Shown: one piece after another, positions 1 through 57,230 of the stretch | How the letters are laid out: the number at the start of each line of letters is the position of its first letter | How positions within the stretch are numbered: position 1 is the first letter of the stretch | From: a virus | Lineage: Duplodnaviria > Caudoviricetes | DNA length: 57,230 bases | IMG/VR virus record: IMGVR_UViG_3300025120_012119 | Span: 1-57,230 of that record | Reading direction: 5' to 3' (one strand) | Made by a program: the position numbers and the translations under genes | Notes under the pieces: model-generated | Told to the model about the DNA's origin: nothing | What the model saw: only the letters and a program-made list of their open reading frames with translations | The model's database searches: none

Positions 1-2570
1 GTGGTGATTTAAAAATTTATCATGATAGTAGTAATAGTTACATAGAGGATCAAGGGCAAGGATTTTTATTTTTAAGAGCAGCAAATTCACTTGTATTAGA
101 AGATAATCTTGGTGGTAATTATTTTAGAGGAACTAAAGGAGGAGTAACAGCAGATTCACTTGCTGGTGTAGTTCAATTATATTTTAGTGGTTCTGAAAAA
201 TTTAGAACTACAGGTTCAGGTATTTTTATTACAGGTTCTATAAGTGCTTCTGGTTTATTAAATATTAGTGCATCTGAAAATCCAGGGCAATCATATGGAG
301 TATTAGTAAGAGATGAATCTACAGGATTAGTTTATTATACAGGTTCATATGGAAGTGGTGGTGGTGCTACTACAGATGGAATATTTAATGTTGTAACAGG
401 TACTATTTTTGGTACTACTTCTTCATTACAAGTAACAGGAAGTACAATACAACAATCACCATTTACAACAACAGGAGCTAATATAACAGCTTCAAATGCA
501 GGAACAGGAGGGGGAACAGCTAAATATGCTTTAACTGTAAGTGAATCAGTATGGCATTATACAGATAATGTAGGAGTTCCTACATCAAAAGCATGGAAAA
601 CAGATTTAGATGGCTCATATTTTAATAATTTTGACCATAATACAGACACAGCAGAAATAGTAAGGTTTATGGCAGGTTTATTAAGTGCCTCTGCACCAGA
701 CGCAGCCCCAAATACACGTACTTACGCGAGTTTAGGCGTATCTACATCCAATAATGGTACTGGAACAGCACCTAGCGGACGTGTGCCTCAATCAAGTACT
801 AACGACGTAATTAATTATTTAAATTCAAAAGGATTTGCAACTCCAGGTTCAACTATATTTAGTGGAATTAGCCCAATTTACAATAATTCATCATTTAAAA
901 AAGAATATTCATCAGTAGCAGGAGGTTCAACAATTGTTTCTTCATCAGTAGATACTCAACTGTTTGGTTTAGGAAATATAGGACAAGCATTTAATGTATC
1001 AGGATCAGATCAATATATATTTTATAATAACTCAGCAAAAAGTCCAGTTACAGCAACCTCAACCTCTGTTCATCTTTTATCAAAAACAGGACCAGGAACA
1101 GCAAATGGTTTAACTATAGGAAATATTGCAACTGGTAATGCTTTAATCCCTGATGCTTATCAAGATGGTAAATTTGTAAGTATTTTTGATCAATTATTAT
1201 ATAATGGTGGTGTTGGTTTAGGTAATGTAACTTCATCAGGTTATTATTATTTTTCATCTTCAGTTGCTGTACAATCAGGTTCATCTAATTATTCAGATTT
1301 CTTTGCTCAAAATGAAGAAATATTTTATGCCCCAACAACAGCAATTAATAGTGGCATATCAACAAACACACCAGCTATAGGGTATTTTGGTAGTCAATCA
1401 TTAACAGCAACATCAAGATCATTATCAGGTGCTGCTTATTTAAGAGGAGCAACTTGGGAATCTTCAGCTTCAATAACAAATGCATTTGATCCAATGTTTG
1501 CATCAAGTACTACATTTGCAAGAATATTTGAATCTAATGGAATATTAGTAATTAATAATGGAGCAGGTGGTGTTGATTTAGGAAGTACAAATGGTGGTTC
1601 AGTTCAAACATCTAATTTTATATTTGATTCTACAGGAACAACTGCTAGAGTAATTGGAACTGTCCCAACAGAAAATGATTTAGTAAAATTAGGAGGTAGT
1701 TTAGTAGTAGATGCTGGTACTACAGGTACAACTAATATAGGACAAGCTACAATTAACCCAACAACATTTACTACAGAAGATAGGTGTAGAAGAAGAAATG
1801 GAGTTGATATAAATACAAATACAAATACATATGAGTTCTTTAAACCCGGGACATATGGAGCTTTAGTAGCATCAGGTTCAATGGCTTATTATGGTAGAGC
1901 TCAAGGATATGACGGAAGTGCATTAGTTGGAACAACTTCATGGACAGAAAATTTCTCGGGAGAAGATAATAGAATAAAAATTAATAATAACTTACTTGTA
2001 GGAACATATGCTGGTGGTGATAAATTTACTACATCTACATATGATGAATATATTTTAGATCCTTTAGAATTACAAGTAAAACCTGGCTATTTAGTTGAAG
2101 CCGGTGGTTCATTTGGGTATTGGTCTCCAGCAAACCCATCATCAGGAGATTATATTTATTATGCTAGAGCATTTCAAAGAAATTTAAATACAGGAGCAGG
2201 AAGTGTAACAATGAGTTTAGGTACTACTTTACAAGCTTGGAATTCAACATCGAATGGTATATCAGCAGCAATAATATTTAAAAGTTCAGGAACCGGAAAT
2301 TATACTCCACCAAGAATATATGACCCAACTGCAACTACAGATAACCTTATTATTGCTAGCCAAGCTAATGATGGTTTTATTAACCCATTTACATCTAACA
2401 TTGCTTTATATGGTAATGTTGGTGGTAGTATAAGTGGAAATAATTATAACATGCCAATGAGAAATGGAGATGGTATGGTTTTAGATGCTTCAGATCAAGA
2501 CTTTATAGTTATAATAAGATATAAAAATGATCCAACACCAATAACAAGTATAAATATAACAATTGCATAA
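1..2570 (+). CDS. Large virion structural / tail-fibre-like protein, 5'-truncated by the window edge
   Basis: The frame of ORF 669..2570 stays open back to base 3 (GDLKIYHDSSNSYIEDQGQG...), so the ATG at 669 is internal. The DLKIYHD..NSYI motif and G/S/T-rich composition are typical of phage fibre proteins. Stop TAA at 2568-2570. Confidence 0.7.
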   Translation, partial: GDLKIYHDSSNSYIEDQGQGFLFLRAANSLVLEDNLGGNYFRGTKGGVTADSLAGVVQLYFSGSEKFRTTGSGIFITGSISASGLLNISASENPGQSYGVLVRDESTGLVYYTGSYGSGGGATTDGIFNVVTGTIFGTTSSLQVTGSTIQQSPFTTTGANITASNAGTGGGTAKYALTVSESVWHYTDNVGVPTSKAWKTDLDGSYFNNFDHNTDTAEIVRFMAGLLSASAPDAAPNTRTYASLGVSTSNNGTGTAPSGRVPQSSTNDVINYLNSKGFATPGSTIFSGISPIYNNSSFKKEYSSVAGGSTIVSSSVDTQLFGLGNIGQAFNVSGSDQYIFYNNSAKSPVTATSTSVHLLSKTGPGTANGLTIGNIATGNALIPDAYQDGKFVSIFDQLLYNGGVGLGNVTSSGYYYFSSSVAVQSGSSNYSDFFAQNEEIFYAPTTAINSGISTNTPAIGYFGSQSLTATSRSLSGAAYLRGATWESSASITNAFDPMFASSTTFARIFESNGILVINNGAGGVDLGSTNGGSVQTSNFIFDSTGTTARVIGTVPTENDLVKLGGSLVVDAGTTGTTNIGQATINPTTFTTEDRCRRRNGVDINTNTNTYEFFKPGTYGALVASGSMAYYGRAQGYDGSALVGTTSWTENFSGEDNRIKINNNLLVGTYAGGDKFTTSTYDEYILDPLELQVKPGYLVEAGGSFGYWSPANPSSGDYIYYARAFQRNLNTGAGSVTMSLGTTLQAWNSTSNGISAAIIFKSSGTGNYTPPRIYDPTATTDNLIIASQANDGFINPFTSNIALYGNVGGSISGNNYNMPMRNGDGMVLDASDQDFIVIIRYKNDPTPITSINITIA

Positions 2571-2578
2571 AATAAAGG

Positions 2579-5500
2579 ATGGCATTAGATAAAACTAAAA
2601 AATCAAATAGGTTACTTGCGAGTAGGAGGTATACGATGGAACAAAGTTCGGATGCTCAAGAAGCATTCACAAGTGTACTTGACATCAATGCATCTGAAGT
2701 TTATATTGACCAAGCAGCTATCCCAACTACAGGTTTACCATACTCAGGGAGTACTCAAAATGGAGAATATGTGTTATCTGGTAGTGCTAATTTATTAAGA
2801 TATTATTATCAAGAACAATTAACACCCTCAAATGTTGTTAATGGTTCAAAAACAGAAGTATTCTTTTTAATATCAGCATCAGGACATAACCCAGCAACTG
2901 CAGTAACACCTCAAATTATACAAGCAGGTCAACAAGGTAGTTTTATTTCTCCAAAATATTCGGATCCATCTTTAACAAATGCTGATACAGAAGATTTAAC
3001 ACCAGGTTATAATGTAACTATTAGAGTAAATGGTACTAAACAAAACCCATCAAATTATCAGTTTGATTATAAAACAGGTGTAATACAGTTTGTGGATGCA
3101 GATGTAGCACCTACTACAGGTGATACAGTAAAATGTTCAGTTTATCAATATGTTGGTAGAACATTAAGTGATAGTGCTGGAGGTAGTGGACAAGGTTTCC
3201 CATTTTCAGGATCAGCTCAGATTACAGGATCAGTTGGAGGAGTAGCTGGAGGGTTTGCAGTAACAGGTAGTAGTACTTTTGATATAAGTGGAACAGGAGA
3301 TGATTTTAAAATAGAATCAGCACCAATACAAGATTTTCCTTTTGTATTAACATATGCAACAGGATCTGGTAAAATAGGATATGTTGAAGTATCATCAGGT
3401 ACAAGTGGTGTAGCAGGTTCAAATGGTTCTGCTGGTGTATCAGGAACAAGTGGTTCATCAGGTTCATCAGGAGCGACTGGTACTAATGGATCTTCAGGTC
3501 TTGCAGGTGTAAGTGGTTTAAGTGGAACTAATGGTTCTTCAGGATCATCAGGTGACGATGGTACTACAGGTTCAAGTGGAGAAAGTGGAACTTCGGGTTC
3601 AAGTGGAACTTCAGGTTCAAGTGGGACAACAGGTTCAGCAGGTTCTTCAGGAGCAGATGGAACTTCAGGTTCATCAGGTTTAGCTGGTGTTTCAGGATTA
3701 AGTGGAACTAATGGTTCATCAGGTTCATCAGGTGATGATGGAACAACAGGATCATCAGGTGAAAGTAAAACTTCAGGTTCAGCAGGTACAAGTGGATCTT
3801 CAGGTGAATCAGGAACAGTAGGTTCAAGTGGTTTAAGTGCAACTTCAGGTTCACAAGGTTCAAGTGGAGTAGCAGGTGCTTCAGGTTTAGCAGGAACAGC
3901 AGGTTCATCAGGATCATCAGGTGCAGATGGAACTACGGGTTCTTCAGGTGAAAGTAAAACTTCAGGATCTTCAGGTACAAATGGATCTTCAGGTGGAAAT
4001 GGAACTAATGGTTCATCAGGTCTTGCAGGTGCAAGTGGTTTAAGTGGTACTAATGGTTCATCAGGTTCTTCAGGAGATGATGGTACAACGGGTTCAAGTG
4101 GAGAAAGTAAAACTTCAGGTTCAGCAGGATCAAGTGGTTCATCAGGTGGTAGTGGTACTGTAGGTTCAAGTGGTTTAAGCGCGACATCAGGTTCACAAGG
4201 TTCAAGTGGTGTGGCAGGAGCGTCAGGTTTAGCAGCAACAGCAGGTTCATCAGGTTCTTCAGGAGCTGATGGAACAACAGGCTCAGCAGGTTTATCAGGT
4301 CAAGCAAATACTTCAGGCTCAGCAGGTACAAGTGGTTCAAACGGTTCTTCAGGTAATGATGGTACTTCAGGTTCATCAGGTCTTGCAGGTGTAAGTGGTT
4401 TAAGTGGTACTAATGGCTCTTCTGGATCATCAGGAGACGATGGTACAACAGGTTCAAGTGGAGAAAGTGCAACTTCAGGATCTACAGGATCTTCAGGTTT
4501 AAGTGGTGGTTCAGGAACAGTAGGATCTTCAGGAGCAAGTGCAACTTCAGGATCTACGGGATCTAGTGGTGTAGCAGGAGCATCAGGTTTAGCAGCAACA
4601 GCAGGTTCATCAGGTTCTTCAGGAGCTGATGGAACAACAGGCTCAAGTGGAGAAAGTGGAGGAAGTGGAACTTCAGGCTCAGCAGGTACAAGTGGTTCAA
4701 ATGGTTCTTCAGGAGATAATGGAACTTCAGGTTCATCAGGTTTAGCTGGTGTCTCAGGATTAAGTGGAACTAATGGTTCATCAGGTTCTTCAGGAGATGA
4801 TGGTACTACAGGTTCAAGTGGAGAAAGTAAAACTTCTGGATCTTCAGGTACAAATGGTTCAAGTGGTGGAAGTGGTACAGTAGGATCTTCAGGTGCATCA
4901 GCAACAGCTGGTTCATCAGGTTCAAATGGTTCAAGTGGTAATGCAGGAGAAGCAGGAGCAAGTGCAACTTCAGGTTCTTCAGGAACTTCAGGTTCTGTAG
5001 GTTCATCAGGTGATTCAGGTGGTAGTGGAACAGCAGGCTCTTCGGGAGCAAGTGCAACTTCAGGTTCACAAGGTTCAAGTGGTGTATCAGCTGCTTCAGG
5101 ATTAAGTGGAACAGCAGGTTCATCAGGATCAAGTGGCGCAGATGGTACTACTGGTTCTTCAGGAGATAGTGCAACTTCAGGTTCAACTGGTTCTTCAGGT
5201 GCCAGTGGTGGTTCAGGAACAGTAGGATCTTCAGGAAGTAGTCAAACATCAGGATCTTCGGGTTCAAACGGTTCTTCAGGTAATACGGGTGCAGCAGGTC
5301 AAAGTGCATCTTCAAATACTTCAGGATCTAGTGGTACAAATGGTTCTTCAGGTGATTCAGGAGGTAGTGGAACATCAGGTTCTTCAGGTTTAAGTGGACA
5401 ATCTGGTACAAATGGTTCAGCTGGATCTAGTGGAGTATCAGGTGTAGCAGGGAATAGTGGAACAGCAGGTTCATCAGGTTCTTCAGGAGCTGATGGGACA

Positions 5501-8500
5501 ACAGGTTCATCAGGTGAAAGTGCAACTTCGGGTTCAACAGGATCAAGTGGTTTAAGTAAAGCATCAGGAACAGCAGGTTCAAGTGGTTTAAGTAAAGCAT
5601 CAGGAACAGCAGGGTCATCAGGTTCGAGTGGATCTTCAGGTAATACAGGTGCAGCAGGTCAAAGTGCTTCTTCAAATACTTCAGGATCTTCAGGAACAAA
5701 TGGTTCATCAGGTGACTCAGGTGGAAGCGGTACTTCAGGTTCTTCAGGACAAAGTGGACAATCAGGAACAAATGGTTCAGCTGGATCTTCAGGTGTAGCA
5801 GGAGCTTCAGGTAATAGTGGAACTGCAGGTTCATCAGGATCAAGTGGTGCAGATGGTACTACTGGTTCTTCAGGAGATAGTGCAACTTCAGGTTCAACTG
5901 GTTCTTCAGGTGCCAGTGGAGGCAGTGGTACAGTAGGTTCATCAGGTGAAAGTAAAACATCAGGATCTTCGGGTTCAAACGGATCTTCAGGTAATACGGG
6001 TGCAGCAGGTCAAAGTGCATCTTCAAACACTTCAGGATCTTCAGGAACAAATGGTTCATCTGGTGATTCAGGTGGAAGCGGTACTTCAGGATCTTCAGGT
6101 TTAAGTGGACAATCAGGTACAAATGGTTCAGCTGGATCTAGTGGAGTAGCAGGTGCTTCAGGATTAAGTGGAACAGCAGGTTCGTCAGGTTCTTCAGGAA
6201 GAGATGGAACTACAGGTTCTTCAGGAGCAAGTGCAACTTCAGGTTCAACTGGTTCTTCAGGTGCCAGTGGAGGTTCAGGAACAGTAGGATCTTCAGGTGA
6301 AAGTAAAACATCAGGATCTTCGGGTTCAAACGGATCTTCAGGTAACACAGGTAATGCGGGTCAAAGTGCTTCTTCAAACACTTCAGGATCTAGTGGTACA
6401 AATGGTTCATCAGGTGATTCGGGTGGAAGTGGTACTTCAGGTTCTTCAGGTTTAAGTGGTGGTTCAGGTACAAATGGTTCAGCTGGATCTAGTGGAGTAG
6501 ATGGTGCTTCAGGATTAAGTGGAACTGCGGGTTCATCAGGACAAAGTGGTGCAGATGGAACAACAGGATCAAGTGGGGAAAGTGCAACTTCAGGTTCAAC
6601 TGGTTCTTCAGGTGCTAGTGGAGGTTCAGGAACAGTAGGATCTTCAGGAAGTAGTCAAACATCAGGATCTTCAGGTTCAAACGGTTCTTCAGGTAACACA
6701 GGTAATGCTGGTCAAAGTGCATCTTCAAACACTTCAGGATCTTCAGGAACAAATGGTTCGTCAGGTGATTCAGGTGGAAGTGGTACTTCAGGTTCTTCAG
6801 GACAGAGTGGTGGTTCAGGTACAAACGGTTCAAATGGATCTTCAGGTGTAGCAGGTGCTTCAGGATTAAGTGGAACAGCTGGTTCATCAGGACAAAGTGG
6901 TGCAGATGGAACAACAGGATCAAGTGGGGAAAGTGCAACTTCGGGTTCAACGGGATCAAGTGGTTTAAGTAAAGCATCAGGAACAACAGGGTCATCAGGA
7001 AGTAGTCAAACATCAGGATCTTCAGGTTCAAATGGTTCCTCAGGTAATACAGGTAATGCAGGTCAAAGTGCAGGTTCTGCAACTAGTGGTTCATCAGGAA
7101 CAAATGGCTCATCTGGTGATTCAGGTGGAAGTGGTACTTCAGGATCTTCAGGTTTAAGTGGTGGTTCAGGTACAAATGGTTCAAACGGATCTTCAGGTGT
7201 AGCAGGAGCTTCAGGATTAAGTGGAACAGCAGGTTCATCAGGATCAAGTGGGGCAGATGGAACAACAGGTTCTTCAGGTAATGCTGGTGGATCAGGTCAA
7301 AGTGCAGGATCAGGTACTTCTGGATCTTCAGGTTCAAATGGTTCAAATGGTAATACTGGTGCAGCAGGTGCAAGTAAATCATCAGCTACAAGTGGTTCAT
7401 CAGGATCAAATGGTTCAACTGGTAATGCCGGTGCAGCAGGTCAAAGTGCATCTTCAAATACTTCAGGATCTAGTGGAACAAATGGTTCGTCAGGTGATTC
7501 AGGAGGTAGTGGTACTTCAGGTTCTTCAGGACAAAGTGGTGGTTCAGGAACAAATGGTTCAAACGGTTCAAGTGGAGTAGCAGGTGCTTCAGGATTAAGT
7601 GGAACAGCAGGTTCGGCAGGATCTTCAGGTGCTGATGGTACAACAGGTTCTTCAGGTAATTCTGGAGGATCAGGTCAAAGTGCAGGATCAGGAACTTCAG
7701 GTTCATCAGGATCAAATGGTTCAAACGGTAACACAGGTGGAGCAGGTGCAAGTAGAGCATCAGGTACTTCAGGTTCAACAGGATCTTCAGGTTCAACAGG
7801 TGCTACAGGTGGGGCAGGTGCAAGTAAATCATCAAATACTTCAGGATCTAGTGGAACAAATGGTTCAAATGGTAACGCTGGTGCAGCAGGTGCTTCAGCA
7901 GTAAGTGGTGAATCAGGAACTTCAGGTTCAAATGGTTCAAATGGAGCAGCAGGTGCTACAGGTGCTGGCGGTCAAAGTGGACAATCAGGTACTAATGGTT
8001 CAAATGGTTCAAATGGAGTAGCAGGTGCTTCAGGATTAAGTGGAACAGCAGGTTCAGCAGGATCTTCAGGAGGAGATGGAACTACAGGTTCAAGTGGTAA
8101 TTCTGGAGGATCAGGTCAAAGTGCAGGATCAGGTACTTCTGGATCTTCGGGTTCAAACGGTTCAAATGGTAATACAGGAGGATCAGGTGCAAGTAGGGCA
8201 TCAGGAACTTCAGGTTCAACAGGAACTTCAGGTTCAACAGGTGCTACAGGTGGAGCAGGAGCAAGTAGATCATCAAACACTTCAGGATCTAGTGGTACAA
8301 ATGGTTCAAATGGTGTTGCGGGTAATGCAGGTGCTTCAGCCGTAAGTGGTGAATCAGGAACTTCAGGTTCAAATGGTTCAAATGGAGCAGCAGGTGCTAC
8401 AGGTGCTAGTGGTCAAAGTGGACAATCAGGTACTAATGGTTCAAATGGTTCAAATGGTAATGCAGGTGCTTCAGGATTAAGTGGAACAGCAGGTTCAGCA

Positions 8501-10207
8501 GGATCTTCAGGAGCAGATGGAACTACAGGTTCAAGTGGTGATTCTGGAGGATCAGGTCAAAGTGCAGGATCAGGTACTTCAGGTTCAACAGGAACAACAG
8601 GTTCAAACGGTAACACAGGTGGTACAGGTTCTTCAGCACAAAGTGGTCAATCAGGAACATCAGGTTCAAATGGTTCAAATGGTAATACAGGTAATACTGG
8701 TAATTCAGGACAAAGTGGCCAATCAGGTACTTCAGGATCAAATGGTTCAAGTGGTAACACAGGAGCAGCAGGTGCAAGTAGAGCATCTAATACATCAGGA
8801 TCTTCAGGTTCAGCAGGATCTTCAGGTATAACAGGTGCAACTGGTGCTAGTGCCTCTTCAAATACTTCAGGATCTAGTGGTACAAATGGATCAACAGGTG
8901 CTACAGGTGGAGCAGGTGCAAGTAAATCATCAAATACTTCAGGTTCATCAGGTACAAATGGTTCAAATGGTAATACAGGAGGAGCAGGTGCAAGTAGATT
9001 ATCAGGAACAAGTGGATCTTCAGGATCTAATGGTTCAAGTGGTGACACAGGTAATAATGGTGCTTCAGCACAAAGTGGCCAATCAGGTACTTCAGGTTCA
9101 AATGGTTCAAATGGTAATACAGGAGGAGCAGGTGCAAGTAGACTATCAGGTACTTCAGGTTCATCAGGTTCAACAGGATCTAGTGGTAATACAGGTGGAG
9201 CAGGAGCAAGTAAATTATCAGGAACAAGTGGATCTTCAGGTTCAAATGGTGTAGCAGGTGCTTCAGGATTAAGTGGAACAGCAGGTTCAGCAGGATCTTC
9301 AGGAGCAGACGGTACAACAGGTTCTTCAGGTAATGGTGGTGGATCAGGTCAAAGTGCAGGATCAGGAACAAGTGGATCTTCAGGTTCAACAGGATCTAAT
9401 GGTAATACAGGAGGAGCAGGTGCAAGTAGACTATCAGGTACTTCAGGTTCAACAGGATCTTCAGGTTCAACAGGTGCTACAGGTGGATCAGGAGCAAGTA
9501 AAGGATCAGGTACTTCAGGATCAAGTGGTTCAACTGGTAATAATGGAGCAGTTGGTGGATCAGGTGCAAGTGCTGTATCAGGTACTTCAGGATCAAATGG
9601 TTCAGCAGGTAATGGAGGTTCACCAGGTGGATCAGGTGGATCAGGTACTTCAGGTACTTCAGGAACAGCTGGATCTTCAGGTGTAATAGGTGGTTCAGGA
9701 TCTTCAATTACAATAACAACTACAGCTCCTTTAAGAATAGCAGGTGCCGCAAGTGCTACATTAGACCAAAGTAGAACTTTATCACTTGATTTAGGTGCAG
9801 GAAATTTAGTATATCCAGAAAGAAATACAGATGGTTTTAGTGGTGATGAAGTTACTTTTGGATCACAATTAGCTAATAATACTACATATCTCATATATTG
9901 TTTAGGACAAGATGGTATATGGAGAACAGCAGATAAAGATTCTTCTAACCAAGCAACAGGAACATTAGCAATTGCTATGGGTGCTAGTGCTTCTACTAAT
10001 GGTATGTTTGTTAGAGGTATAGTATTTGCCGAAGAAAATTTTGGAGAATTAGGTACAGGTGATACTTTATATGTAGGTGATAACGGTATCCCAACAGCAA
10101 CAGCTCCAACATCAGCTGGTGATTATGTAAGAATAATAGGACAAGTAACTGATGTAGCAGGTCAAATTTGGTTTGATCCAGATAAAACATATGTATTAAA
10201 TTCATAA
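2579..10207 (+). CDS. Giant (2542 aa) Gly-X-Y Ser/Thr-rich repeat fibre-like virion protein with globular N- and C-terminal domains
   Basis: About 270-aa non-repetitive N-terminus, about 2100-aa tripeptide repeat, about 165-aa C-terminus (LYVGDNG..TAPTSAGDYVRIIG..IWFDPD, resembling capsid-fibre/cement-type tip domains). Confidence 0.75.
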   Translation: MALDKTKKSNRLLASRRYTMEQSSDAQEAFTSVLDINASEVYIDQAAIPTTGLPYSGSTQNGEYVLSGSANLLRYYYQEQLTPSNVVNGSKTEVFFLISASGHNPATAVTPQIIQAGQQGSFISPKYSDPSLTNADTEDLTPGYNVTIRVNGTKQNPSNYQFDYKTGVIQFVDADVAPTTGDTVKCSVYQYVGRTLSDSAGGSGQGFPFSGSAQITGSVGGVAGGFAVTGSSTFDISGTGDDFKIESAPIQDFPFVLTYATGSGKIGYVEVSSGTSGVAGSNGSAGVSGTSGSSGSSGATGTNGSSGLAGVSGLSGTNGSSGSSGDDGTTGSSGESGTSGSSGTSGSSGTTGSAGSSGADGTSGSSGLAGVSGLSGTNGSSGSSGDDGTTGSSGESKTSGSAGTSGSSGESGTVGSSGLSATSGSQGSSGVAGASGLAGTAGSSGSSGADGTTGSSGESKTSGSSGTNGSSGGNGTNGSSGLAGASGLSGTNGSSGSSGDDGTTGSSGESKTSGSAGSSGSSGGSGTVGSSGLSATSGSQGSSGVAGASGLAATAGSSGSSGADGTTGSAGLSGQANTSGSAGTSGSNGSSGNDGTSGSSGLAGVSGLSGTNGSSGSSGDDGTTGSSGESATSGSTGSSGLSGGSGTVGSSGASATSGSTGSSGVAGASGLAATAGSSGSSGADGTTGSSGESGGSGTSGSAGTSGSNGSSGDNGTSGSSGLAGVSGLSGTNGSSGSSGDDGTTGSSGESKTSGSSGTNGSSGGSGTVGSSGASATAGSSGSNGSSGNAGEAGASATSGSSGTSGSVGSSGDSGGSGTAGSSGASATSGSQGSSGVSAASGLSGTAGSSGSSGADGTTGSSGDSATSGSTGSSGASGGSGTVGSSGSSQTSGSSGSNGSSGNTGAAGQSASSNTSGSSGTNGSSGDSGGSGTSGSSGLSGQSGTNGSAGSSGVSGVAGNSGTAGSSGSSGADGTTGSSGESATSGSTGSSGLSKASGTAGSSGLSKASGTAGSSGSSGSSGNTGAAGQSASSNTSGSSGTNGSSGDSGGSGTSGSSGQSGQSGTNGSAGSSGVAGASGNSGTAGSSGSSGADGTTGSSGDSATSGSTGSSGASGGSGTVGSSGESKTSGSSGSNGSSGNTGAAGQSASSNTSGSSGTNGSSGDSGGSGTSGSSGLSGQSGTNGSAGSSGVAGASGLSGTAGSSGSSGRDGTTGSSGASATSGSTGSSGASGGSGTVGSSGESKTSGSSGSNGSSGNTGNAGQSASSNTSGSSGTNGSSGDSGGSGTSGSSGLSGGSGTNGSAGSSGVDGASGLSGTAGSSGQSGADGTTGSSGESATSGSTGSSGASGGSGTVGSSGSSQTSGSSGSNGSSGNTGNAGQSASSNTSGSSGTNGSSGDSGGSGTSGSSGQSGGSGTNGSNGSSGVAGASGLSGTAGSSGQSGADGTTGSSGESATSGSTGSSGLSKASGTTGSSGSSQTSGSSGSNGSSGNTGNAGQSAGSATSGSSGTNGSSGDSGGSGTSGSSGLSGGSGTNGSNGSSGVAGASGLSGTAGSSGSSGADGTTGSSGNAGGSGQSAGSGTSGSSGSNGSNGNTGAAGASKSSATSGSSGSNGSTGNAGAAGQSASSNTSGSSGTNGSSGDSGGSGTSGSSGQSGGSGTNGSNGSSGVAGASGLSGTAGSAGSSGADGTTGSSGNSGGSGQSAGSGTSGSSGSNGSNGNTGGAGASRASGTSGSTGSSGSTGATGGAGASKSSNTSGSSGTNGSNGNAGAAGASAVSGESGTSGSNGSNGAAGATGAGGQSGQSGTNGSNGSNGVAGASGLSGTAGSAGSSGGDGTTGSSGNSGGSGQSAGSGTSGSSGSNGSNGNTGGSGASRASGTSGSTGTSGSTGATGGAGASRSSNTSGSSGTNGSNGVAGNAGASAVSGESGTSGSNGSNGAAGATGASGQSGQSGTNGSNGSNGNAGASGLSGTAGSAGSSGADGTTGSSGDSGGSGQSAGSGTSGSTGTTGSNGNTGGTGSSAQSGQSGTSGSNGSNGNTGNTGNSGQSGQSGTSGSNGSSGNTGAAGASRASNTSGSSGSAGSSGITGATGASASSNTSGSSGTNGSTGATGGAGASKSSNTSGSSGTNGSNGNTGGAGASRLSGTSGSSGSNGSSGDTGNNGASAQSGQSGTSGSNGSNGNTGGAGASRLSGTSGSSGSTGSSGNTGGAGASKLSGTSGSSGSNGVAGASGLSGTAGSAGSSGADGTTGSSGNGGGSGQSAGSGTSGSSGSTGSNGNTGGAGASRLSGTSGSTGSSGSTGATGGSGASKGSGTSGSSGSTGNNGAVGGSGASAVSGTSGSNGSAGNGGSPGGSGGSGTSGTSGTAGSSGVIGGSGSSITITTTAPLRIAGAASATLDQSRTLSLDLGAGNLVYPERNTDGFSGDEVTFGSQLANNTTYLIYCLGQDGIWRTADKDSSNQATGTLAIAMGASASTNGMFVRGIVFAEENFGELGTGDTLYVGDNGIPTATAPTSAGDYVRIIGQVTDVAGQIWFDPDKTYVLNS
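3398..9706 (+). repeat. Coding 9-bp-periodic repeat (GGN-TCN-TCN type) with higher-order units of about 170-440 bp
   Basis: 6309 nt = 701 x 9. The anchor G(A/D)DGTTGS recurs at 3551, 3731, 3920, 4073, 4262, 4433, 4622, 4793, 5135, 5486, 5846, 6197, 6548, 6899, 7250, 7628, 8069, 8510 and 9302, and all spacings are multiples of 9. Confidence 0.95.
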
Positions 10208-10210
10208 AAT

Positions 10211-10774
10211 ATGTCTTATATATCTCAAAGTTTAACATTTAGTGAAGATAAAATAATATTTGCTGACGTAGAAAATAATGAATTTGAAGTTATGATGGAT
10301 TGGGAAAATCCTCTAATGTCAGCTTCAGCAGCTTATATATGTGAAGGAGGAGGTGATATACTTGAAATTGGATTTGGAATGGGTATATCAGCTAATTATA
10401 TTCAATCACATACAATTAATTCACATACTATTATAGAAAACCACCCAGATATGATTCCAAAAGCTCAAGCATGGGCTGCTGATAAATCTAATGTAACTAT
10501 AGTAGAAGGTGATTGGTATGGTGTAAAAGATACTTTAAGTACTTATGATGGTTTATTTATGGATACTTATGGAGATAAGAATATGAAATATTTTTCATCT
10601 TCATTATCATCATTAATAAAAGTAGGAGGAAAAGCTACTTGGTGGAATTCAATGACAGGATCAGATAATTATTATAATATACCTGAGGTAACATATGATA
10701 TCCACAATATAACTCCTCCATCAAACACATATTTTAACCACACACAATATTATTTGCCCAAAAAACAGTTTTAA
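10211..10774 (+). CDS. Class I SAM-dependent methyltransferase, GAMT/RMT2-like
   Basis: VMMDWENPLM, motif I ILEIGFGMGISA, HTIIENHP, YDGLFMDTY. Confidence 0.8.
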   Translation: MSYISQSLTFSEDKIIFADVENNEFEVMMDWENPLMSASAAYICEGGGDILEIGFGMGISANYIQSHTINSHTIIENHPDMIPKAQAWAADKSNVTIVEGDWYGVKDTLSTYDGLFMDTYGDKNMKYFSSSLSSLIKVGGKATWWNSMTGSDNYYNIPEVTYDIHNITPPSNTYFNHTQYYLPKKQF

Positions 10775-11467
10775 ATGGCAACAACTACTATATACGCAAC
10801 AACAGGACTTACTGGAAGAGGATTTATTCAAGCTCAAAACGAAGAGTGGGATGAAGCAGTAGCAGCGGATTCAGGAACTGTTTCTTCTAACTCCTCAAAC
10901 TCATTAGGTGTTAGAGCAGGGTTTGTAGAAGGTAGAGGAGGTGGTCAATTTTTTGTTTCTCGAGCTTATGCTTATTTTGATACAAGTGCTGTTACCACTA
11001 CAGTTACAGCGGCTACAGTTAAAGTATATTCAAGCGGAACTAATGGAGGTAATATTAGAATGTATAAAAGTACGGCTTTTGGTAATAATGGCTCAACATT
11101 GTCATCAGATGATTTTCCAGCCGTAACTTCAACTTTATATTCATCAGCTGATTATGGTGAGTTAAATTGGGGGACTAATCAATTGCGATCTTTTTCTTGT
11201 AATGCTACAGCTGTTTCAAATATAAATGATGTTAATTATCTTAATGTTGTTTTTAGAAATGATAAAGATGTTGATGAAGATGAACCTGGAGAAGATTTTT
11301 ATCTAGGAGTTAATTTTTTAACTTCTGGAACTAATAGAATTCAAATTCAATTAACACATGCGGATGCAGGTTATGGCAATCAAGTTAATACTGTTACAGC
11401 AGCAAAAATAAGCAACGTTGTAGGGGTAGCAACAGCTAATATCGCAAACGTAATAGGAGTTTCATAA
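10775..11467 (+). CDS. Putative virion structural protein (beta-rich, possibly carbohydrate-binding)
   Basis: 230-aa ORF abutting the previous gene, S/T/G/A-rich, with a RAYAYFDTS..VTAATVKVY pattern like DNRLRE-type beta-sandwich domains and a short C-terminal repeat (ISNVVGV/IANVIGV). Confidence 0.5.
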   Translation: MATTTIYATTGLTGRGFIQAQNEEWDEAVAADSGTVSSNSSNSLGVRAGFVEGRGGGQFFVSRAYAYFDTSAVTTTVTAATVKVYSSGTNGGNIRMYKSTAFGNNGSTLSSDDFPAVTSTLYSSADYGELNWGTNQLRSFSCNATAVSNINDVNYLNVVFRNDKDVDEDEPGEDFYLGVNFLTSGTNRIQIQLTHADAGYGNQVNTVTAAKISNVVGVATANIANVIGVS

Positions 11468-11471
11468 TATT

Positions 11472-11511
11472 ATATTTATAATTTGGATGATAGCAAAACT
11501 ATCATTATATT
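11472..11511 (+). promoter_or_regulatory. Tandem putative promoters: ATATTTATA motif and TTGGAT-N17-TATATT
   Basis: ATATTTATA at 11472-11480, TTGGAT at 11483-11488, 17-nt spacer, TATATT at 11506-11511. Inverted repeat ATGATAG/CTATCAT at 11487-11505. Lies upstream of the glycosyltransferase operon. Confidence 0.6.
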
Positions 11512-11541
11512 ATTACATAGTTTTATAAAATTAATAGTTAC

Positions 11542-14226
11542 ATGCAAAAACTCTTATTTATTGCACCCCACCTATCTACAGGGGGACTTCCCCAATATTT
11601 AACAAAAAAGATAGAACTTTTAAAAGGTGAATTTGAAATTTATTTAATTGAATGGACAGACTGTACTGGAGGTAAACTAGTAGTAACTAAAAATAAAATT
11701 CAAAAATTACTTCCAAAGAAAAATTTTTATACACTTTATGAAGATAAAAGTAAATTATTTACTATAATTCGAAAAATTAATCCTGATATTATTCATTTAG
11801 AAGAAATTCCTGAATATTTTATGGATGATGATATAGCTCAAAAATTATATAATGTAAATAGAAATTATTTTTTAGTTGAAACATCACATGATTCTTCAAT
11901 GAATACTGATAATAAATTATATTTTCCAGATAAATTTATGTTTGTATCTAATTGGCAAATAGAGCAATATAAGAACATAGATATACCTAAAATACTAGTT
12001 GAATATCCTATTGAATATATTCCTAGACCTGATAGAGAAATTGCTTTAAAACGCTTAAATTTAGATCCTACTAAAAAACATATTTTACATATTGGTTTAT
12101 TCACATCACGTAAAAATCAAAAAGAATTTTTTGAATATGCTAGAGCTTTACCTGAGTATGAGTTTCATAGTGTAGGAAATCAAGCAGAAAATTTTAAATG
12201 GTATTGGGAGCCATTAATGAAAGATAAACCAAATAATGTTACATGGTGGAATGAAAGAACAGATGTAGATAATTTTTACCAATCAATGGATTTATTTTTA
12301 TTTACATCTAGAGGAAGTAAAAATGATAAAGAAACAATGCCCTTAGTTATTAGAGAAGCTTTATCATATCAAATTCCACAACTATTATATAATTTAGAGG
12401 TTTATCAAAATTATTTTGATAGTTATGATTCTATTAATTATTTAGATTTTAATAGTTTTGATAAAAATATTTTAAGGATTAAAGAACACTTTAATGATAT
12501 TAATATTCTTAAAGAAGAAGAAGAAGCATATGTAATTTGTACTTACCCTAAAACTCAAGCAGTAGTAGATACTACAATAGAGTGTATTAAATCATTAAGA
12601 AAAAATAGCAATAGAAAAATTATAATATCAGCACATTGTCCTGTACCTAAAGAATTACAAGATATGGTTGATTATGTATTTTATGAAAAAAATAATTTAT
12701 TAACTAAACATACATTTTACTCTGGATATACAGCAAGTAATAATTTATATGATACTTATGTTAATTTAAGAGGTGAAGACAATGATAGATACCATGGTCC
12801 TGCTTGTTATACTTCATTTTACAACCCAGCTACATTTGCTAAAGGGTTAGATATTAAAAAATTATATTATATTAATTTTGATTATATTCTTAAAGATAGT
12901 AGTTACATAGATTATATATCTAAAAAATTAAATAAACATGATACTTTCTTTGGTGAATTTAAAGCACAAGAAGGTAAATGTTATTATACATACTTTTTTG
13001 CGGCAAGACCAGAAGCAATTTTAAATAATTGTCATTTTATAGAAACAGAAGATCAATATAATAATCTTATGAGTAAGCATGGTGCTGAATCTAATGGTAT
13101 AGAAAATTTATATTATCATATATTTAAAAATAATACTAATAATTATATTGAACCTAAAGAAAAATTTGAATCTGATGCTGAAAAATATTTTGAGTTTGAA
13201 GATTATTCGATGGTTGAATATTATACTATACTACCTACAGATGTAGAGAATCATTTTTGTCCTTGGATAACAATATCAAATGCTAAAGAAAGTAAAAATA
13301 TTCATTATACTGTAGAAAAAAATAAAGAACTTATTATTGATAGAACATTAGAAGTTAGGGGTAAATATCAATTTTGGGATTTAGTAAAATATGATTTAAA
13401 TGACAACATTACAGTCATATTTGATGTAAAAGATACTAATACAGGAGAAAGTGTAAAATATCATAAATTTAATTTAAATAAAGATTATTTTTTAAATATA
13501 ATGCCTAATAATGGTATGTTTAATTGGAAAGGTGATAGAATTAATTATGAATCTTATCCAAAAATTAAAATCGTACATTTATTAACACACCCAGAAGAAG
13601 AAAGAGAGATACGTTCAATTGAATCTATCAGCAAACTAGGAGAATACGATAATATAGAATATACATCTGTAATTAATACTCCTTATACTGATTTACCACC
13701 AACACAAAATTGTAATAGACCAAATGATGTTCAGATGGAACCTGGTTATTATAAATTAGCTCCTGGACATTATGGGTGTTTTAAAGCACATACAGATGCT
13801 ATATTATCATGTCCTAAAGATAATAATACTGTTTATTTATTTTTTGAATGTGATGCTTTATTATTAAAAGACCATAATGAATTTGTTAATAAATTAAATG
13901 AAGCAATAAAAATTTCAAAAGAAAAAGATTATACATTCTTTAGTTTTGCCCACAATTATGAAATATTTCATGAATATGAAACTCATATTGATGCTGGCAT
14001 GTTTACAGATGCTCATGCTTATATAATTAGAGGTAATAAAATTGATAATGTACACGATAGGATTAATAATTCAAAATGGGATGCTTTTGATTTATGGGTA
14101 ACTAACAACTTTAGAGATGAACCCAAAGGATTTTTTAAAGAACCTTTAGTATTTCAAGCAAAGGGGTACAGTTTAATAGATAAAAAAATTAGTAAAACTA
14201 ATATTAAAGGAGATTTAAAAATATAA
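11542..14226 (+). CDS. Multidomain glycosyltransferase (N-terminal GT4/GT-B, central GT-A-like, C-terminal GT25-like)
   Basis: HLSTGGLP, LHIGLFTSRKNQ, DLFLFTS..ETMPLVIREAL (GT4); YYINFDY; GHYGCFKAH..LFFECDA (GT25-like). Confidence 0.8.
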   Translation: MQKLLFIAPHLSTGGLPQYLTKKIELLKGEFEIYLIEWTDCTGGKLVVTKNKIQKLLPKKNFYTLYEDKSKLFTIIRKINPDIIHLEEIPEYFMDDDIAQKLYNVNRNYFLVETSHDSSMNTDNKLYFPDKFMFVSNWQIEQYKNIDIPKILVEYPIEYIPRPDREIALKRLNLDPTKKHILHIGLFTSRKNQKEFFEYARALPEYEFHSVGNQAENFKWYWEPLMKDKPNNVTWWNERTDVDNFYQSMDLFLFTSRGSKNDKETMPLVIREALSYQIPQLLYNLEVYQNYFDSYDSINYLDFNSFDKNILRIKEHFNDINILKEEEEAYVICTYPKTQAVVDTTIECIKSLRKNSNRKIIISAHCPVPKELQDMVDYVFYEKNNLLTKHTFYSGYTASNNLYDTYVNLRGEDNDRYHGPACYTSFYNPATFAKGLDIKKLYYINFDYILKDSSYIDYISKKLNKHDTFFGEFKAQEGKCYYTYFFAARPEAILNNCHFIETEDQYNNLMSKHGAESNGIENLYYHIFKNNTNNYIEPKEKFESDAEKYFEFEDYSMVEYYTILPTDVENHFCPWITISNAKESKNIHYTVEKNKELIIDRTLEVRGKYQFWDLVKYDLNDNITVIFDVKDTNTGESVKYHKFNLNKDYFLNIMPNNGMFNWKGDRINYESYPKIKIVHLLTHPEEEREIRSIESISKLGEYDNIEYTSVINTPYTDLPPTQNCNRPNDVQMEPGYYKLAPGHYGCFKAHTDAILSCPKDNNTVYLFFECDALLLKDHNEFVNKLNEAIKISKEKDYTFFSFAHNYEIFHEYETHIDAGMFTDAHAYIIRGNKIDNVHDRINNSKWDAFDLWVTNNFRDEPKGFFKEPLVFQAKGYSLIDKKISKTNIKGDLKI

Positions 14227-15107
14227 TGAATAAATTTATTGACATAAAGGTTACAGGTGCACAAGCACAATTGCGCTCATCAACTACAATAGAAGTAGCA
14301 GTAAAAGATAATATCAAATTCTTTTTTCCAGAAGATAATTTACCTTTAAAAGTTGAAATTTTTAGAACTCATGGTGATAATAAATTATATGAAGTTGATT
14401 TAATCCCAGGTAGAAAATGTTGGCATAATTGGTTTGATGGTTGTACTTTAAAAATATCTACATCTAAAGGAGTTGAAGTTGGTAAAGTTCAATGGAATAG
14501 TTTAGAACATGGAACTCAATCAGAAATAGCATTTGATTTATGGTGTGCTTCAAATTTAAATACTAAAGGTGTTGCTATAGGAACAAATGATGGGTCAACA
14601 GGAGAATGGGTTCATTTATATCACCGTCAACTTTTTTCTAAAGTATTATTAGTTGAAGCATCTACTGATCCATTTTTAAAATTAAAACAAAATTATAATG
14701 ATCAAAATGTTACTTTATTAAATAAATTAATTACTCCAAAAGGAGGTAAAGTAAAATTTTATGAAGCTTTAGATGGTGAAGGTCATACTAATTCTGTAGA
14801 TAAAGAACATTTATTAAATTTTTATTCTAATATACAAGAAGTTGAAAAAGAATCTATAGGTATTAATGAACTTTTAGTTGAAAATAAATTTAATAATTTA
14901 GATTGGTTACATATTGATGTAGAAGGTATAGATGATGAGTTAATAATGGCTTTAGATTTTAACAAAATTTCAAAGCCTAAAGTTATTATTTATGAAAGAG
15001 TTAATGATATTAATGAAATAAAAGTAGAAGACTTTTTACATTCAAATGGGTATAAAATTTGGGTAGATGATAAAAAAGGATATAATAATATAGCATTTTT
15101 AAAATGA
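14226..15107 (+). CDS. FkbM-family SAM methyltransferase with an N-terminal extension
   Basis: IGTNDG, LLVEAS, DWLHIDVEGID, PKVIIYE. Confidence 0.75.
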   Translation: MNKFIDIKVTGAQAQLRSSTTIEVAVKDNIKFFFPEDNLPLKVEIFRTHGDNKLYEVDLIPGRKCWHNWFDGCTLKISTSKGVEVGKVQWNSLEHGTQSEIAFDLWCASNLNTKGVAIGTNDGSTGEWVHLYHRQLFSKVLLVEASTDPFLKLKQNYNDQNVTLLNKLITPKGGKVKFYEALDGEGHTNSVDKEHLLNFYSNIQEVEKESIGINELLVENKFNNLDWLHIDVEGIDDELIMALDFNKISKPKVIIYERVNDINEIKVEDFLHSNGYKIWVDDKKGYNNIAFLK

Positions 15108-16057
15108 AAATATGTCATGTAGACCCAGCTTGTGGGTTATCAATCCCCCCTAAAAATTGGGGAGCGATAGAAAAAATTATTTGGGAATTTGAAGTAAATC
15201 AAACTATATTAGGTCATGATTCAACTCATAAAATGGCATCTGATATTAAATTAGATGATTTTGATATTGTACATTGTCATGTAGCTAATTTAGCTATTGG
15301 TTTACAAGAAAGAGGTATACCATATATTTACCAACTACATGATCATCATGTTTTACATTATGGTAAAGATTCTCATGTATATAGAGAAAATTTAAAAGCA
15401 ATAGAAGGATCTTTAATATCATTAATGCCAGCTAATTGGTTAGTTAAATATTTTGATAACCATCCTAAATGTGTTTATTTTTCACATGGTGTTAATGTAA
15501 ATGAGTTTTATCCTAAATTTAATAAAAAACCATCAAACCCAAAATTATTAATGTTAGCTAATAATGGGTTAGGGGGTGATAGAACATTTGATAGAAAAGG
15601 ATTTGAATATGGATTAGGTTTAGCTATGATAAATAATTTAGAAATTACAATAGCAGGACCTTCTAATAATAAAAATTTCTTTAATGGTCATATTTGGATG
15701 TTAAATTATCCTAATTTAAATTTAGTATTTGATACACCAAACACAGAATTATTAGATTTATTTCATTCTCATGATATTTTTGTCCACCCCACAATGTTGG
15801 AGGCAGGCCATCCTAATTTAACAATGTTAGAAGCTATGTCGGCAGGTTTACCTGTTATAGCTGATTGGGAAATGGAAGTTGATTTAAATGGATGTTGGAG
15901 AGCACCTCGTGATATTTTTGAAATGGATAGAGGATTAAAAGATATTCTAAAAAACTGGAATTCTTATAGAAGACAATGTTTAGAAACTTCAGAGAAATTA
16001 TCATGGTTAAACAGAACAAAAGAATTATTTAAAATATATGATGAATTTAAAAAATAA
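15104..16057 (+). CDS. Glycosyltransferase family 4
   Basis: IPPKNWGAIE, SHGVN, RKG, DIFVHPTMLEAGHPNLTMLEAMSAGLPVI. Confidence 0.85.
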   Translation: MKICHVDPACGLSIPPKNWGAIEKIIWEFEVNQTILGHDSTHKMASDIKLDDFDIVHCHVANLAIGLQERGIPYIYQLHDHHVLHYGKDSHVYRENLKAIEGSLISLMPANWLVKYFDNHPKCVYFSHGVNVNEFYPKFNKKPSNPKLLMLANNGLGGDRTFDRKGFEYGLGLAMINNLEITIAGPSNNKNFFNGHIWMLNYPNLNLVFDTPNTELLDLFHSHDIFVHPTMLEAGHPNLTMLEAMSAGLPVIADWEMEVDLNGCWRAPRDIFEMDRGLKDILKNWNSYRRQCLETSEKLSWLNRTKELFKIYDEFKK

Positions 16058-16748
16058 AATATCAGTTTTAATTCCAACTTGTGATAGTTATTCTAATTGT
16101 TGGGAAGGTTTAGGATTAAGTTGGGAAATTCTTAGTGGACTAGACTTAAACATATATGTTATATCAGATAATAATAAATTTAATTATGAATATAAAAATA
16201 TTATTCCTTTAAGTATTAACAAACCAGATTATACAAAATATGATTTTTCAAATAAGTTAATTTATGCTTTAGATAAAATAAAAACAAAATATGTTTTATT
16301 AATGTGTGATGATATGTGGCCTGAAAGATCCATTAAAAATATTATGCCTGAATTTATTAAATTTATGGATAATGAACAAGCAGATTGTCTTCGTATACAT
16401 GAAAAATTACATTGGTGGGGGTATGATTTTGAAACATCAGATAAATTTATTGGAGGTAATAGAGTACTTAAAATGCAACAAGATTCTGTGTGGTTATTAA
16501 CTCATAATGCTGCTATTTGGAATGTAGAATATTTAAAATCTATTATGTTTCCAAATGAAGATCCTTGGAACAATGAAATATTAGGTACTGAAAGGGCAAA
16601 ATTAAAACCTCACAATCAATACCATTATAATATGAGGTGGTATTTACAAATACATAATTTTGATAGAGGAAATATTTTACCTTATGGTCAAGCTTTTATA
16701 GATGATTTAAGATATAAAAAACAATTTAATAAAGAATTTAATATATGA
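16038..16748 (+). CDS. Putative GT-A (GT2-like) glycosyltransferase
   Basis: ISVLIPTCD N-terminus, KTKYVLLMCDD (DxD-like), AAIWNVEYL..EDPWNNE. The start may be the second ATG at 16041. Confidence 0.6.
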   Translation: MMNLKNKISVLIPTCDSYSNCWEGLGLSWEILSGLDLNIYVISDNNKFNYEYKNIIPLSINKPDYTKYDFSNKLIYALDKIKTKYVLLMCDDMWPERSIKNIMPEFIKFMDNEQADCLRIHEKLHWWGYDFETSDKFIGGNRVLKMQQDSVWLLTHNAAIWNVEYLKSIMFPNEDPWNNEILGTERAKLKPHNQYHYNMRWYLQIHNFDRGNILPYGQAFIDDLRYKKQFNKEFNI

Positions 16749-17947
16749 AAGAAATTCTAATAAAAGAATATAATAATTTAATTAAAAAACCAGTTAAATT
16801 TAAATTACCTAAAAATACCTTTTCATCAAATTATATTATGGGGGGTAAATTTGAAGTTTTAGGTAAAAATAAAAAAAATTATAATGTAAAGTTTATAGAT
16901 CAAAAAAATAATACAGTTGTATACGAATCAGATATAACTAATAATATGTGGTGTAAAACTGGAAAAGAATATTTTGTTGATTATAAAATTCAAGTAACAG
17001 ATAAAGAAAATAATAAATTAGTTTTTGAAGATTTTTATAATGCTGAAGATAAAAAAGTGTATATTCATTTTGCTTCTAAAGCAATAGGTGATACTTTAGC
17101 ATGGTTTCCATATGCTGAAGAATTTAGAAAAAAACATAAATGTAAATTGGTAGTCTCTACATTTCATAATAAATGGTTTGAAAGCACATACCCAGAAATA
17201 GAATTTGTAGAACCAGCTACAGAAATATTTGATTTATATGCTATGTATGAGGTTGGTTGGCATTATAATAAAGATAAAGAAATTAACTATAATAGAAATC
17301 CTTTAGATTTTAGAAAAATCCCATTACAAGGAGCTTCATACGATATATTAGGATTAGATAATAAAGAAATTAAACCTAAATTATCATTTAAAAATACAGG
17401 ATCTACAATTGATAGTGATTATGTTTGTATAGCACCTCATGGTTCATCTCATGCTAAGTATTGGAATCGTAAAGGTGGTTGGCAAGATGTAATAGATCAT
17501 TTAAATAATAAAGGTTATAAAGTAGTAATGATTACTCAAGAACCTTTAGGTGATAAATGGCATGATTCTAAATTAGGTGGTACTTTAAAAGGTGTAATTG
17601 ATAAAACAGGAGATTATCCATTAAGTGAAAGAGCTAATGATATAATGAATGCTAAAGCTTTTATTGGTATAGGAAGTGGGTTAAGTTGGTTAGCATGGGG
17701 ATTAGGAACACCTGTTGTTATGATATCAGGGTTTAGTGAAGCTTATAGTGAGTTTGAAGATTGTGAAAGGGTAGAAGCACCAAAAGATAAATGTGGGGGA
17801 TGTTTTAATAAAGTTCAATTAGACGCGGGTGATTGGGAGTGGTGCCCCGAACATAAAGACACAGATAGACATTATGAGTGTACTACATCAATTGAATCTC
17901 AAATAGTAATAGATGCTACAAACCGTCAATTAGAAAAAAATTATTGA
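16745..17947 (+). CDS. Aah/TibC-type (autotransporter) protein O-heptosyltransferase homolog, GT9-like
   Basis: AIGDTLAWFPYAEEFRKKHKC, YVCIA..AKYWN..GW, FIGIGSGLSWLAWGLGTPVVMISGFS, and the four-Cys motif CGGCFN..WEWCPEH..YECT that matches the TibC iron-finger. Confidence 0.85.
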   Translation: MKEILIKEYNNLIKKPVKFKLPKNTFSSNYIMGGKFEVLGKNKKNYNVKFIDQKNNTVVYESDITNNMWCKTGKEYFVDYKIQVTDKENNKLVFEDFYNAEDKKVYIHFASKAIGDTLAWFPYAEEFRKKHKCKLVVSTFHNKWFESTYPEIEFVEPATEIFDLYAMYEVGWHYNKDKEINYNRNPLDFRKIPLQGASYDILGLDNKEIKPKLSFKNTGSTIDSDYVCIAPHGSSHAKYWNRKGGWQDVIDHLNNKGYKVVMITQEPLGDKWHDSKLGGTLKGVIDKTGDYPLSERANDIMNAKAFIGIGSGLSWLAWGLGTPVVMISGFSEAYSEFEDCERVEAPKDKCGGCFNKVQLDAGDWEWCPEHKDTDRHYECTTSIESQIVIDATNRQLEKNY

Positions 17948-17955
17948 TATTTATA
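17947..17955 (+). promoter_or_regulatory. Putative late promoter ATATTTATA
   Basis: Recurrent motif 18 nt upstream of the ATG at 17974. Confidence 0.55.
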
Positions 17956-17973
17956 ATAAAATAAAAGAATAGT

Positions 17974-19494
17974 ATGTCTAAATTAACATTTTCAAATGCT
18001 GGTGTAACAACAGGGCAACCTGTTTTAGCATCTCAAGTATCTCAATCTTTTAATGCATTTACAGGAGTAGGTGATTACGCTATAACAATATCAGGTTCAT
18101 TATCAACTACAGCCAATTCTAAAGTATCTTTAGGAGGTGATTTAGTATTGACAGATAATGTATCAGCAATTTCACAATCTAACTTTACAGCATCAGCTGG
18201 TGGAGGTGGAAATGTAATATTAAAATATAATGAAGCTACTAAATTAGCTACAAGCACTAATGGAATTATAGTAACAGGAGAAGTAGATGCTACTTCAATT
18301 GATGTAAGTAGTATAACAGCATCTGAAAGTGCAATAATTGTTGGAAATCTTGAGGTAAGAAATAATATAACGGCATCTGGGGATATTCTTACAGGAAATT
18401 TTTTCGCATTAAACAATGCAGAATTAGGAAAGTCAACATCAAACACAACAAAAATAACAGGTAGTTTACACTTTAATGATGCTGTAGGTGCTTTAGGATC
18501 AGCTGCAATGTATAATGATGGTGATACATTTTTCTTTACACAAAGTGCGGATGGAGCTAAAACACAATGGCAAACAGATCAATTCATATTAAAAAATATG
18601 AATAATGATGAAACTCTTTTAATTGCAAATGAAAATACTGATGTTCAATTATTTTATAATAATGTAAGAAGATTTGCAACTACTAATGAAGGGGCATATA
18701 TATCAGGATCTTCAACATCTACAGGTTTAGAAGTTCATGATGGTACTAATACAGCTTTTAGATCTGCAACTCAAACAAGATTTGATTTTGCAGGTGATAC
18801 TTATGTATCTAATGAATCAACAAGTGGAGCAGCTAGGGTTGCATTTGCTGTAGGTGGCACATCAGCAGCTAATGCAAAAGTAGCAGTTTCATCTTCAAAT
18901 GATCTTCATGTTTATAGTGGTAGTGTTTATGCTCAAAGTGCTATAACTACACCAACAGGAAGTTACTTTGCAGCTGGTAATGGTTTAGATTTAGAAAACA
19001 ATGTTGTAAATGCAATTCAAACAGCTAAGTTTTTTATTCAAAATAAAAATGTTACAAGTACAAGTGAAGCTATATTTTTATATACCCCATTAGCTGATGC
19101 TGGGCTTCACCCAATACCTAAGCTAAGAAACGATACGAATTATGCTTGCCAGATGAATGTAAATTTATTATGTGCAGAAAGAGGAGAAGATTTTGCTACT
19201 CCATCAAGTAGAATTGCTCAATTACAATCAACAGCTGTATTTGGTTTCCATTGTTTGGGTGTTGGTGGAGGAGCTATGAATATAGGAACAAATCCATCAG
19301 GATCAATTACACTAGTTAATCAAACACCTAACTTATTTGGTGGTGGTGATGTTAGTTATTTAACAAATAACGGAACTTCAGCAGGAATTTCAGTAAGATT
19401 AGTTAATGATGGTACTGGACATGCATTTAATGGTGCTGGTTTATCAGTTGGGGGAACAATTGAAATAACACTTATTCCTCAACAACCAGAATAA
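17974..19494 (+). CDS. Tail-fibre-like virion protein
   Basis: 506 aa, G/S/T/A/N-rich, with fibre-like repeats (LKYNEATKLATSTNG / LFYNNVRRFATTNEG; ITASG). Confidence 0.6.
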   Translation: MSKLTFSNAGVTTGQPVLASQVSQSFNAFTGVGDYAITISGSLSTTANSKVSLGGDLVLTDNVSAISQSNFTASAGGGGNVILKYNEATKLATSTNGIIVTGEVDATSIDVSSITASESAIIVGNLEVRNNITASGDILTGNFFALNNAELGKSTSNTTKITGSLHFNDAVGALGSAAMYNDGDTFFFTQSADGAKTQWQTDQFILKNMNNDETLLIANENTDVQLFYNNVRRFATTNEGAYISGSSTSTGLEVHDGTNTAFRSATQTRFDFAGDTYVSNESTSGAARVAFAVGGTSAANAKVAVSSSNDLHVYSGSVYAQSAITTPTGSYFAAGNGLDLENNVVNAIQTAKFFIQNKNVTSTSEAIFLYTPLADAGLHPIPKLRNDTNYACQMNVNLLCAERGEDFATPSSRIAQLQSTAVFGFHCLGVGGGAMNIGTNPSGSITLVNQTPNLFGGGDVSYLTNNGTSAGISVRLVNDGTGHAFNGAGLSVGGTIEITLIPQQPE

Positions 19495-19533
19495 TAATAA
19501 TAGTTTTTAACAATAAGTTTTAATACGTATAAT

Positions 19534-19779
19534 ATGACAAAATTAACAGAAGAAGAAATTAAAAAGGTTAGTGATTTAAAAATTAAATTTAACCAAATAG
19601 TAGAAACAACAGGAGCTATAGAGGTGCAAATAATGCAACTTCAAGCTCAAAAAGAAGAATTAAAAGTGAGTTTAGTTGATTTAAGAAAAGAAGAACTCGT
19701 AGTAGCTAAAGAATTAGAAGAGAAATATGGCAAAGGAACAATTTCTTTAGATACTGGTGAATTTTCCCCTAATAATTAA
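19534..19779 (+). CDS. Small coiled-coil hypothetical protein
   Basis: 81 aa, heptad pattern, ends LEEKYGKGTISLDTGEF; preceded by the motif variant ATACGTATA. Confidence 0.65.
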   Translation: MTKLTEEEIKKVSDLKIKFNQIVETTGAIEVQIMQLQAQKEELKVSLVDLRKEELVVAKELEEKYGKGTISLDTGEFSPNN

Positions 19780-19798
19780 ATTTTTGACAAAAGCTCAT

Positions 19799-19807
19799 AT
19801 ATTTATT
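19799..19807 (+). promoter_or_regulatory. Putative late promoter variant ATATTTATT
   Basis: 24 nt upstream of the sheath ATG. Confidence 0.45.
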
Positions 19808-19831
19808 ATCAAAATATAACAATTAAACAAC

Positions 19832-22135
19832 ATGGCAGAAACATTAATTTCCCCGGGAGTATTAGCAAGAGAGAATGATCAATCTCAAATAACTTCTCAA
19901 CCGATACAAGCTGGTGCAGCGATAATTGGACCTACAGTAAAAGGTCAAGTAAATATTCCAAAGCTTATTACTACTTATAGTGAGTATCAAGCTAATTTTG
20001 GTACTACCTTTGAAAGTGGTTCAGCAAATGATACTAGTGAATATACATTCCTAACATCTATTTCAGCTTACAACTATTTCCAAAATGGAGGTACTTCTTT
20101 AATTGTTACTAGAGTAGCTTCTGGTTCATTTACAGCAGCAACTTCATCAACAATATTTAATGATCAAGAAAGCGGTGATATACCAGCTTCAGCTAATTTA
20201 TTTGGTTCATATAATGCAGGAACTGGAATTGGTGGTGCTTTAGGAGCAACAGCAGGACAATTCGATGACGTAGATGCAACAGGCGGTTCATCATCAGGAT
20301 TAAAAGTTAATGTAACATTATCATCAGGTAGTGGTCAATTTAGCCAAAGTGCAGTATTAGCAGAATCAACTCCAGGTGCAGGAATGGTAGCAGCTTCTTA
20401 TACAGTAGCTTTAACAAGTGGTTCAGGTACTGGTACAGGTGGTACAGCTACAGTTATAGTAGCAAGCCCTACATCAATCACTTCAGCTACAGTAGCAAAT
20501 ACAGGTTCAGGATATGTTGCAGGAGATACATTAATTATAGCATCTGGATCATTAGGTGCTACAACAAGTGGTGGTACAGATCTTATATTAACAATTGTAA
20601 ATGCAGATTTAACAGCAGTTCCAACAGCTATTGTAGCAAATACAGCAGCATCAGGATACGCAGTAGGTGACGTACTTACAGTAGCTGCAGCAAATATTGG
20701 TAATGCAGATACAGCTTTAACATTTACATTAGTAGATGCTGATATTACAGATGCAAATGCTTTCACATTAGAATCAATAGGTCAAGGTACTATTATGAAT
20801 AGTGCAGGAGCTTTAAATTCTCAAGGTGCTTTAACAAATGGAACTAGAGATAATTTAAGATGGGAAATTTCATCACCAAATACTTCATCTGGTACATTTA
20901 GTGTAATAGTAAGACAAGGTAATGATACAACAAGAGCAAAATCAGTTCTTGAAAGTTTTAATAATGTATCATTAGATCCAACTTCACCAAATTACATTTC
21001 AAGAATAATTGGTGATCAAACACAAGTATTAAGAGGAGCAGGAACAGCTGATCCATATTTACAAACAACAGGATCTTATCCAAACGCTTCAAGATATTTA
21101 AGAGTAAAAGAAGTACATTACAAAACCCCAAATTATTTTGACAATTCAGGAACTGCAAAATCACAATTTACAGCTTCTATTCCAGTAGCAGCATCGGGTG
21201 CATTTGGAGATGCTCAAGGATCAATATTAACTGGAAAAGGATTATATTATGATAAAATTTCAGCTCTTGATTCTCAAGGATTATTAGGTGGAAATTACAC
21301 GGATGCAATTAATTTATTAGCTAATAAAGATGATTACAAATATAATATTATATCAGCCCCAGGATTAGTTCAATCTGCATTCTCAACACCATTAAATTCT
21401 TTAGTTTCAAATACTGAAAATAGAGGAGATAATATTGTAATATTAGATCTTGAATTATATGATTCATCTATAACAGCAATTGTTGGAACAGCAGCATCAA
21501 AAGACACATCATACGCAGCGTCATATTGGCCATGGTGTATGGTAACAGATCCAGATTCAGCACAAAGAGTTTGGGTACCAGCAGGAACATTAATCCCAGG
21601 AGTTTATGCAGCTAATGATAGAACAGCAGAAGCATGGTTCGCACCAGCAGGTATAAACAGAGGTGGATTAGGTCAAGTAGTTCAAGCAGAAAGAAAATTA
21701 ACTCAAGCAAACAGAGATACTCTATATGTAGGTAAAGTAAATCCAATAGCAACATTCCCAGGAAGAGGAGTTGTAGTATTTGGACAGAAAACTCTACAAA
21801 CTCAAGCAAGTGCTTTAGATAGAGTAAATGTTAGAAGATTGTTAATTGCACTTAAAAATTATATTTCACAAATATCTGATAATTTAGTATTTGAACAAAA
21901 TACAGCAGCTACCAGAAATGTATTTTTAGGACAAGTTAATCCATATCTAGAGTCAGTACAACAAAGACAAGGTTTATACGCGTTTAAAGTTGTTATGAAT
22001 GATTCAAATAATGGACCTGAGGTAATTGATAGAAACGAATTAAGAGGTGCTATATACATACAACCTACTAAAACGGCAGAATTCATTTACCTAGATTTCA
22101 ACATTCTTCCAACAGGAGCTGAATTCCCTGCATAA
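19832..22135 (+). CDS. Contractile tail sheath protein (T4 gp18-like)
   Basis: SPGVLAREND, AIIGPTVKG, YAASYWPW, WFAPAGINRG, VNPIATFPGRGVVVFGQKTL, DRVNVRRL, IYIQPTKTAEFIYLDF. Confidence 0.95.
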   Translation: MAETLISPGVLARENDQSQITSQPIQAGAAIIGPTVKGQVNIPKLITTYSEYQANFGTTFESGSANDTSEYTFLTSISAYNYFQNGGTSLIVTRVASGSFTAATSSTIFNDQESGDIPASANLFGSYNAGTGIGGALGATAGQFDDVDATGGSSSGLKVNVTLSSGSGQFSQSAVLAESTPGAGMVAASYTVALTSGSGTGTGGTATVIVASPTSITSATVANTGSGYVAGDTLIIASGSLGATTSGGTDLILTIVNADLTAVPTAIVANTAASGYAVGDVLTVAAANIGNADTALTFTLVDADITDANAFTLESIGQGTIMNSAGALNSQGALTNGTRDNLRWEISSPNTSSGTFSVIVRQGNDTTRAKSVLESFNNVSLDPTSPNYISRIIGDQTQVLRGAGTADPYLQTTGSYPNASRYLRVKEVHYKTPNYFDNSGTAKSQFTASIPVAASGAFGDAQGSILTGKGLYYDKISALDSQGLLGGNYTDAINLLANKDDYKYNIISAPGLVQSAFSTPLNSLVSNTENRGDNIVILDLELYDSSITAIVGTAASKDTSYAASYWPWCMVTDPDSAQRVWVPAGTLIPGVYAANDRTAEAWFAPAGINRGGLGQVVQAERKLTQANRDTLYVGKVNPIATFPGRGVVVFGQKTLQTQASALDRVNVRRLLIALKNYISQISDNLVFEQNTAATRNVFLGQVNPYLESVQQRQGLYAFKVVMNDSNNGPEVIDRNELRGAIYIQPTKTAEFIYLDFNILPTGAEFPA

Positions 22136-22150
22136 GAATTAGAGAATATA

Positions 22151-22159
22151 ATATTTATA
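22151..22159 (+). promoter_or_regulatory. Putative late promoter ATATTTATA
   Basis: In the sheath-tube intergenic region. Confidence 0.55.
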
Positions 22160-22190
22160 ACTGAATAAAAAAATTAAATAAAAACACAAA

Positions 22191-22679
22191 ATGGCAGTAT
22201 TAGACCCAAACGAAATATTTTTCACAGCTTTTGAGCCCAAAGTAGCAAATAGGTTTGTAATGTACGTCGACGGTATCCCATCATATATTATTAAAGGTAT
22301 AAGTGGATTAGGATTTGCACAGGACGAAATAGTATTAAATCATATTAACACTTATAGAAAAGTAAAAGGTAAATTGAGATGGAATGACATCACAATGCAA
22401 TTATTTGATCCAATTACTCCTTCAGGTGCTCAGGCAGTAATGGAATGGGTTAGATTACATTATGAATCAGTAACAGGTAGAGCTGGTTACTCTGATTTCT
22501 ATAAGAAAGATTTAACAATTGATGTACTAGGACCAGTAGGTGATGTAGTATCAGAATGGATTATAAAAGGTGCATTTATTAAAGATGGATCATTTGCAGA
22601 CATGAACTGGGACACTGATGGTGAAGCTCAAAACATCGATTTAACAATCGGAATGGATTACTGCGTATTGAATTTCTAA
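22191..22679 (+). CDS. Tail tube protein (T4 gp19-like)
   Basis: FEPKVANRF, KGKLRWNDITMQLFD, VMEWV, YKKDLTI..LGPVG..WIIKGAF; directly follows the sheath gene. Confidence 0.9.
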   Translation: MAVLDPNEIFFTAFEPKVANRFVMYVDGIPSYIIKGISGLGFAQDEIVLNHINTYRKVKGKLRWNDITMQLFDPITPSGAQAVMEWVRLHYESVTGRAGYSDFYKKDLTIDVLGPVGDVVSEWIIKGAFIKDGSFADMNWDTDGEAQNIDLTIGMDYCVLNF

Positions 22680-22704
22680 AAAAATTCAACATATTTTTAA
22701 AAAT

Positions 22705-22731
22705 AGCTTGGCTTCGGTCAAGCTTTTTTTT
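22705..22731 (+). terminator. Intrinsic terminator with a cUUCGg tetraloop
   Basis: AGCTTGGC-TTCG-GTCAAGCT followed by a T-run, just after the tube gene. Confidence 0.85.
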
Positions 22732-22746
22732 ATATTGATATGTATA
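22708..22746 (+). promoter_or_regulatory. TTGGCT-N17-TATATT promoter overlapping the terminator, plus ATATGTATA
   Basis: TTGGCT at 22708-22713, TATATT at 22731-22736, ATATGTATA at 22738-22746. Confidence 0.5.
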
Positions 22747-22781
22747 AACGTACAATTAAGTTATAACTAAATAAAATTTAT

Positions 22782-23504
22782 ATGGAAGAATTTAAATTCC
22801 CCACAGAAACTGTAGATTTACCATCAAAAGGACTAATCTATCCTAAAGATCACCCATTACGTAGCGGAAAAGTTGAAATAAAATATATGACTGCTAAAGA
22901 GGAGGATATATTAACAAATCAAAATTTAATATCTAAAGGAAATGTATTAGAAAAGTTAATGGAGGCATTAACTATGAAAAAATTTGATACTAAAGATGTA
23001 TGTACTGGAGATAAAAATGCAATGTTTTTAGCTGCTAGAGTATTAGGTTATGGTTCTGAATATAAGTTTACAATTAAAGATAAAGATTATACTGTTGATT
23101 TATCAACTATAGATTCTTTACCGTTTGATGAAAGTTTGACAGATGAAGACGGTTTATTAAGTTTTACTTTTCCTAAATCAGGAGTTGAAATTAAATTCAA
23201 AATTTTAACAGAAAAAGATGAAGATAAAATTGCTAATGAACTTAAAGCCTTAAATAAATATAAAAATTTAGGTGGTGGTGAAGTTACTACTAGGTTAAAA
23301 CACCAAATTGTATCTATTAGTGGTGATGATGATAAATCAAATATTAAATCATTTGTTGAAAATCAAATATTAGCTCAAGACTCTAGAGCATTAAGAAATT
23401 ATATTAAAGATCTTTCACCTAATATTGATTTGACCTATACTACAGAAGATGGTGATAAAATTGAAATTCCAATTTCTCTAGGTTTTTTTTGGCCGGATCT
23501 CTAA
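22782..23504 (+). CDS. Tail assembly chaperone / baseplate hub assembly protein (T4 gp26-like)
   Basis: VDLPSKG..Y, YMTAKEEDIL, ARVLGYG, ends FFWPDL; located between the tube and tape measure genes. Confidence 0.75.
   Translation: MEEFKFPTETVDLPSKGLIYPKDHPLRSGKVEIKYMTAKEEDILTNQNLISKGNVLEKLMEALTMKKFDTKDVCTGDKNAMFLAARVLGYGSEYKFTIKDKDYTVDLSTIDSLPFDESLTDEDGLLSFTFPKSGVEIKFKILTEKDEDKIANELKALNKYKNLGGGEVTTRLKHQIVSISGDDDKSNIKSFVENQILAQDSRALRNYIKDLSPNIDLTYTTEDGDKIEIPISLGFFWPDL
23483..23489 (+). other. Putative -1 ribosomal frameshift slippery site T TTT TTT
   Basis: GGT TTT TTT TGG at the end of the chaperone gene; the -1 frame is open to 23818. Confidence 0.65.
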
Positions 23505-23818
23505 AAGAGGTCCAACGTTATAGAGCATCAGTATTTAATCATATACATGAAGTAGTATTTCATGGTAAAGGAGGCTATGATTATGATACTGTTTATAATA
23601 TGCCTATATGGTTACGTAAATTTTCATTTAATAAAATAAAAGAATGGTATGATGCAGAAGCTGAAGCTAATAAAAAAGCATCTCAAGGTAAAGGAACTAA
23701 TATAGATTTAAATTCTCCTAGTAAACCAAATATACCTAAAAAAGGTTTTAATCCCCCCACATCTAAAAGTTTAAAAAGACCAACTCCTAACTATAGTACT
23801 AAAATATCAAAGAAATAA
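23489..23818 (+). CDS. T4 gp51-like / chaperone frameshift extension (GT-like)
   Basis: IHEVVFHGKGGYDYDTVYNMPIWLRKF. No early ATG, overlaps the upstream gene in the -1 frame, and lies just before the tape measure gene. Confidence 0.65.
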   Translation: MAGSLKEVQRYRASVFNHIHEVVFHGKGGYDYDTVYNMPIWLRKFSFNKIKEWYDAEAEANKKASQGKGTNIDLNSPSKPNIPKKGFNPPTSKSLKRPTPNYSTKISKK

Positions 23819-23827
23819 CATTTTCTA

Positions 23828-23836
23828 ATATTTATA
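23828..23836 (+). promoter_or_regulatory. Putative late promoter ATATTTATA
   Basis: 16 nt upstream of the tape measure ATG. Confidence 0.55.
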
Positions 23837-23852
23837 ATAAAATCATTATTGA

Positions 23853-26492
23853 ATGAGTGCTAGTAAACAAGATGTCCAAAATCAAAAAGATTTAAATTCA
23901 GAAGTCCAAAAAACTAAGTCTTTTGAAGAGGAGTTAGTAGAGCTTCTCCAAAGAAGAAGAGGAATATCAGCAGAAAATTTAAATGATCAGCAAGATATAG
24001 CTAATGTTATTGAGGATCAAGTAAAAGAAATGAAATTCCAAGTTAATGAGCAAAGACTCATTAAAAAACTATCTAAGGACATTTCTAAAATATCCGAAGA
24101 AACTTTTACTATAAGTAAAGAAGAACTAGGTTTATCTAAAACTAATGTTAAAATAACAGGATTACAAGCAGATTTAGATAAAAAAATACAATTACTTACA
24201 GCTCAACAAAATAAATTATATACTGAAGGAGGAAAAGTAAATAATGATATTGCTATCTCTATTGGGATGCAAGTTAAACAAGCACAATCTTTAAAATCAG
24301 ATTTAGAAAACATAAATGCAGAATCTGAAGAGATTGGTAATAATTTTGGGGTTAAATCATTTAGTGGTTTAGCAGGAGCAGCAGGTCAACTTTCTAAACT
24401 TTTAGGAATTAAAGATTTTTCAAAACCCTTTGAAGGAGCTGCTGAAGCAGCTAGAGAACAATCCCAATATAATAAAGAAACTTTTGGAAGTACTAAAGGA
24501 ATTTCAAAACAACAAAAAATAGATAATAAACTTGTTAATCAAAAACTCGGTGATTTTAAAAAGTTAAGAAAAGATGGAGTTGGTATAGAAAAAGCTTTAA
24601 AGAAAACAGGTTTAAATGCTAAACAAGTCAAAGTAGGTAAACTCCCAGTAAAATCAATGTCAGCTTTTAAAGCAGGGTTTAAATCATTAGGTCCTGTGAT
24701 TGCAAAAGCAATGGGCCCTTTAGCTATATTCACAGCTATAGTAAAAGTAGCAAAATTCTTCTTTGATGCTATGGTGGGTGCTTCTAAAGCTACAGCTGAT
24801 ATGTCTAGAAATATGTTAATATCTAGAGAAGCAGCTCAAGAATTATATTCAACAACAATACCAGGTATAGTTGGAGAATTTAATGAAGTTCAAAAAGCAC
24901 AAGGTAATGTAACTATATCAGCTAGTGCATATCAAAAAGCCTTAAGTAGTATAAATGAAGAGCTAGGAATGCAATTAAACTTAGCTTCAGATTTTGGTAA
25001 ACAAACAGCTATGAATGTAGCTGAAGTTGCTAGAATGCAAGTAAATTTTGGTTTAAGCGCAAAAGCATCAAAACAATTATTTTTAGAATCTACTAAAACT
25101 GGTGTACCTTTAGAGGAAATGAATAAATCTATGTTTGGTACCTTAGGGGTAATGTCAGCTCAATCAGGTTTACAATTAGATTTAAATAAAGTTATTGAAG
25201 AGGCAGCGAGTATATCAGGAAATATGAGAGCTAATTTTGGTGGTAGTACTGAAGCAATAGCAAAAGCAGTATTTCAAGCTAAATTATTAGGTTTAAATAT
25301 GTCTCAAATGGAAGGGATATCTGGAAATTTATTAGATTTCCAATCTTCTATTGAAAATGAAATGGCAGCTGAATTATTAACTGGAAAGCAGTTAAATTTA
25401 GAAAGAGCTAGAGAAGCAGCATTAATGGGTGATACTGAAACCCTAATGAAAGAAATTTCAGCACAAGCTGGTAGCCAAGAAGATTTCTTAGCAATGAATA
25501 TAATCCAACGTCAAGCTTTAGCTAAAGCTGTTGGAATGGAAGTTAATGAGTTAGCGGATATGTACGAAACACAATCCAAAAACGATGCATTAGCTAAGAA
25601 AAATTTAGAAATACAAAATAAATTAAGAAAGGATGGAATGTCCTTACTTTCAGAAGAATTTGATATTAAAACAGCATCTTTAGCTGAAATAAGAATTGCA
25701 GCCCAAAAAGCAGGAAAATCAGAAGAAGAATTAAGGGATCTTTTAGGTGAACAGATTTATGCTAGAAAACAAGAAGAAGATGCTACTCAAAAATTTAATA
25801 AAGCACTTGAAAAAGCTAAAGATGCATTTTCAAGATTAGTTGATGGTGGTGTTTTAGATAAACTAGCTGATGGTTTAGCAGGTTTAGTTGATAGTTCATT
25901 ATTTTCAGGTTTTGTAGAAGAAGGAGAAGCAAAAAGGATACAAAAAGAATTACAAGATAAAGCAAAAGCAGATCCATCTTCAGTTAGCCAAAAAGAATTA
26001 AATATAGCAGAAAGTGCCTCTGATCAAGTTACAGGGGTTGAAAAAGCTGGAGTAGTAGCAGGTGCAGCTTTAACAGGAGCTGCTATTGGTTCTATTATTC
26101 CTGGAGTAGGTACAGCTATTGGAGCTGTAGTAGGTGGTTTAATTGGAGGAGTTTCCTCATTATTTGCAGTTGAAGTTGCTGATTCATATAAAGAAGGACA
26201 AGCGGAAAGATTAAATGAAATTGCAAAAGAAAAAGGAATAGAAGTATCCCCATCAGCTGATGAAGCCACAAAAGTAAATGACTTTATTTTAAGACCAGGT
26301 CAAGCTCCTATAAAATTTAATAAAGATGATTTATTAATAGGAGGTACTAATCTTGGAGGAGGTAGTAATAATAATGAAGTTACTACTTTATTAAAAGAAT
26401 TAATATCAGCTGTTAAAGAAGGTGGAGATGTATTTATTGATGGGGCCAAAGCAGGTAGATCAATGGCTTTAGCGACTTCTAGAATAGGTTAA
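23853..26492 (+). CDS. Tape measure protein
   Basis: 879 aa, helical and A/K/E/Q-rich, with a glycine-zipper segment GAAIGSIIPGVGTAIGAVVGGLIGG; canonical position after the chaperones. Confidence 0.8.
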   Translation: MSASKQDVQNQKDLNSEVQKTKSFEEELVELLQRRRGISAENLNDQQDIANVIEDQVKEMKFQVNEQRLIKKLSKDISKISEETFTISKEELGLSKTNVKITGLQADLDKKIQLLTAQQNKLYTEGGKVNNDIAISIGMQVKQAQSLKSDLENINAESEEIGNNFGVKSFSGLAGAAGQLSKLLGIKDFSKPFEGAAEAAREQSQYNKETFGSTKGISKQQKIDNKLVNQKLGDFKKLRKDGVGIEKALKKTGLNAKQVKVGKLPVKSMSAFKAGFKSLGPVIAKAMGPLAIFTAIVKVAKFFFDAMVGASKATADMSRNMLISREAAQELYSTTIPGIVGEFNEVQKAQGNVTISASAYQKALSSINEELGMQLNLASDFGKQTAMNVAEVARMQVNFGLSAKASKQLFLESTKTGVPLEEMNKSMFGTLGVMSAQSGLQLDLNKVIEEAASISGNMRANFGGSTEAIAKAVFQAKLLGLNMSQMEGISGNLLDFQSSIENEMAAELLTGKQLNLERAREAALMGDTETLMKEISAQAGSQEDFLAMNIIQRQALAKAVGMEVNELADMYETQSKNDALAKKNLEIQNKLRKDGMSLLSEEFDIKTASLAEIRIAAQKAGKSEEELRDLLGEQIYARKQEEDATQKFNKALEKAKDAFSRLVDGGVLDKLADGLAGLVDSSLFSGFVEEGEAKRIQKELQDKAKADPSSVSQKELNIAESASDQVTGVEKAGVVAGAALTGAAIGSIIPGVGTAIGAVVGGLIGGVSSLFAVEVADSYKEGQAERLNEIAKEKGIEVSPSADEATKVNDFILRPGQAPIKFNKDDLLIGGTNLGGGSNNNEVTTLLKELISAVKEGGDVFIDGAKAGRSMALATSRIG

Positions 26493-26500
26493 TATTTATA
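26492..26500 (+). promoter_or_regulatory. Putative late promoter ATATTTATA
   Basis: 24 nt upstream of the ATG at 26525. Confidence 0.55.
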
Positions 26501-26524
26501 ATAAAACAATTAATAATTAAAATT

Positions 26525-26818
26525 ATGGCAAATTCAATAAAAAAACAATTTGATACTGATGGTTCAGCTTTAGGTTACCCTGTATCACCAGCTAGTCCTC
26601 AACCACAAGCTAGTGTTAATGATCCTAATGGTACTCTTCACAACCAATATTCAAATCAAGGAGACCCAGCTACAGCAAATCTAGCTTATGATAATTTTGG
26701 AGCAGGAGCTACAGGATATAATGTACCTGCAGTTTCACAATTAGGTGAATCAGCAAGAGCTTATCAAGAACCAGTAAACAGATTTAAAAATAATACACCA
26801 GAAGGAGCTTCATTTTAA
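26525..26818 (+). CDS. Hypothetical (probable virion) protein
   Basis: 97-aa ORF within the tail module, downstream of a late motif. Confidence 0.6.
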   Translation: MANSIKKQFDTDGSALGYPVSPASPQPQASVNDPNGTLHNQYSNQGDPATANLAYDNFGAGATGYNVPAVSQLGESARAYQEPVNRFKNNTPEGASF

Positions 26819-26827
26819 ATAAAAAGT

Positions 26828-28963
26828 ATGCCTTTAATTAATTTCCAGACAGATTTAAAATCCTTGTCTTGGGGAAGAGATGAACGTGGTGGGGGTGACA
26901 GCAATCAACCTTATATTACTACTGATATTCCCGATGGACTAAGTAATGATGACCTCCCAGTAAGATCAGGTCCTGATTTTATAATTAGGGGTGGGTTAAA
27001 ATCTGTATCTAATGCATTAGATGATGTAGCTAGATTAGGGAAATACATGATAGATGGAGCTTCAGGAGTAAAATTTCTAGCAAAACAAAATTTATTATCA
27101 AGGACATCAGTTAAAACACCAGCATCTTATGGTTTAGGATATGCTGGGGGTGGAATAGATTCTTATTTTTTTGATCCTTCAGATGAAGGGTTAAAAATAA
27201 CAGGAGGAGGTAATATAAATCAAGGAGTTTATACTCCTGTAAGTACTTTAGCAGCTGCTTTAGGCAATGGATTAGGATTTCACCCTAATCTTTTTGGTAT
27301 AGATCCATTTTCACCTATAAGTGGAGTTGTAGAAGGATCATTATTTGGTGGAAATTTAGGAATAAATACATACACAGCTGCTACTAAAGCATTTAATGAA
27401 GAATCTGCTGGAAATAGGTTAGTAATTGTTAATAAGAGAGCAAAAGAACAAGGTACAAGTAATGATCAAAATATTTTTTCTTACAGTGGAGGTCCAGGAG
27501 CTGTTTTAGGGATAGGTAGAACAGATATTAAATTTGCAGATCAAAGAACAGGGGCTGCAAATGCAAAAGGAGCAGGTATTTTAAATAAAGCATACCAAGT
27601 AGGTTACCAAGGTTATCAAGCAGATGCAGCTGATGGTTTAGAAAACTTAGGATTAACTCCTTTAAGTATTAATTCATTAAAAGCTACAGATAAATTTCTT
27701 GCAGCTTTAGGTTTAAATCAATCTTCTCCTATAGGAAAAGTAATGCTTCAAAATTCAATGGGTGGAGATTATATTTCAGCTGTTGGACAACCATCATATG
27801 CAGGTTCAGGTGGGGCACGATTAATTCAAACTAGCAATAACGCAGTATTTTCTTATGATTATGATACTAGTGATGAATTATTAACTGATCCTAAAGTTTT
27901 ATATAATGGTGATTTGGTAGGTATTGGTGGTTTTAGATCTCTCACATACAATTTAAACCAATTACAAAATAAAGAAAATGTAAGTAAAGGAGATCCAATT
28001 CTTTATCCACAAGATTTTAGAAAAGAATTATACACAGGTCCAAATGAAGGTAGTGCTGCAGCTAAAAATGCAGATGGAACAGGAGGCAATCAAAGCTCAA
28101 CAATGTTGTCTTTATCACCAGATTATCAAGTTAAAAACATGGATAGAAGACTCAACATGGGTCAACCAGGAAGAAGTAATACAGATGAAGGAAATAAAAA
28201 CGTTTGGGATTATGGTATAGCAGCAAATGAATTAACAGCATTAGATAAAATTACTGCTCAACCCATGTATACAAGTGCAGGACCGAATACTGATTTAGCT
28301 ATAAACGATTTAGTTAAATTTAGAATAGCTGCAATTAATAATGATGGTGCTAATAGAGAAGCAGTTTATATGCATTTTAGAGCTCATATTGACTCTTTTA
28401 GTGATTCATATACATCTACTTGGAATAATGTTAATTATGTAGGTAGAGGTGACACTTTATATAATTATGGAGGATTTGGTAGAACTGTAAATTTAGGGTT
28501 TACTTGCTTTGCTCAATCAAAAGCAGAGTTAATTCCAATGCATAAAAAATTAAATTATTTAGCATCTACTTTAGCTCCTGATTATACTCAAGCTGGGTTT
28601 ATGAGAGGTAATTTAGTAAGATTAACAATAGGGGGCTATTTATATGAACAACCAGGATTTATAACTAGTTTAACTTATGATGTTCCTCAAGAAGCACCTT
28701 GGGAGATAGCTATAAATGCTGAAGGTGGGGTTGATTCATCAGTTAAAGAACTTCCACATATGGTTAAAGTAAGCGGGTTTTCGTTCACTCCTATTCATAC
28801 ATTCCTACCACAAAAACCAAATAATGCTAATAACCCAGATTCTAGATTTATAGCATTAGCAAATGCTCCTAATTCAAGAGGTAATTATGCTACAGCTTAT
28901 AGAGAATATCTAGCAACAGGTGATGGAGATAATAATCAAGTTAATAACATTCCAGGGGAGTAA
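26828..28963 (+). CDS. Baseplate / tail-tube initiator-like protein
   Basis: C-terminal tube-fold segment FRAHIDSFSDSY..W..VNYVGRG..YGGFGRTVNLGF..KLNYLAS..RLTIGGYLYEQPGFITSLTY..PWEI. Confidence 0.65.
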   Translation: MPLINFQTDLKSLSWGRDERGGGDSNQPYITTDIPDGLSNDDLPVRSGPDFIIRGGLKSVSNALDDVARLGKYMIDGASGVKFLAKQNLLSRTSVKTPASYGLGYAGGGIDSYFFDPSDEGLKITGGGNINQGVYTPVSTLAAALGNGLGFHPNLFGIDPFSPISGVVEGSLFGGNLGINTYTAATKAFNEESAGNRLVIVNKRAKEQGTSNDQNIFSYSGGPGAVLGIGRTDIKFADQRTGAANAKGAGILNKAYQVGYQGYQADAADGLENLGLTPLSINSLKATDKFLAALGLNQSSPIGKVMLQNSMGGDYISAVGQPSYAGSGGARLIQTSNNAVFSYDYDTSDELLTDPKVLYNGDLVGIGGFRSLTYNLNQLQNKENVSKGDPILYPQDFRKELYTGPNEGSAAAKNADGTGGNQSSTMLSLSPDYQVKNMDRRLNMGQPGRSNTDEGNKNVWDYGIAANELTALDKITAQPMYTSAGPNTDLAINDLVKFRIAAINNDGANREAVYMHFRAHIDSFSDSYTSTWNNVNYVGRGDTLYNYGGFGRTVNLGFTCFAQSKAELIPMHKKLNYLASTLAPDYTQAGFMRGNLVRLTIGGYLYEQPGFITSLTYDVPQEAPWEIAINAEGGVDSSVKELPHMVKVSGFSFTPIHTFLPQKPNNANNPDSRFIALANAPNSRGNYATAYREYLATGDGDNNQVNNIPGE

Positions 28964-28966
28964 AGA

Positions 28967-29287
28967 ATGAATAGATACGCTAACATAGAAAAATTAAGAA
29001 ATGAAAATGAGTATGTAGGAACTCTTGGTACTCAATATTATAAAGATGTTACTTATCCTGAAGTATTACCTAATGAAAATGATATTTGGGTTGAAACAGA
29101 ATTTGGTGATAGGTTAGATTTATTAGCAAATCAATTTTATCAAGATGTTACATTATATTGGATAATAGCAATAGCAAACCCTAACATAGTAAATATGGGT
29201 TCTTTATTTTTAACAGAAGGATCACAAATTAGAATACCAGTTAATATACAACAAATAGTAGACAGTTATAATTTATTAAATCAATAA
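28967..29287 (+). CDS. LysM/gp53(X)-like baseplate wedge protein
   Basis: GDRLDLLANQFYQDVTLYWIIAIAN..GSQIRIP. Confidence 0.8.
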   Translation: MNRYANIEKLRNENEYVGTLGTQYYKDVTYPEVLPNENDIWVETEFGDRLDLLANQFYQDVTLYWIIAIANPNIVNMGSLFLTEGSQIRIPVNIQQIVDSYNLLNQ

Positions 29288-29292
29288 TCCAA

Positions 29293-32223
29293 ATGAATTT
29301 TTTAGGATTACCATTTAACCCAGATGTAAAATTACAAATAGAAACAAGGCAAAAAGCTTTGGGTCAATATAATAATATTGATGAAAAATATCTTAAATCT
29401 TATACTAATAAAACCCCATTTGTAAGACTAGCAAGTTCAGTAAATGTAACTGATAAAGGTACTGATGGAGCTGCCTTAAATGTTTCAGTTTATCAAAAAT
29501 TAATAAATCAAGGTTTAACAGCAGAACAAATATCAGATGATAAGTTAGCGAGAAATTTTATATTACAAGGTGGTGTAGTATCATCAACAGGGGAAGATAG
29601 TTATTCAGGGTTACAAAAAGGTTTAAATGATGTTAAATCACCCTTTAATGGGGCTTATGGTTGGGGTGGTATATCAGAAAGAGGATATGTTCCCATGCCT
29701 GGTATTACTAATGCAGATATTACATTTTATAATAACGGTGCTTTAAGCAAAACAACAATTAATATTAAATGTTTTTCAAAAGCCCAATTTCAATTATTAG
29801 ATGTTTTATATCTAAGACCAGGCTATACTTTATTATTAGAATTTGGGTGGAGTCAATATTTAAATAATAATGATGAGCTAGTGTCAATGGATCAATTCTA
29901 TTCAGGTCCTTTAAGTTCCTTACTTAAGGGAGATATTAGTCAGTATGATTTATATACAAAAATAGATGAAGAAAAAACTAAACATAAGTACAACTATGAT
30001 GCTGTATTTGGTAAAATAACAAAATTTAATTGGCAATTTAACCCTGATGGAAGTTACGATTGTCAAGTTAATTTAACATCAGTAGGGGATGTTATTGAGT
30101 CTTTAAAAATGAATATAGCAAACCCTAATAAAGATACAACTAGTGAAGGTGAAGAAACAGAAGATGAAAATCCAAACCCACCACTAATTGCTAATAAATT
30201 TAAATCATTGTTAAACACAGAATTAGTTAACATATATGATCTAGCATCACAAGGAGTTGTAGATGGGAAACCAACACTTTTAGATTATGGTGTAGATTCT
30301 TTATATGATCCTTCAGGAAATATAAAAACACCACTATATCCAAATGCCTTATTAGCCATACCTGTAGAAGCAACAGATGAAAAAAATAACTTAACTCCTC
30401 AAGTTTATATGAAATATGGGGCATTAATGGCTTATATTCAATCTAAATTATTACTTTATAATAAAAAAACTAAAACACCAATTGTTAGTTTTGATATGAA
30501 TCTTGATGATCTTACTAAAGATGAAAATGTTATACTAACATTCCCAGGACAGTTTTCAGGTAACCCTAAAGTGTGTTTAATACCTTATACTAATTGTGCT
30601 GAACCTTTAATATCAATCCCATCAACAGATTTAAATGAATTATTAAATAAAGTTTCATATCCTTACCAAAGCGAGAATCCATATTTAGGAACACTAGCTA
30701 ATATAATGGTTAATACTGAGTATATAGAATCAACCTTTACATCCCAACCCCAAGATGATGAAGGTGATATTTATTTATTAGATTTTCTTAAGTCTCTAAA
30801 TAAGGGTATAATTGAAGCTTTAGGGGGTGTTAATAAATTTGATTGTAAATTATCTCAAGATGGTTTAAAAATTCAATTTATAGAAGAAATACCACAAAGA
30901 TTTTCAAACCCTCCAGCAAATACAGAATTTACAAGATTTAATGTATTTGGAGTAAAACCCGGTGTAGATGGTAGTTTTATTAGAAACATAAACTTAACAG
31001 CAGATTTGTCTAATGATTTTGCTACTATGATTTCAATAGGGGCTCAAGCAAATTCAAATCAAATATCAGCAAATGCAACTTCTTTTTCAAATTATAGTGC
31101 TGGGTTAAAAGATAGAATTATTGAAGAAAAAATCTCATCAGTTTCAAATGAAGAAACAGGAGGTAAAGAAACAACTTCCCAAGAAAAAGCTGTAGAAAAT
31201 TTTTATTATAATATTTACAATGAATCAGATGAAAATGTTCGTTTATTTTCAAATGTGTATAATAATTTAAAATTTATTGATGAAAATGTTTCAGCATTAA
31301 CATCACATAATCAAACCCATGCTAAATTATTATTAGGAATATTAACAGATGCTACAGCAGCAGAAGCAGCACAATTAGATGCACCCTTCTTTTTACCCTT
31401 TAATTTAAAATTAGAAATGGATGGAATATCAGGAATTAAATTATATCAAAAGTTTTTAATTACTAATGATATTTTACCACCATCTTATCAAGATGACAAT
31501 GTAGATTTACAAGTAACAGGAGTAAACCATAGTATTGATTCTAATGCTTGGATAACTAAATTAGATACATTATCAATCCCTAAGAATACTAGTAAGGGCG
31601 CAGTAAAAAGACCTACAGAACAAAAATCATTAAAAACAACTCAAAACTATGTTAGCGGTACTTCAAAACCACTGCCACCTAAATCAATAGTTGACCCACC
31701 AGAATCCTTAAATCCCGAAGCAATTGAAAGGTTTGATGCAATGCAAAAAGCATATAATGCTGTATTCCAAAGAGATGGTGCTGTTAGTGGTATGTGTGCT
31801 CAATGGACATATAACTTAGCAAGAGCATATTCTAAATTTTTAGCTAATGAACAAGCTGATATAGGAAGTAAATTAGCAGCTGGAGGTAATGCTAACCAAA
31901 ATAACGAATTCTTTAATAATTTAACTAAATTAGGGTATAATCAAACAAAAACAACAGGTATATCACGTAAAGAATGTATAGATACAGTAGCTAATACAAC
32001 TTGGGGTTATGGTGATGTAGTAGTTTACTATGCTAATGATAAACCATCATCTGGAAGTAATTCACATTATGTATATGGGCATGCTCAAATTTACGTAGGT
32101 AATATAAACACCTCAGGATGGTCAACCTCAACACAAACTAATTACAACACTGATATGGTGTATAAACAAAGAAAAAGTGATAATTGGGATATTTTAATAT
32201 TTAGAGCCCCAGAAACAGCATAA
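29293..32223 (+). CDS. Baseplate hub-like protein with a C-terminal CHAP/NlpC-like Cys-His hydrolase domain
   Basis: PMPGIT, LRPGYTLLLEFGWS, LEMDGISG (hub/late-control-D-like); C-terminal GMCAQWT..GGNAN..YGDVVVY..YGHAQIY. Confidence 0.65.
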   Translation: MNFLGLPFNPDVKLQIETRQKALGQYNNIDEKYLKSYTNKTPFVRLASSVNVTDKGTDGAALNVSVYQKLINQGLTAEQISDDKLARNFILQGGVVSSTGEDSYSGLQKGLNDVKSPFNGAYGWGGISERGYVPMPGITNADITFYNNGALSKTTINIKCFSKAQFQLLDVLYLRPGYTLLLEFGWSQYLNNNDELVSMDQFYSGPLSSLLKGDISQYDLYTKIDEEKTKHKYNYDAVFGKITKFNWQFNPDGSYDCQVNLTSVGDVIESLKMNIANPNKDTTSEGEETEDENPNPPLIANKFKSLLNTELVNIYDLASQGVVDGKPTLLDYGVDSLYDPSGNIKTPLYPNALLAIPVEATDEKNNLTPQVYMKYGALMAYIQSKLLLYNKKTKTPIVSFDMNLDDLTKDENVILTFPGQFSGNPKVCLIPYTNCAEPLISIPSTDLNELLNKVSYPYQSENPYLGTLANIMVNTEYIESTFTSQPQDDEGDIYLLDFLKSLNKGIIEALGGVNKFDCKLSQDGLKIQFIEEIPQRFSNPPANTEFTRFNVFGVKPGVDGSFIRNINLTADLSNDFATMISIGAQANSNQISANATSFSNYSAGLKDRIIEEKISSVSNEETGGKETTSQEKAVENFYYNIYNESDENVRLFSNVYNNLKFIDENVSALTSHNQTHAKLLLGILTDATAAEAAQLDAPFFLPFNLKLEMDGISGIKLYQKFLITNDILPPSYQDDNVDLQVTGVNHSIDSNAWITKLDTLSIPKNTSKGAVKRPTEQKSLKTTQNYVSGTSKPLPPKSIVDPPESLNPEAIERFDAMQKAYNAVFQRDGAVSGMCAQWTYNLARAYSKFLANEQADIGSKLAAGGNANQNNEFFNNLTKLGYNQTKTTGISRKECIDTVANTTWGYGDVVVYYANDKPSSGSNSHYVYGHAQIYVGNINTSGWSTSTQTNYNTDMVYKQRKSDNWDILIFRAPETA

Positions 32224-32224
32224 G

Positions 32225-32878
32225 ATGTATATACCAAAGAATAGAATATTAACTAATCAATACACTAGCGATAATAAGCTAATGATTAAAGAAACTCAAG
32301 AGTTTTATAGGGGATTTTACTATAAACAATTTGATGGAAAGTATTTTTCAGGTAAAACACCAAATAATCCACCTAATGTTGAATTAGTAGAAGTAGAAGA
32401 CACAGCAACAACATTTGAACCAGATGCTCTTCAAAGTCAAATAGCATATGGAGATTTTCCAACTATATTTAATAGTTTAGATACTCCAGGATATGATGAA
32501 GGTATGGTAGTAGATTATGCTAAACTTCAAAAAATTAATTTAGATCAATCAACAAGATTATTATTACCTAACCAATCATACCCAACCCCAACTATAGATG
32601 ATTATGAGTTAGGGGTATTTACTAGATATTTTTGTGTAAAAGTTAATCAACCAATTTATTTAGAATTAAATAAAAAAACATACGATAAATTAAAAAAGAA
32701 AGATGCTGAGTATTTATGGCAACCCTATAAATGTTTTAAAATTCAATGGACTATAACAGGTAATGAAGAAGAAGTGAGAAAAACAAATAACAATATAATT
32801 CTTATTCAAGAAAGAAAAAACGGAAAAATAGGTTTAGCTAGTTTTTTAAAATTTAATTTTACAAAATTTTACTTATAA
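32225..32878 (+). CDS. Hypothetical protein (end of the tail module)
   Basis: 217-aa ORF starting 1 nt after the previous stop, MYIPKN..YRGFYY..RYFCVK..IQWTITG. Confidence 0.65.
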   Translation: MYIPKNRILTNQYTSDNKLMIKETQEFYRGFYYKQFDGKYFSGKTPNNPPNVELVEVEDTATTFEPDALQSQIAYGDFPTIFNSLDTPGYDEGMVVDYAKLQKINLDQSTRLLLPNQSYPTPTIDDYELGVFTRYFCVKVNQPIYLELNKKTYDKLKKKDAEYLWQPYKCFKIQWTITGNEEEVRKTNNNIILIQERKNGKIGLASFLKFNFTKFYL

Positions 32879-32879
32879 T

Positions 32880-32908
32880 TTGGTTTAATTAATTTAGTTT
32901 CTTATATT
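32880..32908 (+). promoter_or_regulatory. TTGGTT-N17-TATATT promoter
   Basis: TTGGTT at 32880-32885, TATATT at 32903-32908; AAAAGTTATG overlaps the start codon. Confidence 0.65.
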
Positions 32909-32925
32909 AATCCAAAATAAAAGTT

Positions 32926-34185
32926 ATGTTTTGGTTAGTTGAGTCTAAAGAGCAATTAAAGACGTTTTATCAAAGTAGTTATAAAGAGGCATTTGTAGAG
33001 ATTATTCCATATAATAATAGAATTCATCCTACAAAAAACGAAGTATGTGCCATTTATATTCGTCCGTTATTAGCGACTAAGGGATATATTATCCCCATAT
33101 CACATGGAGAAACATTAACTGTTGATATAAACAACGTTAAACACGTATTAAACAAATATAATAAACTATATGTACGTGATAAAAAGGAATTTTTACATTA
33201 TTTTCCACTAAAAACTCTTTATGACATAACACTAAACTCTCATACGTATATACAACAATGGACACAAACCCACTCCTACTTTTATAGTAAAATGGAGGAG
33301 AAAAAAGATGTAAATAAAATAATACCAATTGTTAAACACTATGAGTATTGTGAAAATTTATATAATGAATTAAAAGATAAAATAAATATACCAATCAATG
33401 AATTTAACAACACAAAAACTACAGTGGTATTCAACGCCTTGGAGCGAAGTGGAATACGAATTAATAGAGAAGAATTTGAATCGCACTTTCACGCTATCGA
33501 TGGAGACATCACCTACACGCAATACAACTTTAAAACCCTTACAGGAAGACCAAGCAATAAATTTAAAGGAGTAAATTATGCCGCGCTTAACAAAGACAAC
33601 GGGAGCAGAAACTCTTTTATCCCTCGTAATAACACTTTTATTGAGTTTGACATTGGGGCTTATCATCCTACTCTTTTGGCTAAGTTGGTCGATTATGATT
33701 TTGGTGGTAAAGACATTCACATGGCCTTTGCGGAAATGTATGGAGTTGATTACAAAAAAGCAAAAGAATTAACATTTAAACAACTATACGGAGGAGTATT
33801 TGATCAATATAAAGATCTGGAATTTTTTAAAAAAGTTCAAGTATATACTGATGAGTTGTGGGCTCATTTTCAAAATGAAGGCTACATTGAATGTCCTATT
33901 TCTAAGCATATTTTCTTTAGAGATGAATTAGAAGATATGAAACCCCAAAAACTATTAAATTATCTACTACAAAACTTGGAGACATCATATAACGTCTGTA
34001 TATTATGGGAGATATTAAAATTGCTAAAAAACACGCAAACAAAGTTAGTACTTTATACTTACGATTCGTTTTTGTTTGATTTTGATAGTAATGAAAAAGA
34101 AATTTTAAATAAAATAGAAGAAGTATTTAATAAAAAGAAGTTACAAATAAAAACTAATTATGGAGACACTTACAATTTCAAATAA
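32926..34185 (+). CDS. Short, divergent family A DNA polymerase
   Basis: TGRPSN, motif A FIEFDIGAYHP, motif B YKKAKELTFKQLYG, LLNYLLQ, motif C YTYDSFLFD. Confidence 0.8.
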   Translation: MFWLVESKEQLKTFYQSSYKEAFVEIIPYNNRIHPTKNEVCAIYIRPLLATKGYIIPISHGETLTVDINNVKHVLNKYNKLYVRDKKEFLHYFPLKTLYDITLNSHTYIQQWTQTHSYFYSKMEEKKDVNKIIPIVKHYEYCENLYNELKDKINIPINEFNNTKTTVVFNALERSGIRINREEFESHFHAIDGDITYTQYNFKTLTGRPSNKFKGVNYAALNKDNGSRNSFIPRNNTFIEFDIGAYHPTLLAKLVDYDFGGKDIHMAFAEMYGVDYKKAKELTFKQLYGGVFDQYKDLEFFKKVQVYTDELWAHFQNEGYIECPISKHIFFRDELEDMKPQKLLNYLLQNLETSYNVCILWEILKLLKNTQTKLVLYTYDSFLFDFDSNEKEILNKIEEVFNKKKLQIKTNYGDTYNFK

Positions 34186-34633
34186 ATATGCTAATATGTA
34201 TACTGTAGACGACTTTCAGGAGTTGAATAACTTAAATTTTACAGATTTGAATAACAAATTATTTTGTACTTTTACAACACTTGAAGGGTTAGATGAATTA
34301 CTAGAACGTATATCTACAACTTATTCAATTCTATATAAAAAAATATTTGTATTGCATATAAAAAGCAATGACGAATATGTTTGTACCTACAATATAGAGC
34401 AAGGTAATACTGAAGGCTTACCAGCAAATACAATTATGGTACATCGTAAAAAAGATACTAATACATTATACACAATTAATGCTTTAAATGAATTAATTAA
34501 AAAGTTAAATGGGGGAGTAGTTGATACTAAATTTCCTATTGATTGGCAACATTATAGGAATACAGTTCTCCTAACTCAACATGATGAGTTAAAGCAACTA
34601 AAAACAAAAATATTCAAGATTATTGAACTATAG
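34160..34633 (+). CDS. Hypothetical phage protein (true start possibly ATG 34196 or TTG 34247)
   Basis: NKLFCTF..YVCTYNI..VHRKKDTNTLYTINALN; the listed start overlaps the end of the polymerase gene. Confidence 0.65.
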   Translation: METLTISNKYANMYTVDDFQELNNLNFTDLNNKLFCTFTTLEGLDELLERISTTYSILYKKIFVLHIKSNDEYVCTYNIEQGNTEGLPANTIMVHRKKDTNTLYTINALNELIKKLNGGVVDTKFPIDWQHYRNTVLLTQHDELKQLKTKIFKIIEL

Positions 34634-34634
34634 T

Positions 34635-34663
34635 TTGGTAGTTTGGATAGCAGTTCGTATATT
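34635..34663 (+). promoter_or_regulatory. TTGGTA-N17-TATATT promoter
   Basis: TTGGTA at 34635-34640; TCGTATATT ends at 34663. Confidence 0.7.
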
Positions 34664-34695
34664 AATATAGTTATTAAATAAAAAAGTTATAAAAC

Positions 34696-35529
34696 ATGGA
34701 TTTAAATGCAATTAAACAACGCCTTAATGATTTTCAGAAACAGGCGCAAAACAACACAGGTGGTCAATCTAAACAATTATTTTGGAAACCTTCAGTAGGT
34801 AAACAAGTCGTAAGAGTTGTTCCTAACAAATACAACAAAAAATTCCCTTTTACAGAAATGAAATTTTATTACGGAATTGGTAGTAAAAGAGTAATGGCTT
34901 CACCATCTAATTGGGGAGAAAAAGATCCAATTATGGATTTTGCAAAACAACTACGTCAAACAAATGATAGAGAAAATTGGAGATTAGCTAAAAAGTTAGA
35001 TCCTAAAACTCGTATATTTGCACCAGTTGTAGTAAGAGGACAAGAAGCTGAAGGTGTTAAGCTATGGCAATTTGGTAAAGAAGTTTATCAAGAATTTTTA
35101 AATATGGCGGCTGATGAAGAAATTGGTGATTACACTGATATTGTAGGAGGTAGAGATATTAAATTATCTACTGTAGGACCTGAAGTAACAGGAACACCTT
35201 ATAATAAAACATCTATTGGACCATCTTTAAAAACATCAACATTATCTGATGATGAAAAAGTTGTTGAAACATTGCTAAATGATCAAGCTGACCCAATGAA
35301 AGTATTTAAACCACTTTCTTATGATGATATGAAAGCTTCATTACAAGAATTTATTTCACCAGAAGGTGGGGATGAAGAAGGTTCAATTTCATCAGAACCA
35401 GCTGTACCATTTGATAGTGATAAAACATCAAACTATTCATTAGATACATCAGCATCTAAAAAATCAAAAGGACAACAATTTGATGATTTATTTTCTGATG
35501 ATAAGAAATCTGACGATTTACCATTTTAA
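34696..35529 (+). CDS. Single-stranded DNA-binding protein (gp32-like)
   Basis: FWKPSVGKQVVRVVP, GVKLWQFGKEVY, GRDIKL, acidic tail ending DDLPF; adjacent to the recombinase gene. Confidence 0.8.
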   Translation: MDLNAIKQRLNDFQKQAQNNTGGQSKQLFWKPSVGKQVVRVVPNKYNKKFPFTEMKFYYGIGSKRVMASPSNWGEKDPIMDFAKQLRQTNDRENWRLAKKLDPKTRIFAPVVVRGQEAEGVKLWQFGKEVYQEFLNMAADEEIGDYTDIVGGRDIKLSTVGPEVTGTPYNKTSIGPSLKTSTLSDDEKVVETLLNDQADPMKVFKPLSYDDMKASLQEFISPEGGDEEGSISSEPAVPFDSDKTSNYSLDTSASKKSKGQQFDDLFSDDKKSDDLPF

Positions 35530-35541
35530 TAAATAAAATAC

Positions 35542-36618
35542 ATGGCGAGAAAGAAAAAATCACTATCGGAGGCAGTCTCCTCAGAAATTAAAGCAAATTT
35601 TAATTTAGAAAGTTTTAAATCTAAAAAAGGACTAACATCAAAAGCTAAATTTAAAGAACAAGAATGGATTCCACTTTCTGAAGCATACCAAGAGATTACA
35701 TCAGTTCCAGGTATTCCTATGGGACATATTGTTTTACTTAGAGGTCATTCAGATACAGGTAAAACAACAGCTCTTTTAGAAGCAGCTGTGTCAGCTCAAA
35801 AACGTAAAGTTCTTCCTGTATTCATTATCACAGAAATGAAATGGAATTGGGAGCATGCTATCCAAATGGGATTAGAAGTAGATGAAGTTGTTGATGAAGA
35901 TACTGGTGAAGTTTTAGATTATACAGGTAATTTTGTTTATGTAGATAGAGAAACTATTAATTCTATTGAAGATGTTTCTGGTTTTATTTTAGATTTAATT
36001 GATGAGCAAAAGAAAGGTAATTTACCTTATGATTTATTATTCTTATGGGATTCAATTGGCTCAGTACCTTGTGAAATGTCACTTAAATCAAATAAAAATA
36101 ATAATGAATGGAATGCAGGTGCAATGTCTACTCAATTTGGTAATAGTGTAAATCAACGTATAGTATTATCACGTAAAGAATCATCACCTTATACTAACAC
36201 ATTAGTTGCTATTAATAAAGTGTGGACATTAAAAGCAGAATCACCAATGGGTAAACCAAAATTAATGAATAAAGGTGGTTATGCTATGTGGTTTGATTCT
36301 ACATTTGTAGTTACATTCGGTAATGTTATGTCAGCTGGAACTTCTAAAATTAAGGCTATTAAAGATGGTAAACAAGTTGAATTTGCTAAAAGAGTAAATC
36401 TTCAAGTTGATAAAAACCACATTAATGGTGTTACTACTAGAGGTAAAATTGTTATGACACCCCATGGTTTTATACTTGACAATGATAAATCATTAAAAGA
36501 GTATAAAGAAGAAATGAAAGACGAATGGAAAAAAATATTAGGTGGGGGTGATTTTGTAATTGCTGAAGAAGATCAAGCTTATACTGATATAACTTCTCAT
36601 ACAGACGAGCCACAATAA
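35542..36618 (+). CDS. uvsX: RecA/UvsX-like recombinase
   Basis: GIPMGHIVLLRGHSDTGKTT (Walker A), LFLWDSIGS (Walker B), GG..MWFDS, VDKNH. Confidence 0.85.
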   Translation: MARKKKSLSEAVSSEIKANFNLESFKSKKGLTSKAKFKEQEWIPLSEAYQEITSVPGIPMGHIVLLRGHSDTGKTTALLEAAVSAQKRKVLPVFIITEMKWNWEHAIQMGLEVDEVVDEDTGEVLDYTGNFVYVDRETINSIEDVSGFILDLIDEQKKGNLPYDLLFLWDSIGSVPCEMSLKSNKNNNEWNAGAMSTQFGNSVNQRIVLSRKESSPYTNTLVAINKVWTLKAESPMGKPKLMNKGGYAMWFDSTFVVTFGNVMSAGTSKIKAIKDGKQVEFAKRVNLQVDKNHINGVTTRGKIVMTPHGFILDNDKSLKEYKEEMKDEWKKILGGGDFVIAEEDQAYTDITSHTDEPQ

Positions 36619-36620
36619 AC

Positions 36621-36657
36621 TTTGATACCCGGAATATCTTTCGTATATTTCGGGTAT
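36621..36657 (+). promoter_or_regulatory. TTTGAT-N17-TATATT promoter embedded in an inverted repeat
   Basis: TTTGAT at 36621-36626, TATATT at 36644-36649; arms ATACCCGGAATAT / ATATTTCGGGTAT span 36625-36657. Confidence 0.65.
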
Positions 36658-36670
36658 AAAAACAAATCAA

Positions 36671-37696
36671 ATGAAACAGAAAGAGCTATTAAGCCTCCTC
36701 GATAATCTCGATGAGCAAGGGAAAGGAACTGTAGAAAGTCAAAGAATTTTAATGATTGATGGGTTAAATCTATTTTTTAGAAACTTTGCAATGATGAATA
36801 TGGTTAATCCTGATGGTGTCCATATTGGGGGTTTAGGTGGTTTTTTTAGATCTTTAGGAGCAGAAATTCGTAGAGTACAACCTACACAAGTTTATGTAGT
36901 ATTTGATGGAGCTGGATCAGCTAATGCTAGAAAAAATTTACTTCCTGAGTATAAATCTGGTAGAGATCTTCAACGTATTACTAATTGGGATGCTTTTGAT
37001 GATTTAGAAGATGAGCATGATGCTAAAGTAGACCAAATGGTAAGAATAATCCAATATCTAAAAACACTTCCAGTAAAAACAGTATCATTACCAAAAGTAG
37101 AAGCTGATGATATTATTGCATATATGGCTAGTATTATTCCAACTAAACCTGAAGATAAAGTATTTATAGTGTCTTCTGATAAAGATTTTTTACAACTAGT
37201 TAATGAAAATGTTATTGTATATCGCCCGATGGAAAAGGAATTTTACACTGAAGGTACTATACGAGAAAAATATAACATGCACCCACAAAATTTTATTATT
37301 CATAAAACATTGCTAGGGGATAATTCAGATAAAGTTAAAGGTGTTAAGGGGTTAGGTGAAAAGGGATTATTTAAAAAATTTCCTGAAATAACCCAAAAAA
37401 TCCTAACATTAGATGATGTGTATGATATTTGTGAAAAAAAATATAAAGATCATGTTGTATATGCTCGTATCATTCAACATTTTTCTGATTTAGAAAGAAA
37501 TTATAAAATAATGGATTTATCAAACCCTATGCTTGATGAGAATGATAAAAAATATTTAACTCAGGTTGTAGAAACTAATGATTATAATTATATTCCAGAG
37601 CAGTTTGTAGCATTTTATAATGAAGACAAATTGGGAGGAATGATACGTAATGTAGAGTTTTGGGTAAAAGATATTTTCGAAAAATTAAAGTTATAA
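36671..37696 (+). CDS. 5'-3' exonuclease / flap endonuclease (T4 RNase H / PolI N-domain-like)
   Basis: LMIDGLNLFFR, VVFDG, YKSGR, EADDII, SSDKDFLQL, GDNSDKVKGVKGLG. Confidence 0.92.
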   Translation: MKQKELLSLLDNLDEQGKGTVESQRILMIDGLNLFFRNFAMMNMVNPDGVHIGGLGGFFRSLGAEIRRVQPTQVYVVFDGAGSANARKNLLPEYKSGRDLQRITNWDAFDDLEDEHDAKVDQMVRIIQYLKTLPVKTVSLPKVEADDIIAYMASIIPTKPEDKVFIVSSDKDFLQLVNENVIVYRPMEKEFYTEGTIREKYNMHPQNFIIHKTLLGDNSDKVKGVKGLGEKGLFKKFPEITQKILTLDDVYDICEKKYKDHVVYARIIQHFSDLERNYKIMDLSNPMLDENDKKYLTQVVETNDYNYIPEQFVAFYNEDKLGGMIRNVEFWVKDIFEKLKL

Positions 37697-37709
37697 ATAA
37701 AACAGTTAT

Positions 37710-39086
37710 ATGACACTTACAAGTTTAAATTCATATGGTATTTCTTTTCAGATAAAAGTACTATCTTCATTATTAACACATAAAGAATTTTTAGTAAACA
37801 TTCATGATATTTTAAGTGAAGAATATTTTGATAATCAAGCTCATCAATGGGTTATAAAAGAAATTCTTAGGTATTATGATAAGTATCATACAACACCTTC
37901 AATGGATATTTTAAAGGTTGAAATTACTAAACTTGAAAATGAAGTTTTAAAACTATCTGTTAGAGAACAATTAAAAGCAGCATATTTAGCATCTGATGAA
38001 GATTTAGAATATGTGCAAGAAGAATTTTCTACTTTTTGCAAAAACCAACAATTAAAAAAAGCATTGCTTAATAGTGTAGATTTACTTAAAGCCGGGGATT
38101 TTGATGGTATTAAATATTTAGTAGAATCAGCATTAAAAGCAGGTAACGATAAAAATGTAGGACATGAATATAATAAAGACATTGAATCCCGTTTTAGAGA
38201 AGATGCAAGAAGTGTTGTTGCAACTCCTTGGGAAAGAATTAATGACATACTTCAAGGGGGTCTCGGAAATGGAGATTTTGGCCTTATATTTGGTAATCCA
38301 GGAGGTGGTAAATCTTGGTCACTAGTAGCATTAGGTGGATTTGCTGTTAGAGCAGGTTATAATGTATTACATTATACTTTAGAATTAGGTGAACAGTATG
38401 TAGGGAGAAGATATGATGCCTTTTTTAGTAAAATACCAGTAGATCAAGTATTACAAAATAGAGATAAAATAGAAGAAATTATTCCTGAAATTCCTGGTCA
38501 ATTAATTATTAAAGAATTTCCAACAGGCCGAGCAACAATTTCAACAATTGAATCACATATTCGTAAAGTAGAAGATTTAGGAACAAAAGCTGATTTAATA
38601 ATAATTGATTATGTAGACTTACTTTCAACAAAGAAACGAACTGCTGATCGTAAGGGGGAAATTGATGATATTTATACAAGCACTAAAGGACTTGCTAGAG
38701 AATTAGATGTACCAATTTGGTCAGTTTCTCAAGTAAATCGTGCGGGTGCAAAAGATGATGTGATTGAAGGAGACAAAGCAGCTGGATCATATGATAAAAT
38801 TATGATTACAGATTTTTGTCTATCTTTATCAAGAAAAGCAAAAGATAAGGTAAATGGGACTGGAAGGTTTCATATTATGAAAAATAGATATGGTATGGAT
38901 GGCTTAACATTTGGTGTAAAAGCTGACACAGCTACAGGCCATTTTGAAGTTCATGATTATAATCCTGATGATTATGAGTCTGATGAACCTAATTCAAATA
39001 GAATTCAAGGTGATTTTGATCCGTTTGAAAAGAAAATGCTTTCTAAGGTTGCAAGTTCATCTAAATTTTTCGACTTAAAACAATAA
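37710..39086 (+). CDS. dnaB: DnaB/gp41-like replicative helicase
   Basis: GNPGGGKS, YTLEL, LIIIDYVDLL, SQVNR, KNRYG. Confidence 0.9.
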   Translation: MTLTSLNSYGISFQIKVLSSLLTHKEFLVNIHDILSEEYFDNQAHQWVIKEILRYYDKYHTTPSMDILKVEITKLENEVLKLSVREQLKAAYLASDEDLEYVQEEFSTFCKNQQLKKALLNSVDLLKAGDFDGIKYLVESALKAGNDKNVGHEYNKDIESRFREDARSVVATPWERINDILQGGLGNGDFGLIFGNPGGGKSWSLVALGGFAVRAGYNVLHYTLELGEQYVGRRYDAFFSKIPVDQVLQNRDKIEEIIPEIPGQLIIKEFPTGRATISTIESHIRKVEDLGTKADLIIIDYVDLLSTKKRTADRKGEIDDIYTSTKGLARELDVPIWSVSQVNRAGAKDDVIEGDKAAGSYDKIMITDFCLSLSRKAKDKVNGTGRFHIMKNRYGMDGLTFGVKADTATGHFEVHDYNPDDYESDEPNSNRIQGDFDPFEKKMLSKVASSSKFFDLKQ

Positions 39087-39103
39087 AATAAAAAAAACTC
39101 ATT

Positions 39104-40090
39104 ATGGCAAAAACTTCCCTTTTAAAAGAACGTATAGTATATAAACCTTTTGAATATCAAGAGGCATCTGATTATTGGTTACAACAACAACAAGCACATT
39201 GGCTTCACACAGAAGTACCTATGATGTCTGATGTTAATGATTGGAAGCAAAATTTATCAGAAACAGAAAAAAATATTATTGGGACTATCTTAAAGGGATT
39301 TGCTCAAACAGAAACAGTAGTAAATGATTACTGGTCAACACTAGTTACAAAATGGTTTAGAAAACCAGAAGTAATTAAAATGGCTGTAACATTTGGGGCA
39401 TTTGAAACTATTCATGCTGAAGCATATTCTTTATTAAATGAAGAATTAGGTTTAGATGATTTTAGTGAATTTTTAGAAGATGAAGCTACAATGGCTAAAA
39501 TTGAAGCTTTAACATCTGTAAGAGATTCACATGATGGAACTCCTAATTGGCATGAAAGAGCTAAATCATTAGCTATATTTTCTGCTTTTACAGAAGGTGT
39601 TAATTTATTTTCTTCTTTTGCTGTTTTATTATCATTTAAATTAGATAATAAACTTAAAGGTGTAGGTCAAATAGTAGAATGGAGTATTAGAGATGAATCA
39701 TTACATTCAGATGCGGGTTGTTGGTTATTTAGAACATTAATGCAAGAACATCCAGAATTTAATACCCCTGAATTACAAGCTGATATTGAAGAAGCAGCAC
39801 AATTATCTTTAAAATTAGAATTAGATTTTATTGATAAGGTATATGAAATGGGTGATTTAAAAGGATGTCCTAAATATGATTTAGTATCCTTTATTAAACA
39901 TAGAGTAAATACTAAAATGAGTGATTTAGGATATGGACCTATTGTTAATGGAATAGATAAAGATGCAGTACAAAGAATGAAATGGTTTGATAGTTTATCA
40001 GCTGGAAAACAACATACAGATTTCTTTGCAAATAGAGTTACTAATTATTCAAAAGGTGTTCAAGATTGGGACGCTAACGCAATATTTTAA
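39104..40090 (+). CDS. nrdB: Class Ia ribonucleotide reductase beta subunit
   Basis: YKPFEY, ETIHAEAY, FTEGVNLFSSF, RDESLH, DFFANRVTNY. Confidence 0.95.
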   Translation: MAKTSLLKERIVYKPFEYQEASDYWLQQQQAHWLHTEVPMMSDVNDWKQNLSETEKNIIGTILKGFAQTETVVNDYWSTLVTKWFRKPEVIKMAVTFGAFETIHAEAYSLLNEELGLDDFSEFLEDEATMAKIEALTSVRDSHDGTPNWHERAKSLAIFSAFTEGVNLFSSFAVLLSFKLDNKLKGVGQIVEWSIRDESLHSDAGCWLFRTLMQEHPEFNTPELQADIEEAAQLSLKLELDFIDKVYEMGDLKGCPKYDLVSFIKHRVNTKMSDLGYGPIVNGIDKDAVQRMKWFDSLSAGKQHTDFFANRVTNYSKGVQDWDANAIF

Positions 40091-40093
40091 GAT

Positions 40094-41809
40094 ATGGAAA
40101 ATAACGCATTACAAGTAGATTATAGTAGTTGGGAAGCTGGAAAGCAATACCCAGAATGGATGGATGAAATTTCATTAGCAACTATTTCAAAAGGTTATTT
40201 ACTACCCGGAGAAACAGTAAGAACAGCGTATAAAAGAGTATCAAATGCTGCTGCTACAAGACTTAAAAAACCAGAATTATCAAATAAATTTTTTAAAATA
40301 ATGTGGAATGGTTGGTTAGGTTTAGCTTCACCTGTTTTATCAAATATGGGAACTGATCGTGGTTTACCTATTTCATGTTTTGGTGTTGATACACCTGATT
40401 CAATACGTGGTATTGGGTTAACTAATGCAGAATTAATGAAACTAACAGCTTCTGGTGGGGGTGTAGGTATTTCATTAAATCGTATTAGACAACGTGGTAC
40501 TGAAATAGCAGGAAATGGTAAATCTGAAGGTGTAGTACCTTGGGCAAAAATATATGATTCATCAATTATTGCTACCAATCAAGGTAATGTTAGAAGAGGC
40601 GCAGCATCAGTTAATTTAGATATTGAACATGGAGACATAGATGAATTTTTACAAATTAGAAGACCTAAAGGAGATCCTAATAGACAGTGTTTAAATTTAC
40701 ACCAATGTGTTGTTGTAGGTGATTCATTTATGAGAAAATTAGAAGCTAGAGATCCTGAATCAATGCAAAGGTGGGCTACTGTCTTAAAATCTAGAATGGA
40801 AACAGGAGAACCTTATATAATGTATAAGGATAATGTTAATAAAGATAACCCAATTGCTTATAGATTAAATAATTTAGAAGTAAGTATGACTAATATTTGT
40901 TCTGAAATTACATTGTTTACAGATGAAGAACATTCATTTATTTGTTGTTTATCTTCTATGAATTTAGCTAAATATGATGAGTGGAAAGACACAGATACTG
41001 TAGAATTAGCTACTTGGTTTTTAGATGGTGTAATGCAAGAATTTATAGATAAATCTAATGGTAAAGATTCGTTAAGAAGAACCCACCATCATGCTAAAAA
41101 AGGTAGAGCATTAGGTTTAGGGGTAATGGGTTGGCATTCATTTTTACAACAAAAAGGATTACCTTTTAATTCAATAGCATCTACAGCTCATACTCATAAT
41201 ATATTTTCAGATATTAGAGGAAAAGCAGAAAAAGCTTCAATGGCATTAGCTCAAGAATATGGAGAGCCATTATGGTGTAAAGGAACTGGTATGAGAAATA
41301 CTCATTTATTAGCAGTTGCTCCCACAGTATCTAATTCAGTTATTTGTGGTGGTATTTCAGCTGGTATTGAACCTTTACCTGCTAACATTTATACATTTAA
41401 TGGTGCTAAAGGTACTTTTATTAGAAAAAATAAAGTATTAGAAGGCATTTTAATAGAAAAAGGTGAAAATAAAGATAAGTGGTGGGATCAAATGTTAGCT
41501 GAAGATGGCTCAGTACAAAACCTTCCAGATAATGTATTATCTCCTGATGAAAAAGAATTATTTTTAACATTCCCAGAAACAAACCAACTAGAATTAGTTA
41601 GACAAGCTGCTATAAGACAAAAATATATTGATCAAACTCAATCTTTAAATTTATCATTTGATCCTAGTGATTCACCTAAATGGATTAATCAGGTACATTT
41701 AGAAGGATGGAAATTAGGAATAAAAACATTTTACTATCTAAGAACAGATTCAGTAATTAAAGGAGACTTAGGATCCAGAATGGCTGAATGTGTGTCCTGT
41801 GATGGTTAA
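40094..41809 (+). CDS. nrdA: Class Ia ribonucleotide reductase alpha subunit (short, no ATP cone)
   Basis: SPVLSN, PISCF, GGGVG, TNICSEI, CCLSS, APTVSNS, DQTQSLN, KTFYYLR, C-terminal CVSCDG. Confidence 0.95.
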   Translation: MENNALQVDYSSWEAGKQYPEWMDEISLATISKGYLLPGETVRTAYKRVSNAAATRLKKPELSNKFFKIMWNGWLGLASPVLSNMGTDRGLPISCFGVDTPDSIRGIGLTNAELMKLTASGGGVGISLNRIRQRGTEIAGNGKSEGVVPWAKIYDSSIIATNQGNVRRGAASVNLDIEHGDIDEFLQIRRPKGDPNRQCLNLHQCVVVGDSFMRKLEARDPESMQRWATVLKSRMETGEPYIMYKDNVNKDNPIAYRLNNLEVSMTNICSEITLFTDEEHSFICCLSSMNLAKYDEWKDTDTVELATWFLDGVMQEFIDKSNGKDSLRRTHHHAKKGRALGLGVMGWHSFLQQKGLPFNSIASTAHTHNIFSDIRGKAEKASMALAQEYGEPLWCKGTGMRNTHLLAVAPTVSNSVICGGISAGIEPLPANIYTFNGAKGTFIRKNKVLEGILIEKGENKDKWWDQMLAEDGSVQNLPDNVLSPDEKELFLTFPETNQLELVRQAAIRQKYIDQTQSLNLSFDPSDSPKWINQVHLEGWKLGIKTFYYLRTDSVIKGDLGSRMAECVSCDG

Positions 41810-41863
41810 ATACAACCAATATAGTTATAAACAACAATTAAATTAACAAAAACAACAAAAACA

Positions 41864-42397
41864 ATGAAAAACAAAATTTTCTTATTATTTTTATCATCAT
41901 TCTTAATTATAGGGTGTGGTAATAACAAAAATGTAGACCCAGCTTTAGCAGGAACAATAACAGATCCTCCTACAGTTACAACATCCCCAGCAAAATTTAC
42001 TTTAACAGTAATAAATAAAACTGATCAGGATATGAAATGGGAACAAAGTTGGGCTATGACAGGACCTGATTCTGGAGTAGTAAAAGCAGGTGAAACAGTT
42101 GAATTATCATCTAATGAAGTTGACTCAGATCACATTAATGTTTATCCTATTGCACCAAAAAGTGTAGATCAACCAAACCCGGGTAATGGTACTTTTGGTA
42201 TGCAATATGGTTATGATGGGCATATAGCACGTGTATACTGTGATAATGTATGTAATAAAGGATATCCAACGGCTGATGTACATTATGAAGGTACAAATTG
42301 GATATACGCAACTGAATGGCTAAAAGACCCAGCAGTACAAACTAATACAACTAACACAGTAACAATTACAACTCAAGTTTGGCCTATAACTAAGTAA
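41864..42397 (+). CDS. Putative lipoprotein
   Basis: Signal peptide and lipobox MKNKIFLLFLSSFLIIG-C. Confidence 0.7.
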   Translation: MKNKIFLLFLSSFLIIGCGNNKNVDPALAGTITDPPTVTTSPAKFTLTVINKTDQDMKWEQSWAMTGPDSGVVKAGETVELSSNEVDSDHINVYPIAPKSVDQPNPGNGTFGMQYGYDGHIARVYCDNVCNKGYPTADVHYEGTNWIYATEWLKDPAVQTNTTNTVTITTQVWPITK

Positions 42398-42406
42398 AGG
42401 ATCAAT

Positions 42407-42415
42407 ATATTTATA
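42407..42415 (+). promoter_or_regulatory. Putative late promoter ATATTTATA
   Basis: 28 nt upstream of the ATG at 42444. Confidence 0.5.
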
Positions 42416-42443
42416 ATTACAATTAATAAATTAAATTTAAATT

Positions 42444-42701
42444 ATGGCAACAAAAACAAGAAAACCAAAAGTTAAAAAAGTAAAAGAAGAAATTGCTGAA
42501 AAACTAACTCTTGCTAAAAAATTTTATAACTTAGCAAAAGCATGGATTGAAGGTAATGGAATTGAAGGATTTTTAGGATTAATTATAGGATTAATATTAT
42601 GGTCCTTTGGATATAAAGTTTATGCTGGATTCGCTTTTGGTGTATTTGCTACACGAAACTGGGATTTATTTAAGAACTGGATAAAAAGTTTTATAAAGTA
42701 A
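42444..42701 (+). CDS. Small membrane protein
   Basis: Basic N-terminus followed by hydrophobic FLGLIIGLILWSFG..YAGFAFGVFA. Confidence 0.7.
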   Translation: MATKTRKPKVKKVKEEIAEKLTLAKKFYNLAKAWIEGNGIEGFLGLIIGLILWSFGYKVYAGFAFGVFATRNWDLFKNWIKSFIK

Positions 42702-42725
42702 TTAATTATCAATATTTTTTAGTAG

Positions 42726-42752
42726 AAGGGGTGCACTTTGTGTACCCCTTTT
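42726..42752 (+). terminator. Intrinsic terminator
   Basis: AAGGGGTGCAC-TTT-GTGTACCCCTT followed by TT. Confidence 0.75.
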
Positions 42753-42761
42753 ATATTTATA
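42753..42761 (+). promoter_or_regulatory. Putative late promoter ATATTTATA
   Basis: Directly after the terminator, heading the 42809-48877 operon. Confidence 0.5.
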
Positions 42762-42808
42762 CCCAAATTATATTTAATTAAAAGTTTTAACCAATTAGTT
42801 TATAAATT

Positions 42809-43063
42809 ATGAACAAAATACAATTAAAAATTATGGCTTTTAAAGATATATTTAAAGACGACAACGACATTAATGAAAAAAGTGTAATTGGATTTTTATC
42901 ATTTTTAATAATGATAATATTTGCAGTTACAGATCTAATAACAGGTTACTTAGGGAAAGAATTATTACTAAATGAGTACATATATGATTCTTTCACCCTT
43001 ATAACTTTAGGATGTTTTGGAATAGCAGGATTAGAAAAAATATTCGGAAAAAAAGAAAATTAA
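42809..43063 (+). CDS. Two-TM membrane protein, holin candidate (start may be 42833)
   Basis: Two hydrophobic helices and a basic C-terminus (KIFGKKEN); in the same operon as the endolysin. Confidence 0.55.
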   Translation: MNKIQLKIMAFKDIFKDDNDINEKSVIGFLSFLIMIIFAVTDLITGYLGKELLLNEYIYDSFTLITLGCFGIAGLEKIFGKKEN

Positions 43064-43064
43064 T

Positions 43065-46000
43065 ATGAAAAAAGTATTATTGCTGTTATTGTGTATGATA
43101 CCATTCTTTGGTTTTTCACAATCAAATGACAGTTGGTTTAATTTAAAGGTTCAGTTTGATTATTATGGTCCATCTGAATCTTTTGCTTTAATAACACAAC
43201 AAGGAGATACATTAGTAAATTATCAACCTACAATCCCTTTTGAATTTTATCAAACATTAGTATATGCTGATTCAGGTGATATAGATATATCATTATTTGA
43301 TTCATTTGGTGATGGTTGGACTGGGGGTACCATAAATACTAATAGTGGTATAATAGCTAACATTTTAATGGAAAATACTTGTCAGGGAGTAATTTTAGAT
43401 TTAGATGCTAATTTTCCATTTACTCAATATGATACAACAGTAAATTTATTACCATGCCCACCACCAATTGCTGGGTGTATGGATTCAAATTCAGTAAACT
43501 ATAATCCTAATGCTACTGTAGATGACAGCAGTTGTTTATATAACGTAGATTTTAGTTTAAATATGAATCAATATAATGGTTCGTTTACAACACCTTATGT
43601 AGTAGGCCCATTTAATAATTGGACAGATGCAAACCCAATGGTAGATACAAATGGTAATGGTATTTGGGAAACTACAATAGCTCTTCCACCTGGGTTTACA
43701 GTTTGGAAGTTTATGTTAGATAATTTTGCGGATCAAGAATTACCATCTAATGTACAAAATGACCCACTAGCAAGTTGTTTTGTATTAGATCAATACGGGT
43801 TTACAAATAGAACTTTAGATGTAACAGCACAACCTATAACATTACCTACATATTGTTGGGAAAGTTGTTATGATTGTGGTGCTATTTTTGGATGTACAGA
43901 TCCAACATCAAACTTATATAATCCTTGGGCAACTTTAGATGATGGTTCGTGTACAGTAAGTGGACCAACTGGGTGTGATCCAGACCAAACATATATAGAA
44001 TTAGTATTTACTCCTGATAACTGGCCAAACGAAACAAGTATAATAGTTTACGATGATAGTGGAGCAGTATTTACAGCATCACAAGGAACATATATTGGAC
44101 AACCTGCTGGTATCCCAATCTCAGAATTTATTTGTGTTGATTCAAATGTATTAGTAGATTTTGTAATTGAAGACACATATGGAGATGGTTTAGGAGGTTC
44201 AACATCAGGAGGTTCTGTAGATGGAAATTTAGAAATATTTGATTGTGATGGAGTTGAATTATTTGATCTAGTAGATTCAGTAGGAGCTAATTTTGGGTAT
44301 CAATATACTTCTCCACAATTTAATACAGGTGATATTTGTTCATATAATGGGGGAACGGATGTATACGGTTGTATGAATCCATTCTCAACAACATATGATT
44401 CATTAGCAACAATAGATGATGGAAGTTGTGGCCCAGCAAGAGTAGTAGGTTGTACAGATCCAACTGCTTTTAATTACGATCCGAATGCTAATCAAACAGA
44501 AACAATGCAAGGTAATTATACCTTAGAAATATTTGATGGAGCTGCAAACGGATGGAGTGGAACTTGGTTAGGTATTAAACAAGGTAATTGGTTATCACCA
44601 CAATATAAAATAGGACCAAATAATGGTACTTCACTTACTTTTAATGTTCCATTAAATATTTTTGAACCAATTAAACTTTACTTATTTACAACTCAACAAT
44701 CAGCACAAACAATAAATCAGGTAGGATACACTCTAACAGGTCCGACTGGTGATACAATTGTAGATGTACCATATTTTACAGCAGGGCCATTACAATTTCC
44801 AATATGCCAATCACCAACAGCACAACCATTTTATGGTGATGTGTGTGTTCCTGTAATTTTAGGATGTATGGATTCAACTTCGTTTAATTATATTCAACCA
44901 ACAGGAGATCCTTTAGTTGATGTAAATACAGATGATGGTTCATGTGAACCTATAGTAGTTGGTTGTATGAATCCATTAGCATTTAACTATGATTCAACTG
45001 CTAATGTAGATGATCCTTCTTTATGTATACCTGTAGTAGTAGGTTGTATGGATTCAACATCATTTAACTATGATCCAAATGCAAACACTCCTGGTAGTTG
45101 TATTCCTGTATTATTAGGTTGTACAGATCCAACTTCATTTAATTATGATCCTAATGCAAATACTAATGATAATTCATGTGTTCCAATAATTACAGGTTGT
45201 ACAGATCCAACTTCATTTAACTATGATTCATTAGCAAATACAGATGATGGAAGTTGTATTGCAACTATATTAGGATGTACAGATCCTACTCAATTTAATT
45301 ATAATCCAGCTGCCAACACTGATGATGGGTCTTGTGTAGCAATAGTCTATGGATGTACAGATCCAACACAATTTAATTATGATCCTTTAGCTAATACTAA
45401 TAATGGTTCTTGTATTCCTATTATTTATGGTTGTATGGATTCTACTCAATTAAATTATAACCCATTAGCTAATACTGATAATGGAACTTGTATTCCATTT
45501 GTATATGGTTGTACAGATCCACAATCTATAAATTATGACCCCTTAGCAAATACAGATGATGGTAGTTGTATTCCGATATTATATGGTTGTACTGATTCTA
45601 CATCATTTAACTACAACCCCTTAGCAAATACAGATGATGGTAGTTGTATTCCTATAGTTTATGGTTGTACAGATCCTTCAGCTTTTAATTATGATCCAAA
45701 TGCAAACACAGAAGACTTTAGTTGCATACCAGTAGTTTATGGGTGTACAGATTCTACTGCTGTAAATTATGATTCAACTGCAAATGTAGATAATGGTTCT
45801 TGTATAACAGCAATTCCAGGATGCACTGATCCAAATGCATATAATTACGATCCAAACGCTAATGTTTCAGATTCAACAGCTTGTTTATATGATGCTGGTT
45901 GTATTGATGGACCAGGTAACCCATATTGGCTAAATGATCAATGTTATGCTTGGGTAATTGATGTAGATAATTACTGTTGTAATAATGAATGGGATCCTAC

Positions 46001-46298
46001 GTGTCAAGAAATGTATAATTATTGTGAAGATGGTTGGCCAGAAGGAATTGATATTTGGGAAAACCAAAGAATGTTCAATAGTATAGTTATTTTCCCTAAC
46101 CCAACAAAAAACACTTTAAATGTTAAAACTGGAGGTTTAGAAGAAGTAAAATATACTTTATATGATTTTACAGGTAAATTACTAAATGAAGGTATAGGTG
46201 ATGGAATAATTGATTTATCACAATATTCAAATGGTGTTTATTTTTTAAACATAGATTATAATGGAAACACATATAATAAAAAAATAATTAAAAACTAA
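43065..46298 (+). CDS. Secreted Cys-rich repeat protein with a C-terminal T9SS (Por) type-A sorting domain
   Basis: Sec signal MKKVLLLLLCMIPFFGFSQ; 17 GC(T/M)D..NY.P.AN.DDGSC repeats; CBM48/early-set-like segment (YVVGPFNNW..MVDTNGNGIWETTIAL); CTD IFPNPTKNTLNV..GVYFLNI..NKKIIKN. Confidence 0.85.
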   Translation: MKKVLLLLLCMIPFFGFSQSNDSWFNLKVQFDYYGPSESFALITQQGDTLVNYQPTIPFEFYQTLVYADSGDIDISLFDSFGDGWTGGTINTNSGIIANILMENTCQGVILDLDANFPFTQYDTTVNLLPCPPPIAGCMDSNSVNYNPNATVDDSSCLYNVDFSLNMNQYNGSFTTPYVVGPFNNWTDANPMVDTNGNGIWETTIALPPGFTVWKFMLDNFADQELPSNVQNDPLASCFVLDQYGFTNRTLDVTAQPITLPTYCWESCYDCGAIFGCTDPTSNLYNPWATLDDGSCTVSGPTGCDPDQTYIELVFTPDNWPNETSIIVYDDSGAVFTASQGTYIGQPAGIPISEFICVDSNVLVDFVIEDTYGDGLGGSTSGGSVDGNLEIFDCDGVELFDLVDSVGANFGYQYTSPQFNTGDICSYNGGTDVYGCMNPFSTTYDSLATIDDGSCGPARVVGCTDPTAFNYDPNANQTETMQGNYTLEIFDGAANGWSGTWLGIKQGNWLSPQYKIGPNNGTSLTFNVPLNIFEPIKLYLFTTQQSAQTINQVGYTLTGPTGDTIVDVPYFTAGPLQFPICQSPTAQPFYGDVCVPVILGCMDSTSFNYIQPTGDPLVDVNTDDGSCEPIVVGCMNPLAFNYDSTANVDDPSLCIPVVVGCMDSTSFNYDPNANTPGSCIPVLLGCTDPTSFNYDPNANTNDNSCVPIITGCTDPTSFNYDSLANTDDGSCIATILGCTDPTQFNYNPAANTDDGSCVAIVYGCTDPTQFNYDPLANTNNGSCIPIIYGCMDSTQLNYNPLANTDNGTCIPFVYGCTDPQSINYDPLANTDDGSCIPILYGCTDSTSFNYNPLANTDDGSCIPIVYGCTDPSAFNYDPNANTEDFSCIPVVYGCTDSTAVNYDSTANVDNGSCITAIPGCTDPNAYNYDPNANVSDSTACLYDAGCIDGPGNPYWLNDQCYAWVIDVDNYCCNNEWDPTCQEMYNYCEDGWPEGIDIWENQRMFNSIVIFPNPTKNTLNVKTGGLEEVKYTLYDFTGKLLNEGIGDGIIDLSQYSNGVYFLNIDYNGNTYNKKIIKN
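44856..45884 (+). repeat. 13 tandem coding repeats of about 78 bp (26 aa), GCTDPxxFNYDPxANTDDGSC
   Basis: Directly visible in the translation and in the DNA (ggttgtacagatcca... recurring). Confidence 0.9.
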
Positions 46299-46299
46299 T

Positions 46300-47355
46300 A
46301 TGAAAAAAATATTATTAATATTACTAATAATTCCTTTTACAGTTTTAAGCCAAGACGACTTCCCAGCTAAAGTAAAAAAAGCATTTAAATTTTCAACATT
46401 TTATGGTGCTATTAATGGTGGAAACTCTATATCTGATGTAGATGTATTTTCAGTTACTAATGGTTTACAAACCTCTACTATTAAAACCCCATTTGATTAC
46501 TCAATAGCATTAGGAGTTAGAAAAATAGCTAGATTTGGGTATGAAAATAGAGAAAATGTTTTTTATGATGGTACTGAAAAATCATACTCAGATGCTGCCA
46601 CAATTGGAAAAATATCAGGTTTTGAGTTTTTATTTGAAACCGTATGGAGTAGACAACAGGGAAGATCTTATTTAAATCAAGATTATTTTATGAGATATGT
46701 AGCTGATAAATGGATAGCAAAAATAGAATTTTTAGAAGATGGTTTTGCTGATATTAGATTTTTTGAAGTATCTCAAAGGTATAGATATAAATTAAATAAT
46801 AAATTATCATTTAATGTAGGAGCAGTTCAAAGGTTATCTGAACCTTATGGTTATGATCCTTTAGAAGAATGGTTGTTATCAAATGGTAATTTACATTACA
46901 CATTTTTAGCAATACAAGAAGGATATTCTGTAAATTTTAATGATCCTAATAATATACAATATTTAAACCCTAATGGTGATATAGTAGCTAGTAGCACTGA
47001 TGTTTGGGAACAAGTAGTAATTCCTCAAGTCCTATCAGATTATACAGAAAAGAAAAAAAATGAAATTGCATCACAATTTGAATATTCTTTTGTAGCTGGT
47101 TTTGATTATTACCATTATACTAAAGATTTTTGGTTACATTCTTGGGGAAATATTATGCCTTATCACATTGATACAAAAAACCGATATAGTTATCACAAAT
47201 ATAATAACGGTCAATGGTTTGATTGGAGTGGTGGATTAATATTTGGGTATAAATTTAATAGGCATTTAGGTTTGTTTTTAGAAGGAAAATATAATAAATA
47301 TTGGAACAGACAATGGCATGACTTTAGTGTAGGTGTAAATTATATAATATTTTAA
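46300..47355 (+). CDS. Putative outer-membrane beta-barrel protein
   Basis: Signal peptide, aromatic-rich alternating strands, BamA-type C-terminus FSVGVNYIIF. Confidence 0.65.
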   Translation: MKKILLILLIIPFTVLSQDDFPAKVKKAFKFSTFYGAINGGNSISDVDVFSVTNGLQTSTIKTPFDYSIALGVRKIARFGYENRENVFYDGTEKSYSDAATIGKISGFEFLFETVWSRQQGRSYLNQDYFMRYVADKWIAKIEFLEDGFADIRFFEVSQRYRYKLNNKLSFNVGAVQRLSEPYGYDPLEEWLLSNGNLHYTFLAIQEGYSVNFNDPNNIQYLNPNGDIVASSTDVWEQVVIPQVLSDYTEKKKNEIASQFEYSFVAGFDYYHYTKDFWLHSWGNIMPYHIDTKNRYSYHKYNNGQWFDWSGGLIFGYKFNRHLGLFLEGKYNKYWNRQWHDFSVGVNYIIF

Positions 47356-47359
47356 AAAA

Positions 47360-47644
47360 ATGGCAAAAGAGTTAAATGAAGATACAAGTGTAAAAGTAAG
47401 TGTAAAAACTTTAGGAGGTATCGCAGTTTTAATATTTACCCTTGTAGGTATGTGGTTTACACTACAAGCAGAAATTCAAGAAGCAAAAGAACTTCCAAAC
47501 CCGTTACCACCAGATGTAACTAGAATGGAATATGATATGAAAGATCAATTAATCCGTCAAACTATTATGTCAACTCAAGAAGATGTTAACGAGTTAAAAG
47601 AACGCATGATAAGAATGGAAGAGAAGATCGATAAATTAAGATAA
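47360..47644 (+). CDS. Single-TM coiled-coil protein
   Basis: TM segment LGGIAVLIFTLVGMWFTL followed by a heptad C-terminus. Confidence 0.65.
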   Translation: MAKELNEDTSVKVSVKTLGGIAVLIFTLVGMWFTLQAEIQEAKELPNPLPPDVTRMEYDMKDQLIRQTIMSTQEDVNELKERMIRMEEKIDKLR

Positions 47645-47649
47645 TTATT

Positions 47650-47982
47650 ATGAAAAAACTGTTAATAATATTACTGTTAACTGTAGCATGTACTTTTTCA
47701 GCACAATCACAAATAATAGTAACTCATTTTAATGCAGAATGGAATTCCCCTAATAAAGCAGAATGGGTAGGAAAATTAACAGATTGTGAAATTACATATG
47801 TAGATATTGCTAAAAACCCAAAACTTCAACAAAAACATAAAGTAGTGGTTGTACCTACAATTATTATATTTAAAGATGGTGAAGAAATAAAAAGATATCA
47901 AGCAGATATTTCTTTTAAAATGTTAGCAACTAAAAACGAACTCCAAGAAGAAATTGATGAAATTATAATGAGTTCATTCTAA
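47650..47982 (+). CDS. Exported thioredoxin-fold protein lacking CxxC
   Basis: Signal peptide, HFNAEWN in place of F.A.WCxxC, VVPTIIIFKDGEEIKR. Confidence 0.75.
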   Translation: MKKLLIILLLTVACTFSAQSQIIVTHFNAEWNSPNKAEWVGKLTDCEITYVDIAKNPKLQQKHKVVVVPTIIIFKDGEEIKRYQADISFKMLATKNELQEEIDEIIMSSF

Positions 47983-47992
47983 AATAAAAAAA

Positions 47993-48877
47993 ATGGTATT
48001 AAAAATAGGATCAAAAGGAAGTATAGTTAAAGATTTACAAGAATTTCTAGAAATAGAAGCAGATGGTATATTTGGTAAGGGAACAGAACGTGCAGTAAAA
48101 GCATTTCAATCAAATATGAATTTAATAGTGGATGGTTTAGTAGGACCTAAAACTATGGATTTAATGGGGTTAGTAAGTACTGATTTAGCAGAAAAAACGT
48201 ATGTAACAGAAAATGGTTTACTTATTAATAAACATTACTTACCATTAGGAGAATATAAAGAAGGAGCTTGGAATAAAGAATATTTATTTTTACACCACAC
48301 TGCAGGTTGGCATAACCCATTTAGAACAATTGATCATTGGGGTAGAGATGATAGAGGAGCAGTTGCTACTGAATTTGTTTTAGGAGGACAATCAATAAAA
48401 GGAAATGATAATCAATATGATGGAGAGGTAGTTCAAGCATTCCCAGAAGGTGGGTTTGGATGGCATTTAGGAAAAAATGGTTCACAACACATGCATGTAC
48501 ATTCTGTAGGTATTGAAGTTAATAATTTTGGATACCTTAAAAATGGGAGAACATATGCTGGACAATTAGCTGATGATTCCCAAGTTGTTGAATTAAATGA
48601 ACCTTTTAAAGGATATAAAGAATGGCACAGATATTCTAACAAACAAATTGAAAATTTAAAAAAATTAATACTATATATAGCAGACAGAGATAATATTGAT
48701 GTTAGACAAGGGCTCCCAGCTGTAATTAAAAAGCATGGGGTTGCTAAAGGATTTGATTTTAATGAAGATGCTTATTACGGTAGAATAAAAGGATTGTGGA
48801 CTCACACAAATACAAGAAAAGATAAATTTGATATGTTCCCTCAACAAGAACTAGTTGATATGTTATTAAGTTTATAA
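47993..48877 (+). CDS. Endolysin: peptidoglycan-binding domain plus N-acetylmuramoyl-L-alanine amidase (Amidase_2-like)
   Basis: LKIGSKG..LQ..ADGIFGKGTERAVKAFQ..VDGLVGPKT; FLHHTAG, WHLG, SVGIEV, THTN..K.D. Confidence 0.88.
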   Translation: MVLKIGSKGSIVKDLQEFLEIEADGIFGKGTERAVKAFQSNMNLIVDGLVGPKTMDLMGLVSTDLAEKTYVTENGLLINKHYLPLGEYKEGAWNKEYLFLHHTAGWHNPFRTIDHWGRDDRGAVATEFVLGGQSIKGNDNQYDGEVVQAFPEGGFGWHLGKNGSQHMHVHSVGIEVNNFGYLKNGRTYAGQLADDSQVVELNEPFKGYKEWHRYSNKQIENLKKLILYIADRDNIDVRQGLPAVIKKHGVAKGFDFNEDAYYGRIKGLWTHTNTRKDKFDMFPQQELVDMLLSL

Positions 48878-48883
48878 TATAGT

Positions 48884-48912
48884 TTGGATACTTTATCTTT
48901 TGTTTGTATCAT
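48884..48912 (+). promoter_or_regulatory. TTGGAT-N17-TATCAT promoter
   Basis: TTGGAT at 48884-48889, TATCAT at 48907-48912. Confidence 0.55.
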
Positions 48913-48931
48913 ACATAATTAAATTTATAAT

Positions 48932-50158
48932 ATGTTAAACAATCTAAAAAAATACTTATTTCCTCTTTTAATAGCATTTTCCGCTTTATCAGTTAGTGCA
49001 TCAGCAGCATTTTATTCAGTTAGTGGTTTAAGTAAATTATTTGCTGGAGCTGCTTTTGCTGTTATTGTAATGGCTGCTTCGTTAGAAATAGCTAAATTAG
49101 TTATTGCATCTCTTCTATATCAATATAGAAAAAACTTACCAAGATTATTAAAATGGTATTTATCTTTAGCTTGTGTAGTACTTATATTAATTACAAGTAT
49201 GGGTATTTATGGATTTCTATCAGCAGCTTATCAAGAAACAGCTGCAAAAGCCGGGAGTATTGATGCTCAAATTTCACTTATTGAGACTAAAAGAGATAAT
49301 ATTAAAGAACAATTAGTTGTATACAATGAAGAAAAATCATCTATTAATGAGTCTGTGACTAGTTTGAGAAATGGTTTATCTACGAATAAAATACAGTATA
49401 AAGACACATTAGGTAATATAATTACAACACAATCATCTTCAACACGTAGGGTTTTAACCCAACAATTAGATCAAGCTATTGAAAGGCAAACTGTAATTAA
49501 TGAAAAATTAGATGTTTTAAATCAACAATTATTTGAATATGAAGAAGAAATAGTTGAAGTACAATTAAGTGATGCTGTGTCTAGTGAATTAGGTCCTTTA
49601 AAATATCTATCGGGTTTAACTGGATTCCCTATGGATAGGATAATAAACTGGTTATTATTAACTATTATATTTGTATTTGACCCATTAGCAATTGCTTTAG
49701 TAGTAGCTGCTAATTTTGCTTTTGAACAAATAAGACCAAAAACTAAAAAAAACCTTTATAGAGAAGATGTTTTAATTGAAGAAGAAGATGAACTAACTGA
49801 TGTTTGGGATCATGAAAATGAAGAAAAATGGGTTGATGATGGTTATATGACTAATAGTGAAGAAGATAAAAGTGCTAGTCTTGAAGAACAGGCTAAACAC
49901 ACAGATTGGGAAGAGGCTGAAAAAAGGATGGAAATTATAGGTCAAAATGGTAATGATGGAGAACATTATGAAGAATTACCAGTAGTAGATAATTCTATTA
50001 ATAATTTAACAATTTTAGAATTAGAAAAATTACTAGCAGAAACTAGTAAACCAAATAAATATGGTCCTAAAGGTTGGACAACTATAAAAAAAAGGATTAA
50101 TGAATTAAAATCATTAAATGAAAAAAACGATGATGATGATTTAATCATTAAATATTAA
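48932..50158 (+). CDS. Multi-pass membrane protein with a periplasmic coiled coil and acidic tail
   Basis: Three N-terminal TM helices, a long coiled coil, a fourth TM (WLLLTIIFVFDPLAIALVVAA). Confidence 0.7.
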   Translation: MLNNLKKYLFPLLIAFSALSVSASAAFYSVSGLSKLFAGAAFAVIVMAASLEIAKLVIASLLYQYRKNLPRLLKWYLSLACVVLILITSMGIYGFLSAAYQETAAKAGSIDAQISLIETKRDNIKEQLVVYNEEKSSINESVTSLRNGLSTNKIQYKDTLGNIITTQSSSTRRVLTQQLDQAIERQTVINEKLDVLNQQLFEYEEEIVEVQLSDAVSSELGPLKYLSGLTGFPMDRIINWLLLTIIFVFDPLAIALVVAANFAFEQIRPKTKKNLYREDVLIEEEDELTDVWDHENEEKWVDDGYMTNSEEDKSASLEEQAKHTDWEEAEKRMEIIGQNGNDGEHYEELPVVDNSINNLTILELEKLLAETSKPNKYGPKGWTTIKKRINELKSLNEKNDDDDLIIKY

Positions 50159-50164
50159 TTTAGT

Positions 50165-50193
50165 TTGGTTATACCAAATCTTTATTGTATATT
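50165..50193 (+). promoter_or_regulatory. TTGGTT-N17-TATATT promoter
   Basis: TTGGTT at 50165-50170, TATATT at 50188-50193; heads the deazaguanine cluster. Confidence 0.65.
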
Positions 50194-50215
50194 GGTTGTA
50201 AATAAAAAGTTATAA

Positions 50216-51007
50216 ATGAAAATCAAAGTAAGCCACGAAACACCAATGTGTTTATTAGAAGATAGTCTAAAGTTCAATGATTATGACTATTGCCTCCCCC
50301 ATTTATTAGATGAAGAGCCTAAATATTTAGAATATTTTAAAAAAGCAAAATCAGCAGGTCGCTATATTATAATGGATAATTCACTCCATGAATTAGGTGA
50401 AGCTTATAACCATCAACGTTTAATACATTGGGTAAATGAAATTAGACCAAATGAATTTATTGTCCCTGATGTTTGGGAAAATATGGAAGAATCTATACAA
50501 AATGCTACAATATGGGATTTATATGATTTTCCTGAGGGGGTTGAAAAAGTAGCAGTAGTTCAAGCAAAAACACTACATGAAGCAGCTCAATGTGCTAAAG
50601 CATATAAAGATTTAGGTTATGGTAAAATATGTTTTTCTTATGGGGCTAGTTATTATAATGATATTTGTACTCACCCAAATAAAGATTTAGGTAAAGCATT
50701 AGGTAGATTATTTGTTATTTCAACTTTACTAAAAACAGGTGAATTAAAACAAGATGATAGAATACATTTATTAGGTTGTGCTGTTCCTCAAGAATTTGGG
50801 TGGTATCAAAATATAAATTGTATTGAATCAATTGATACATCAAATCCCGTAATGGCTACCTTAGAAGATATTCAATATAACCACTCAGGTTTATTTACAA
50901 AACCAAAAGCTAATATGAATGATTATTTTTATATGTTAGAGGATCAAGTAGATTATGATTTATTAGATTATAATCTTAATAAATTTAAATTAATTAATAA
51001 CTTATGA
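50216..51007 (+). CDS. TGT-fold guanine transglycosylase-like protein (divergent DpdA-like)
   Basis: IIMDNSLHE (cf. TGT DSG), IVPDV, VAVVQ, RIHLLG, ESIDTSNP; clustered with queC/D/E and folE. Confidence 0.6.
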   Translation: MKIKVSHETPMCLLEDSLKFNDYDYCLPHLLDEEPKYLEYFKKAKSAGRYIIMDNSLHELGEAYNHQRLIHWVNEIRPNEFIVPDVWENMEESIQNATIWDLYDFPEGVEKVAVVQAKTLHEAAQCAKAYKDLGYGKICFSYGASYYNDICTHPNKDLGKALGRLFVISTLLKTGELKQDDRIHLLGCAVPQEFGWYQNINCIESIDTSNPVMATLEDIQYNHSGLFTKPKANMNDYFYMLEDQVDYDLLDYNLNKFKLINNL

Positions 51008-51186
51008 AAGCAACATATACTAATAAAGACACTTTTGTAATTCCTATTAAAATAGGTGATATTATATTAACAGGTAGATTTAGAAATAAACCAGTAAAAG
51101 TAAAAGAAGTTGGAATTGATGAATTAGGCCAACCCACAGTAAACGGAAACCCAATATTAAAATTTAGACTACCAAAAGTAATGTAA
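51004..51186 (+). CDS. Small hypothetical protein
   Basis: 60 aa, overlaps the previous stop, IKIGDIILTGRFRNK..IDELGQPTVNG. Confidence 0.6.
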   Translation: MKATYTNKDTFVIPIKIGDIILTGRFRNKPVKVKEVGIDELGQPTVNGNPILKFRLPKVM

Positions 51187-51187
51187 T

Positions 51188-51382
51188 ATGGCAAAATTAA
51201 CAAGAACAGTAAATTACGCAAACTTCAGATGGGAAGAATATGTGTTAACAGAAGAAGAATTAGCAAAGTGGAAAACAGGGGATGAAGATATTCAACAAGA
51301 AATCATAGATGATGCAGATTGGGACCTGGTAAGAGATAAACCAATTGATGATTATGGTGACGTAGAATTTGTAGAAGAATAA
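51188..51382 (+). CDS. Small acidic hypothetical protein
   Basis: 64 aa, 1-nt spacing to its neighbours. Confidence 0.6.
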   Translation: MAKLTRTVNYANFRWEEYVLTEEELAKWKTGDEDIQQEIIDDADWDLVRDKPIDDYGDVEFVEE

Positions 51383-51383
51383 T

Positions 51384-51605
51384 ATGTTAAAGAAACAAGC
51401 AATACGTCAACAAAAAATATATTTAAATAAATCTTCAGAACCAATTGTTCAAAAAGATGAAGTTATTTTACTTAGTGAAAATTGGAATGAAAATGAAGAA
51501 TTTTTATTTAGAAAACTTCTTAAACAGGGTGGGAGTGCAAACATACAAGGAACTCATTTTAGAGTGGTTGTTCAAGAAAGAATGTATAAATTAAAAGATA
51601 TGTAA
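51384..51605 (+). CDS. Small hypothetical protein
   Basis: 73 aa, tightly packed in the operon. Confidence 0.6.
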   Translation: MLKKQAIRQQKIYLNKSSEPIVQKDEVILLSENWNENEEFLFRKLLKQGGSANIQGTHFRVVVQERMYKLKDM

Positions 51606-51608
51606 TAT

Positions 51609-51642
51609 AGCGTTTGCCTATACGCTTAAAATACCTGGCAAA
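51609..51642 (+). ncRNA. Candidate cis-regulatory H-type pseudoknot (preQ1-I-like architecture) in the queC leader
   Basis: P1 AGCG/CGCT around the 10-nt loop TTTGCCTATA, then TAAAA, then GGCAAA complementary to loop TTTGCC; 15 nt before the queC ATG. Confidence 0.45.
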
Positions 51643-51657
51643 TTTAAAATAAATAAA

Positions 51658-52506
51658 ATGGAACAATTAGAAATTAATTTTAAAGACGCACAACGTCCAA
51701 AACACGCAGTAGTATCACTTTCAGGTGGTATGGATTCAAGTACATTATTACTTAGATGTCTTAATGAATTTGAAACAGTAACAGCTTTATCATTTGATTA
51801 TGGTCAAAAACATAAAGTTGAACTAAAAAGAGCAAGAGCATTAGTAGATTATTTAAAAAGAAATGGTCATAATGTTGCTTATCAAACAATTAAATTAGAT
51901 GGTTTAGTAGAATTACTAGACTCAGCATTAGTTGAAGGTGGAGATGAAGTACCAGAAGGACATTATGCAGCTGAAAATATGAAAGCTACAGTAGTACCTA
52001 ATAGAAATAAAATATTTGCTTCAATTACTCAAGCGGTTGCTTTATCAGTAGCAAATAGAACTGAAGAACAAACATCAATTGCTTTAGGAATTCACAGTGG
52101 TGATCATGATATTTATCCTGATTGCAGACAAGAATTTAGGGATGCAGATGATAAAGCATTTAGAGAAGGTAATTGGGATGCTGAAAGAGTAGGATATTAT
52201 ACTCCATATCTTGAAGGTGATAAATTTACTATTTTACAAGATGGAGAAATATTATGTGAAAAATTAGGAATTGATTTTGATGAAGTTTATGCTAGGACAA
52301 ATACTTCATACAAACCAACACCAGAGGGGTGGAGTGATTATAAATCAGCTTCTTCAGTAGAAAGAATTGAAGCATTTATTAAACTTGGAAGACCTGATCC
52401 TGTACAATATGCAGATGAAACGGGTGCAGTTGATTATGAAACAGCTAGGATTTATGTAGAACAAGTTCTTGCTGAATATGAAAAAGAACAATTAAACAAT
52501 AAATAA
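51658..52506 (+). CDS. queC: 7-cyano-7-deazaguanine synthase QueC (Zn-Cys motif degenerate)
   Basis: SLSGGMDS, FDYGQKHKVEL, TVVPNRN, YPDCRQEF. Confidence 0.92.
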   Translation: MEQLEINFKDAQRPKHAVVSLSGGMDSSTLLLRCLNEFETVTALSFDYGQKHKVELKRARALVDYLKRNGHNVAYQTIKLDGLVELLDSALVEGGDEVPEGHYAAENMKATVVPNRNKIFASITQAVALSVANRTEEQTSIALGIHSGDHDIYPDCRQEFRDADDKAFREGNWDAERVGYYTPYLEGDKFTILQDGEILCEKLGIDFDEVYARTNTSYKPTPEGWSDYKSASSVERIEAFIKLGRPDPVQYADETGAVDYETARIYVEQVLAEYEKEQLNNK

Positions 52507-52507
52507 T

Positions 52508-52729
52508 ATGGAAGATAAAAACTTAAATAAAGAAGTAGATAAAATAGTTCAACAACTAGCAGGTAAAAATATTAAAGAATTACCTGATGCTTATTTACAC
52601 CAAAAAATCAGTTTTTTTAAGTCAGGTGTCAGAATATTAGGGTATATTTTCATCCCTTTTAGTTTGGTTACTGCAACAGCTTTGCTTATATTGAGTGAAG
52701 TAATAGGTATAATTGAAGAATTAGTATAA
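52508..52729 (+). CDS. Small membrane protein
   Basis: HQKISFFKSGVRILGY..LILSEVIGIIEELV, hydrophobic C-terminal half. Confidence 0.65.
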   Translation: MEDKNLNKEVDKIVQQLAGKNIKELPDAYLHQKISFFKSGVRILGYIFIPFSLVTATALLILSEVIGIIEELV

Positions 52730-52747
52730 TTAAATAAATAAATAAAA

Positions 52748-53005
52748 ATGAACAAAGGAATTTTATATTTTAGTGCTCCTTGGTGTGGACCTTGTAAAGC
52801 ACTTTCCCCACAGATGGAAGAAATCGCAAAATCTGGCATCCCAGTTAAAAAAATTAATATTGATTATGATGCTGAATTTCCAGCAAAATACAGTGTTAAA
52901 AGTATCCCAACTGTTATCTTATGTGATTTAAATGGGACTGAAATTAAAAGGCATGTTGGTGCTTTTGATGGTATAACAGCTATAAAAAATTGGTATAATG
53001 GGTAA
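52748..53005 (+). CDS. trxA: Thioredoxin
   Basis: FSAPWCGPCK, VKSIPTVI. Confidence 0.9.
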   Translation: MNKGILYFSAPWCGPCKALSPQMEEIAKSGIPVKKINIDYDAEFPAKYSVKSIPTVILCDLNGTEIKRHVGAFDGITAIKNWYNG

Positions 53006-53462
53006 ATTTCAATCAAGCAAAGTGTTTGATGGGTTTTCTACTGTTTTTCGTCAATGGAAAGCTGAGGATACTCATTGTAGGTTTTTACACGGTTATGGAA
53101 TTAGTTTTAAAGTATATTTTGAAGGAGAACTAGATCATAGAAATTGGGTTTGGGATTTTGGAGGAATGAAAAGAGCTAAAAATAAAATTGATGGTAAATC
53201 TCCTAAAGAATGGATGGATTATATGTTTGACCATACAGTAGTTATAGCTGAAGATGACCCAGGTATTAAAGGTTTTGAAACTATGGATAAATTAGGAGTA
53301 ATTCAATTAAGAATAATTCCAGCAACTGGTGCAGAGAAATTTGCTGAGTATATTTATGGTAACATAAATAAATTTGTTAAAGCTGAAACTGATAATAGGG
53401 TCAGAGTTACTAAAGTTAAGTTTATGGAACATGGTAAAAATGCTGCTTACTACAGCGAATAG
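52998..53462 (+). CDS. queD: 6-carboxy-5,6,7,8-tetrahydropterin synthase QueD (variant)
   Basis: HCRFLHGY, WVWDFG, FDH, GAEKFAEYI, V..MEH; located between queC and queE. Confidence 0.85.
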   Translation: MGKFQSSKVFDGFSTVFRQWKAEDTHCRFLHGYGISFKVYFEGELDHRNWVWDFGGMKRAKNKIDGKSPKEWMDYMFDHTVVIAEDDPGIKGFETMDKLGVIQLRIIPATGAEKFAEYIYGNINKFVKAETDNRVRVTKVKFMEHGKNAAYYSE

Positions 53463-53471
53463 AAGAATAAC

Positions 53472-53499
53472 AGTGAATGAAAAACCACTTAAAAAAATT
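53472..53499 (+). ncRNA. Candidate preQ1-I-like hairpin plus A-tail element in the queE leader
   Basis: AGTG-AATGAAAAAC-CACT-TAAAAAAATT, the same geometry as the queC element with a compensatory stem change. Confidence 0.35.
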
Positions 53500-53505
53500 A
53501 ACAAT

Positions 53506-54288
53506 ATGCACAAACAATTAAAAAGAATCGAGGATTATAATAAAATCCTCCCAGTTTTAGAAGTATACACAGCCGTACAATCAGAAGGTAGTAGACAAGG
53601 ATACCCAACAATAGTAGTTAGAACAACAGGTTGTACTCACAGATGTTATTTTGGTGAAGGAGGATGGTGTGATTCATGGTACACAAGCATTCATCCAGAA
53701 AAAGGTACATATTCATTTCAGGATATAATAGATACTTATGATCAACACCCTCACATAAAAGAAATGATGTTAACAGGAGGTTCACCTACTATGCATCCTA
53801 AACTAGTAAATGAATTAACTCATTTTGCTCATGAAAGAAACATTTTTATTACTATTGAAACTGAGGGATCTCATTTCCTCCCTACTGATTATCCCATTAA
53901 TCTTCTTAGCATTTCTCCTAAGTTCAGTAATAGCGTTCCCGTTTTGGGTGCTGTTACTCCTCAAGGAAAAGATGTGGACGAAAAAATGATAAAAACACAT
54001 AATAGATTAAGATTAAATTATGAAGCAATAAAACAATCTATTGAATATCATTCTGATTACCACATTAAACCTGTATTGGATAAGAATTTATCTATGATAG
54101 AAGAGGTAGAAACATTTATAAAAGAATGTAGTATACCAGATAATAAAGTTTGGGCTATGCCTGCTGGAGATACTAGGGAATCTTTAATGGAATCATACCC
54201 TGAAGTAATGAATTTTGTAAGAGATAGGGGATGGAGATTTACAGGTAGATCTCATATTATGGCTTTTGATACTGAACGTTGTGTCTAA
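53506..54288 (+). CDS. queE: 7-carboxy-7-deazaguanine synthase QueE (radical SAM); likely start ATG 53506
   Basis: EVYTAVQSEG, VRTTGCTHRC..WCDS, LTGGSP, IETEG, SISPK. The listed upstream start at 53374 overlaps queD. Confidence 0.9.
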   Translation: MHKQLKRIEDYNKILPVLEVYTAVQSEGSRQGYPTIVVRTTGCTHRCYFGEGGWCDSWYTSIHPEKGTYSFQDIIDTYDQHPHIKEMMLTGGSPTMHPKLVNELTHFAHERNIFITIETEGSHFLPTDYPINLLSISPKFSNSVPVLGAVTPQGKDVDEKMIKTHNRLRLNYEAIKQSIEYHSDYHIKPVLDKNLSMIEEVETFIKECSIPDNKVWAMPAGDTRESLMESYPEVMNFVRDRGWRFTGRSHIMAFDTERCV

Positions 54289-54415
54289 AGAAGAAGCACT
54301 AGAAACCCTAGAAGAAATAGCTGAAAACGTAAGTGTTTGTTGTGCTATAACTATGGAGCCTGATGAAGTATTAGTATTAATTGATAAATTAAAAGAATAT
54401 TTAGAAAATGTATAA
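54281..54415 (+). CDS. Small hypothetical protein (44 aa, GTG start)
   Basis: VSKEEALETLEEIAENVSVCCAITMEPDEVLVLIDKLKEYLENV; fills the queE-nuclease gap with 8-nt overlaps on both sides. Confidence 0.55.
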   Translation: MSKEEALETLEEIAENVSVCCAITMEPDEVLVLIDKLKEYLENV

Positions 54416-54746
54416 ATATAACGCAAAATTAGATAGAGTAGTTGATGGTGATACTGTTGATGCCCTTGTAGATTTAGGATTTGACACTTGGAAAAAAGTA
54501 AGAATTAGAATGCATGGGATGAATGCACCAGAATCCAGAACTAGAGATTTAGAAGAAAAAAAATTAGGATTAGCTGCTAAAGCAAGGCTTATAGAATTAT
54601 TAGGTGATGGTGATTTTATTTTACAATCTCATGGGGTAGGAAAATATGGAAGATGTTTAGGTACTTTATGGATAGGAGATAATGATATAAATAAAACATT
54701 AATAACCGAAGGTCATGCAACAGAATACCACGGTGGAAAAAGATAA
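54408..54746 (+). CDS. Thermonuclease (SNase-like)
   Basis: RVVDGDTVD, RIRMHGMNAPE, GKYGRCLG, INKTLITEGHA. Confidence 0.88.
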   Translation: MYKYNAKLDRVVDGDTVDALVDLGFDTWKKVRIRMHGMNAPESRTRDLEEKKLGLAAKARLIELLGDGDFILQSHGVGKYGRCLGTLWIGDNDINKTLITEGHATEYHGGKR

Positions 54747-54748
54747 AT

Positions 54749-54817
54749 ATGAGATATTTTAGAACATTAAGATATAGGTGGCAAAAATACAGACGCAAGA
54801 GTGTTTGGGATTTGTAA
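54749..54817 (+). CDS. Possible 22-aa basic micro-ORF
   Basis: MRYFRTLRYRWQKYRRKSVWDL, starting 2 nt after the nuclease stop. Confidence 0.3.
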   Translation: MRYFRTLRYRWQKYRRKSVWDL

Positions 54818-54844
54818 TAAAATTAATAATTAAAATAAAAAGTT

Positions 54845-55261
54845 ATGTTAAAAATAGATAATAAAATTCATCTTTACTGGAATGATATAGAATTACTAAC
54901 AGATAAGTTATGTGAAGAAATTATAAAAATACCAAATGTAACTCACATATCAGGTTTATCTAGAGGTGGATTAATACCTGCAGTAATGGTTTCACATAAA
55001 TTAAACCTTCCCTATACAGATAAAATATTATGGTCAGATGATAAAGTAATAAGAAATACTTTACTTATTGATGATATTTGTGATAGTGGAGAAACATTAC
55101 TTAACCATGAAGCAGCTATAACAGCTGTTTTACATCATAAACCACATACATCAAAATTTACACCTACAGCTTATGCCCAAAGATTTGAAGGAGATGAATG
55201 GATTATATATCCTTGGGAAAGAAAAGATTCAAAAGCTATTCAAGATTATAAATTACCATAA
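54845..55261 (+). CDS. Type I phosphoribosyltransferase (xanthine/guanine PRT-like)
   Basis: GLSRGGLIPA, PRPP loop LLIDDICDSGETL, WIIYPWE. Confidence 0.88.
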   Translation: MLKIDNKIHLYWNDIELLTDKLCEEIIKIPNVTHISGLSRGGLIPAVMVSHKLNLPYTDKILWSDDKVIRNTLLIDDICDSGETLLNHEAAITAVLHHKPHTSKFTPTAYAQRFEGDEWIIYPWERKDSKAIQDYKLP

Positions 55262-55269
55262 TATTTATA
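55261..55269 (+). promoter_or_regulatory. Putative late promoter ATATTTATA
   Basis: 11 nt upstream of the ATG at 55281. Confidence 0.5.
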
Positions 55270-55280
55270 ATTAAAACATT

Positions 55281-55439
55281 ATGGTATATTTTTGCAATAT
55301 GGATTATGACTCTGATTCTGATAAATGGTGGATTGACGCTTTTTATAATTGGCCTTCTTATGAAACTACTAGAACTTGGTATGATACTAAAGCAGATGCT
55401 TATGTTTTTTATAATTCAATAGTAAATAATACCCCCTAA
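55281..55439 (+). CDS. Small hypothetical protein (52 aa)
   Basis: MVYFCNMDYDSDSDKWWIDAFYNWPSYETTRTWYDTKADAYVFYNSIVNNTP; stop is 1 nt before the next ATG. Confidence 0.55.
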   Translation: MVYFCNMDYDSDSDKWWIDAFYNWPSYETTRTWYDTKADAYVFYNSIVNNTP

Positions 55440-55440
55440 T

Positions 55441-56490
55441 ATGTCAGATCCAATTAAATACGCAGAAGAATTACCAGATAATGCTGTTTTAAAAACCACA
55501 ACAGCCGCAGGAGTATCAAACGTAAACTATGGTCCTACTTCAACAACAGGTTGGTATAATGGTTTAAGAACAACTGGGTATACTATTGCAAAAGGAGTAG
55601 AGGGAGCCTCACCTCATATTTATTCCCCTGCAGATGATGCTGGGGTTATTCAATTTTGTAATACAACAATATCACCATCCCCGTCATCAACAATCACTAC
55701 AATAGATGAAGCTTTAGATTATATTTCTACTACTGATTATATGATTTTTCATGGAACAGATAATATAGATAATTTTCCTGTAGGTTTACCTATGGATGGG
55801 TTATCATCTTACTTAGACGCACAAATCGACGTTAGTGCAGGGACAACAGGTGAATGGAAAGATGTAAGTGGAAATGGTTTATGTTTTTATATATATGGTA
55901 CTCAACTAACCAGAACTTCTTTAGGAGGATATACAGGTTTTCAATTTAATAACTCAGGATATTATCAATGTAATGATAAGTATGGTGCTGTTAATATAGG
56001 AGGAGATTGTACTATAGTTATGTGGGTTTGGTGTACTAATATCACAGAAAGGGATACTATTTTTGAAAAAGCAGGAAATGGAGGCACTTCATACCAATGT
56101 TCAGTAGCTATTACTTGGGAAACAAATCAAGCATTTTCTTATTACTCAAGAAAAACTGATGCTTATGATCATGCAGGTACATCAGCTTGTGATACTAATG
56201 GTGGTGAAGGTGCTTGGACTATGATGGCTATTAAAATGAGTACAGGTTTAACTTCAACCGCAAGAACTGGATTTTACTCTAAAAATGGAGCTAATTGGAC
56301 TGCTAATTACAATTCAAGGAGTAACACAGCATTAGTTAGAGGACAACAAATTAGAGTTGGATATGGTTATGCTGGCCCCGTAGAAGGATCAAATGGTATT
56401 GGAGCTTTATTAACATATAATAAAATGCTTTCTAATACTGAAATAGATGAGGTTTATGATGCTATGAAAGGAAGATATGGACTAAGTTAA
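55441..56490 (+). CDS. LamG/concanavalin A-like domain protein (probable virion lectin)
   Basis: LSSYLDA..WKDVSGNG, CTIVMWV, YNKMLSNTEIDEVYDAMKGRYGL. Confidence 0.75.
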   Translation: MSDPIKYAEELPDNAVLKTTTAAGVSNVNYGPTSTTGWYNGLRTTGYTIAKGVEGASPHIYSPADDAGVIQFCNTTISPSPSSTITTIDEALDYISTTDYMIFHGTDNIDNFPVGLPMDGLSSYLDAQIDVSAGTTGEWKDVSGNGLCFYIYGTQLTRTSLGGYTGFQFNNSGYYQCNDKYGAVNIGGDCTIVMWVWCTNITERDTIFEKAGNGGTSYQCSVAITWETNQAFSYYSRKTDAYDHAGTSACDTNGGEGAWTMMAIKMSTGLTSTARTGFYSKNGANWTANYNSRSNTALVRGQQIRVGYGYAGPVEGSNGIGALLTYNKMLSNTEIDEVYDAMKGRYGLS

Positions 56491-56496
56491 TTTAGT

Positions 56497-56525
56497 TTGG
56501 ATATCCTTAAATTAATTCGTATATT
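56497..56525 (+). promoter_or_regulatory. TTGGAT-N17-TATATT promoter
   Basis: TTGGAT at 56497-56502; TCGTATATT ends at 56525; upstream of folE. Confidence 0.7.
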
Positions 56526-56548
56526 AATAATAATAAAAAGTTATAAAA

Positions 56549-57230
56549 ATGGCTAAAAAACAAGACAAAGAAGTTCATGAAAAATTAGAAGTTGTACAAA
56601 AGGGTTTTGCAAATGGAGTTGCAACTAACTTTCCTTTAAATGATAAGCAAAAGGAAGAAATGATAAAAAAAGCTACTAAAGCATATGGAGAATTTTTAAC
56701 TGCATTAGATTGTGATTGGGAAAATGATCCTAATTCAAACGATACACCTAGAAGAGTAGCTAAAGCATATGTAAATGATTTATGGGCAGGTAGATATACT
56801 GCCATGTCACCAATTACATCATTTCCAAGTGATGGTTATGATGGTATTATTATTGAAAGAAATATTCCACTAACATCAATGTGTTCTCACCATCACCAAA
56901 CAATCGGGGGTGTTGTTCATATAGGTTATATAGCTGGAGATGAGGGTCAAGTAATTGGTTTATCTAAATTAAATAGAATAGTCGAATTATTTGGTCGTAG
57001 AGGAGCCATCCAAGAACAATTAACATCAGCTATTCACAATGCTGTAGATAAAATTACTGATGGAAATAGAGGTGTTATAATAACTATAGTTGCAACACAT
57101 AACTGTGTAAGCTGTAGAGGTGTTAAACATGGTGGGGCTTCAATGGTTACTACTAAAGCATCAGGAGTATTTAGACAAAATACTAATTTAGCAAGAAAAG
57201 AATTTTTTGATTCAATTAAAATTAATAATG
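56549..57230 (+). CDS. folE: GTP cyclohydrolase I FolE, 3'-truncated by the window edge (absent from the ORF track)
   Basis: Own translation from ATG 56549: DTPRRVAKAY, SMCSHH, IGLSKLNRIV, IQEQLT, HNCVSCRGV, G.F..RKEF. Confidence 0.93.
   Translation, partial: MAKKQDKEVHEKLEVVQKGFANGVATNFPLNDKQKEEMIKKATKAYGEFLTALDCDWENDPNSNDTPRRVAKAYVNDLWAGRYTAMSPITSFPSDGYDGIIIERNIPLTSMCSHHHQTIGGVVHIGYIAGDEGQVIGLSKLNRIVELFGRRGAIQEQLTSAIHNAVDKITDGNRGVIITIVATHNCVSCRGVKHGGASMVTTKASGVFRQNTNLARKEFFDSIKINN

What the first reader, a model, noticed from the sequence alone, without database searches (positions are those of the whole stretch)
2579..17947. Candidate phage glycoprotein-fibre system: giant Ser/Thr Gly-X-Y fibre next to a protein O-glycosylation/methylation cassette
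Seen: a 2542-aa protein of about 700 Gly-X-Y tripeptides packed with Ser/Thr is followed by a methyltransferase, a small structural gene and a tightly coupled operon (three-domain GT, FkbM methyltransferase, GT4, GT-A-like, Aah/TibC-like heptosyltransferase), all set among fibre and tail genes. Known: Aah/TibC enzymes hyper-glycosylate Ser residues of repetitive passenger proteins. Inference: the phage primes Ser/Thr of its own repeat fibre, then extends and methylates the glycan, giving a mucin-like glycan-coated virion appendage for shielding, adhesion or hydration.
Basis: partly seen in the sequence, partly recalled or inferred. Interest (0 to 1): 0.85.

Follow-up and report, generated by a model that had tools for sequence, protein, structure and literature searches.

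The report
Phage collagen-like fibre with its own glycosylation genes
A large aquatic phage encodes a giant proline-free, serine-rich collagen-like fibre next to a set of sugar-adding enzymes whose key member belongs to a little-known branch of a bacterial adhesin-glycosylating family that almost always sits beside such Gly-X-Ser repeat proteins, in phages and in bacteria.

Summary
Window 2579-10207 encodes a 2542-aa protein with about 697 in-register Gly-X-Y triplets (Ser 33%, Thr 11%, Pro 0). A translationally coupled cassette follows: an 894-aa three-domain glycosyltransferase, an FkbM methyltransferase, a GT4, a weakly GT-A-like ORF and a TibC/Aah-family enzyme.

TibC relatives from phages and bacteria form a clade separate from four autotransporter-linked enzymes used as outgroup. 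A Ser/Thr-rich Gly-X-Y ORF lies within 7 kb in 64 of 79 informative clusters.

In bacterial chromosomes the pairing shrinks to two genes, a TibC-like gene beside a small secreted Gly-Thr/Ser-Ser repeat protein.

TibC-linked repeats carry Ser at the Y position. TibC-less collagen-like fibres of related phages carry Thr there. Published work shows TibC modifies Ser, not Thr.

So the phage most likely O-glycosylates its own fibre. Nothing biochemical is shown. The sugar, the role of the other enzymes, and whether the fibre sits on the head or the tail are open. The methyltransferase-like gene and the small ORF just after the fibre gene also occur with non-collagen homologues of it in relatives that lack the cassette.

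No paper making this link was found. This is a new variant of a known kind.

The parts
2579..3403 (+). N-terminal non-repeat domain of the fibre protein (aa 1-275)
   Evidence: translation. No Pfam match above noise. 82% identical over this part in one relative that reaches it, L030.
3404..9673 (+). Collagen-like repeat region (aa 276-2365), about 697 Gly-X-Y triplets. Ser-rich and Pro-free, with higher-order repeats of about 117-147 aa.
   Evidence: Pfam Collagen 576 bits. Register and composition statistics, X: S 240, T 114; Y: S 305, A 79, N 73, T 70, out of 567 strict steps.
9674..10207 (+). C-terminal globular domain of the fibre protein
   Evidence: 42% identical (E 1e-9) to the C-terminus of Flavobacterium phage immuto gp047, annotated 'tail fiber protein'. 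Conserved in 14 further loci. A low-confidence model (pLDDT 60) resembles phage capsid decoration proteins, Z 9.0-7.5, and C-terminal parts of long viral fibre-like proteins in BFVD.
10211..10774 (+). SAM-methyltransferase-like ORF (187 aa), linked to the fibre gene and not to the GT cassette
   Evidence: Methyltransf_25 24.4 bits, below the cut-off of 27. Its homologues follow fibre C-domain homologues in relatives without the GT cassette, for example L172, L190, L201 and L203-L211.
10775..11467 (+). 230-aa ORF of unknown function that travels with the fibre gene
   Evidence: No family match. Homologues lie directly after the fibre gene in L183, L189, L190 and L172, which lack the cassette.
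11542..14226 (+). 894-aa three-domain glycosyltransferase: N-terminal GT-B (GT4), then two GT-A-like domains around a beta-rich insert
   Evidence: Glycos_transf_1 at residues 165-296. AlphaFold model pLDDT 72. Foldseek top hits are human collagen galactosyltransferase COLGALT1 (E 6e-9) and LH3, glycogenin for single GT-A domains, and BshA/WaaG for the GT-B part. Atlas lead to Glyco_transf_25, carried by 17% of members. Present in nearly every close locus that reaches far enough, and in megaphage LR756501.
14226..15107 (+). FkbM-family methyltransferase (293 aa), accessory
   Evidence: PF05050 34.3 bits, cut-off 22.7. TIGR01444 scores 36 bits, just under its cut-off of 37.7. Found in only 4 of the 80 closest loci: L017, L018, L061, L070.
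15104..16057 (+). GT4 glycosyltransferase (317 aa), core cassette member
   Evidence: Glycos_transf_1 33.5 bits and phrog_2170 glycosyltransferase. Directly upstream of the TibC-like gene in most close loci; the FkbM-bearing loci have the 236-aa ORF or an inverted order in between. Fused to the TibC-like domain in LR756501, Mel-JY01, L111, L108 and L138.
16038..16748 (+). 236-aa ORF, possibly GT-A/GT2-like, accessory
   Evidence: TIGR04440 23 bits, cut-off 70. Atlas nearest named cluster is Glycos_transf_2, carried by 25% of members, score 0.95. The sequence shows 'VLIPT' and 'CDD' motifs; reading them as GT-A hallmarks is from recall. Co-occurs with FkbM in the same 4 loci.
16745..17947 (+). 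TibC/Aah-family (GT9) protein O-glycosyltransferase, 400 aa
   Evidence: TIGR04414 321 bits, cut-off 200. PDB 4rap TibC E 9e-64, with catalytic Asp, Lys, Arg, Trp and four Cys aligned (residue roles from PMC4358343). D116, K238, W315 and the four Cys are invariant in 16 phage homologues.
17974..19494 (+). 506-aa ORF of unknown function between the cassette and the sheath gene (context)
   Evidence: phrog_13518, unknown function, E 2e-10. Variable among relatives.
19832..22135 (+). Tail sheath (context, anchors the module)
   Evidence: Phage_sheath_1/1C and phrog_23 E 6e-64. 52% identical to the sheath of Flavobacterium phage immuto.

Best explanation
The window is about one third of a roughly 160-kb myovirus related to Flavobacterium phage immuto. 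Its structural module encodes a trimer-type collagen-like fibre. The fibre has an N-terminal domain, about 697 Pro-free Gly-X-Y triplets with Ser dominant at Y, and a C-terminal domain shared with shorter non-collagen fibre proteins of relatives.

I infer the following mechanism. In the infected cell, the TibC-family enzyme (16745-17947) transfers a sugar onto Ser of the G-X-S triplets of the fibre chain. ADP-heptose is the donor by analogy with TibC. The GT4 and the three-domain 894-aa enzyme then add further sugars. In this phage the accessory FkbM methyltransferase and the 236-aa GT-A-like protein decorate the glycan. The product would be a densely O-glycosylated fibre on the virion.

Shown: the genes, their families, the conserved catalytic residues and the gene-neighbourhood statistics.

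Inferred: the enzyme-substrate pairing, the sugar, the order of steps and the purpose. A plausible purpose is to stabilise and hydrate a triple helix that lacks proline, and to give it a glycan surface.
For: 1. Family and active site. TIGR04414 scores 321 bits against a cut-off of 200, and TibC structure 4rap matches at E 9e-64. Catalytic base Asp110 aligns with D116. K230, R286 and W305 are identical and T226 is Ser. All four iron-finger Cys are kept (roles from PMC4358343 passages).

2. Close relatives. One search found 165 IMG/VR contigs and kept 80. Of the 36 loci (window plus those 80) with at least 6 kb upstream of the gene, 34 have a same-strand Ser/Thr-rich Gly-X-Y ORF. Of the 37 with under 5 kb upstream, 1 does.

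3. More distant phage homologues. One search found 349 contigs and kept 80. 42 of those 80 loci have such an ORF, on either side and either strand. Cultured Microcystis phage Mel-JY01 and megaphage LR756501 show the same pairing.

4. Bacterial and archaeal genome loci. 36 of 48 have one, usually adjacent. These are small proteins that look secreted: hydrophobic N-termini, some with a Cys in a lipobox-like position (my reading; no predictor was run). They lie amid housekeeping genes. Density is 0.221 per kb within 2 kb against 0.027 per kb at 2-10 kb, p 2e-9.

5. Tree of 105 clusters at 80% identity. Four autotransporter-linked plasmid enzymes are the outgroup, 98*. All but one of the rest (100 of 101 rows; L417 falls outside) form one clade, 100*. 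Within it 64 of 79 informative clusters have the repeat ORF within 7 kb.

6. Controls. 0 of 80 ribonucleotide-reductase-anchored loci of the same phage group (1148 kb) and 0 of 4 canonical loci have such an ORF.

7. Reverse test. 8 of 120 IMG/VR stretches picked only for a Gly-[Ser/Thr-type codon]x2 repeat pattern (1.04 Mb) hold a TibC homologue.

8. Acceptor logic. In TibC-linked repeats the Y position has median Ser 0.50-0.78 and Thr 0.02-0.09, with Pro 0 (65 clusters). In 9 TibC-less collagen-like ORFs of related phages, Y has Ser 0.00 and Thr 0.60. The Ser share differs at p 3e-5. TibC modifies Ser and not Thr, and it also modifies short peptides.

9. Natural fusions of the TibC-like domain with GT4 or with a SAM methyltransferase.

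10. Donor hint. Two complete TibC-positive relatives encode a 135-aa protein whose best match is heptose-1-phosphate adenylyltransferase (113 bits, cut-off 181.5) and a PfkB-like kinase. The adenylyltransferase is absent from 4 of 5 TibC-less relatives, and the fifth has only a 30%-identical match.
Against: - No biochemical or proteomic datum exists for any member. All support is by association.
- 15 of 79 informative clusters lack a Ser/Thr-rich Gly-X-Y ORF within 7 kb. L072 has a Pro/Gln-type collagen instead. L111, L138 and L144 have Gly-X-Y ORFs of other composition or further away. Seven clusters (L122, L129, L162, L141, L137, L166, L126) sit beside a giant non-collagen fibre of about 2000-2480 aa. 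L084, L388, L405 and L108 have nothing obvious.
- Collagen-like fibres occur without the enzyme in related phages: 11 of 80 sheath-anchored loci.
- Most Gly-Ser-repeat loci sampled (112 of 120) show no TibC homologue in the stretch fetched.
- The thumb tip Phe265/Val266, which TibC needs to form its dodecamer, aligns with Asp-Lys next to an insertion. The quaternary structure probably differs.
- The residue that sets heptose stereoselectivity (Pro300 in TibC, Ser294 in AAH) is Gly here.
- No GmhA-type isomerase was found in 5 phage genomes. The adenylyltransferase-like hit is below its family cut-off and lies outside the window.
- Many loci are related, so counts are not independent events.
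Confidence: 0.65

Rival explanations
1. The cassette glycosylates other virion proteins (capsid, sheath, tube or another fibre), as in mycobacteriophages. The collagen-like fibre is only a neighbour in the structural module.
For: The cassette lies in the structural module just upstream of the sheath gene. A subclade of phage homologues sits beside a giant non-collagen fibre. Virion glycosylation of capsid and tail-tube proteins is known in Mycobacterium phages (Freeman et al. 2023, seen only as cited in PMC12619734).
Against: In bacterial chromosomes, which have no virion genes, the enzyme gene still sits beside Gly-Thr/Ser-Ser repeat proteins. The switch between Ser and Thr at the Y position tracks presence of the enzyme.
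Confidence: 0.12
2. The enzymes remodel host envelope glycans (LPS core, capsule or glycolipids) during infection, for example to block superinfection or to aid release.
For: GT9 is mainly an LPS heptosyltransferase family, and weaker matches to RfaQ/RfaC models are seen. The GT4 domain of the 894-aa protein gives weak matches to glycolipid-synthesising enzymes. Related phages carry a WavE LPS-synthesis-type domain next to their fibre gene.
Against: The best match by far is the protein-O-heptosyltransferase equivalog, 321 bits against at most 42 bits for LPS enzymes. TibC-specific iron-finger cysteines are present. The neighbourhood link to repeat proteins holds across unrelated genomes.
Confidence: 0.08
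3. The TibC-like protein has lost or changed catalysis and serves as a chaperone or assembly scaffold for the long repeat chain. The other GTs act elsewhere.
For: TibC grips its substrate inside a ring (paper abstract and passages). The thumb region differs here. The Arg286 equivalent is not invariant among phage homologues.
Against: The catalytic Asp, Lys and Trp are invariant in 16 phage sequences. Fusions to GT4 and to methyltransferase domains point to glycan chemistry.
Confidence: 0.05
4. The cassette modifies phage DNA (base glycosylation).
For: Phage glycosyltransferases often act on DNA (general statement in PMC12619734).
Against: None of the families here is a known DNA glycosyltransferase family (my knowledge, not a call). 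The cassette is in the structural module and not the replication module. Bacterial homologues pair with secreted proteins.
Confidence: 0.02

Closest known systems
TibC/Aah bacterial autotransporter heptosyltransferases (BAHT) with TibA/AIDA-I
   Same: Same sequence family, over the curated equivalog cut-off, with about 35-38% identity to plasmid-borne members. The catalytic Asp, most sugar-binding residues and the iron-finger Cys are shared. The enzyme gene lies next to a highly repetitive Ser-rich substrate gene. Ser is the acceptor (PMC4358343).
   Different: The neighbour is a collagen-like Gly-X-Ser protein and not a beta-helical autotransporter. It belongs to a separate clade from the four canonical plasmid enzymes. 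The thumb region is altered and the stereoselectivity residue is Gly. It is encoded by a phage, and in phages it is accompanied by further GTs.
BclA/BclA3 collagen-like spore-surface glycoproteins of Bacillus and Clostridioides
   Same: Both have an N-terminal domain, a Gly-X-Y region rich in hydroxy amino acids and a C-terminal domain. Both form surface filaments and are O-glycosylated by dedicated enzymes. BclA glycosylation is described in review PMC8968730 (passages). SgtA acting on BclA3 is from PMC7157674 (abstract only).
   Different: BclA repeats are mostly Gly-Pro-Thr, per my recall and the Gram-positive X/Y statistics. The enzymes belong to other families, and the structure is a spore and not a virion. 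Related TibC-less phages do carry Gly-Pro-Thr fibres, with a 2OG-Fe(II) oxygenase beside them.
Mycobacteriophage virion glycosylation (Freeman et al. 2023)
   Same: Phage-encoded glycosyltransferases modify the phage's own structural proteins.
   Different: The targets are C-termini of capsid and tail-tube subunits, there is no collagen-like substrate, and the GT families differ. I saw this only as cited in PMC12619734. The paper itself was not read.
Collagen glycosylation in animals and Mimivirus (COLGALT1/GLT25D1, LH3, Mimivirus R699/L230)
   Same: A collagen-type substrate with dedicated GTs. The two GT-A-like domains of the 894-aa protein give COLGALT1 and LH3 as best fold matches, and Mimivirus R699 is at rank 33.
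   Different: Those enzymes act on hydroxylysine. The fibre here has 0.7% Lys, and no hydroxylase was found among the window ORFs scanned. Sequence identity is about 10%, so this is a resemblance in fold and not membership.

Membership tests
TibC/Aah O-heptosyltransferase family (BAHT, NCBIfam TIGR04414) | Full-length match over the curated equivalog cut-off | tested here: met
   321.1 bits against a cut-off of 200, covering residues 43-393. PDB TibC E 9e-64.
TibC/Aah O-heptosyltransferase family (BAHT, NCBIfam TIGR04414) | Catalytic base Asp110 and sugar-binding Thr226, Lys230, Arg286, Trp305 | tested here: met
   D, K, R and W are identical and Thr226 is Ser, by my count on the alignment. 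The numbering was checked against the D110A chain 4rb4. Residue roles are from PMC4358343. The Arg is not invariant among other phage homologues.
TibC/Aah O-heptosyltransferase family (BAHT, NCBIfam TIGR04414) | Iron-finger Cys339, 342, 358, 370 | tested here: met
   All four align with Cys and are invariant in 16 phage sequences.
TibC/Aah O-heptosyltransferase family (BAHT, NCBIfam TIGR04414) | Beta-hairpin thumb with hydrophobic tip (Phe265, Val266) that builds the dodecamer | tested here: inconclusive
   HMMER aligns the tip to Asp-Lys beside a 5-residue insertion. MAFFT places the insertion differently. Oligomeric state was not modelled.
TibC/Aah O-heptosyltransferase family (BAHT, NCBIfam TIGR04414) | Adjacent autotransporter or AIDA-repeat substrate | tested here: not met
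   The window ORFs scanned gave no autotransporter domain. The neighbour is a collagen-like protein. Canonical plasmid loci do have autotransporter, Hint-domain or AIDA-repeat neighbours.
TibC/Aah O-heptosyltransferase family (BAHT, NCBIfam TIGR04414) | ADP-heptose as donor | not testable with these tools
   Indirect only. The stereoselectivity position is Gly. An adenylyltransferase-like gene is present in two complete relatives. No GmhA was found.
Collagen triple-helix repeat proteins (Pfam PF01391) | Gly at every third residue over long stretches | tested here: met
   576 bits. The register is kept over 2090 residues, with only 8 spacings of 4 or 5 that break it; spacings of 1 and 2 come from extra Gly at the X or Y position.
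Collagen triple-helix repeat proteins (Pfam PF01391) | Forms a trimeric triple helix | not testable with these tools
   No proline at all, so stability is unknown.
Glycosylated collagen-like surface filaments (BclA type) | N-domain, collagen-like region and C-domain architecture, with dedicated GT genes nearby | tested here: met
   This is a likeness in architecture, not homology of the end domains.
Glycosylated collagen-like surface filaments (BclA type) | O-glycans on the collagen-like region | not testable with these tools
   Needs mass spectrometry of virions.
GT25/COLGALT1-type collagen glycosyltransferases | Sequence membership in Glyco_transf_25 and a hydroxylysine acceptor | tested here: not met
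   No Pfam match for residues 331-894. Only fold similarity (E 6e-9, about 10% identity) and an Atlas lead. The fibre has 0.7% Lys.

The most novel reading that the evidence does not exclude
A large, unrecognised sister clade of the TibC/Aah enzymes is specialised for Gly-X-Ser 'collagen-like' repeats. It defines a glyco-collagen system found in both phages and free-living bacteria. Sugars on Y-position Ser take over the helix-stabilising role that hydroxyproline or Thr plays elsewhere. That would let phages build proline-free glycosylated filaments of up to about 0.6 micrometre. The length estimate is 2090 residues at about 0.29 nm rise per residue, a value I recall. The filaments may be anchored on the capsid and not the tail.
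Probability: 0.35. Interest if true: 0.85.

Novelty: new variant of a known kind. Interest (0 to 1): 0.74.

Why it matters
Protein glycosylation of phage particles is documented for very few phages. This cassette occurs on hundreds of environmental phage contigs: 165 and 349 hits in two IMG/VR scans. These include jumbo phages and a cultured Microcystis phage.

If the pairing is real, three things follow:
- The TibC/Aah family gains a second substrate class.
- A Ser-at-Y against Thr-at-Y rule becomes available to predict which collagen-like proteins are glycosylated.
- Small secreted repeat proteins in methanotrophs and other bacteria are identified as likely glycoproteins.

Glycan-coated fibres would bear on host recognition, particle stickiness in aquatic organic matter and virion stability. 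The two-gene bacterial modules and the E. coli-compatible donor make the idea directly testable.

Tried and rejected
- Megablast of 10000-22200 against GenBank phages gave no match.
- PHROGs gave nothing for the cassette except the GT4.
- A PDB sequence search with the 894-aa protein gave only noise, E at least 0.17.
- Pfam at E up to 1 gave nothing for residues 331-894 of that protein, the 230-aa ORF or the 236-aa ORF. The fibre end domains gave only noise (E at least 0.14, below cut-offs).
- The single-protein scan of genome contigs found one locus only. The alignment-based scan was needed.
- The GT9 protein beside the Gly-[Leu/Ile]-Ser fibre of L228 shows no BLAST similarity to the window enzyme, so I did not count it as TibC-like.
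- The C-terminal domain model has pLDDT 60. Its fold matches are leads only. The tool states that a best Z of 7-8 is typical for unmatched models.
- A GmhA (PF13580) search in 5 phage genomes was empty.
- A paper search for 'Mel-JY01' found none.
- Complex prediction was not used, because enzyme-substrate pairs are outside what it tests well.
- Literature searches for a published link between this enzyme family and collagen-like proteins or phages found no relevant paper. Subscription journals are not covered.
- Figures and supplements of PMC4358343 could not be seen. I mapped residues through the PDB alignment instead of its family alignment.

Full report
**What the window is.** The window is an IMG/VR viral record of 57,230 bases, estimated 35% complete, with about 30% G+C and all large ORFs on the + strand. 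Downstream of the finding lie a tail sheath, tube, baseplate hub and a tape-measure-like protein. After them come replication genes: a UvsX-like recombinase, a DnaB-like helicase and ribonucleotide reductase. The nearest cultured relative is Flavobacterium phage immuto, 160 kb, with 52% sheath identity and the same order sheath-tube-hub-tape measure. Two close relatives of the cassette sit on contigs binned into Flavobacteriales and Winogradskyella MAGs. This hints at a flavobacterial host, but binning is weak evidence.

**The observation.** It is confirmed. ORF 2579-10207 gives 2542 aa and matches Pfam Collagen at 576 bits. Between residues 276 and 2365, 522 of 676 Gly-Gly spacings are 3 and 52 are 6 or 9, so the triplet register runs almost unbroken for 2090 residues, about 697 triplets. 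Composition is Ser 32.7%, Gly 32.3%, Thr 10.6%, Ala 9.6%, Asn 5.8% and Pro 0. The genes from 11542 to 17947 overlap or abut.

Family assignments:
- 894-aa protein: GT1/GT4 domain at residues 165-296.
- FkbM methyltransferase.
- GT4.
- 236-aa ORF: only weak glycosyltransferase leads.
- 400-aa protein: over the curated cut-off of the Aah/TibC equivalog model, 321 against 200 bits.

The methyltransferase at 10211 is below Pfam cut-offs. The 230-aa ORF matches nothing.

**The TibC-like enzyme.** It aligns to TibC structure 4rap at E 9e-64. I read passages of the TibC structure paper (PMC4358343) and mapped its named residues onto that alignment. I checked the numbering against the D110A chain 4rb4.
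- Catalytic base Asp110 corresponds to Asp116.
- Lys230, Arg286 and Trp305 are identical, and Thr226 is Ser.
- The four iron-finger cysteines are all kept.
- The thumb-tip residues Phe265/Val266, whose mutation leaves TibC dimeric and inactive on TibA, align with Asp-Lys next to an insertion. MAFFT places that insertion differently, so I treat the ring-forming contact as not demonstrably conserved.
- The stereoselectivity position (Pro300 in TibC, Ser294 in AAH) is Gly.

The paper also reports that TibC modifies Ser and not Thr, that it modifies synthetic peptides, and that it uses ADP-D,D-heptose.

**The other enzymes.** An AlphaFold model of the 894-aa protein, built on 18 homologues, has pLDDT 72. 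It shows an N-terminal GT-B domain, a GT-A-like domain, a beta-rich insert and a second GT-A-like domain. Foldseek ranks human collagen galactosyltransferase COLGALT1 first (E 6e-9), followed by LH3. Glycogenin matches single GT-A domains, BshA/WaaG match the GT-B part, and Mimivirus R699 is at rank 33. An Atlas lead to Glyco_transf_25 agrees. This is a resemblance in fold at about 10% identity, not membership. The fibre has hardly any Lys.

**The co-occurrence test in close relatives.** One search found 165 IMG/VR contigs encoding 57-85% identical enzymes, of which 80 were kept.
- The conserved order is collagen-like ORF, then methyltransferase-like ORF and 230-aa ORF (variable), then 894-aa GT, then FkbM and 236-aa ORF (only in L017, L018, L061, L070), then GT4, TibC-like, (506-aa ORF), 81-aa ORF, sheath and tube.
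- Of the 36 loci (window plus the 80) with at least 6 kb upstream of the enzyme gene, 34 have a Ser/Thr-rich Gly-X-Y ORF.
- Of the two exceptions, L072 has a Pro/Gln-type collagen. By analogy with L072, L073 is cut before the point where the fibre gene would lie.
- Of the 37 loci with under 5 kb upstream, 1 has the ORF, so absence there reflects truncation.

These loci share synteny and count as roughly one evolutionary event.

**More distant phage homologues.** The four GenBank phage records with a homologue give the following.
- Microcystis phage Mel-JY01: a collagen-like ORF that spans the record ends and is missed by the deposited annotation, then a 'structural protein', then a 1226-aa GT4...TibC fusion.
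- Megaphage LR756501 and its twin record LR756503 (same length and coordinates; only LR756501 was examined): a homologue of the 894-aa GT, a GT4::TibC fusion and a divergent 699-aa Gly-[Ser/Thr]-Ser protein.
- Megaphage LR756504: nothing within 15 kb.

A scan with the Mel-JY01 domain found 349 IMG/VR contigs. Of the 80 kept, 42 have a Ser/Thr-rich Gly-X-Y ORF, on either side and either strand, up to 2846 aa long.

**Bacterial and archaeal genomes.** An alignment-based scan of species-representative genomes gave 48 loci, of which 36 have such an ORF. Two of the 48 are phage contigs binned into MAGs. In Methylobacter, Methylomicrobium, Polaromonas, Arenicellales and other loci, the partner is a small ORF directly adjacent to the enzyme gene (median 271 aa for the nearest such ORF across the set, which also includes a few phage-type contigs). 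These ORFs have hydrophobic N-termini, some with a Cys in a lipobox-like position, and tracts such as GTSGTSGTAGTSG. That they are secreted is my reading; no signal-peptide predictor was run. The flanking genes are housekeeping ones: QueA, Mfd, glycolate oxidase subunits and two-component systems. These are therefore chromosomal two-gene modules, like aah-aidA. Repeat ORFs are eight times denser within 2 kb of the enzyme gene than at 2-10 kb, 0.221 against 0.027 per kb, p 2e-9.

**Phylogeny.** A tree was built from 105 clusters at 80% identity, taken from 212 sequences of at least 300 aa out of 216. The method was IQ-TREE quick with SH-aLRT support only.
- Four plasmid-borne canonical enzymes lie next to an autotransporter, Hint-domain proteins, a large hypothetical protein and, near the fourth, an AIDA-repeat protein. 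They were set as the outgroup and group together on one side of a 98* branch.
- All other rows except L417 (100 of 101) form one 100* clade on a branch of 0.85.
- Within it, 64 clusters have the repeat ORF within 7 kb, 15 do not despite at least 7 kb on both sides, and 22 are too short to tell. The four outgroup loci are also short.

The 15 negatives are described: one Pro/Gln collagen, three Gly-X-Y ORFs of other composition or distance, seven clusters beside a giant non-collagen fibre of about 2000-2480 aa, and four with nothing.

**Controls.**
- 0 of 80 loci anchored on ribonucleotide reductase in the same phage group (1148 kb) carry a Gly-X-Y ORF.
- 0 of 4 canonical loci do.
- In 80 loci anchored on the immuto-type sheath, 3 have a Ser/Thr-rich ORF and 11 have any Gly-X-Y ORF of at least 20 runs.
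- In reverse, 8 of 120 IMG/VR stretches chosen only by a Gly-(WSN)2 x8 DNA pattern (1.04 Mb) hold a TibC homologue. That is far above the few hundred hits among 2.9 million contigs, although those hit counts are lower bounds.

**Ser against Thr at the Y position.** This is the most telling result.
- In TibC-linked collagen-like ORFs (65 clusters), the Y position has median Ser 0.50 (close relatives), 0.78 (distant phages) and 0.70 (bacteria). Thr is 0.02-0.09 and Pro is 0.
- In nine distinct collagen-like ORFs of related phages without the enzyme, Y has Thr at median 0.60 and Ser at 0.00. The Ser share of X+Y differs at p 3e-5, though the data are not independent.
- The one TibC-less ORF with Ser at Y (L228, 95%) sits near a different GT9-family gene and a GT2+GT4 fusion.
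- Gly-Pro-Thr fibres (L183, L189) are followed by a 2OG-Fe(II) oxygenase, an FkbM-domain protein and a WavE-type protein.

Each fibre chemistry thus comes with its own modification genes. The TibC type goes with Ser, matching the published Ser-not-Thr specificity.

**Which genes belong.** The methyltransferase-like ORF (10211) and the 230-aa ORF follow homologues of the fibre's C-terminal domain in relatives that have neither repeats nor the cassette. They belong with the fibre gene. The core of the cassette is the 894-aa GT, the GT4 and the TibC-like enzyme. FkbM and the 236-aa ORF are accessory. Natural fusions of the TibC-like domain with GT4, or in L144 with a SAM methyltransferase, tie these activities together.

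**The donor.** No GmhA-type isomerase was found in five phage genomes. Two complete TibC-positive relatives each encode a 135-137-aa protein. For the G001 copy the best NCBIfam match is heptose-1-phosphate adenylyltransferase, 113 bits, below the cut-off of 181.5 and ahead of the next family at 66 bits. Both also encode a PfkB-like kinase of about 250 aa with partial matches to the heptose kinase domain. The adenylyltransferase-like gene is absent from 4 of 5 TibC-less relatives, and the fifth has only a 30%-identical match. The TibC gene is absent from all 5. The Flavobacteriales MAG that holds a relative's contig has a full-scoring adenylyltransferase. This fits ADP-heptose but does not show it, and those genes lie outside the window.

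**Head or tail.** The last 100 or so residues are 42% identical to immuto gp047, annotated 'tail fiber protein'. The domain is conserved across many loci. A low-confidence model (pLDDT 60) matches phage capsid decoration or cement proteins at Z 9.0-7.5, and the phi29 head-fibre base at Z 5.1. In BFVD it matches the ends of long fibre-like proteins and some 130-170-aa proteins. A head-fibre reading is therefore possible, and I leave the location open.

**Novelty.** Full-text searches were run combining TibC, BAHT or heptosyltransferase with phage or collagen-like, and phage with collagen-like and glycosylation. They returned no paper making this link. The library lacks most subscription journals. 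The elements are known separately:
- BAHT enzymes (PMC4358343).
- Glycosylated collagen-like BclA proteins (PMC8968730, passages; PMC7157674, abstract).
- Virion glycosylation in mycobacteriophages (seen only as a citation).
- Collagen glycosylation in Mimivirus (PMC9546862, abstract).

The combination found here, a sister clade of TibC tied to Gly-X-Ser repeats in phages and bacteria, appears undescribed. I rate it a new variant of a known kind, with 0.65 confidence in the enzyme-substrate pairing.

Noticed in passing
L085:12739-15000 and L001:2-3049 (GenBank PP395634.1, Microcystis phage Mel-JY01): A collagen-like fibre ORF runs off the end of the linear record and continues in frame at its start. 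It is 754 aa plus about 1016 aa, with 196 Gly-X-Y runs. The deposited annotation instead shows small minus-strand 'hypothetical' genes there.
   Followed up: partly
L183:1-8819 and L189:1-6961: TibC-less relatives carry a Gly-Pro-Thr / Gly-Ser-Gln fibre (328 and 177 runs). It is followed by the 230-aa ORF homologue, a 2OG-Fe(II) oxygenase of prolyl-hydroxylase type, a 587-aa FkbM-domain protein and a TPR+WavE protein. This is an alternative modification cassette.
   Followed up: partly
L228:1528-9679: A Gly-[Leu/Ile]-Ser fibre (Ser 95% at Y) lies next to a GT2+GT4 fusion (884 aa) and a GT9-family protein (437 aa) that has no BLAST similarity to the window enzyme.
   Followed up: partly
L377:8992-11179, L378:8989-11131, L401, L408, L409 and other bacterial loci: Chromosomal two-gene modules occur in Methylobacter, Polaromonas, Arenicellales and others. 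Each pairs a TibC-like gene with a small Gly-Thr/Ser-Ser repeat protein that looks secreted or lipid-anchored. Some of these proteins end in poly-Asp.
   Followed up: partly
window 9674-10207: The fibre's C-terminal domain model resembles phage capsid decoration or cement proteins (Z up to 9.0) and the phi29 head-fibre base. The fibre may be a head fibre. The model is low-confidence (pLDDT 60).
   Followed up: partly
G001:C1:43406-43810 and 58304-59050; G002:C1:68072-68464 and 50519-51256 (complete relatives, outside the window): These relatives carry a heptose-1-phosphate adenylyltransferase-like gene (135 aa) and a PfkB-like kinase gene. The adenylyltransferase-like gene is present in both TibC-positive complete relatives and absent from 4 of 5 TibC-less relatives.
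   Followed up: partly
L141:44-7408 and the L122, L129, L137, L162, L166, L126 loci: In one subclade of phage TibC homologues the neighbour is a giant non-collagen fibre protein of about 2000-2480 aa (Ser+Thr about 0.2). This is possibly a third substrate type.
   Followed up: no
L099:5421-13958: This is the longest repeat ORF seen: 2846 aa with 825 Gly-X-Y runs, mostly Gly-Thr-Asn/Ser, convergent with a TibC homologue.
   Followed up: no
L021, L026, L062, L044 (663-694 aa) and L038, L072 (different N-terminus): Homologues of the 894-aa glycosyltransferase occur in shorter forms that lack a domain, and in forms with an extra or rearranged N-terminal part.
   Followed up: no
window 2579-10207 against 11542-17947: The fibre gene has 44-46% G+C because of its Gly/Ser codons. 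The GT cassette has 24-27%, below the window's roughly 30%.
   Followed up: no
L375 and L376 (MAG contigs NZWA01000020.1, NZ_JABDKL010000107.1): These phage contigs carry the fibre-cassette-sheath module and are deposited inside Flavobacteriales and Winogradskyella MAGs. This may be a host hint or a binning artefact.
   Followed up: no

What the first reader, a model, noticed from the sequence alone, without database searches (positions are those of the whole stretch)
3398..9706. About 2100-residue, essentially proline-free Gly-X-Y repeat in unbroken register
Seen: 701 consecutive 9-bp units with X/Y mostly S, T, A, N, one Pro and no aromatic residues. Gly is periodically replaced (GES-KTS, GLS-ATS, GQS-ASS-NTS) without losing register, and N-G-S/N-T-S triplets are abundant. 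Known: collagen needs strict Gly and is usually Pro-rich, while Gly-X-X polyproline-II bundles (snow-flea antifreeze protein, T-even gp38 adhesin) also use this periodicity. Inference: either an unusual collagen-like filament (about 600 nm at 0.286 nm/residue) or a stacked PPII-bundle solenoid with turns at the non-Gly positions, possibly ice- or glycan-binding.
Basis: partly seen in the sequence, partly recalled or inferred. Interest (0 to 1): 0.7.

Follow-up and report, generated by a model that had tools for sequence, protein, structure and literature searches.

The report
Giant proline-free collagen-like phage fibre
A marine phage encodes a 2,542-residue fibre protein whose middle is 701 proline-free Gly-X-Y triplets, and it always travels with a set of sugar-adding enzymes, so it is probably a very long sugar-coated collagen-like fibre on the virus particle.

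Summary
ORF 2579-10207 (+) encodes 2,542 aa. Residues 274-2376 are 701 triplets in one register, with Gly in 629, one Pro and no aromatic residue.

It is a modular virion fibre of a T4-like myovirus, probably with a Bacteroidota host:
- The N-terminal domain is shared with many other long phage fibres.
- The C-terminal 125-aa domain has the fold of capsid cement/decoration proteins. It is predicted to form a homotrimer: ipSAE 0.94, best control 0.00.

Related contigs carry tracts of 347, 665 and at least 1,014 triplets. The kind of tract is therefore real. The exact length here could not be confirmed from reads.

The new point is the gene downstream. ORF 16745-17947 is a clear Aah/TibC-family protein O-heptosyltransferase, sitting with two GT1 glycosyltransferases. 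Nineteen of 20 informative lineages that carry this enzyme have a Pro-poor Gly-X-Y tract just upstream. Relatives without Gly-X-Y lack the enzyme.

Best reading: an O-glycosylated, homotrimeric, collagen-like fibre. The triple helix itself is not shown. The polyproline-II bundle idea gained no support and ice binding has none.

The parts
2579..10207 (+). Whole fibre gene, 2,542 aa: N-terminal domain, Gly-X-Y rod, C-terminal domain
   Evidence: One open frame. Complete or truncated homologues lie in 16 IMG/VR loci.
2579..3397 (+). N-terminal domain (aa 1-273; conserved core aa 1-196), the probable virion-attachment end
   Evidence: 48-92% identical across 13 aligned relatives, with 52 invariant columns. 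It is also N-terminal in 44 other fibres of 1,398-2,665 aa that lack Gly-X-Y. No Pfam, PHROG or PDB match. The AlphaFold2 model failed at mean pLDDT 40.7.
3398..9706 (+). 701 Gly-X-Y triplets (aa 274-2376), proline-free and 43% Ser+Thr
   Evidence: Pfam Collagen 587.6 bits. G+C is 0.44-0.47 against 0.24-0.35 in the rest of the window.
9707..10204 (+). C-terminal domain (aa 2377-2542; folded core about aa 2419-2542, nt 9833-10204): trimer-forming knob with a cement/decoration-type fold
   Evidence: Homotrimer model ipSAE 0.94 against best control 0.00. AlphaFold2 pLDDT 83-94. VIA-align Z 9.6-8.2 to five phage or archaeal-virus capsid entries, at least one of them a cement protein. There are 1,547 sequence relatives, at or near the C-terminal end in almost all of the 150 listed. 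41% identical to the end of Flavobacterium phage immuto 'tail fiber protein'.
16745..17947 (+). Aah/TibC-family protein O-heptosyltransferase (BAHT), 400 aa
   Evidence: PDB 4RAP TibC E 9.3e-64 over aa 45-388. NCBIfam TIGR04414 321 bits against cut-off 200. Catalytic, sugar-binding and iron-finger residues are kept.
11542..14226 (+). GT1-family glycosyltransferase, 894 aa, part of the conserved cassette
   Evidence: Pfam Glycos_transf_1 E 9.6e-11. Present in 54 of 80 TibC-like loci; the others lack enough upstream DNA.
15104..16057 (+). GT1-family glycosyltransferase, 317 aa, part of the conserved cassette
   Evidence: Pfam Glycos_transf_1 E 3.8e-08. Present in 75 of 80 TibC-like loci.
10211..10774 (+). 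Methyltransferase-like protein, 187 aa (accessory)
   Evidence: Pfam Methyltransf_25 E 4.9e-05, below the cut-off. Present in 5 of 80 loci.
14226..15107 (+). FkbM-family methyltransferase, 293 aa (accessory)
   Evidence: Pfam Methyltransf_21 34.3 bits against cut-off 22.7. Present in 4 of 80 loci.
16038..16748 (+). 236-aa protein with a weak glycosyltransferase-like match (accessory)
   Evidence: NCBIfam TIGR04440 E 5.7e-05, 23 bits against cut-off 70. Present in 4 of 80 loci.
3..2570 (+). Upstream Ser/Thr/Gly-rich fibre-like protein, cut by the window start; constant neighbour of the fibre gene
   Evidence: A homologue lies directly upstream of the N-domain gene in 15 of 16 loci. In L012 it is instead fused behind the N-domain and Gly-X-Y tract. 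No family match.
19832..22679 (+). Tail sheath and tail tube genes (context)
   Evidence: Pfam Phage_sheath_1C, Phage_sheath_1 and T4 gp19. Downstream of the glycosyltransferase in 80 (sheath) and 79 (tube) of 80 loci.

Best explanation
The ORF encodes a very long fibre of the virion of a T4-like myovirus, probably one that infects Bacteroidota.

Proposed parts:
- The conserved N-terminal domain fastens the fibre to the particle (inferred).
- Three chains are brought into register by the C-terminal knob, which has a cement-type fold (predicted).
- The 701 Gly-X-Y triplets form a collagen-like, three-chain rod or tether, up to about 600 nm at 0.286 nm per residue (inferred).

Proposed modification: before assembly, in the cytoplasm, the co-inherited cassette of an Aah/TibC-type O-heptosyltransferase and two GT1 enzymes loads sugars onto the 911 Ser/Thr of the rod. 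Methyltransferases are added in this phage (inferred from gene linkage).

Proposed role of the sugars: the glycan coat takes over the stabilising and hydrating role that proline, hydroxyproline or charged pairs play in other collagens. It may also shield the fibre from proteases.

Proposed function: the fibre widens the capture radius for host cells or particles (speculative).
For: Shown:
- One frame of 2,542 aa with 701 in-register triplets.
- Selection on Gly. Codon positions 1/2 change 3-5 times more slowly than in X/Y codons, while position 3 changes equally fast.
- Strong X/Y asymmetry: L 37 v 0, E 16 v 0, Q 31 v 3, N 36 v 73.
- Pfam Collagen 587.6 bits.

Fibre identity:
- Myovirus context: sheath, tube, gp32, UvsX-like and DnaB-like genes. 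A close relative has a gp23-type capsid gene upstream.
- The N-domain heads 44 other long fibres, some ending in a Peptidase_S74 chaperone domain.
- The C-domain matches the end of an annotated tail fibre in the syntenic position of phage immuto.

Trimer: score 0.94, best of 3 controls 0.00.
- That mark was reached by 20 of 30 proteins solved as pairs of one chain and by 1 of 23 solved as single chains.
- Runs agree in at least 71% of contacts and partner pLDDT is at least 63.
- Confident contacts lie only in residues 147-308 of the 313-aa piece, i.e. the C-domain.
- Trimeric cement proteins of this fold have been solved, so the pass may reflect that likeness.

Length class is independent of this assembly: tracts of 347 (L054), 665 (L006, complete ORF in a 158-kb, 97%-complete contig), at least 527 (L005) and at least 1,014 triplets (L010).

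Glycosylation:
- TibC match E 9.3e-64. TIGR04414 scores 321 bits against a cut-off of 200.
- Asp110, Lys230, Arg286, Trp305 and Cys339/342/358/370 are kept.
- 165 viral stretches encode this enzyme.
- Of the best 80 loci, a Gly-X-Y tract lies upstream on the same strand in 31 of 32 with at least 6.5 kb upstream, 11 of 15 with 4.5-6.5 kb, and 0 of 33 with less, where the DNA is too short to reach it.
- By lineage (90% enzyme identity): 19 of 20 informative clusters.
- Fibres with the same N-domain but no Gly-X-Y lack the enzyme: L013/14/15/17 and L018 in a 66-kb contig.
- Phage immuto is not among the 4 GenBank phage records that match the enzyme.

Precedent: BclA, a collagen-like protein, is glycosylated, which is thought to aid its hydration network (passages of PMC8968730).
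Against: No triple helix is shown.
- The trimer model placed only the C-domain with confidence. Total contacts ranged from 477 to 1,916 between runs.
- The tract has almost no Pro (1 of 2,103) and few charged residues (78 of 2,103). These are the stabilisers described for bacterial collagens.
- Ten per cent of Gly positions are substituted, including bulky K and R. The figure is 21% in L010.
- (Gly-Ser-Ser)n resembles flexible linkers used in protein engineering (recalled, from no call).

The link between glycosyltransferase and fibre rests on gene neighbourhood.
- All 80 loci share one synteny of fibre, glycosyltransferases, sheath and tube. Linkage could be partly inherited gene order.
- Glycosyltransferases next to tail-fibre genes in pelagimyophages were read as host-LPS modifiers (passages of PMC7029224).
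- Known BAHT substrates are beta-helical autotransporters, not Gly-X-Y (PMC4358343).
- No GmhA match (one heptose-pathway gene) was found in the window, the 97%-complete relative or G003. There was only a sub-threshold RfaE-domain-II-like match in that relative.
- The two residues named for heptose stereoselectivity differ here: Pro300 to Gly and Ser294 to Lys.

The C-domain fold is that of capsid-binding cement proteins and of the phi29 head-fibre base. Which end holds the virion is therefore open.

The exact tract length is unconfirmed.
Confidence: 0.5

Rival explanations
1. A glycosylated but non-triple-helical tether. The Ser/Thr-rich tract is a mucin-like or serine-rich-repeat-like chain, extended and flexible. 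It is held as three loosely associated chains by its end domains. The Gly at every third place serves the glycosyltransferase (spacing of acceptor sites) or chain flexibility rather than helix packing.
For: - The composition is close to Gly/Ser linkers, with no Pro and few charges.
- L016 carries pure (Gly-Ser-Ser)-type tracts of 60-148 triplets between globular domains.
- Neither the monomer nor the trimer model gave the tract an ordered structure.
- In Microcystis phage Mel-JY01 the TibC-like enzyme sits beside a Ser-rich fibre protein that has no Gly-X-Y.
- Ten to 21% of Gly positions are substituted.
Against: - Gly is under stronger constraint than X/Y.
- X and Y positions have distinct residue preferences. 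A random coil does not need that.
- The register is unbroken over 701, 665 and at least 1,014 triplets in three lineages.
- A Pro-free tract directly abuts a Pro-rich collagen-like tract in one ORF of a 735-kb phage.
Confidence: 0.28
2. A polyproline-II (polyglycine-II-like) bundle or solenoid, as in snow-flea antifreeze protein or the phage S16 gp38 adhesin. The non-Gly triplets would be the turns.
For: - Gly at every third residue with small polar X/Y residues.
- Regular interruptions every 8 triplets in the C-terminal third (22 of 71 spacings), which could mark turns.
- Absence of Pro leaves all backbone NH groups free for inter-strand bonds (inference).
Against: - AlphaFold2 on one chain covering 49 triplets of the 8-triplet-repeat zone gave pLDDT 36-49 and no compact fold.
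- In this tract every interruption is a whole triplet, or a run of them, that keeps the register. Turns would not need this, though L070-L072 do have register shifts.
- Long stretches run 23-26 triplets without any interruption. That is far longer than the roughly 10-residue strands of known bundles (recalled).
- A trimerising end domain fits a three-chain rod better.
Confidence: 0.07
3. The glycosyltransferase cassette is unrelated to the fibre. It would modify host surface polysaccharide (superinfection exclusion) or another virion protein, and the fibre is not glycosylated.
For: - This is the usual reading of glycosyltransferases in the tail-fibre regions of marine myophages (passages of PMC7029224).
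- The GT1 enzymes' best NCBIfam matches are glycolipid or teichuronic enzymes, far below their cut-offs.
- All the linkage evidence comes from one syntenic clade.
Against: - The third enzyme passes the equivalog cut-off of a family known only as cytoplasmic protein O-glycosyltransferases, and keeps the catalytic and iron-finger residues.
- Presence and absence track the Gly-X-Y tract across lineages: 19 of 20 with it, and two Gly-X-Y-less fibre lineages in viral contigs without it.
- Cultured phage immuto, whose syntenic fibre has no Gly-X-Y, is also absent from the enzyme's GenBank matches.
Confidence: 0.15
4. The tract exists but its length and internal order here are an assembly artefact of short reads collapsing or expanding 351-b and 72-b repeats.
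For: - The window is a metagenome contig.
- In four public runs the tract is covered only by contigs of about 150-830 b, with many repeat joints, and none spans it.
- Ten of the 16 related contigs break off inside the tract.
Against: - The frame stays open for 6.3 kb and joins both conserved end domains in frame.
- Units differ by 11-22% at the DNA level, enough to anchor reads.
- Independent contigs give 665 triplets in a complete ORF and at least 1,014 triplets.
- At least 12 other loci hold 550-627 triplets up to the edge of the fetched DNA.
Confidence: 0.15

Closest known systems
BclA exosporium glycoprotein of Bacillus (collagen-like region plus C-terminal trimeric knob)
   Same: A Gly-X-Y rod rich in Thr, a C-terminal globular domain that trimerises, and O-glycosylation of the collagen-like region. 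The result is a hair-like surface filament (passages of PMC8968730; details of the knob recalled).
   Different: BclA triplets are mostly Gly-Pro-Thr and its rod has tens of triplets (recalled). Here Pro is 1 of 2,103 residues and the rod has 701 triplets. The end-domain fold and the glycosyltransferases differ.
Collagen-like tail fibres of prophages (E. coli O157 prophage collagens; streptococcal phage proteins)
   Same: Gly-X-Y tracts set inside phage fibre proteins between non-collagen domains (abstract of PMC3368898 in the listing).
   Different: Those tracts are short and contain Pro (recalled). No glycosyltransferase cassette is described in the abstract I saw. I did not read the text.
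TibC/TibA and Aah/AIDA-I (bacterial autotransporter heptosyltransferases and their adhesins)
   Same: The enzyme: full-length match, catalytic Asp, sugar-binding Lys/Arg/Trp and the four iron-finger Cys. Also a Ser-rich, highly repetitive, extended surface protein encoded close by.
   Different: The presumed substrate is a Gly-X-Y tract of a phage protein, not a beta-helical autotransporter passenger. Two residues named for heptose stereoselectivity differ. No GmhA (one heptose-pathway gene) was found, only a sub-threshold RfaE-domain-II-like match.
T4 fibritin (wac) and phi29 head fibre gp8.5
   Same: Overall plan: an attachment domain, a long three-chain rod and a small trimerising end domain. 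The gene lies between neck-type and sheath genes, as wac does in T4 (gene order recalled). The C-domain shares its fold with the gp8.5 base at Z 5.3.
   Different: Their rods are coiled coils of about 50 nm (recalled), not Gly-X-Y. The cement-type domain of gp8.5 is N-terminal and binds the capsid; here it is C-terminal.
Snow-flea antifreeze protein and phage S16 gp38 polyglycine-II sandwich
   Same: Three-residue Gly periodicity with small residues.
   Different: Those are compact bundles of short strands joined by turns (recalled). No such fold was predicted here, and this tract is 2,103 residues in one register.

Membership tests
Collagen-like (triple-helix) proteins | Long run of Gly-X-Y with Gly at every third residue | tested here: met
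   629 of 701 triplets start with Gly. All 72 exceptions keep the register. Pfam PF01391 scores 587.6 bits against a cut-off of 27.2.
Collagen-like (triple-helix) proteins | Adjacent domain that brings three chains together | tested here: met
   Prediction only. C-domain homotrimer ipSAE 0.94 against best control 0.00, with confident contacts in residues 147-308 of the piece.
Collagen-like (triple-helix) proteins | Stabilising residues: Pro/Hyp, or many charged or polar pairs, as in known bacterial collagens | tested here: not met
   Pro 1 of 2,103; D+E+K+R 78 of 2,103. For comparison, Pro fills 19% of X positions across all bacterial collagens (PMC8968730 Table 1). Polar Ser/Thr are abundant at 43%.
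Collagen-like (triple-helix) proteins | Actual triple helix (CD maximum near 225 nm, cooperative melting, protease resistance) | not testable with these tools
   The models left the tract at low confidence.
Polyproline-II / polyglycine-II bundles (snow-flea AFP, S16 gp38) | Compact stack of short Gly-X-X strands joined by turns within one chain | tested here: inconclusive
   The single-chain AlphaFold2 model of 49 triplets has pLDDT 36-49 and no contacts of that kind. Uninterrupted runs reach 23-26 triplets.
Aah/TibC autotransporter heptosyltransferases (BAHT), for ORF 16745-17947 | Full-length sequence membership | tested here: met
   TIGR04414 (equivalog) scores 321.1 bits against a cut-off of 200 over aa 43-393. 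TibC 4RAP matches at E 9.3e-64.
Aah/TibC autotransporter heptosyltransferases (BAHT), for ORF 16745-17947 | Catalytic base Asp110; sugar-binding Thr226, Lys230, Arg286, Trp305; iron finger Cys339/342/358/370 | tested here: met
   Counted by hand on the alignment, against the residues named in PMC4358343. All are kept except Thr226, which is Ser. The family alignment in that paper's figure supplement was not seen.
Aah/TibC autotransporter heptosyltransferases (BAHT), for ORF 16745-17947 | Substrate is an autotransporter passenger; donor is ADP-heptose | tested here: not met
   None of the Pfam-scanned ORFs of the window matched an autotransporter family. No GmhA and only a sub-threshold RfaE-domain-II-like match in the 97%-complete relative. 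Pro300 and Ser294 are replaced. The donor sugar remains unknown.
Phage capsid cement/decoration fold (Pfam Phage_cement, Phage_cement_2), for the C-domain | Fold similarity over the whole domain | tested here: met
   VIA-align against 48,161 chains:
- 8saj: Z 9.6, rmsd 3.0, 114 aligned
- 8qsy: Z 9.3
- 8hdt_G: Z 8.9
- 7kmx: Z 8.7
- 8giu: Z 8.2

Foldseek gives the same entries but weakly, best E 8.8e-3. The tool notes that a best Z of 7-8 is common by chance.
Phage capsid cement/decoration fold (Pfam Phage_cement, Phage_cement_2), for the C-domain | Sequence membership and capsid binding | tested here: inconclusive
   The window's C-domain has no Pfam match at E up to 0.1. Of 32 relatives, 2 touch Phage_cement_2 (best E 0.015) and 1 touches Phage_cement (0.0084). 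An Atlas lead scored 0.87. Capsid binding cannot be tested here.

The most novel reading that the evidence does not exclude
This is a new kind of collagen: a proline-free triple helix, 0.35 to more than 0.85 micrometre long. Its folding and stability would depend on dense O-glycosylation of Ser/Thr by a phage-encoded TibC-type enzyme plus two GT1 enzymes. It would be the first substrate of this enzyme family outside bacterial autotransporters, and a widespread long-range capture fibre of aquatic myoviruses.
Probability: 0.3. Interest if true: 0.8.

Novelty: new variant of a known kind. Interest (0 to 1): 0.62.

Why it matters
Collagen-like tracts in phage fibres are known. One that is twice the length of a fibrillar collagen helix, lacks proline and is tied to its own protein-glycosylation cassette is not in the papers my searches reached.

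If the tract is a triple helix, it tests how far sugars and hydration can replace imino acids. It would also offer a genetically simple, hydroxylase-free design for very long recombinant collagen.

If it is not a triple helix, it is a phage counterpart of bacterial serine-rich glycoprotein fibrils.

Either way:
- It gives a concrete role, modifying the fibre itself, to glycosyltransferases that sit next to fibre genes in marine phages and are usually ascribed to host-LPS modification.
- It extends the TibC family to viruses: 165 viral stretches encode a relative.
- A fibre five or more times longer than a typical myovirus tail (tail length recalled) would change estimates of phage-host encounter rates in water.

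Tried and rejected
- **N-domain fold.** AlphaFold2 with 14 sequences gave mean pLDDT 40.7, which is unusable. Pfam, PHROGs, a PDB profile search and the Atlas gave nothing above noise.
- **Upstream protein.** No Pfam, PHROG or PDB match.
- **Read support for the length.** Of 21 runs listed, 6 hold half or more of the sampled words. I laid four runs from four studies. All 30 bins have cover, but only by contigs of about 150-830 b with many repeat joints, and none spans the tract. The length is neither confirmed nor refuted.
- **Trimer model of the rod.** Confident contacts were confined to the C-domain. Nothing can be said about the Gly-X-Y part.
- **GenBank phages.** The N-domain has no match in 50,697 records. 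The tract's DNA matches only two records of one 735-kb uncultured phage. So no cultured phage with micrographs is at hand.
- **PDB sequence search of the two GT1 enzymes.** No match.
- **Heptose pathway.** No GmhA match; only a sub-threshold nucleotidyltransferase match (112.5 bits against a cut-off of 181.5) in the relative.
- **Ice binding.** No test was available and nothing points to it.
- **N-glycosylation of the 68 N-x-S/T sites.** Considered. No Pfam or NCBIfam match of the cassette proteins was to an HMW1C-type N-glycosyltransferase, so O-linkage is the working assumption.
- **Literature.** The search 'TibC' + 'bacteriophage' returned only noise from another abbreviation. 'Mel-JY01' and 'collagen-like' + 'Flavobacterium phage' returned nothing.
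Full report
**1. The observation**

ORF 2579-10207 on the + strand is open for 2,542 codons. Window 3398-9706 is in frame with it and gives 701 triplets.
- Gly is first in 629 triplets. The 72 exceptions are A 36, K 14, N 12, R 7 and Q 3, and none shifts the register.
- There is one Pro and no F, Y, W, H, C or M. Ser+Thr make up 911 of 2,103 residues.
The unit corresponds to a 351-b period with 7.7 copies at 80% matches.
- The tract has 0.44-0.47 G+C in a window that otherwise has 0.24-0.35.

The periodicity is maintained by selection rather than being a fresh slippage product. Four in-phase units are only 78-89% identical in DNA. Their Gly codons differ at the third base as often as other codons do (0.30), yet 3-5 times less often at the first two bases: 0.043 and 0.026, against 0.11-0.14.

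X and Y positions are not interchangeable. Leu (37 v 0), Glu (16 v 0), Gln (31 v 3) and Gly (49 v 3) sit in X, while Asn prefers Y (73 v 36). Lys sits only in the Gly phase, and so do 7 of the 8 Arg.

**2. What the protein is**

The window is a whole IMG/VR viral record, estimated 35% complete.
- It carries tail sheath and tube genes, plus gp32, a RecA/UvsX-like gene, a DnaB-like helicase and ribonucleotide reductase.
- One protein has a type-IX-secretion sorting domain, which points to a Bacteroidota host (inference).
- The nearest cultured phage is Flavobacterium phage vB_FspM_immuto, with sheath 52% identical.

The protein has three parts.

*N-terminal domain.* Its first 196-273 residues recur at the start of fibre genes in 16 viral contigs. 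They also head 44 further proteins of 1,398-2,665 aa that have no Gly-X-Y at all. Those proteins end in varied tips, two of them with a Peptidase_S74 chaperone domain. A constant N-end with interchangeable rods and tips is the pattern of phage fibres that attach by their N-terminus (inference). Its fold could not be obtained.

*C-terminal domain.* The last 125 or so residues fold with pLDDT 83-94.
- Over their whole length they resemble chains from phage and archaeal-virus capsid entries (the hit descriptions name the entries, not the chains): 8saj Z 9.6, 8qsy 9.3, 8hdt_G 8.9, 7kmx 8.7 and 8giu 8.2.
- They resemble more weakly the C-terminal chaperone fragment of phi29 gp12 (Z 7.0) and the base of the phi29 head fibre (Z 5.3). 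Foldseek gives the same theme with a best E of 8.8e-3.
- The domain has 1,547 sequence relatives, at or near the C-terminal end in almost all of the 150 listed. None of those 150 carries 30 or more residues of Gly-X-Y.
- It is 41% identical to the end of the immuto 'tail fiber protein', which sits in the same place upstream of the sheath gene.

*Trimer prediction.* Three copies of the last 313 residues gave a score of 0.94, with the best of 3 controls at 0.00.
- That mark was reached by 20 of 30 proteins solved as pairs of one chain and by 1 of 23 solved as single chains.
- Runs agree in at least 71% of contacts and the partner's pLDDT is at least 63.
- The confident contacts lie only in the C-domain. 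Trimeric cement proteins have been solved, so the pass may reflect that likeness.

*Gene position.* In the 97%-complete relative the order is: gp23-type capsid gene, a few small genes including a weak adaptor-like one, the upstream fibre-like gene, this gene, the glycosyltransferases, then sheath and tube. The protein is therefore a virion fibre. Whether it hangs from the baseplate, the neck or the capsid is open.

**3. Is the long tract real?**

Reads could not settle this contig. Public contigs of four runs cover every part of it, but in pieces of 150-830 b, and none spans it.

The kind of tract is confirmed by other assemblies:
- L006: a complete 2,467-aa ORF with 665 triplets.
- L010: at least 1,014 triplets, running off its contig.
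- L005: at least 527 triplets.
- L054: a complete gene with 347 triplets.
- At least a dozen loci with 550-627 triplets up to the edge of the fetched DNA.

All of these are nearly Pro-free. Some relatives differ:
- L016 has nine tracts of 60-148 perfect triplets, mostly Gly-Ser-Ser, between domains of about 110 aa.
- L070-L072 show register shifts.

**4.

Directly downstream lie seven genes:
- a methyltransferase-like gene
- an unknown gene
- a GT1 enzyme of 894 aa
- an FkbM methyltransferase
- a GT1 enzyme of 317 aa
- a weak glycosyltransferase-like gene
- ORF 16745-17947

ORF 16745-17947 matches TibC (PDB 4RAP) at E 9.3e-64 over 344 residues. It passes the NCBIfam equivalog model for Aah/TibC O-heptosyltransferases at 321 bits against a cut-off of 200.

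I counted along the printed alignment against the residues named in the TibC structure paper. The catalytic Asp110, Lys230, Arg286, Trp305 and all four iron-finger cysteines are kept, and Thr226 is Ser. The two residues tied to heptose stereoselectivity are replaced. This family is known only as cytoplasmic enzymes that load heptose on Ser of repetitive adhesins (PMC4358343: abstract and passages).

*Linkage.* 165 viral stretches encode a relative of this enzyme. I examined the best 80.
- All 80 have the sheath gene and 79 the tube gene downstream. The 317-aa GT1 is present in 75 and the 894-aa GT1 in 54; the rest lack enough upstream DNA.
- A Gly-X-Y tract of at least 15 triplets lies upstream on the same strand in 31 of 32 loci with at least 6.5 kb upstream, and in 11 of 15 with 4.5-6.5 kb. 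It is in none of 33 with less, where the DNA cannot reach it.
- Many loci are near-duplicates. At 90% enzyme identity there are 35 clusters, of which 20 are informative, and 19 of those have a Pro-poor tract.
- The exception (L096/L097) has Pro-rich collagen-like segments instead.

*The converse.* Fibres with the same N-domain but no Gly-X-Y have no such enzyme between them and the sheath gene (L013/14/15/17), or anywhere in a 66-kb contig (L018). Phage immuto is not among the 4 GenBank phage records that match the enzyme.

*Against.* All of this comes from one syntenic clade. In Microcystis phage Mel-JY01 the enzyme, fused to an FkbM domain, sits beside a Ser-rich fibre protein that is not Gly-X-Y.

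**5. How it most likely works**

Shown: a modular fibre gene, a selected Gly-X-Y periodicity, a bona fide TibC-family enzyme, and conserved linkage between the two.

Predicted: a trimeric C-terminal knob.

Inferred: three chains are registered by the knob and form a collagen-like rod of up to about 600 nm. The cassette O-glycosylates its Ser/Thr in the cytoplasm. The glycans supply the hydration and stiffness that proline or charge supply elsewhere. BclA is the known glycosylated precedent.

Speculative: the fibre acts as a long capture line.

I put 0.5 on this whole package. Taken separately, my own rough estimates are about 0.9 that it is a virion fibre, 0.75 that it is glycosylated by the cassette, and 0.55 that the tract is a true triple helix.

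Points against a helix:
- near-zero Pro and few charges
- 10% non-Gly triplets here and 21% in L010, including Lys and Arg in the buried position
- no structural model of the tract

Points for a helix, beyond periodicity:
- the X/Y asymmetry
- the trimer knob
- a 735-kb phage in which a Pro-free G-T/S tract of 93 triplets abuts a Pro-rich tract of 163 triplets in one ORF

**6. Rivals**

- A glycosylated flexible tether (0.28).
- A polyproline-II bundle (0.07). It has no support from the single-chain model, and uninterrupted runs of 23-26 triplets fit it badly.
- Glycosyltransferases that serve host-surface modification instead, as proposed for pelagimyophages (0.15).
- A wrong length from assembly (0.15).

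Ice binding has no evidence.

**7. Novelty**

Collagen-like tracts in phage fibres and glycosylated bacterial collagens are known. My searches found no paper that joins a phage collagen-like fibre to a TibC-type enzyme or describes proline-free giant tracts. Those searches cover open-access text only, and supplements were closed.

I rate it a new variant of a known kind, of moderate to high interest.

Noticed in passing
window 51658-52506, 53374-54288, 56549-57229: QueC, a radical-SAM protein and GTP cyclohydrolase I lie together. This suggests 7-deazaguanine modification of the phage DNA. A 2023 NAR paper on such modifications mentions phage immuto (search listing only).
   Followed up: no
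window 43065-46298: A 1,077-aa phage protein has a type-IX-secretion C-terminal sorting domain (E 3.7e-11) and weak CBM48/AMPK-CBM matches. It is a clue to a Bacteroidota host, and an unusual secreted phage product.
   Followed up: no
window 8086-9638; L009; L019: Lys, and 7 of the 8 Arg, occur only in the Gly phase. A motif G-[L/A]-S-[K/R/Q]-x-S-G recurs every 8 triplets (24 residues) in the C-terminal third of the tract and in relatives L009 and L019. This conserved, regular interruption is unexplained.
   Followed up: partly
L016 9753-20174 (G003): A 3,473-aa fibre with the same N-domain. It has nine perfect Gly-X-Y tracts (60-148 triplets, 53% Ser) separated by domains of about 110 aa, and an end like a Peptidase_S74 chaperone. 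A TibC-like gene lies 3.3 kb downstream.
   Followed up: partly
L012 10001-14890: The N-domain and two 68-triplet G-T-S/T tracts are fused to a homologue of the upstream fibre-like protein (47% identity). The two neighbouring genes of the window can therefore occur as one.
   Followed up: no
L109 (LR756501.1 392000-418000): A 735-kb uncultured phage has ORFs of 2,271 and 3,488 aa (stop to stop) with Pro-free G-S/T tracts up to 308 triplets. One tract abuts a Pro-rich tract of 163 triplets. The same genome has a TibC-like gene about 175 kb away.
   Followed up: partly
L107 4750-8430 (Microcystis phage Mel-JY01): The TibC-like domain is the C-terminal part of a 1,226-aa ORF annotated 'methyltransferase FkbM'. 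It lies just after a Ser-rich 508-aa 'structural protein', and a 'cytidylyltransferase like protein' lies 3 kb downstream.
   Followed up: partly
L006 2482-3931: A phosphatidylserine-decarboxylase-like gene and PhoH sit between the gp23-type capsid gene and the neck and fibre genes of the 158-kb relative.
   Followed up: no

Follow-up and report, generated by a model that had tools for sequence, protein, structure and literature searches.

A conserved block of exported envelope proteins, including a type IX secretion cargo, often encoded near lysis genes in large marine Bacteroidota phages

The DNA analyzed (the window) was a stretch of 57,230 nt from a contractile-tailed marine phage of Bacteroidota with a genome of ~160 kb, of which it covered about 35%. 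Its other genes included those for a tail sheath, collagen-like fibres and replication proteins. The block under study (42753-48877, + strand) comprised six tightly packed genes. The ORF positions agreed exactly with a preliminary description of the locus, and the gaps between the ORFs were 1, 1, 4, 5 and 10 nt. The following features were assigned:

42722..42754, + strand: terminator-like hairpin and U run (-22.6 kcal/mol, z -6.4; 0 of 200 shuffles folded as well)
42809..43063, + strand: small membrane protein, putatively holin-like, 84 aa (ORF; homologue in phage immuto)
43065..46298, + strand: T9SS type-A cargo, 1077 aa (C-terminal domain (CTD) above cut-offs, repeats, head domains)
46300..47355, + strand: outer-membrane beta-barrel, 351 aa (AlphaFold2 model, signal peptide, conservation)
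47360..47644, + strand: bitopic inner-membrane (TM) protein, 94 aa (conservation, topology by eye)
47650..47982, + strand: exported thioredoxin-fold (Trx) protein, 110 aa (PF00085 profile, alignment)
47993..48877, + strand: endolysin, 294 aa (PG_binding_1 and Amidase_2)

The hairpin was followed by 54 AT-rich bases before the first gene. It probably closes the upstream unit, and the six genes therefore probably begin a new transcript. A late-type motif had been proposed ahead of the operon, but the terminator-like hairpin was found instead, and a 14-nt word from the AT-rich stretch was barely enriched, with 47 matches in the window against 36.3 ± 5.9 (3 of 100 shuffles reached 47).

The cargo protein was divided into the following parts:

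N-terminus: Sec signal peptide
Residues 19-133: head domain 1, a beta-sandwich
Residues about 160-270: weak CBM48-like module
Residues about 297-435 and 470-600: head domains 2 and 3, ~130 aa each
Two-Cys Asp/Asn-rich repeats: 16 closed copies and one open copy
Residues 940-1008: Cys-rich segment, just before the CTD (1009-1077)

The T9SS type-A CTD named earlier was confirmed, as both Por_Secre_tail PF18962 (43.6 bits, cut-off 27) and TIGR04183 (44.4 bits, cut-off 23) matched residues 1009-1077 above the curated cut-offs. Thirteen two-Cys units were found by a strict pattern, and three further closed units (277-296, 436-455 and 601-627) together with the open copy at 463 were recognized by eye, hence the 17 repeats counted before were about right. 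The protein contained 52 Cys residues, and within the gene (45092-45805) TRF detected a 78-nt unit repeated 9.2 times. The first head domain was a generic beta sandwich with VIA as the best structure match (Z 6.3), and a weak copy of its GDGW-type motif was present in the third. The CBM-like module of the preliminary description was matched by AMPK1_CBM (23.5 bits against 26.8) and CBM_48 (17.5 against 22.4), both under the curated cut-offs. The motif D-(S/T)-(A/I/L/V/M/T) occurred 14 times against 5.5 ± 2.2 in 2000 shuffles, two of which reached 14, although these motifs were not independent because 9 of the 14 were located inside the repeat array. Profile and structure comparison detected no catalytic domain, and the modules were of binding type only. 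The repeat-plus-CTD family comprised 7505 marine relatives on contigs of up to 302 kb; PF18962 was found on 116 of the 120 stalk-family relatives among the matches listed, and homologues in the 52 IMG/VR loci often matched in the last third only. Since this kind of protein was also common on longer marine contigs, the cargo was probably host-derived. Its gene was usually translationally coupled to the barrel gene, the start of which was overlapped by 4 nt in 35 of 50 homologues.

The barrel protein possessed a signal peptide and ended in NYIIF. The AlphaFold2 model contained ~14 strands (pLDDT 75.7, pTM 0.69) with a helical insert at 187-255, and the segment 77-104 was highly conserved and predicted to be disordered. 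The signal peptide and the C-terminal Phe, pointed out earlier, were correct for the barrel of the window, but the Phe was no family feature: over 62 loci, the last residue was F (28 loci), L (20), Y (3) or another (11). Relatives numbered 3643 and 339, none of which carried a family name. The nearest Atlas clusters were viral, and among MAGs (one genome each for 185,579 species) only contigs with phage-like neighbours were matched. It was concluded that the barrel is a member of a phage-only family.

The TM protein, whose topology was read by eye, began with 17 conserved residues, followed by a single transmembrane helix and a linker rich in Pro. After these came a conserved helix of ~45 aa, in which a charged pattern resembling a coiled coil was recognized by eye. 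Twelve columns were invariant in 25 sequences. At least 7996 relatives were recovered, on contigs of up to 171 kb; PHROGs of unknown function were matched only weakly, and no match was found in the PDB or in cultured phages. The signal peptides of the block proteins were mostly followed by Gln, as in the Q-rule described for Bacteroidetes (PMC5837995).

The Trx protein matched Thioredoxin PF00085 (29.3 bits, cut-off 23.5). The WCGPC region of thioredoxin aligned to a 5-residue gap, and this CxxC loop was deleted in all 25 aligned relatives, in which the cis-Pro P69 and the C-terminal F110 were invariant (25/25). Judged from this alignment, the protein cannot be an oxidoreductase because the loop has been lost, and the function of a folding helper proposed for it had to be abandoned as far as a redox helper was meant. 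Its signal-peptide Cys was not conserved, which argues that it is not a lipoprotein. Redox-inactive thioredoxin-fold proteins can serve as structural partners. The Trx protein resembled these in retaining the fold and the cis-Pro without CxxC, and differed from them in being exported and phage-specific, in its invariant C-terminal Phe and in always adjoining the TM protein and barrel in the loci surveyed.

Structure matches to the barrel model were generic, with the best Z of 11.0 to EstA and Omp33, and included the small specific channels KdgM (Z 10.1), Tsx (Z 9.9), CymA (Z 9.8) and NanC (Z 9.7). In TonB and TolA, a Pro-rich linker connects a TM helix with a C-terminal domain, an arrangement shared by the TM protein; RNR genes adjoined the block in the window and in three further loci (L007, L056 and L059). 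These data, together with the weak CBM48-like module, would fit a small specific porin, possibly energized or tethered by a TonB/TolA-like TM protein, that served an auxiliary metabolic function by bringing nucleosides or sugars into the infected cell while the cargo, a surface glycan binder, concentrated the substrate. We considered such an uptake channel improbable: autotransporter and Omp85 barrels scored like the channels, no TonB, TolA or porin family was matched in profile searches, and neither the repeated linkage to lysis genes described below nor the dead Trx site would be explained.

The cargo, barrel, TM and Trx genes were all present at 48 of the 62 related loci, every one of them on a phage-like contig. 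The co-occurrence looked for in the neighbourhood survey was thereby established. The four genes stayed together even where their order had changed (L019, L047, L054 and L057), and identities were 57-73% for the barrel (52 IMG/VR loci) and 53-79% for the TM protein. The concern that the block might be a chimeric insert was not borne out, therefore. A misassembled host fragment, or a single recent acquisition without function in the phage, would agree with the resemblance of the cargo stalk and CTD to a very large family found on long contigs, yet the block was present on 52 IMG/VR contigs with conserved phage flanks, its GC content (0.27-0.34) matched that of the window, the stretch was present in metagenome runs from 14 studies, and the barrel and TM protein were detected only on contigs no longer than about 171 kb and never in an isolate genome. 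The RNR genes upstream and tm408/p263 downstream were also syntenic in L007-L009 and L056. This explanation was thus regarded as scarcely credible.

The Cys repeat weakly resembled a protein of Synechococcus phage S-CAM3 annotated as 'virion structural protein' (E 3e-4, over 5% of the query), which raised the idea of a fibre-like virion part, with the barrel, TM and Trx proteins forming a structural or ejection module beside giant virion proteins. The block did lie behind collagen-like tail-fibre genes in 7 of the loci lacking a nearby lysis gene, and the barrel gene was at most four genes downstream of a 2355-2619-aa protein in five loci, directly behind it in L019, L047 and L062. However, the cargo, barrel and Trx carried cleavable signal peptides, and the T9SS CTD and outer-membrane barrel fold direct proteins away from the cytoplasm, the site of virion assembly, making a role in the virion or in entry very unlikely.

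In a distant clade (L058-L063), the barrel gene was present in all six loci; the TM gene adjoined it in four and the Trx gene as well in two of these, L058 and L062 showing neither, and no CTD cargo was seen in the visible flanks. To judge by this distribution and by the identities above, the barrel, TM and Trx proteins (the trio) form an older and better conserved core, to which the cargo seems to have been added in one clade. The barrel and TM genes, with or without Trx, lying there with no CTD protein in view spoke against the barrel as simply a dedicated partner of the cargo. The observations of the preliminary description were upheld; its interpretation was supported only in part, being weakened or unsupported for the barrel partner and the folding helper.

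A secretion and display operon was regarded as the strongest alternative, though somewhat less probable than the reading proposed below. In such an operon, the host T9SS would export a stalked adhesin, the phage barrel would hold or anchor it at the surface, like PorP/SprF-type barrels with their type-B cargo, and the TM and Trx proteins would assist, the infected surface being remodelled for superinfection exclusion, receptor masking on cells or debris, or adhesion. The cargo CTD is consistent with this, as are the variable heads on a conserved stalk, which look like the product of diversifying pressure, and the persistence of the cargo with the trio through reordering. Flavobacterium phage resistance has been reported to map to gliding and T9SS genes, and T9SS-dependent surface proteins are therefore plausible receptors to mask. 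A secretion-centred role of the barrel is also compatible with the close coupling between its gene and that of the cargo, and with the occurrence, in nine loci, of another T9SS protein (CHU_C type) next to the block. Against it stood the trio without cargo, the many proteins sharing this stalk and CTD on far longer contigs (up to 302 kb), whereas the barrel was found on phage-like ones only, the lack of a PorP/SprF relation (given below), and the missing redox site of Trx. Placement with lysis genes suggests late expression, and consequently little time for exclusion, although masking of debris would still fit.

In SprB/SprF of Flavobacterium johnsoniae, a type-B CTD cargo gene adjoins the gene of its cognate PorP/SprF-like barrel. 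Here too, the cargo gene adjoined that of a 300-350-aa outer-membrane barrel with a signal peptide, but the CTD was of type A (TIGR04183) and the barrel also occurred without cargo. No relation of the barrel to PorP/SprF was found by sequence or profile (hhalign probability 3.8%), and profile searches matched neither PorP or PorV families nor TIGR03519.

The block lay between the holin-like gene and the endolysin in the window, in one tight run behind the terminator. The endolysin reported earlier was verified by its two domains. The holin assignment was less secure: the 84-aa protein matched no holin family in profile searches, and only its position in related loci and a homologue directly upstream of 'putative chitinase' and 'holin' genes in Flavobacterium phage immuto supported it. 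At 30 of the 62 loci, the block had a holin- or endolysin-type gene no more than four genes away; this figure overstates the number of independent events, the loci being kin. Six unrelated families were represented (hol84-like, the homologues of the 84-aa protein, in 15 loci, Amidase_2 in 13, phrog_3427 holin in 8, Phage_holin_4_1 in 8, phrog_33083 endolysin-like in 6 and Peptidase_M15_3 in 3) in at least six different arrangements; L059, for example, carried an M15 endolysin, the barrel, the TM protein and Trx, with no cargo. This repeated linkage, which had been missed in the preliminary description, points to a lysis role for the trio.

It was proposed, with a probability of about 0.4, that a phage-specific envelope trio works with lysis and was joined by a T9SS-exported, adhesin-like protein. 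The trio would be made in the infected cell and exported by Sec, the barrel continuing via BAM, so that three envelope layers would be reached; the conserved helix of the TM protein would face the periplasm, in which Trx would reside. In concert with the lysis genes, the three proteins would act jointly in the envelope and would most likely link or destabilize the inner and outer membranes after the holin and endolysin have acted, as a functional spanin analogue with a barrel in place of the lipoprotein. The cargo would pass through Sec and then the host T9SS to the cell surface, as a binding-type protein whose variable beta-sandwich heads sit on a repeat stalk locked by disulfides, followed by the type-A CTD. 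The data establish the identities of the domains, the predicted locations, the joint occurrence of the genes, the confinement of the trio to phage contigs and its linkage to lysis genes. We infer that the trio forms a complex and acts in lysis, and the same applies to what the cargo binds.

The spanins Rz/Rz1 of lambda are two-component, the outer-membrane partner being a small lipoprotein. Like these, the trio pairs an inner-membrane protein (N-terminal TM helix, periplasmic helix) with a partner in the outer membrane, next to genes for holin and endolysin, and the lysis neighbours are exchanged mosaically between lineages. Unlike them, it uses an integral beta-barrel as the outer-membrane partner, has only a short periplasmic helix and includes a third, Trx-like periplasmic protein, and the interaction of its proteins is presumed. 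No Rz-type i-spanin (PF03245) was found above the cut-off in five related records, two of them 96-98% complete, and the lysis region of the window held no conserved small lipoprotein, lipo177 having no relative in any locus. Several points weigh against a lysis role: 32 of 62 loci, several of them cut at an end, had no recognized lysis gene within four genes; the periplasmic part of the TM protein (~55 residues) is too short to span the periplasm alone; no member of the trio is a predicted lipoprotein, the classical o-spanin feature; and a conserved cytoplasmic N-terminus is no spanin trait.

Phage-made envelope proteins acting on the host surface or on superinfection include Lom and Bor of lambda, Llp of T5 and Sp/Imm of T4, and lambda bor adjoins lysis genes. 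The block proteins are likewise exported phage envelope proteins, whereas those are single small proteins of other folds that are not known to use T9SS or to form a four-gene block. Phage-encoded type-A T9SS cargo is already published: the Bacteroidota phage 'Cryophage' encodes proteins with type-A sorting domains, the export of which is presumed to rely on the host T9SS (Bellas et al. 2020, PMC7468147). Its cargo consists of enzymes (endoglucanase, GH39) and a PA14 protein, encoded by separate flexible genes that vary between phage variants, and where these genes are described, neither an accompanying barrel, TM protein or Trx gene nor a location in a lysis cassette is mentioned (PMC7468147). 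The cargo described here differs in having binding-type modules only and in being coupled to a conserved trio. Literature searches covering phage T9SS cargo and Bacteroidota spanins did not retrieve the four-gene module, and it was absent from the cultured-phage collection. The four exported proteins are a conserved set in a widespread group of large uncultured marine Bacteroidota phages.

The six genes were located at the positions reported in the preliminary description, and their tight spacing was confirmed, with gaps of 1, 1, 4, 5 and 10 nt between consecutive ORFs. The middle four genes are referred to as the block, and the last three of these as the trio.

42809-43063, + strand: holin-like protein of 84 aa
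43065-46298, + strand: cargo, 1077 aa, addressed to the system for type IX secretion (T9SS)
46300-47355, + strand: beta-barrel protein (barrel), 351 aa
47360-47644, + strand: transmembrane (TM) protein, 94 aa
47650-47982, + strand: thioredoxin-fold protein (Trx), 110 aa
47993-48877, + strand: endolysin, 294 aa

A terminator-like hairpin (42722-42754; -22.6 kcal/mol, z -6.4) was found upstream of the six genes. The late-type motif described for this run was not recovered, as no enriched word was detected and a sigma-70-type scan of the window remained at chance level (66 sites found vs 68.1 +/- 7.7 expected). Contigs from four metatranscriptome runs (three studies) were placed on all six genes and bridged the holin/cargo, cargo/barrel and TM/Trx junctions, with two pieces identical to the window. 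Such contigs cannot prove a transcript, as DNA was possibly present, and the uncovered parts are uninformative; they provided only a hint that the six genes are expressed. The stretch was also detected in metagenome runs, marine and viral, that came from 14 studies.

Judged from their sequences, the products of the trio would be distributed one to each of three envelope layers. The barrel carried a signal peptide and was modeled as a closed barrel of ~14 strands (pLDDT 75.7). Its C-terminus followed the pattern G-x-N-Y-x-I-[FL], and among the 62 related loci that were counted (handles with the prefix L) 51 had one of F, L and Y as the final residue. No NCBIfam, Pfam or PHROG family was matched, and a Pfam search with 26 relatives gave chance-level matches only. 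Fold matches reached Z 11.0 in VIA-align, with an rmsd of 4.0-5.1 over 170-183 aligned residues, hence the model would resemble outer-membrane barrels only in general. A T9SS complex chain (8gl6_F), which we take to be PorV, was matched in Foldseek with an E-value of 1.1e-3 and a TM-score of 0.31 among many unrelated barrels, and was outside the top 50 of VIA-align. The assignment of the barrel to PorP/SprF proteins was rejected, as no family model (such as TIGR03519) matched and the comparison of the barrel profile with five PorP/SprF proteins taken from four MAGs gave an hhalign probability of 3.8% with only the signal peptide aligned. An uptake channel formed by the barrel and the TM protein was considered improbable. 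The best-conserved part of the barrel was the following stretch.

46528-46611, + strand: barrel residues 77-104, predicted disordered, pLDDT about 35

Residues R74, K75, R78, Y81, F88, G91 and E93, in and next to this stretch, were invariant in 25 sequences, and the segment may serve for partner binding or as a plug. In five loci (L018, L021, L024, L047 and L054) a lipobox-like ...AS-C closed the barrel signal peptide, with PKKCC coming next; judging by this motif, these barrels may be lipidated.

The TM protein was read by eye as a single TM helix joined through a Pro-rich linker to a charged helix that is conserved, with a periplasmic part of ~55 aa. The Trx was recognized by PF00085 (29.3 bits, cut-off 23.5) and by a profile comparison with PDB thioredoxins (E 2e-10), and a signal peptide preceded the fold. 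It had been described as an exported folding helper. However, the WCGPC stretch of thioredoxins aligned to a 5-residue gap and a CxxC motif was absent from all 25 aligned relatives, therefore the protein cannot be a disulfide catalyst. The cis-Pro and the C-terminal Phe were both invariant (25/25). In the window protein and its 24 relatives this terminal Phe was placed after an acidic or Ser-rich tail; it resembles the aromatic residue with which outer-membrane proteins characteristically end, and the Trx might attach to the barrel or to a sensor in the envelope. A complex prediction of the trio (barrel 19-351, Trx 21-110 and TM protein 38-94 as the partner, 25-row alignments) was run without controls and gave a score of 0.00, which counts neither for nor against binding.

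The sequence of the cargo reads as validly addressed for export by the host T9SS. The claim of a type-A C-terminal sorting domain (CTD) held, as both curated models, TIGR04183 (44.4 bits, cut-off 23) and PF18962 (43.6 bits, cut-off 27), matched above their cut-offs over the last 69 residues (1009-1077 of 1077). An N-terminal Sec signal peptide (MKK, a hydrophobic run, FSQ) was read by eye from the sequence and was conserved in homologues. The protein contained 52 cysteines. Sixteen closed two-Cys units were counted where 17 repeats had been reported, the 17th copy being open. The O-glycosylation-type tripeptide occurred 14 times vs 5.5 +/- 2.2 expected, with most copies within the repeats. The reported CBM-like module was retained as a weak CBM48-type similarity, but the scores were below the Pfam cut-offs (AMPK1_CBM 23.5 bits against 26.8; CBM_48 17.5 against 22.4); CBM_48 was carried by a minority of the members of its Atlas neighbours, and this part was modeled with a pLDDT under 50. 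For the first head domain no Foldseek match was obtained at E <= 0.001. The top rows were PLAT/C2-like domains of lipases and lipoxygenases (E 3e-3 to 1e-2), and the best VIA hit, a Ca-dependent CBM with a Z of 6.3, was inside the range of chance arrangements. We regard the modeled domain as a beta sandwich of a generic type and deduce no function for it.

Many cargo homologues had different heads and were similar only over stalk, Cys-rich segment and CTD. The stalk and CTD architecture had 7505 relatives on contigs reaching 302 kb; PF18962 was present on 116 of the 120 listed, and some carried MAM domains. Since this architecture is very common outside these phages, the cargo looks like a host-type surface protein that was joined to an older phage trio.

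The preliminary description had centred the block on the display of the cargo. Such a model is favoured by the coupling of the cargo and barrel genes, with a 4-nt overlap between cargo stop and barrel start for 35 of 50 cargo homologues, and by nine loci in which a second T9SS protein (CHU_C type) was encoded next to the block. We nevertheless consider it somewhat unlikely. The second cargo family comprised proteins of 184-535 aa; its sole scanned member (L038, 535 aa) had a CHU_C type-B domain (PF13585, E 1.7e-15). Its genes were located as follows.

L035, L037, L038, L041-L043, L045, L049 (just 3' of the Trx gene), opposite strand: second T9SS cargo family
L048: second T9SS cargo family

The co-occurrence of cargo, barrel, TM protein and Trx was confirmed at the ORF level in 48 of the 62 loci. 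The four genes remained together even where the order was altered to barrel-TM protein-Trx-cargo (L019, L047 and L054) or to TM protein-Trx-cargo-barrel (L057). Among the other 14 loci, six had TM protein and Trx without cargo, two had the TM protein only, four had the barrel alone, one was cut after the TM protein and one had the cargo only. Some loci ended at the barrel, and in L016 and L017 the downstream TM protein and Trx were not recognisable. Conservation was uneven, with the barrel and the TM protein close to the level of core genes. An unrecognized CTD, a lack of co-occurrence and a chimeric host insert had been named in advance as findings against the module; the CTD was recognized, the genes occurred together, and the block was no chimeric insert. 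An assembly artefact was judged extremely improbable.

The barrel had 3643 relatives in a metagenome protein collection, all without a name and, among those listed, on contigs of up to 130 kb; an exhaustive search gave 339 cluster representatives, and its closest Atlas clusters were viral. Fifty-two IMG/VR loci carried barrels of 57-73% identity. At least 7996 relatives were found for the TM protein, some exact protein sequences being present on more than 200 contigs. In a tblastn search of a cultured-phage collection the barrel and the TM protein were not matched, and the Trx was matched only weakly. Among prokaryotes (one genome for each of 185,579 species) the barrel was found on 10 contigs, all from MAGs and labeled Parvibaculum, Nitrosopelagicus, Rickettsiales, Pelagibacter, Woesearchaeota or Flavobacteriales. 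These loci were obtained with a closer barrel alignment, patterns from the single protein giving none, and are read as wrongly binned phage contigs.

A distant clade (L058-L063) had barrels of ~30% identity. The TM protein adjoined the barrel in four of these six loci, in two of them together with the Trx, and neither was visible in L058 and L062. No CTD protein was in view across the clade, no sorting domains were detected in ten further neighbours of L058, L060, L062 and L063, and a local cargo-CTD model found cargo genes only. In L059 the order was giant protein, 96-aa ORF, Peptidase_M15_3 endolysin, barrel, TM protein and Trx. An Hsp90-family protein (L063:1495-3402, E 1e-49) and a Zeta-toxin/AAA_33-type kinase-like protein (L058:6831-7529) were also observed near barrels of this clade. 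The giant family had members of 2355-2619 aa in five loci of both clades and was absent from the window.

L019:82-7941: giant protein
L047:575-7981: giant protein
L059:43-7110: giant protein
L060:156-7523: giant protein
L062:216-7697: giant protein

These proteins had in common a C-terminal region of ~850 aa that is conserved and, around residue 520-640, an HExxH motif. The barrel followed at most four genes downstream and was directly adjacent in L019, L047 and L062. The member of L059, the only one scanned, had no Pfam or PHROG match.

The surroundings of the block pointed to lysis. The endolysin was identified as an amidase, with a catalytic Amidase_2 domain (PF01510, 38.9 bits, cut-off 26) and a wall-binding PG_binding_1 domain (PF01471, 48 bits, cut-off 23); it also matched several endolysin PHROGs. 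The 84-aa gene had been called a holin, and its context agrees with this, both in related loci and in Flavobacterium phage immuto, where a homologue directly precedes genes for a 'putative chitinase' and a 'holin'; however, no Pfam, NCBIfam or PHROG holin family was matched. Four genes on each side of the block were clustered for the 62 loci, and the larger clusters were named by Pfam and PHROGs. A holin-type or endolysin-type gene was located at most four genes from the block in 30 of the 62 loci and belonged to one of six unrelated families; the loci are related, so these counts and those below do not represent independent events.

84-aa holin-like family: 15 loci
Amidase_2 endolysin: 13 loci
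phrog_3427 holin: 8 loci, directly upstream in 7 of the 8
Phage_holin_4_1: 8 loci
phrog_33083 endolysin-like protein, 200 aa: 6 loci
Peptidase_M15_3: 3 loci

The arrangements varied and included holin-block-lysin, lysin-holin-block, block-holin-lysin, lysin-trio and others. Such an exchange of non-homologous lysis genes around a constant partner is typical of lysis cassettes. A link to lysis is weakened by 32 of the 62 loci, several of them cut, in which no recognized lysis gene was nearby, and likewise by the relatedness of the loci and by the giant protein upstream of the barrel in five of them. Neighbours with DUF5675 were not counted as endolysins, having no PDB relative. Also against a link to lysis, seven loci had the block after genes for collagen-like fibres and ahead of small, very basic proteins; that the block serves the virion or entry was regarded as very improbable. 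The basic proteins, encoded downstream of the Trx gene, had a high content of Lys, Arg, Gly, Met and Pro; GGxM repeats were present in some of them, and the runs of these proteins belonged to one lineage (L028-L040, L050 and L053; clusters 2, 3, 5, 39 and 40).

It was proposed that the trio proteins cooperate at the envelope and together with the lysis genes, the outer-membrane step being their probable point of action, and that the cargo, which has binding-type modules only, would decorate the surface of the infected cell and its remains. We tentatively assign this reading, the trio working with lysis at the envelope and the cargo decorating the surface, a probability of about 40%. A bolder version, in which the trio would represent a new class of phage device that breaches the Bacteroidota outer membrane, a spanin equivalent based on an integral beta-barrel, with the T9SS-exported stalked protein as an integral fourth part that, e.g., grips the outer leaflet or puts load on it from the exterior, is in our view unlikely. 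As with Rz/Rz1, the block is positioned beside holin and endolysin genes, in the window and in the 30 loci with lysis neighbours. By eye, the TM protein fits an i-spanin in topology and helix, but its periplasmic part is only ~55 aa. Five related records, of which two are nearly complete, contained no Rz-type gene (PF03245) scoring above the cut-off. The o-spanin is a small lipoprotein with a lipobox Cys, whereas here the barrel is integral and the signal-peptide Cys of the Trx was not conserved, for which reason the Trx was rejected as a lipoprotein o-spanin. Besides the Trx gene, a single ORF of the window had a lipobox. It was the first of two ORFs located just 5' of the terminator, and neither of these had a relative among the 62 loci.

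41864-42397, + strand: 177-aa lipoprotein candidate, lipobox IIGC
42444-42701, + strand: 85-aa two-TM protein

The window, an IMG/VR virus record of 57,230 nt, is linear, with an estimated completeness of 35% and every long ORF on the + strand. Because related records of 156-166 kb are near complete (96-98%), it is a fragment of a large contractile-tailed phage, and the phages carrying the module are apparently large myoviruses whose hosts are marine Flavobacteriia. The window also encoded a tail sheath, a RecA-like ATPase, a DnaB-like helicase and a 5'-3' exonuclease, together with the following genes.

2579-10207, + strand: collagen-like tail fibre, 2542 aa (Pfam Collagen, 576 bits; many tail-fibre PHROGs)
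39104-41809, + strand: putative ribonucleotide reductase subunits (translations by eye; 77-90% conserved across related loci)
48932-50158, + strand: 408-aa protein with several TM helices and a long loop of coiled-coil type, immediately 3' of the endolysin gene
51658-52506, + strand: QueC (PF06508, 128.9 bits)

The Gly-X-Y repeats of the fibre account for a GC island of 44-47% at 3-10 kb in a window of ~30% GC. QueC here and QueF near the lysis genes of phage immuto suggest deazaguanine DNA modification in this phage group. The 408-aa protein kept its position in L007-L009 and L056 and was nearby in L010, L023 and L052. Family searches with it gave only coiled-coil noise, and a weak PADLOC match to LmuB in its long coiled-coil stretch was discarded as the same; it could be a further lysis or envelope component. 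PADLOC gave no defence match for the block.

The signal peptides were mostly followed by Gln, which corresponds to the Bacteroidetes Q-rule as described in PMC5837995 and observed earlier for Porphyromonas phage proteins in PMC10367356; together with the CTD, this sequence feature fits a Bacteroidota host. A type-A T9SS cargo encoded by the phage 'Cryophage' is described in PMC7468147, thus a phage-encoded T9SS cargo as such is not new. The trio, its coupling to a T9SS cargo and its recurrent location at lysis genes were not found in literature searches on phage T9SS cargo and Bacteroidota spanins; supplementary tables of papers (e.g., PMC7468147 and PMC10367356) may list such genes. A literature search on spanins in Bacteroidota phages yielded no treatment of the outer-membrane breach, and one on T9SS in viral contigs nothing relevant.

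We place the module with two known kinds of phage trait, the encoding of envelope proteins in or around lysis cassettes and the hijacking of host secretion. If the block serves the display of T9SS cargo, it would be the first case known to us in which a phage supplies envelope partners of its own for the secretion system that it hijacks. The module is abundant, as the numbers of barrel and TM protein relatives indicate, and marine Flavobacteriia are major degraders of algal polysaccharides. A barrel-based breach of the outer membrane, if true, would be a new mechanism and would explain how abundant marine flavophages finish lysis without classical spanins. The variable cargo heads on a constant stalk may mark what the phages, or the infected cells, bind at sea.

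Follow-up and report, generated by a model that had tools for sequence, protein, structure and literature searches.

A small conserved pseudoknot ahead of queC in marine phages: a candidate riboswitch

The queC locus and its leader

The DNA analyzed here (the window, 57,230 nucleotides in its entirety) is a fragment of an uncultured virus record, the closest GenBank relatives of which are Flavobacterium phage immuto and Cellulophaga phages. Toward its end lies a string of genes in which neighboring open reading frames (51004-51186, 51188-51382, 51384-51605, 51658-52506 and 52508-52729) are separated by gaps of 1 nt, with the exception of a single gap of 52 nt. An earlier reading of this DNA made from the letters only (hereafter, the sequence-only reading) had described such an operon, with a structured element in the long gap and queC behind it; the ORF coordinates bear out the former, and the downstream gene indeed encodes QueC. 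The element is an RNA pseudoknot of about 35 bases, encoded at 51609-51640 on the sense strand of queC directly ahead of this gene, between an upstream 73-codon ORF (stop codon at 51603-51605) and the queC ATG at 51658. The segments follow each other in the window exactly as that reading had placed them within 51609-51642, namely AGCG (51609-51612), UUUGCCUAUA (51613-51622), CGCU (51623-51626), UAAAAUACCU (51627-51636) and GGCAAA (51637-51642).

The genes after queC are, in this order, a thioredoxin-like gene, a gene for a QueD/PTPS family protein and a radical-SAM (QueE-like) gene, and the window closes with a gene for GTP cyclohydrolase I. The real start of the radical-SAM ORF is probably later than the first listed TTG, and its homolog in a Cellulophaga phage, which lies under the adjoining blastn match, is annotated as QueE. 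The features of the locus are given below; conservation refers to two alignments of distinct motif sequences, A1 (114 sequences) and A2 (119 sequences, i.e., A1 together with four P2 variants and immuto).

51609-51612, plus strand: 5' strand of helix P1 (AGCG), pairing and covarying with 51623-51626
51613-51615, plus strand: loop L1, UUU in the window; the first U is invariant, the other two bases vary (A1 and A2)
51616-51618, plus strand: 5' strand of helix P2 (GCC), pairing with 51637-51639
51619-51622, plus strand: loop L2 (UAUA), invariant in 119/119 distinct sequences, its bases being fixed by the search patterns
51623-51626, plus strand: 3' strand of P1 (CGCU), covarying with 51609-51612
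51627-51629, plus strand: variable-length part of loop L3, which holds all length variation of the motif
51630-51636, plus strand: conserved part of L3 (AAUACCU); A51631 to U51636 invariant, A51630 at least 90% conserved
51637-51640, plus strand: 3' strand of P2 (GGC) and an invariant A (A2), with a GGU variant in four sequences
51641-51657, plus strand: A/U-rich spacer without a Shine-Dalgarno sequence (comparison of leaders)
51658-52506, plus strand: queC (7-cyano-7-deazaguanine synthase; Pfam QueC, E 2.5e-37), the putative regulated gene
52998-53462, plus strand: queD-like gene (PTPS family; Pfam PTPS, E 2.6e-14), downstream in the same gene string
53374-54288, plus strand: radical-SAM ORF, queE-like (Pfam Radical_SAM, E 3.9e-07)
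56549-57229, plus strand: folE (GTP cyclohydrolase I; Pfam GTP_cyclohydroI, E 1.7e-42), cut by the window end

Occurrence, pairing and conservation of the element

The inverted-repeat listing of the window contains TTTGCC/GGCAAA, a 6-nt inverted repeat at the element. At the chance level for the window alone, TTTGCC-N10-30-GGCAAA is present at least once in 13 of 100 shuffles, and the nested minimum free energy fold is unremarkable (z = 0.21). A covariance model built from the element (R1) finds one copy in the window, at 64.6 bits, with the next best match at 9.4 bits. The pairing is far above chance because the element is kept ahead of queC across phages and because both of its helices covary.

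The tie to queC is apparent in 80 viral loci that were chosen by QueC similarity only (70-96% identity, about 6.8 kb per locus). In most of them, the element is apparent within the 90 nt ahead of QueC, and R1 matches 67 of these loci, with one copy in each, always directly 5' of QueC, and with different genes upstream of the element; no second copy of the motif was found in the approximately 6.8 kb of any of the 67 loci. The other 13 loci, which include close relatives of the carriers, lack the element, and it is therefore dispensable.

Matches were also collected without regard to genes. A scan of viral sequences with the pattern GCCTATA-N6-12-ATACCTGGCA listed at least 120 viral loci, and a QueC ORF starts 8-57 nt downstream in 113 of the 120 matches listed, which excludes chance. 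Among the remaining listed matches, four come from contigs that end too close to the motif to tell, two are chance occurrences within coding sequence, and in one (L145) QueC is located 415 nt downstream, behind an inserted 62-codon ORF. A group I intron was considered for this insertion and rejected given the lack of any Rfam match at E up to 0.01. When the same pattern was applied to cellular genomes (one per prokaryotic species), a single match among the 120 listed, on a 1.7-kb MAG contig, was genuine and accompanied by QueC, and the other 119 were due to chance. No real motif was found with R1 in 151 Flavobacteriaceae genomes; the lone match (26.7 bits), a potential host version of the motif, was discarded, being antisense inside an ORF and devoid of GCCUAUA. 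Among GenBank phages searched with blastn, the element is present only in the four records of immuto isolates, the annotation of which has no feature at this site; in Flavobacterium phage immuto (NC_055915), R1 scores 44.3 bits directly before gp028, which is QueC. The carriers constitute a large group of marine Flavobacteriia-type phages, and the element is limited to phage sequence and linked exclusively with queC. The identity of carrier QueC proteins to that of the window goes down to 48% (L087). With the L087 QueC as the query, only two loci were retrieved, and the new one (L327), which encodes a more distant QueC, has a leader of the Shine-Dalgarno type in which the motif was not found.

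The collection of queC leaders from related phages, proposed in the sequence-only reading, thus yields an element that is conserved ahead of this gene, and both P1 and P2 covary. P1 is paired at 99.5% in A1 and at 99.3% in A2, and both partners have changed in three of its four pairs; in A1, G-C is replaced by A-U in 15 sequences, C-G by G-C or U-A in 17, and G-C by A-U in 14. In particular, the pair G51612-C51623 is G-C in 105 and A-U in 14 of the 119 sequences of A2, with no exceptions. P2 is paired at 100% in A2, where G51616-C51639 is G-C in 115 sequences and A-U in four, and is never unpaired; the A-U (ACC/GGU) rows come from variant-aimed searches, and their share in A2 is not a frequency. 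Overall, four of the seven pairs in A2 are changed on both sides, and the covariation score of 0.231 (compared to 0.095 in shuffles) is reached by none of 500 shuffles. When the partners are slid by 1-3 columns, pairing is retained in just 18-39% of the cells of A2. There are seven G.U pairs, always with the G on the 5' strand, and hence they fit only the sense strand of queC. A FastTree phylogeny of 118 distinct QueC proteins shows four changes of the P2 type and 26 of the P1 type, and the four sequences with A-U in P2 sit apart on the tree; the changes are therefore not one inherited accident.

The pattern used in the motif search fixed both GCC and GGC, and the later scans left the P2 partner free. 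Among IMG/VR sequences with the commonest P1 subset, such scans returned 0, 0 and 0 variants at the three GCC positions, and in the metagenome collection 0 variants at the third position. With the first GCC position free, the metagenome collection yielded three matches, all of them ACC...GGU located 17-18 nt before a QueC ORF. In IMG/VR, the compensated combination ACC/GGT gave 34 rows, with two true motifs before QueC, one of them on the same contig as a metagenome match, and the uncompensated combination ACC/GGC gave 25 rows without a true motif. Altogether, the first P2 pair shows four distinct compensated cases (L328, L329, L330 and L334) against 0 uncompensated ones. In motif and spacer, L334 differs from L193 only in the two compensating P2 bases.

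These compensatory changes, which affect P1 and a single pair of P2, uphold the claim that the queC leader contains an H-type pseudoknot with the size and layout of preQ1-I. The 6-bp P2 that was part of that claim holds for its inner three pairs, GCC/GGC, which are conserved, and fails for the outer UUU/AAA pairs. In A1, a U-A pair is present next to GCC in 52/114 sequences, in the middle position in 81/114 and in the outermost position in 98/114, without compensation; we accordingly rejected the outer pairs as part of P2. A variant with a 5-bp P2 (L021/L022) was dropped as well, as it lies inside an upstream ORF that overlaps the queC start. The two remaining P2 pairs and the proposed loop contacts never vary, and covariation is silent on them.

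The outer P2 pair apart, the blocks GCCUAUA and AAUACCUGGCA are invariant, and L3 contains two unpaired invariant cytosines within AAUACCU. The UAUA of L2 is also unchanged in the 67 matches of the QueC-selected set. GCC and GGCA are 23-27 nt apart, i.e., the spacing of the invariant blocks varies by 4 nt. U51613 and A51622 are both invariant and could pair as a fifth P1 pair. Two folds fit the data. The first is a preQ1-I-like knot, with U-N-N as L1, UAUA as L2 and a long L3 ending in AAUACCU. The second is a compact classical H-type knot in which U51613-A51622 adds the fifth pair to P1, and UAU (51619-51621) pairs with AUA (51631-51633), so that P2 grows to six pairs, with CCU (51634-51636) bulged out; this arrangement leaves no invariant base outside the helices and the bulge, and all length variation falls in the single remaining loop. 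The bases that separate the two folds are invariant, and covariation thus cannot choose between them. The energies of the single helices are -2.1 kcal/mol for P1 with 4 bp, -5.1 with 5 bp, and -3.2 for the P2 core; such marginal stability of the fold is what a switch needs.

Comparison with preQ1-I and other leader RNAs

The element shares several features with the preQ1-I riboswitches (RF00522, types I-III): a length of about 34 nt, an H-type pseudoknot in which P1 is short and a very short P2 joins the P1 loop to the 3' tail, a U right after the 5' strand of P1, an A-rich tail, and a location upstream of 7-deazaguanine/queuosine genes such as queC. However, in the comparison with the Rfam PreQ1 model that the sequence-only reading had suggested, the element does not emerge as even a diverged match: no match reaches the gathering score (39 bits) anywhere in the window, and 51400-51800 contains none even when E values up to 10 are admitted. 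As a control, the same model scores 50 bits in one of 101 Flavobacteriaceae genomes and is positive in Bacillus subtilis. According to a 2024 review of the preQ1 riboswitch family, the 3' strand of P1 in preQ1-I always has UC (type I) or AC (types II and III) directly before it, and the cytosine pairs with the ligand (PMC11625349). In the queC leaders, UA precedes this strand in 119/119 distinct sequences, so that the position of the specificity cytosine, already read as A in the single sequence, is an invariant A. The adjacent C51623 was considered for the role of this cytosine and rejected because it covaries with G51612 and belongs to P1. Furthermore, unlike in preQ1-I, the closing pair of P1 is not a fixed G-C (A-U in 14/119), GCCUAUA and AAUACCUGGCA bear no resemblance to the Rfam consensus, neither a Shine-Dalgarno sequence nor a terminator is available for sequestration, and the element was found in phage sequence only. 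The element is preQ1-I-like in architecture and yet is not a member of the preQ1-I family, given the absence of an Rfam match and the replacement of the specificity cytosine by an invariant A.

Several other known systems show partial likeness to the element. SAM-II, SAM-V, guanidine-III and preQ1-II are compact pseudoknot aptamers that fold beside the ribosome-binding region and act on translation initiation; their ligands are unrelated, and the genes under their control are different ones. The likeness consists in the compact pseudoknot near the start region, and none of these families was matched in the Rfam scans. The pseudoknot in the leader of phage T4 gene 32 nucleates the binding of the product of this gene, a single-stranded nucleic-acid-binding protein. 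The gene 32 mRNA leader, like that of queC, has a 5' pseudoknot followed by an unstructured A/U-rich stretch leading into the start codon, whereas the gene behind the present element encodes a biosynthetic enzyme, without a known binding protein. The glutamine-type, manA and wcaG RNAs of cyanophages are represented in Rfam, and most of them also occur in host genomes. They are similarly structured cis-regulatory RNAs located before an auxiliary metabolic gene of a phage, but the present element matched no Rfam family and was not found in the 151 Flavobacteriaceae genomes.

No matching family is present in Rfam 15, and no description of the motif was found in the openly available full texts searched, such that an earlier description elsewhere is possible. 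One paper that contains both "riboswitch" and "Cellulophaga phage" was rejected as a prior description, the words being in unrelated places. The element can be considered a candidate for a new class of small pseudoknot leaders, with a consensus of its own, and a riboswitch candidate as far as comparison of sequences goes.

Start codon, spacer and possible modes of action

Among the 121 distinct leaders for which an ATG was called, 120 have it 16-24 nt from GGCA, with 19 nt as the commonest value. In these 121 leaders, the spacer consists of A+U at 95.5% and of G at 1.5%, contains no Shine-Dalgarno sequence, and has an A at position -3 in 116 cases. The mRNAs of Bacteroidota lack Shine-Dalgarno sequences, and their ribosomes depend on an unstructured, A-rich leader. 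A stabilized knot 16-24 nt before the AUG would therefore be expected to hinder initiation, and the fixed distance suggests direct steric control of this step. In Flavobacterium johnsoniae, mRNA structure and the A at -3 tune initiation, as stated in an extract of the published work (PMC6847099).

A scan of 50900-52000 was negative for terminator-like sites, and no promoter of the sigma-70 type was found at the element. A conserved alternative helix was not found: in 52 of 123 leaders, the spacer and the first 120 nt of queC contain no complement of at least 5 nt to the 3' block. Pairing of this block with the codons for the SGGMDS motif of QueC was rejected on the same count and because the second Gly codon is GGU in just 36/123 leaders. 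The element directly follows an upstream stop codon in many loci, and a stop triplet (in any frame) is at most 12 nt away in 126 of 128 flanks; in the window, the stop codon of the upstream ORF abuts P1. We also considered readthrough or frameshifting stimulated by the knot, and rejected it: in the window, the frame past the upstream stop closes after eight codons, and loci also differ in how far the element lies from this stop. In 30 of the 128 flanks, the element is located 16-48 nt after a promoter-like box, TTCGTATATTA, which is a candidate promoter.

The element very probably functions as a structured RNA within the queC leader. Sequence comparison shows both of its helices, its extremely conserved loop bases and its fixed distance to the start codon. 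The element also displays generic features of riboswitches, namely covarying helices, conserved unpaired bases and association with one pathway across divergent genomes. On the strength of these comparisons, we somewhat favor the possibility that it is a candidate aptamer and acts as a metabolite-riboswitch-like translational regulator of the phage 7-deazaguanine pathway. Under this scheme, a small molecule would stabilize the marginally stable knot, and the stabilized knot (-50 to -17) would sterically hinder the loading of the 30S subunit or re-initiation after the upstream ORF, so that QueC synthesis might be tuned to the demand of DNA hypermodification. The ligand would most likely be a 7-deazapurine intermediate common to all carriers, for example, preQ0 or CDG.

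The choice of these metabolites is linked to the gene content of the carriers. A QueF domain is detectable in two of five near-complete carrier genomes (94-100% complete), although a divergent QueF could be missed; if its absence from the others is real, the metabolites common to all carriers are those at or before preQ0, and preQ0 (the product of QueC) or CDG (the substrate of QueC) would be better ligand candidates than preQ1. A search for DpdA with the TGT Pfam model returned 0/5 carrier genomes and is uninformative, given that DpdA3 is very divergent. In phage immuto, all guanine in the DNA is replaced by a 7-deazaguanine derivative, specifically a formylated derivative of preQ1, according to part of the source (PMC10516641). 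We speculate that the two invariant unpaired cytosines of the 3' tail could take over the recognition of the guanine-like face. A more specific version, which we put forward tentatively and rate somewhat below an even chance, is that the element, a 35-nt pseudoknot, represents a fourth, phage-exclusive class of 7-deazapurine riboswitches that would control translation in Bacteroidota without Shine-Dalgarno sequences and would have a pocket for preQ0, CDG or a related intermediate that lacks the class-I cytosine, perhaps making use of the CC.

No description of the control of flux through the phage 7-deazaguanine pathway was found in the searched literature, and a small conserved RNA element before queC would be the first regulatory part of phage 7-deazaguanine DNA pathways. 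If the element binds a metabolite, it would be a new class of 7-deazapurine aptamers, with a recognition logic unlike those of preQ1-I, II and III, would show riboswitch action on initiation in a phylum without Shine-Dalgarno pairing, and would provide a compact part for engineering Bacteroidota. Should the fourth class be real, it would be the first known case of an RNA sensor in control of a pathway for DNA hypermodification. Since immuto, grown on Flavobacterium sp. LMO8, is a cultured phage that carries the element, the question is directly testable.

Several observations go against a riboswitch. The hosts run the same pathway, such that a sensor might be expected in them, and the restriction to phages fits a phage-encoded partner equally well. 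The invariance of GCC/GGC and of the loops is beyond what the helices need and fits a protein site as well as a ligand pocket. Moreover, a conserved alternative helix was not found, the base that recognizes preQ1 in class I is absent, and the element can be lost.

These observations bear on a rather unlikely but serious alternative, a translational operator, similar to that of T4 gene 32, that would be bound by a protein, either encoded by the phage or QueC itself, and would repress or time queC translation. The occurrence in phage sequence only, the invariance of 18 loop and P2 bases in excess of structural need, the lack of an expression platform based on an alternative helix in the spacer and the first 120 nt of queC, and the clean loss of the element in some close relatives are all compatible with an operator, whereas no candidate gene for an RNA-binding protein travels with the element, the upstream neighbors being different among carriers. 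The translational repressors known from phages mostly act on several targets or else on their own gene. By comparison, there is one target per genome here, and the small size, conserved unpaired bases and association with a single pathway are the usual marks of a metabolite aptamer.

Alternatively, the element might be constitutive and involve no sensing; it could set a fixed level of QueC as a 5'-end or internal stabilizer, as a site of ribosome standby or re-initiation, or as a processing signal for an RNase. The constant distance to the AUG, the location directly after an upstream stop in many loci (with the caveat that the stop triplets within 12 nt were counted in any frame), the placement after a promoter-like box in a subset of flanks and the lack of a switching helix are in line with such a role. 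Nevertheless, we consider it distinctly improbable because an element of this kind should recur before other genes, whereas there is a single copy per locus and window, at queC only, and because purely structural loops would tolerate more change than the near-complete invariance that is seen.

Descent from a true preQ1-I riboswitch, with preQ1 or preQ0 bound in the class-I manner by a diverged member, appears very unlikely. The size, H-type topology, order of elements, invariant U after the 5' strand of P1, A-rich tail and queC location would all be accounted for, but the PreQ1 model that recognizes a Flavobacteriaceae genome gives no match here, UA takes the place of UC/AC throughout, C51623 is part of P1, and there is no Shine-Dalgarno or terminator platform. 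Finally, a DNA-level signal (a gene-specific promoter or operator, for which two invariant blocks readable as boxes and the fixed orientation and ATG distance could be adduced) or a chance inverted repeat is extremely improbable in view of the compensatory changes in two interleaved helices, the G.U pairs on one strand only, the 4-nt variation in spacing, as suits a loop in RNA rather than a DNA site made of two boxes, the negative sigma-70 scan and, as regards chance, the position before QueC of 113 of the 120 gene-blind matches listed.

Data from RNA libraries touch on the locus as well. Runs X17 and X18 show no contig cover over the motif bin and are uninformative on transcription. Assembled contigs from the RNA libraries of two runs in a single study extend over this bin (51584-51640), a weak indication of transcription given that these are contigs and DNA carry-over is possible. 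Several RNA-library contigs match only about 51604-51649 and diverge on both sides, which is the pattern of relatives that share the motif alone.

Presence of the motif and its separation from queC

The pseudoknot motif is missing from 13 of the 80 viral loci that were selected by QueC similarity alone. In the loci L012 and L013, the whole motif is absent and just a short A-rich gap precedes QueC (around position 2950-3000), whereas their close relatives L018, L020, L025 and L028 possess the motif, the end of the upstream gene being common to all. The module of approximately 40 nt thus shows a clean presence/absence polymorphism between these two groups of loci. A different arrangement is found in locus L145 (10613-11879), where a 7-codon vestige of the start of queC comes first after the motif, then a 62-codon ORF and last the full QueC ORF:

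L145, 10737-10925: 62-codon ORF between the motif and QueC
L145, 11052: ATG of the complete QueC ORF, which has its own start

Here an insertion has split the leader from its gene; an Rfam search of the insert produced no match.

The motif and class I preQ1 riboswitches in cellular genomes

The sole genuine motif among the cellular matches listed is located on a 1756-nt MAG contig (G002:C289, collected as L295 and L322), where it is accompanied by a phage-type QueC; the contig is probably of phage origin and was assigned to the MAG during binning. The Rfam model of the class I preQ1 riboswitch, which is distinct from the motif, matched in 1 of the 101 sampled Flavobacteriaceae genomes, so that class I is present but rare in the host family:

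L324:1501-1545 (G034:C41:20088-20132), minus strand: classical PreQ1 match (Rfam, 50 bits)

A co-oriented ORF of 216 codons begins 2 nt beyond the 3' end of this match.

Promoter-like box

Of the 128 distinct upstream flanks, 30 (L043-L078, L059, L091 and L123, among others) contain a box of the form TT[CT][GTA]TAT[AG]TT, 16-48 nt 5' of the motif. In the window, the same box, as TTCGTATATTA, is located at 56516-56526, 33 nt upstream of the folE ATG. The box is a candidate phage promoter; if it has this role, the queC mRNA of the phages with the box upstream of the motif would begin right at the pseudoknot.

Associated genes and the size of QueC

Three further ORFs of the window, one of them inside the 7-deazaguanine gene string, are as follows:

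47650-47982: thioredoxin-like ORF 1
52748-53005: thioredoxin-like ORF 2, between queC and queD, within the string
55441-56490: 349-aa ORF, between a phosphoribosyltransferase-like gene and folE

The 349-aa ORF has no Pfam match and, judged by its position, could be a divergent, DpdA3-like DNA transglycosylase. The Pfam TGT model detected no DpdA3-like transglycosylase gene in five carrier genomes, DpdA3 being very divergent. Like the window with its two thioredoxin-like ORFs, Flavobacterium phage immuto encodes a thioredoxin-domain protein, a few genes upstream of queC. The QueC of the window (51658-52506) consists of 282 aa, with the Pfam QueC domain spanning residues 17-242, and the QueC proteins of the carriers range from 262 to 309 aa, so that they extend about 40 aa past the domain at the C-terminus.
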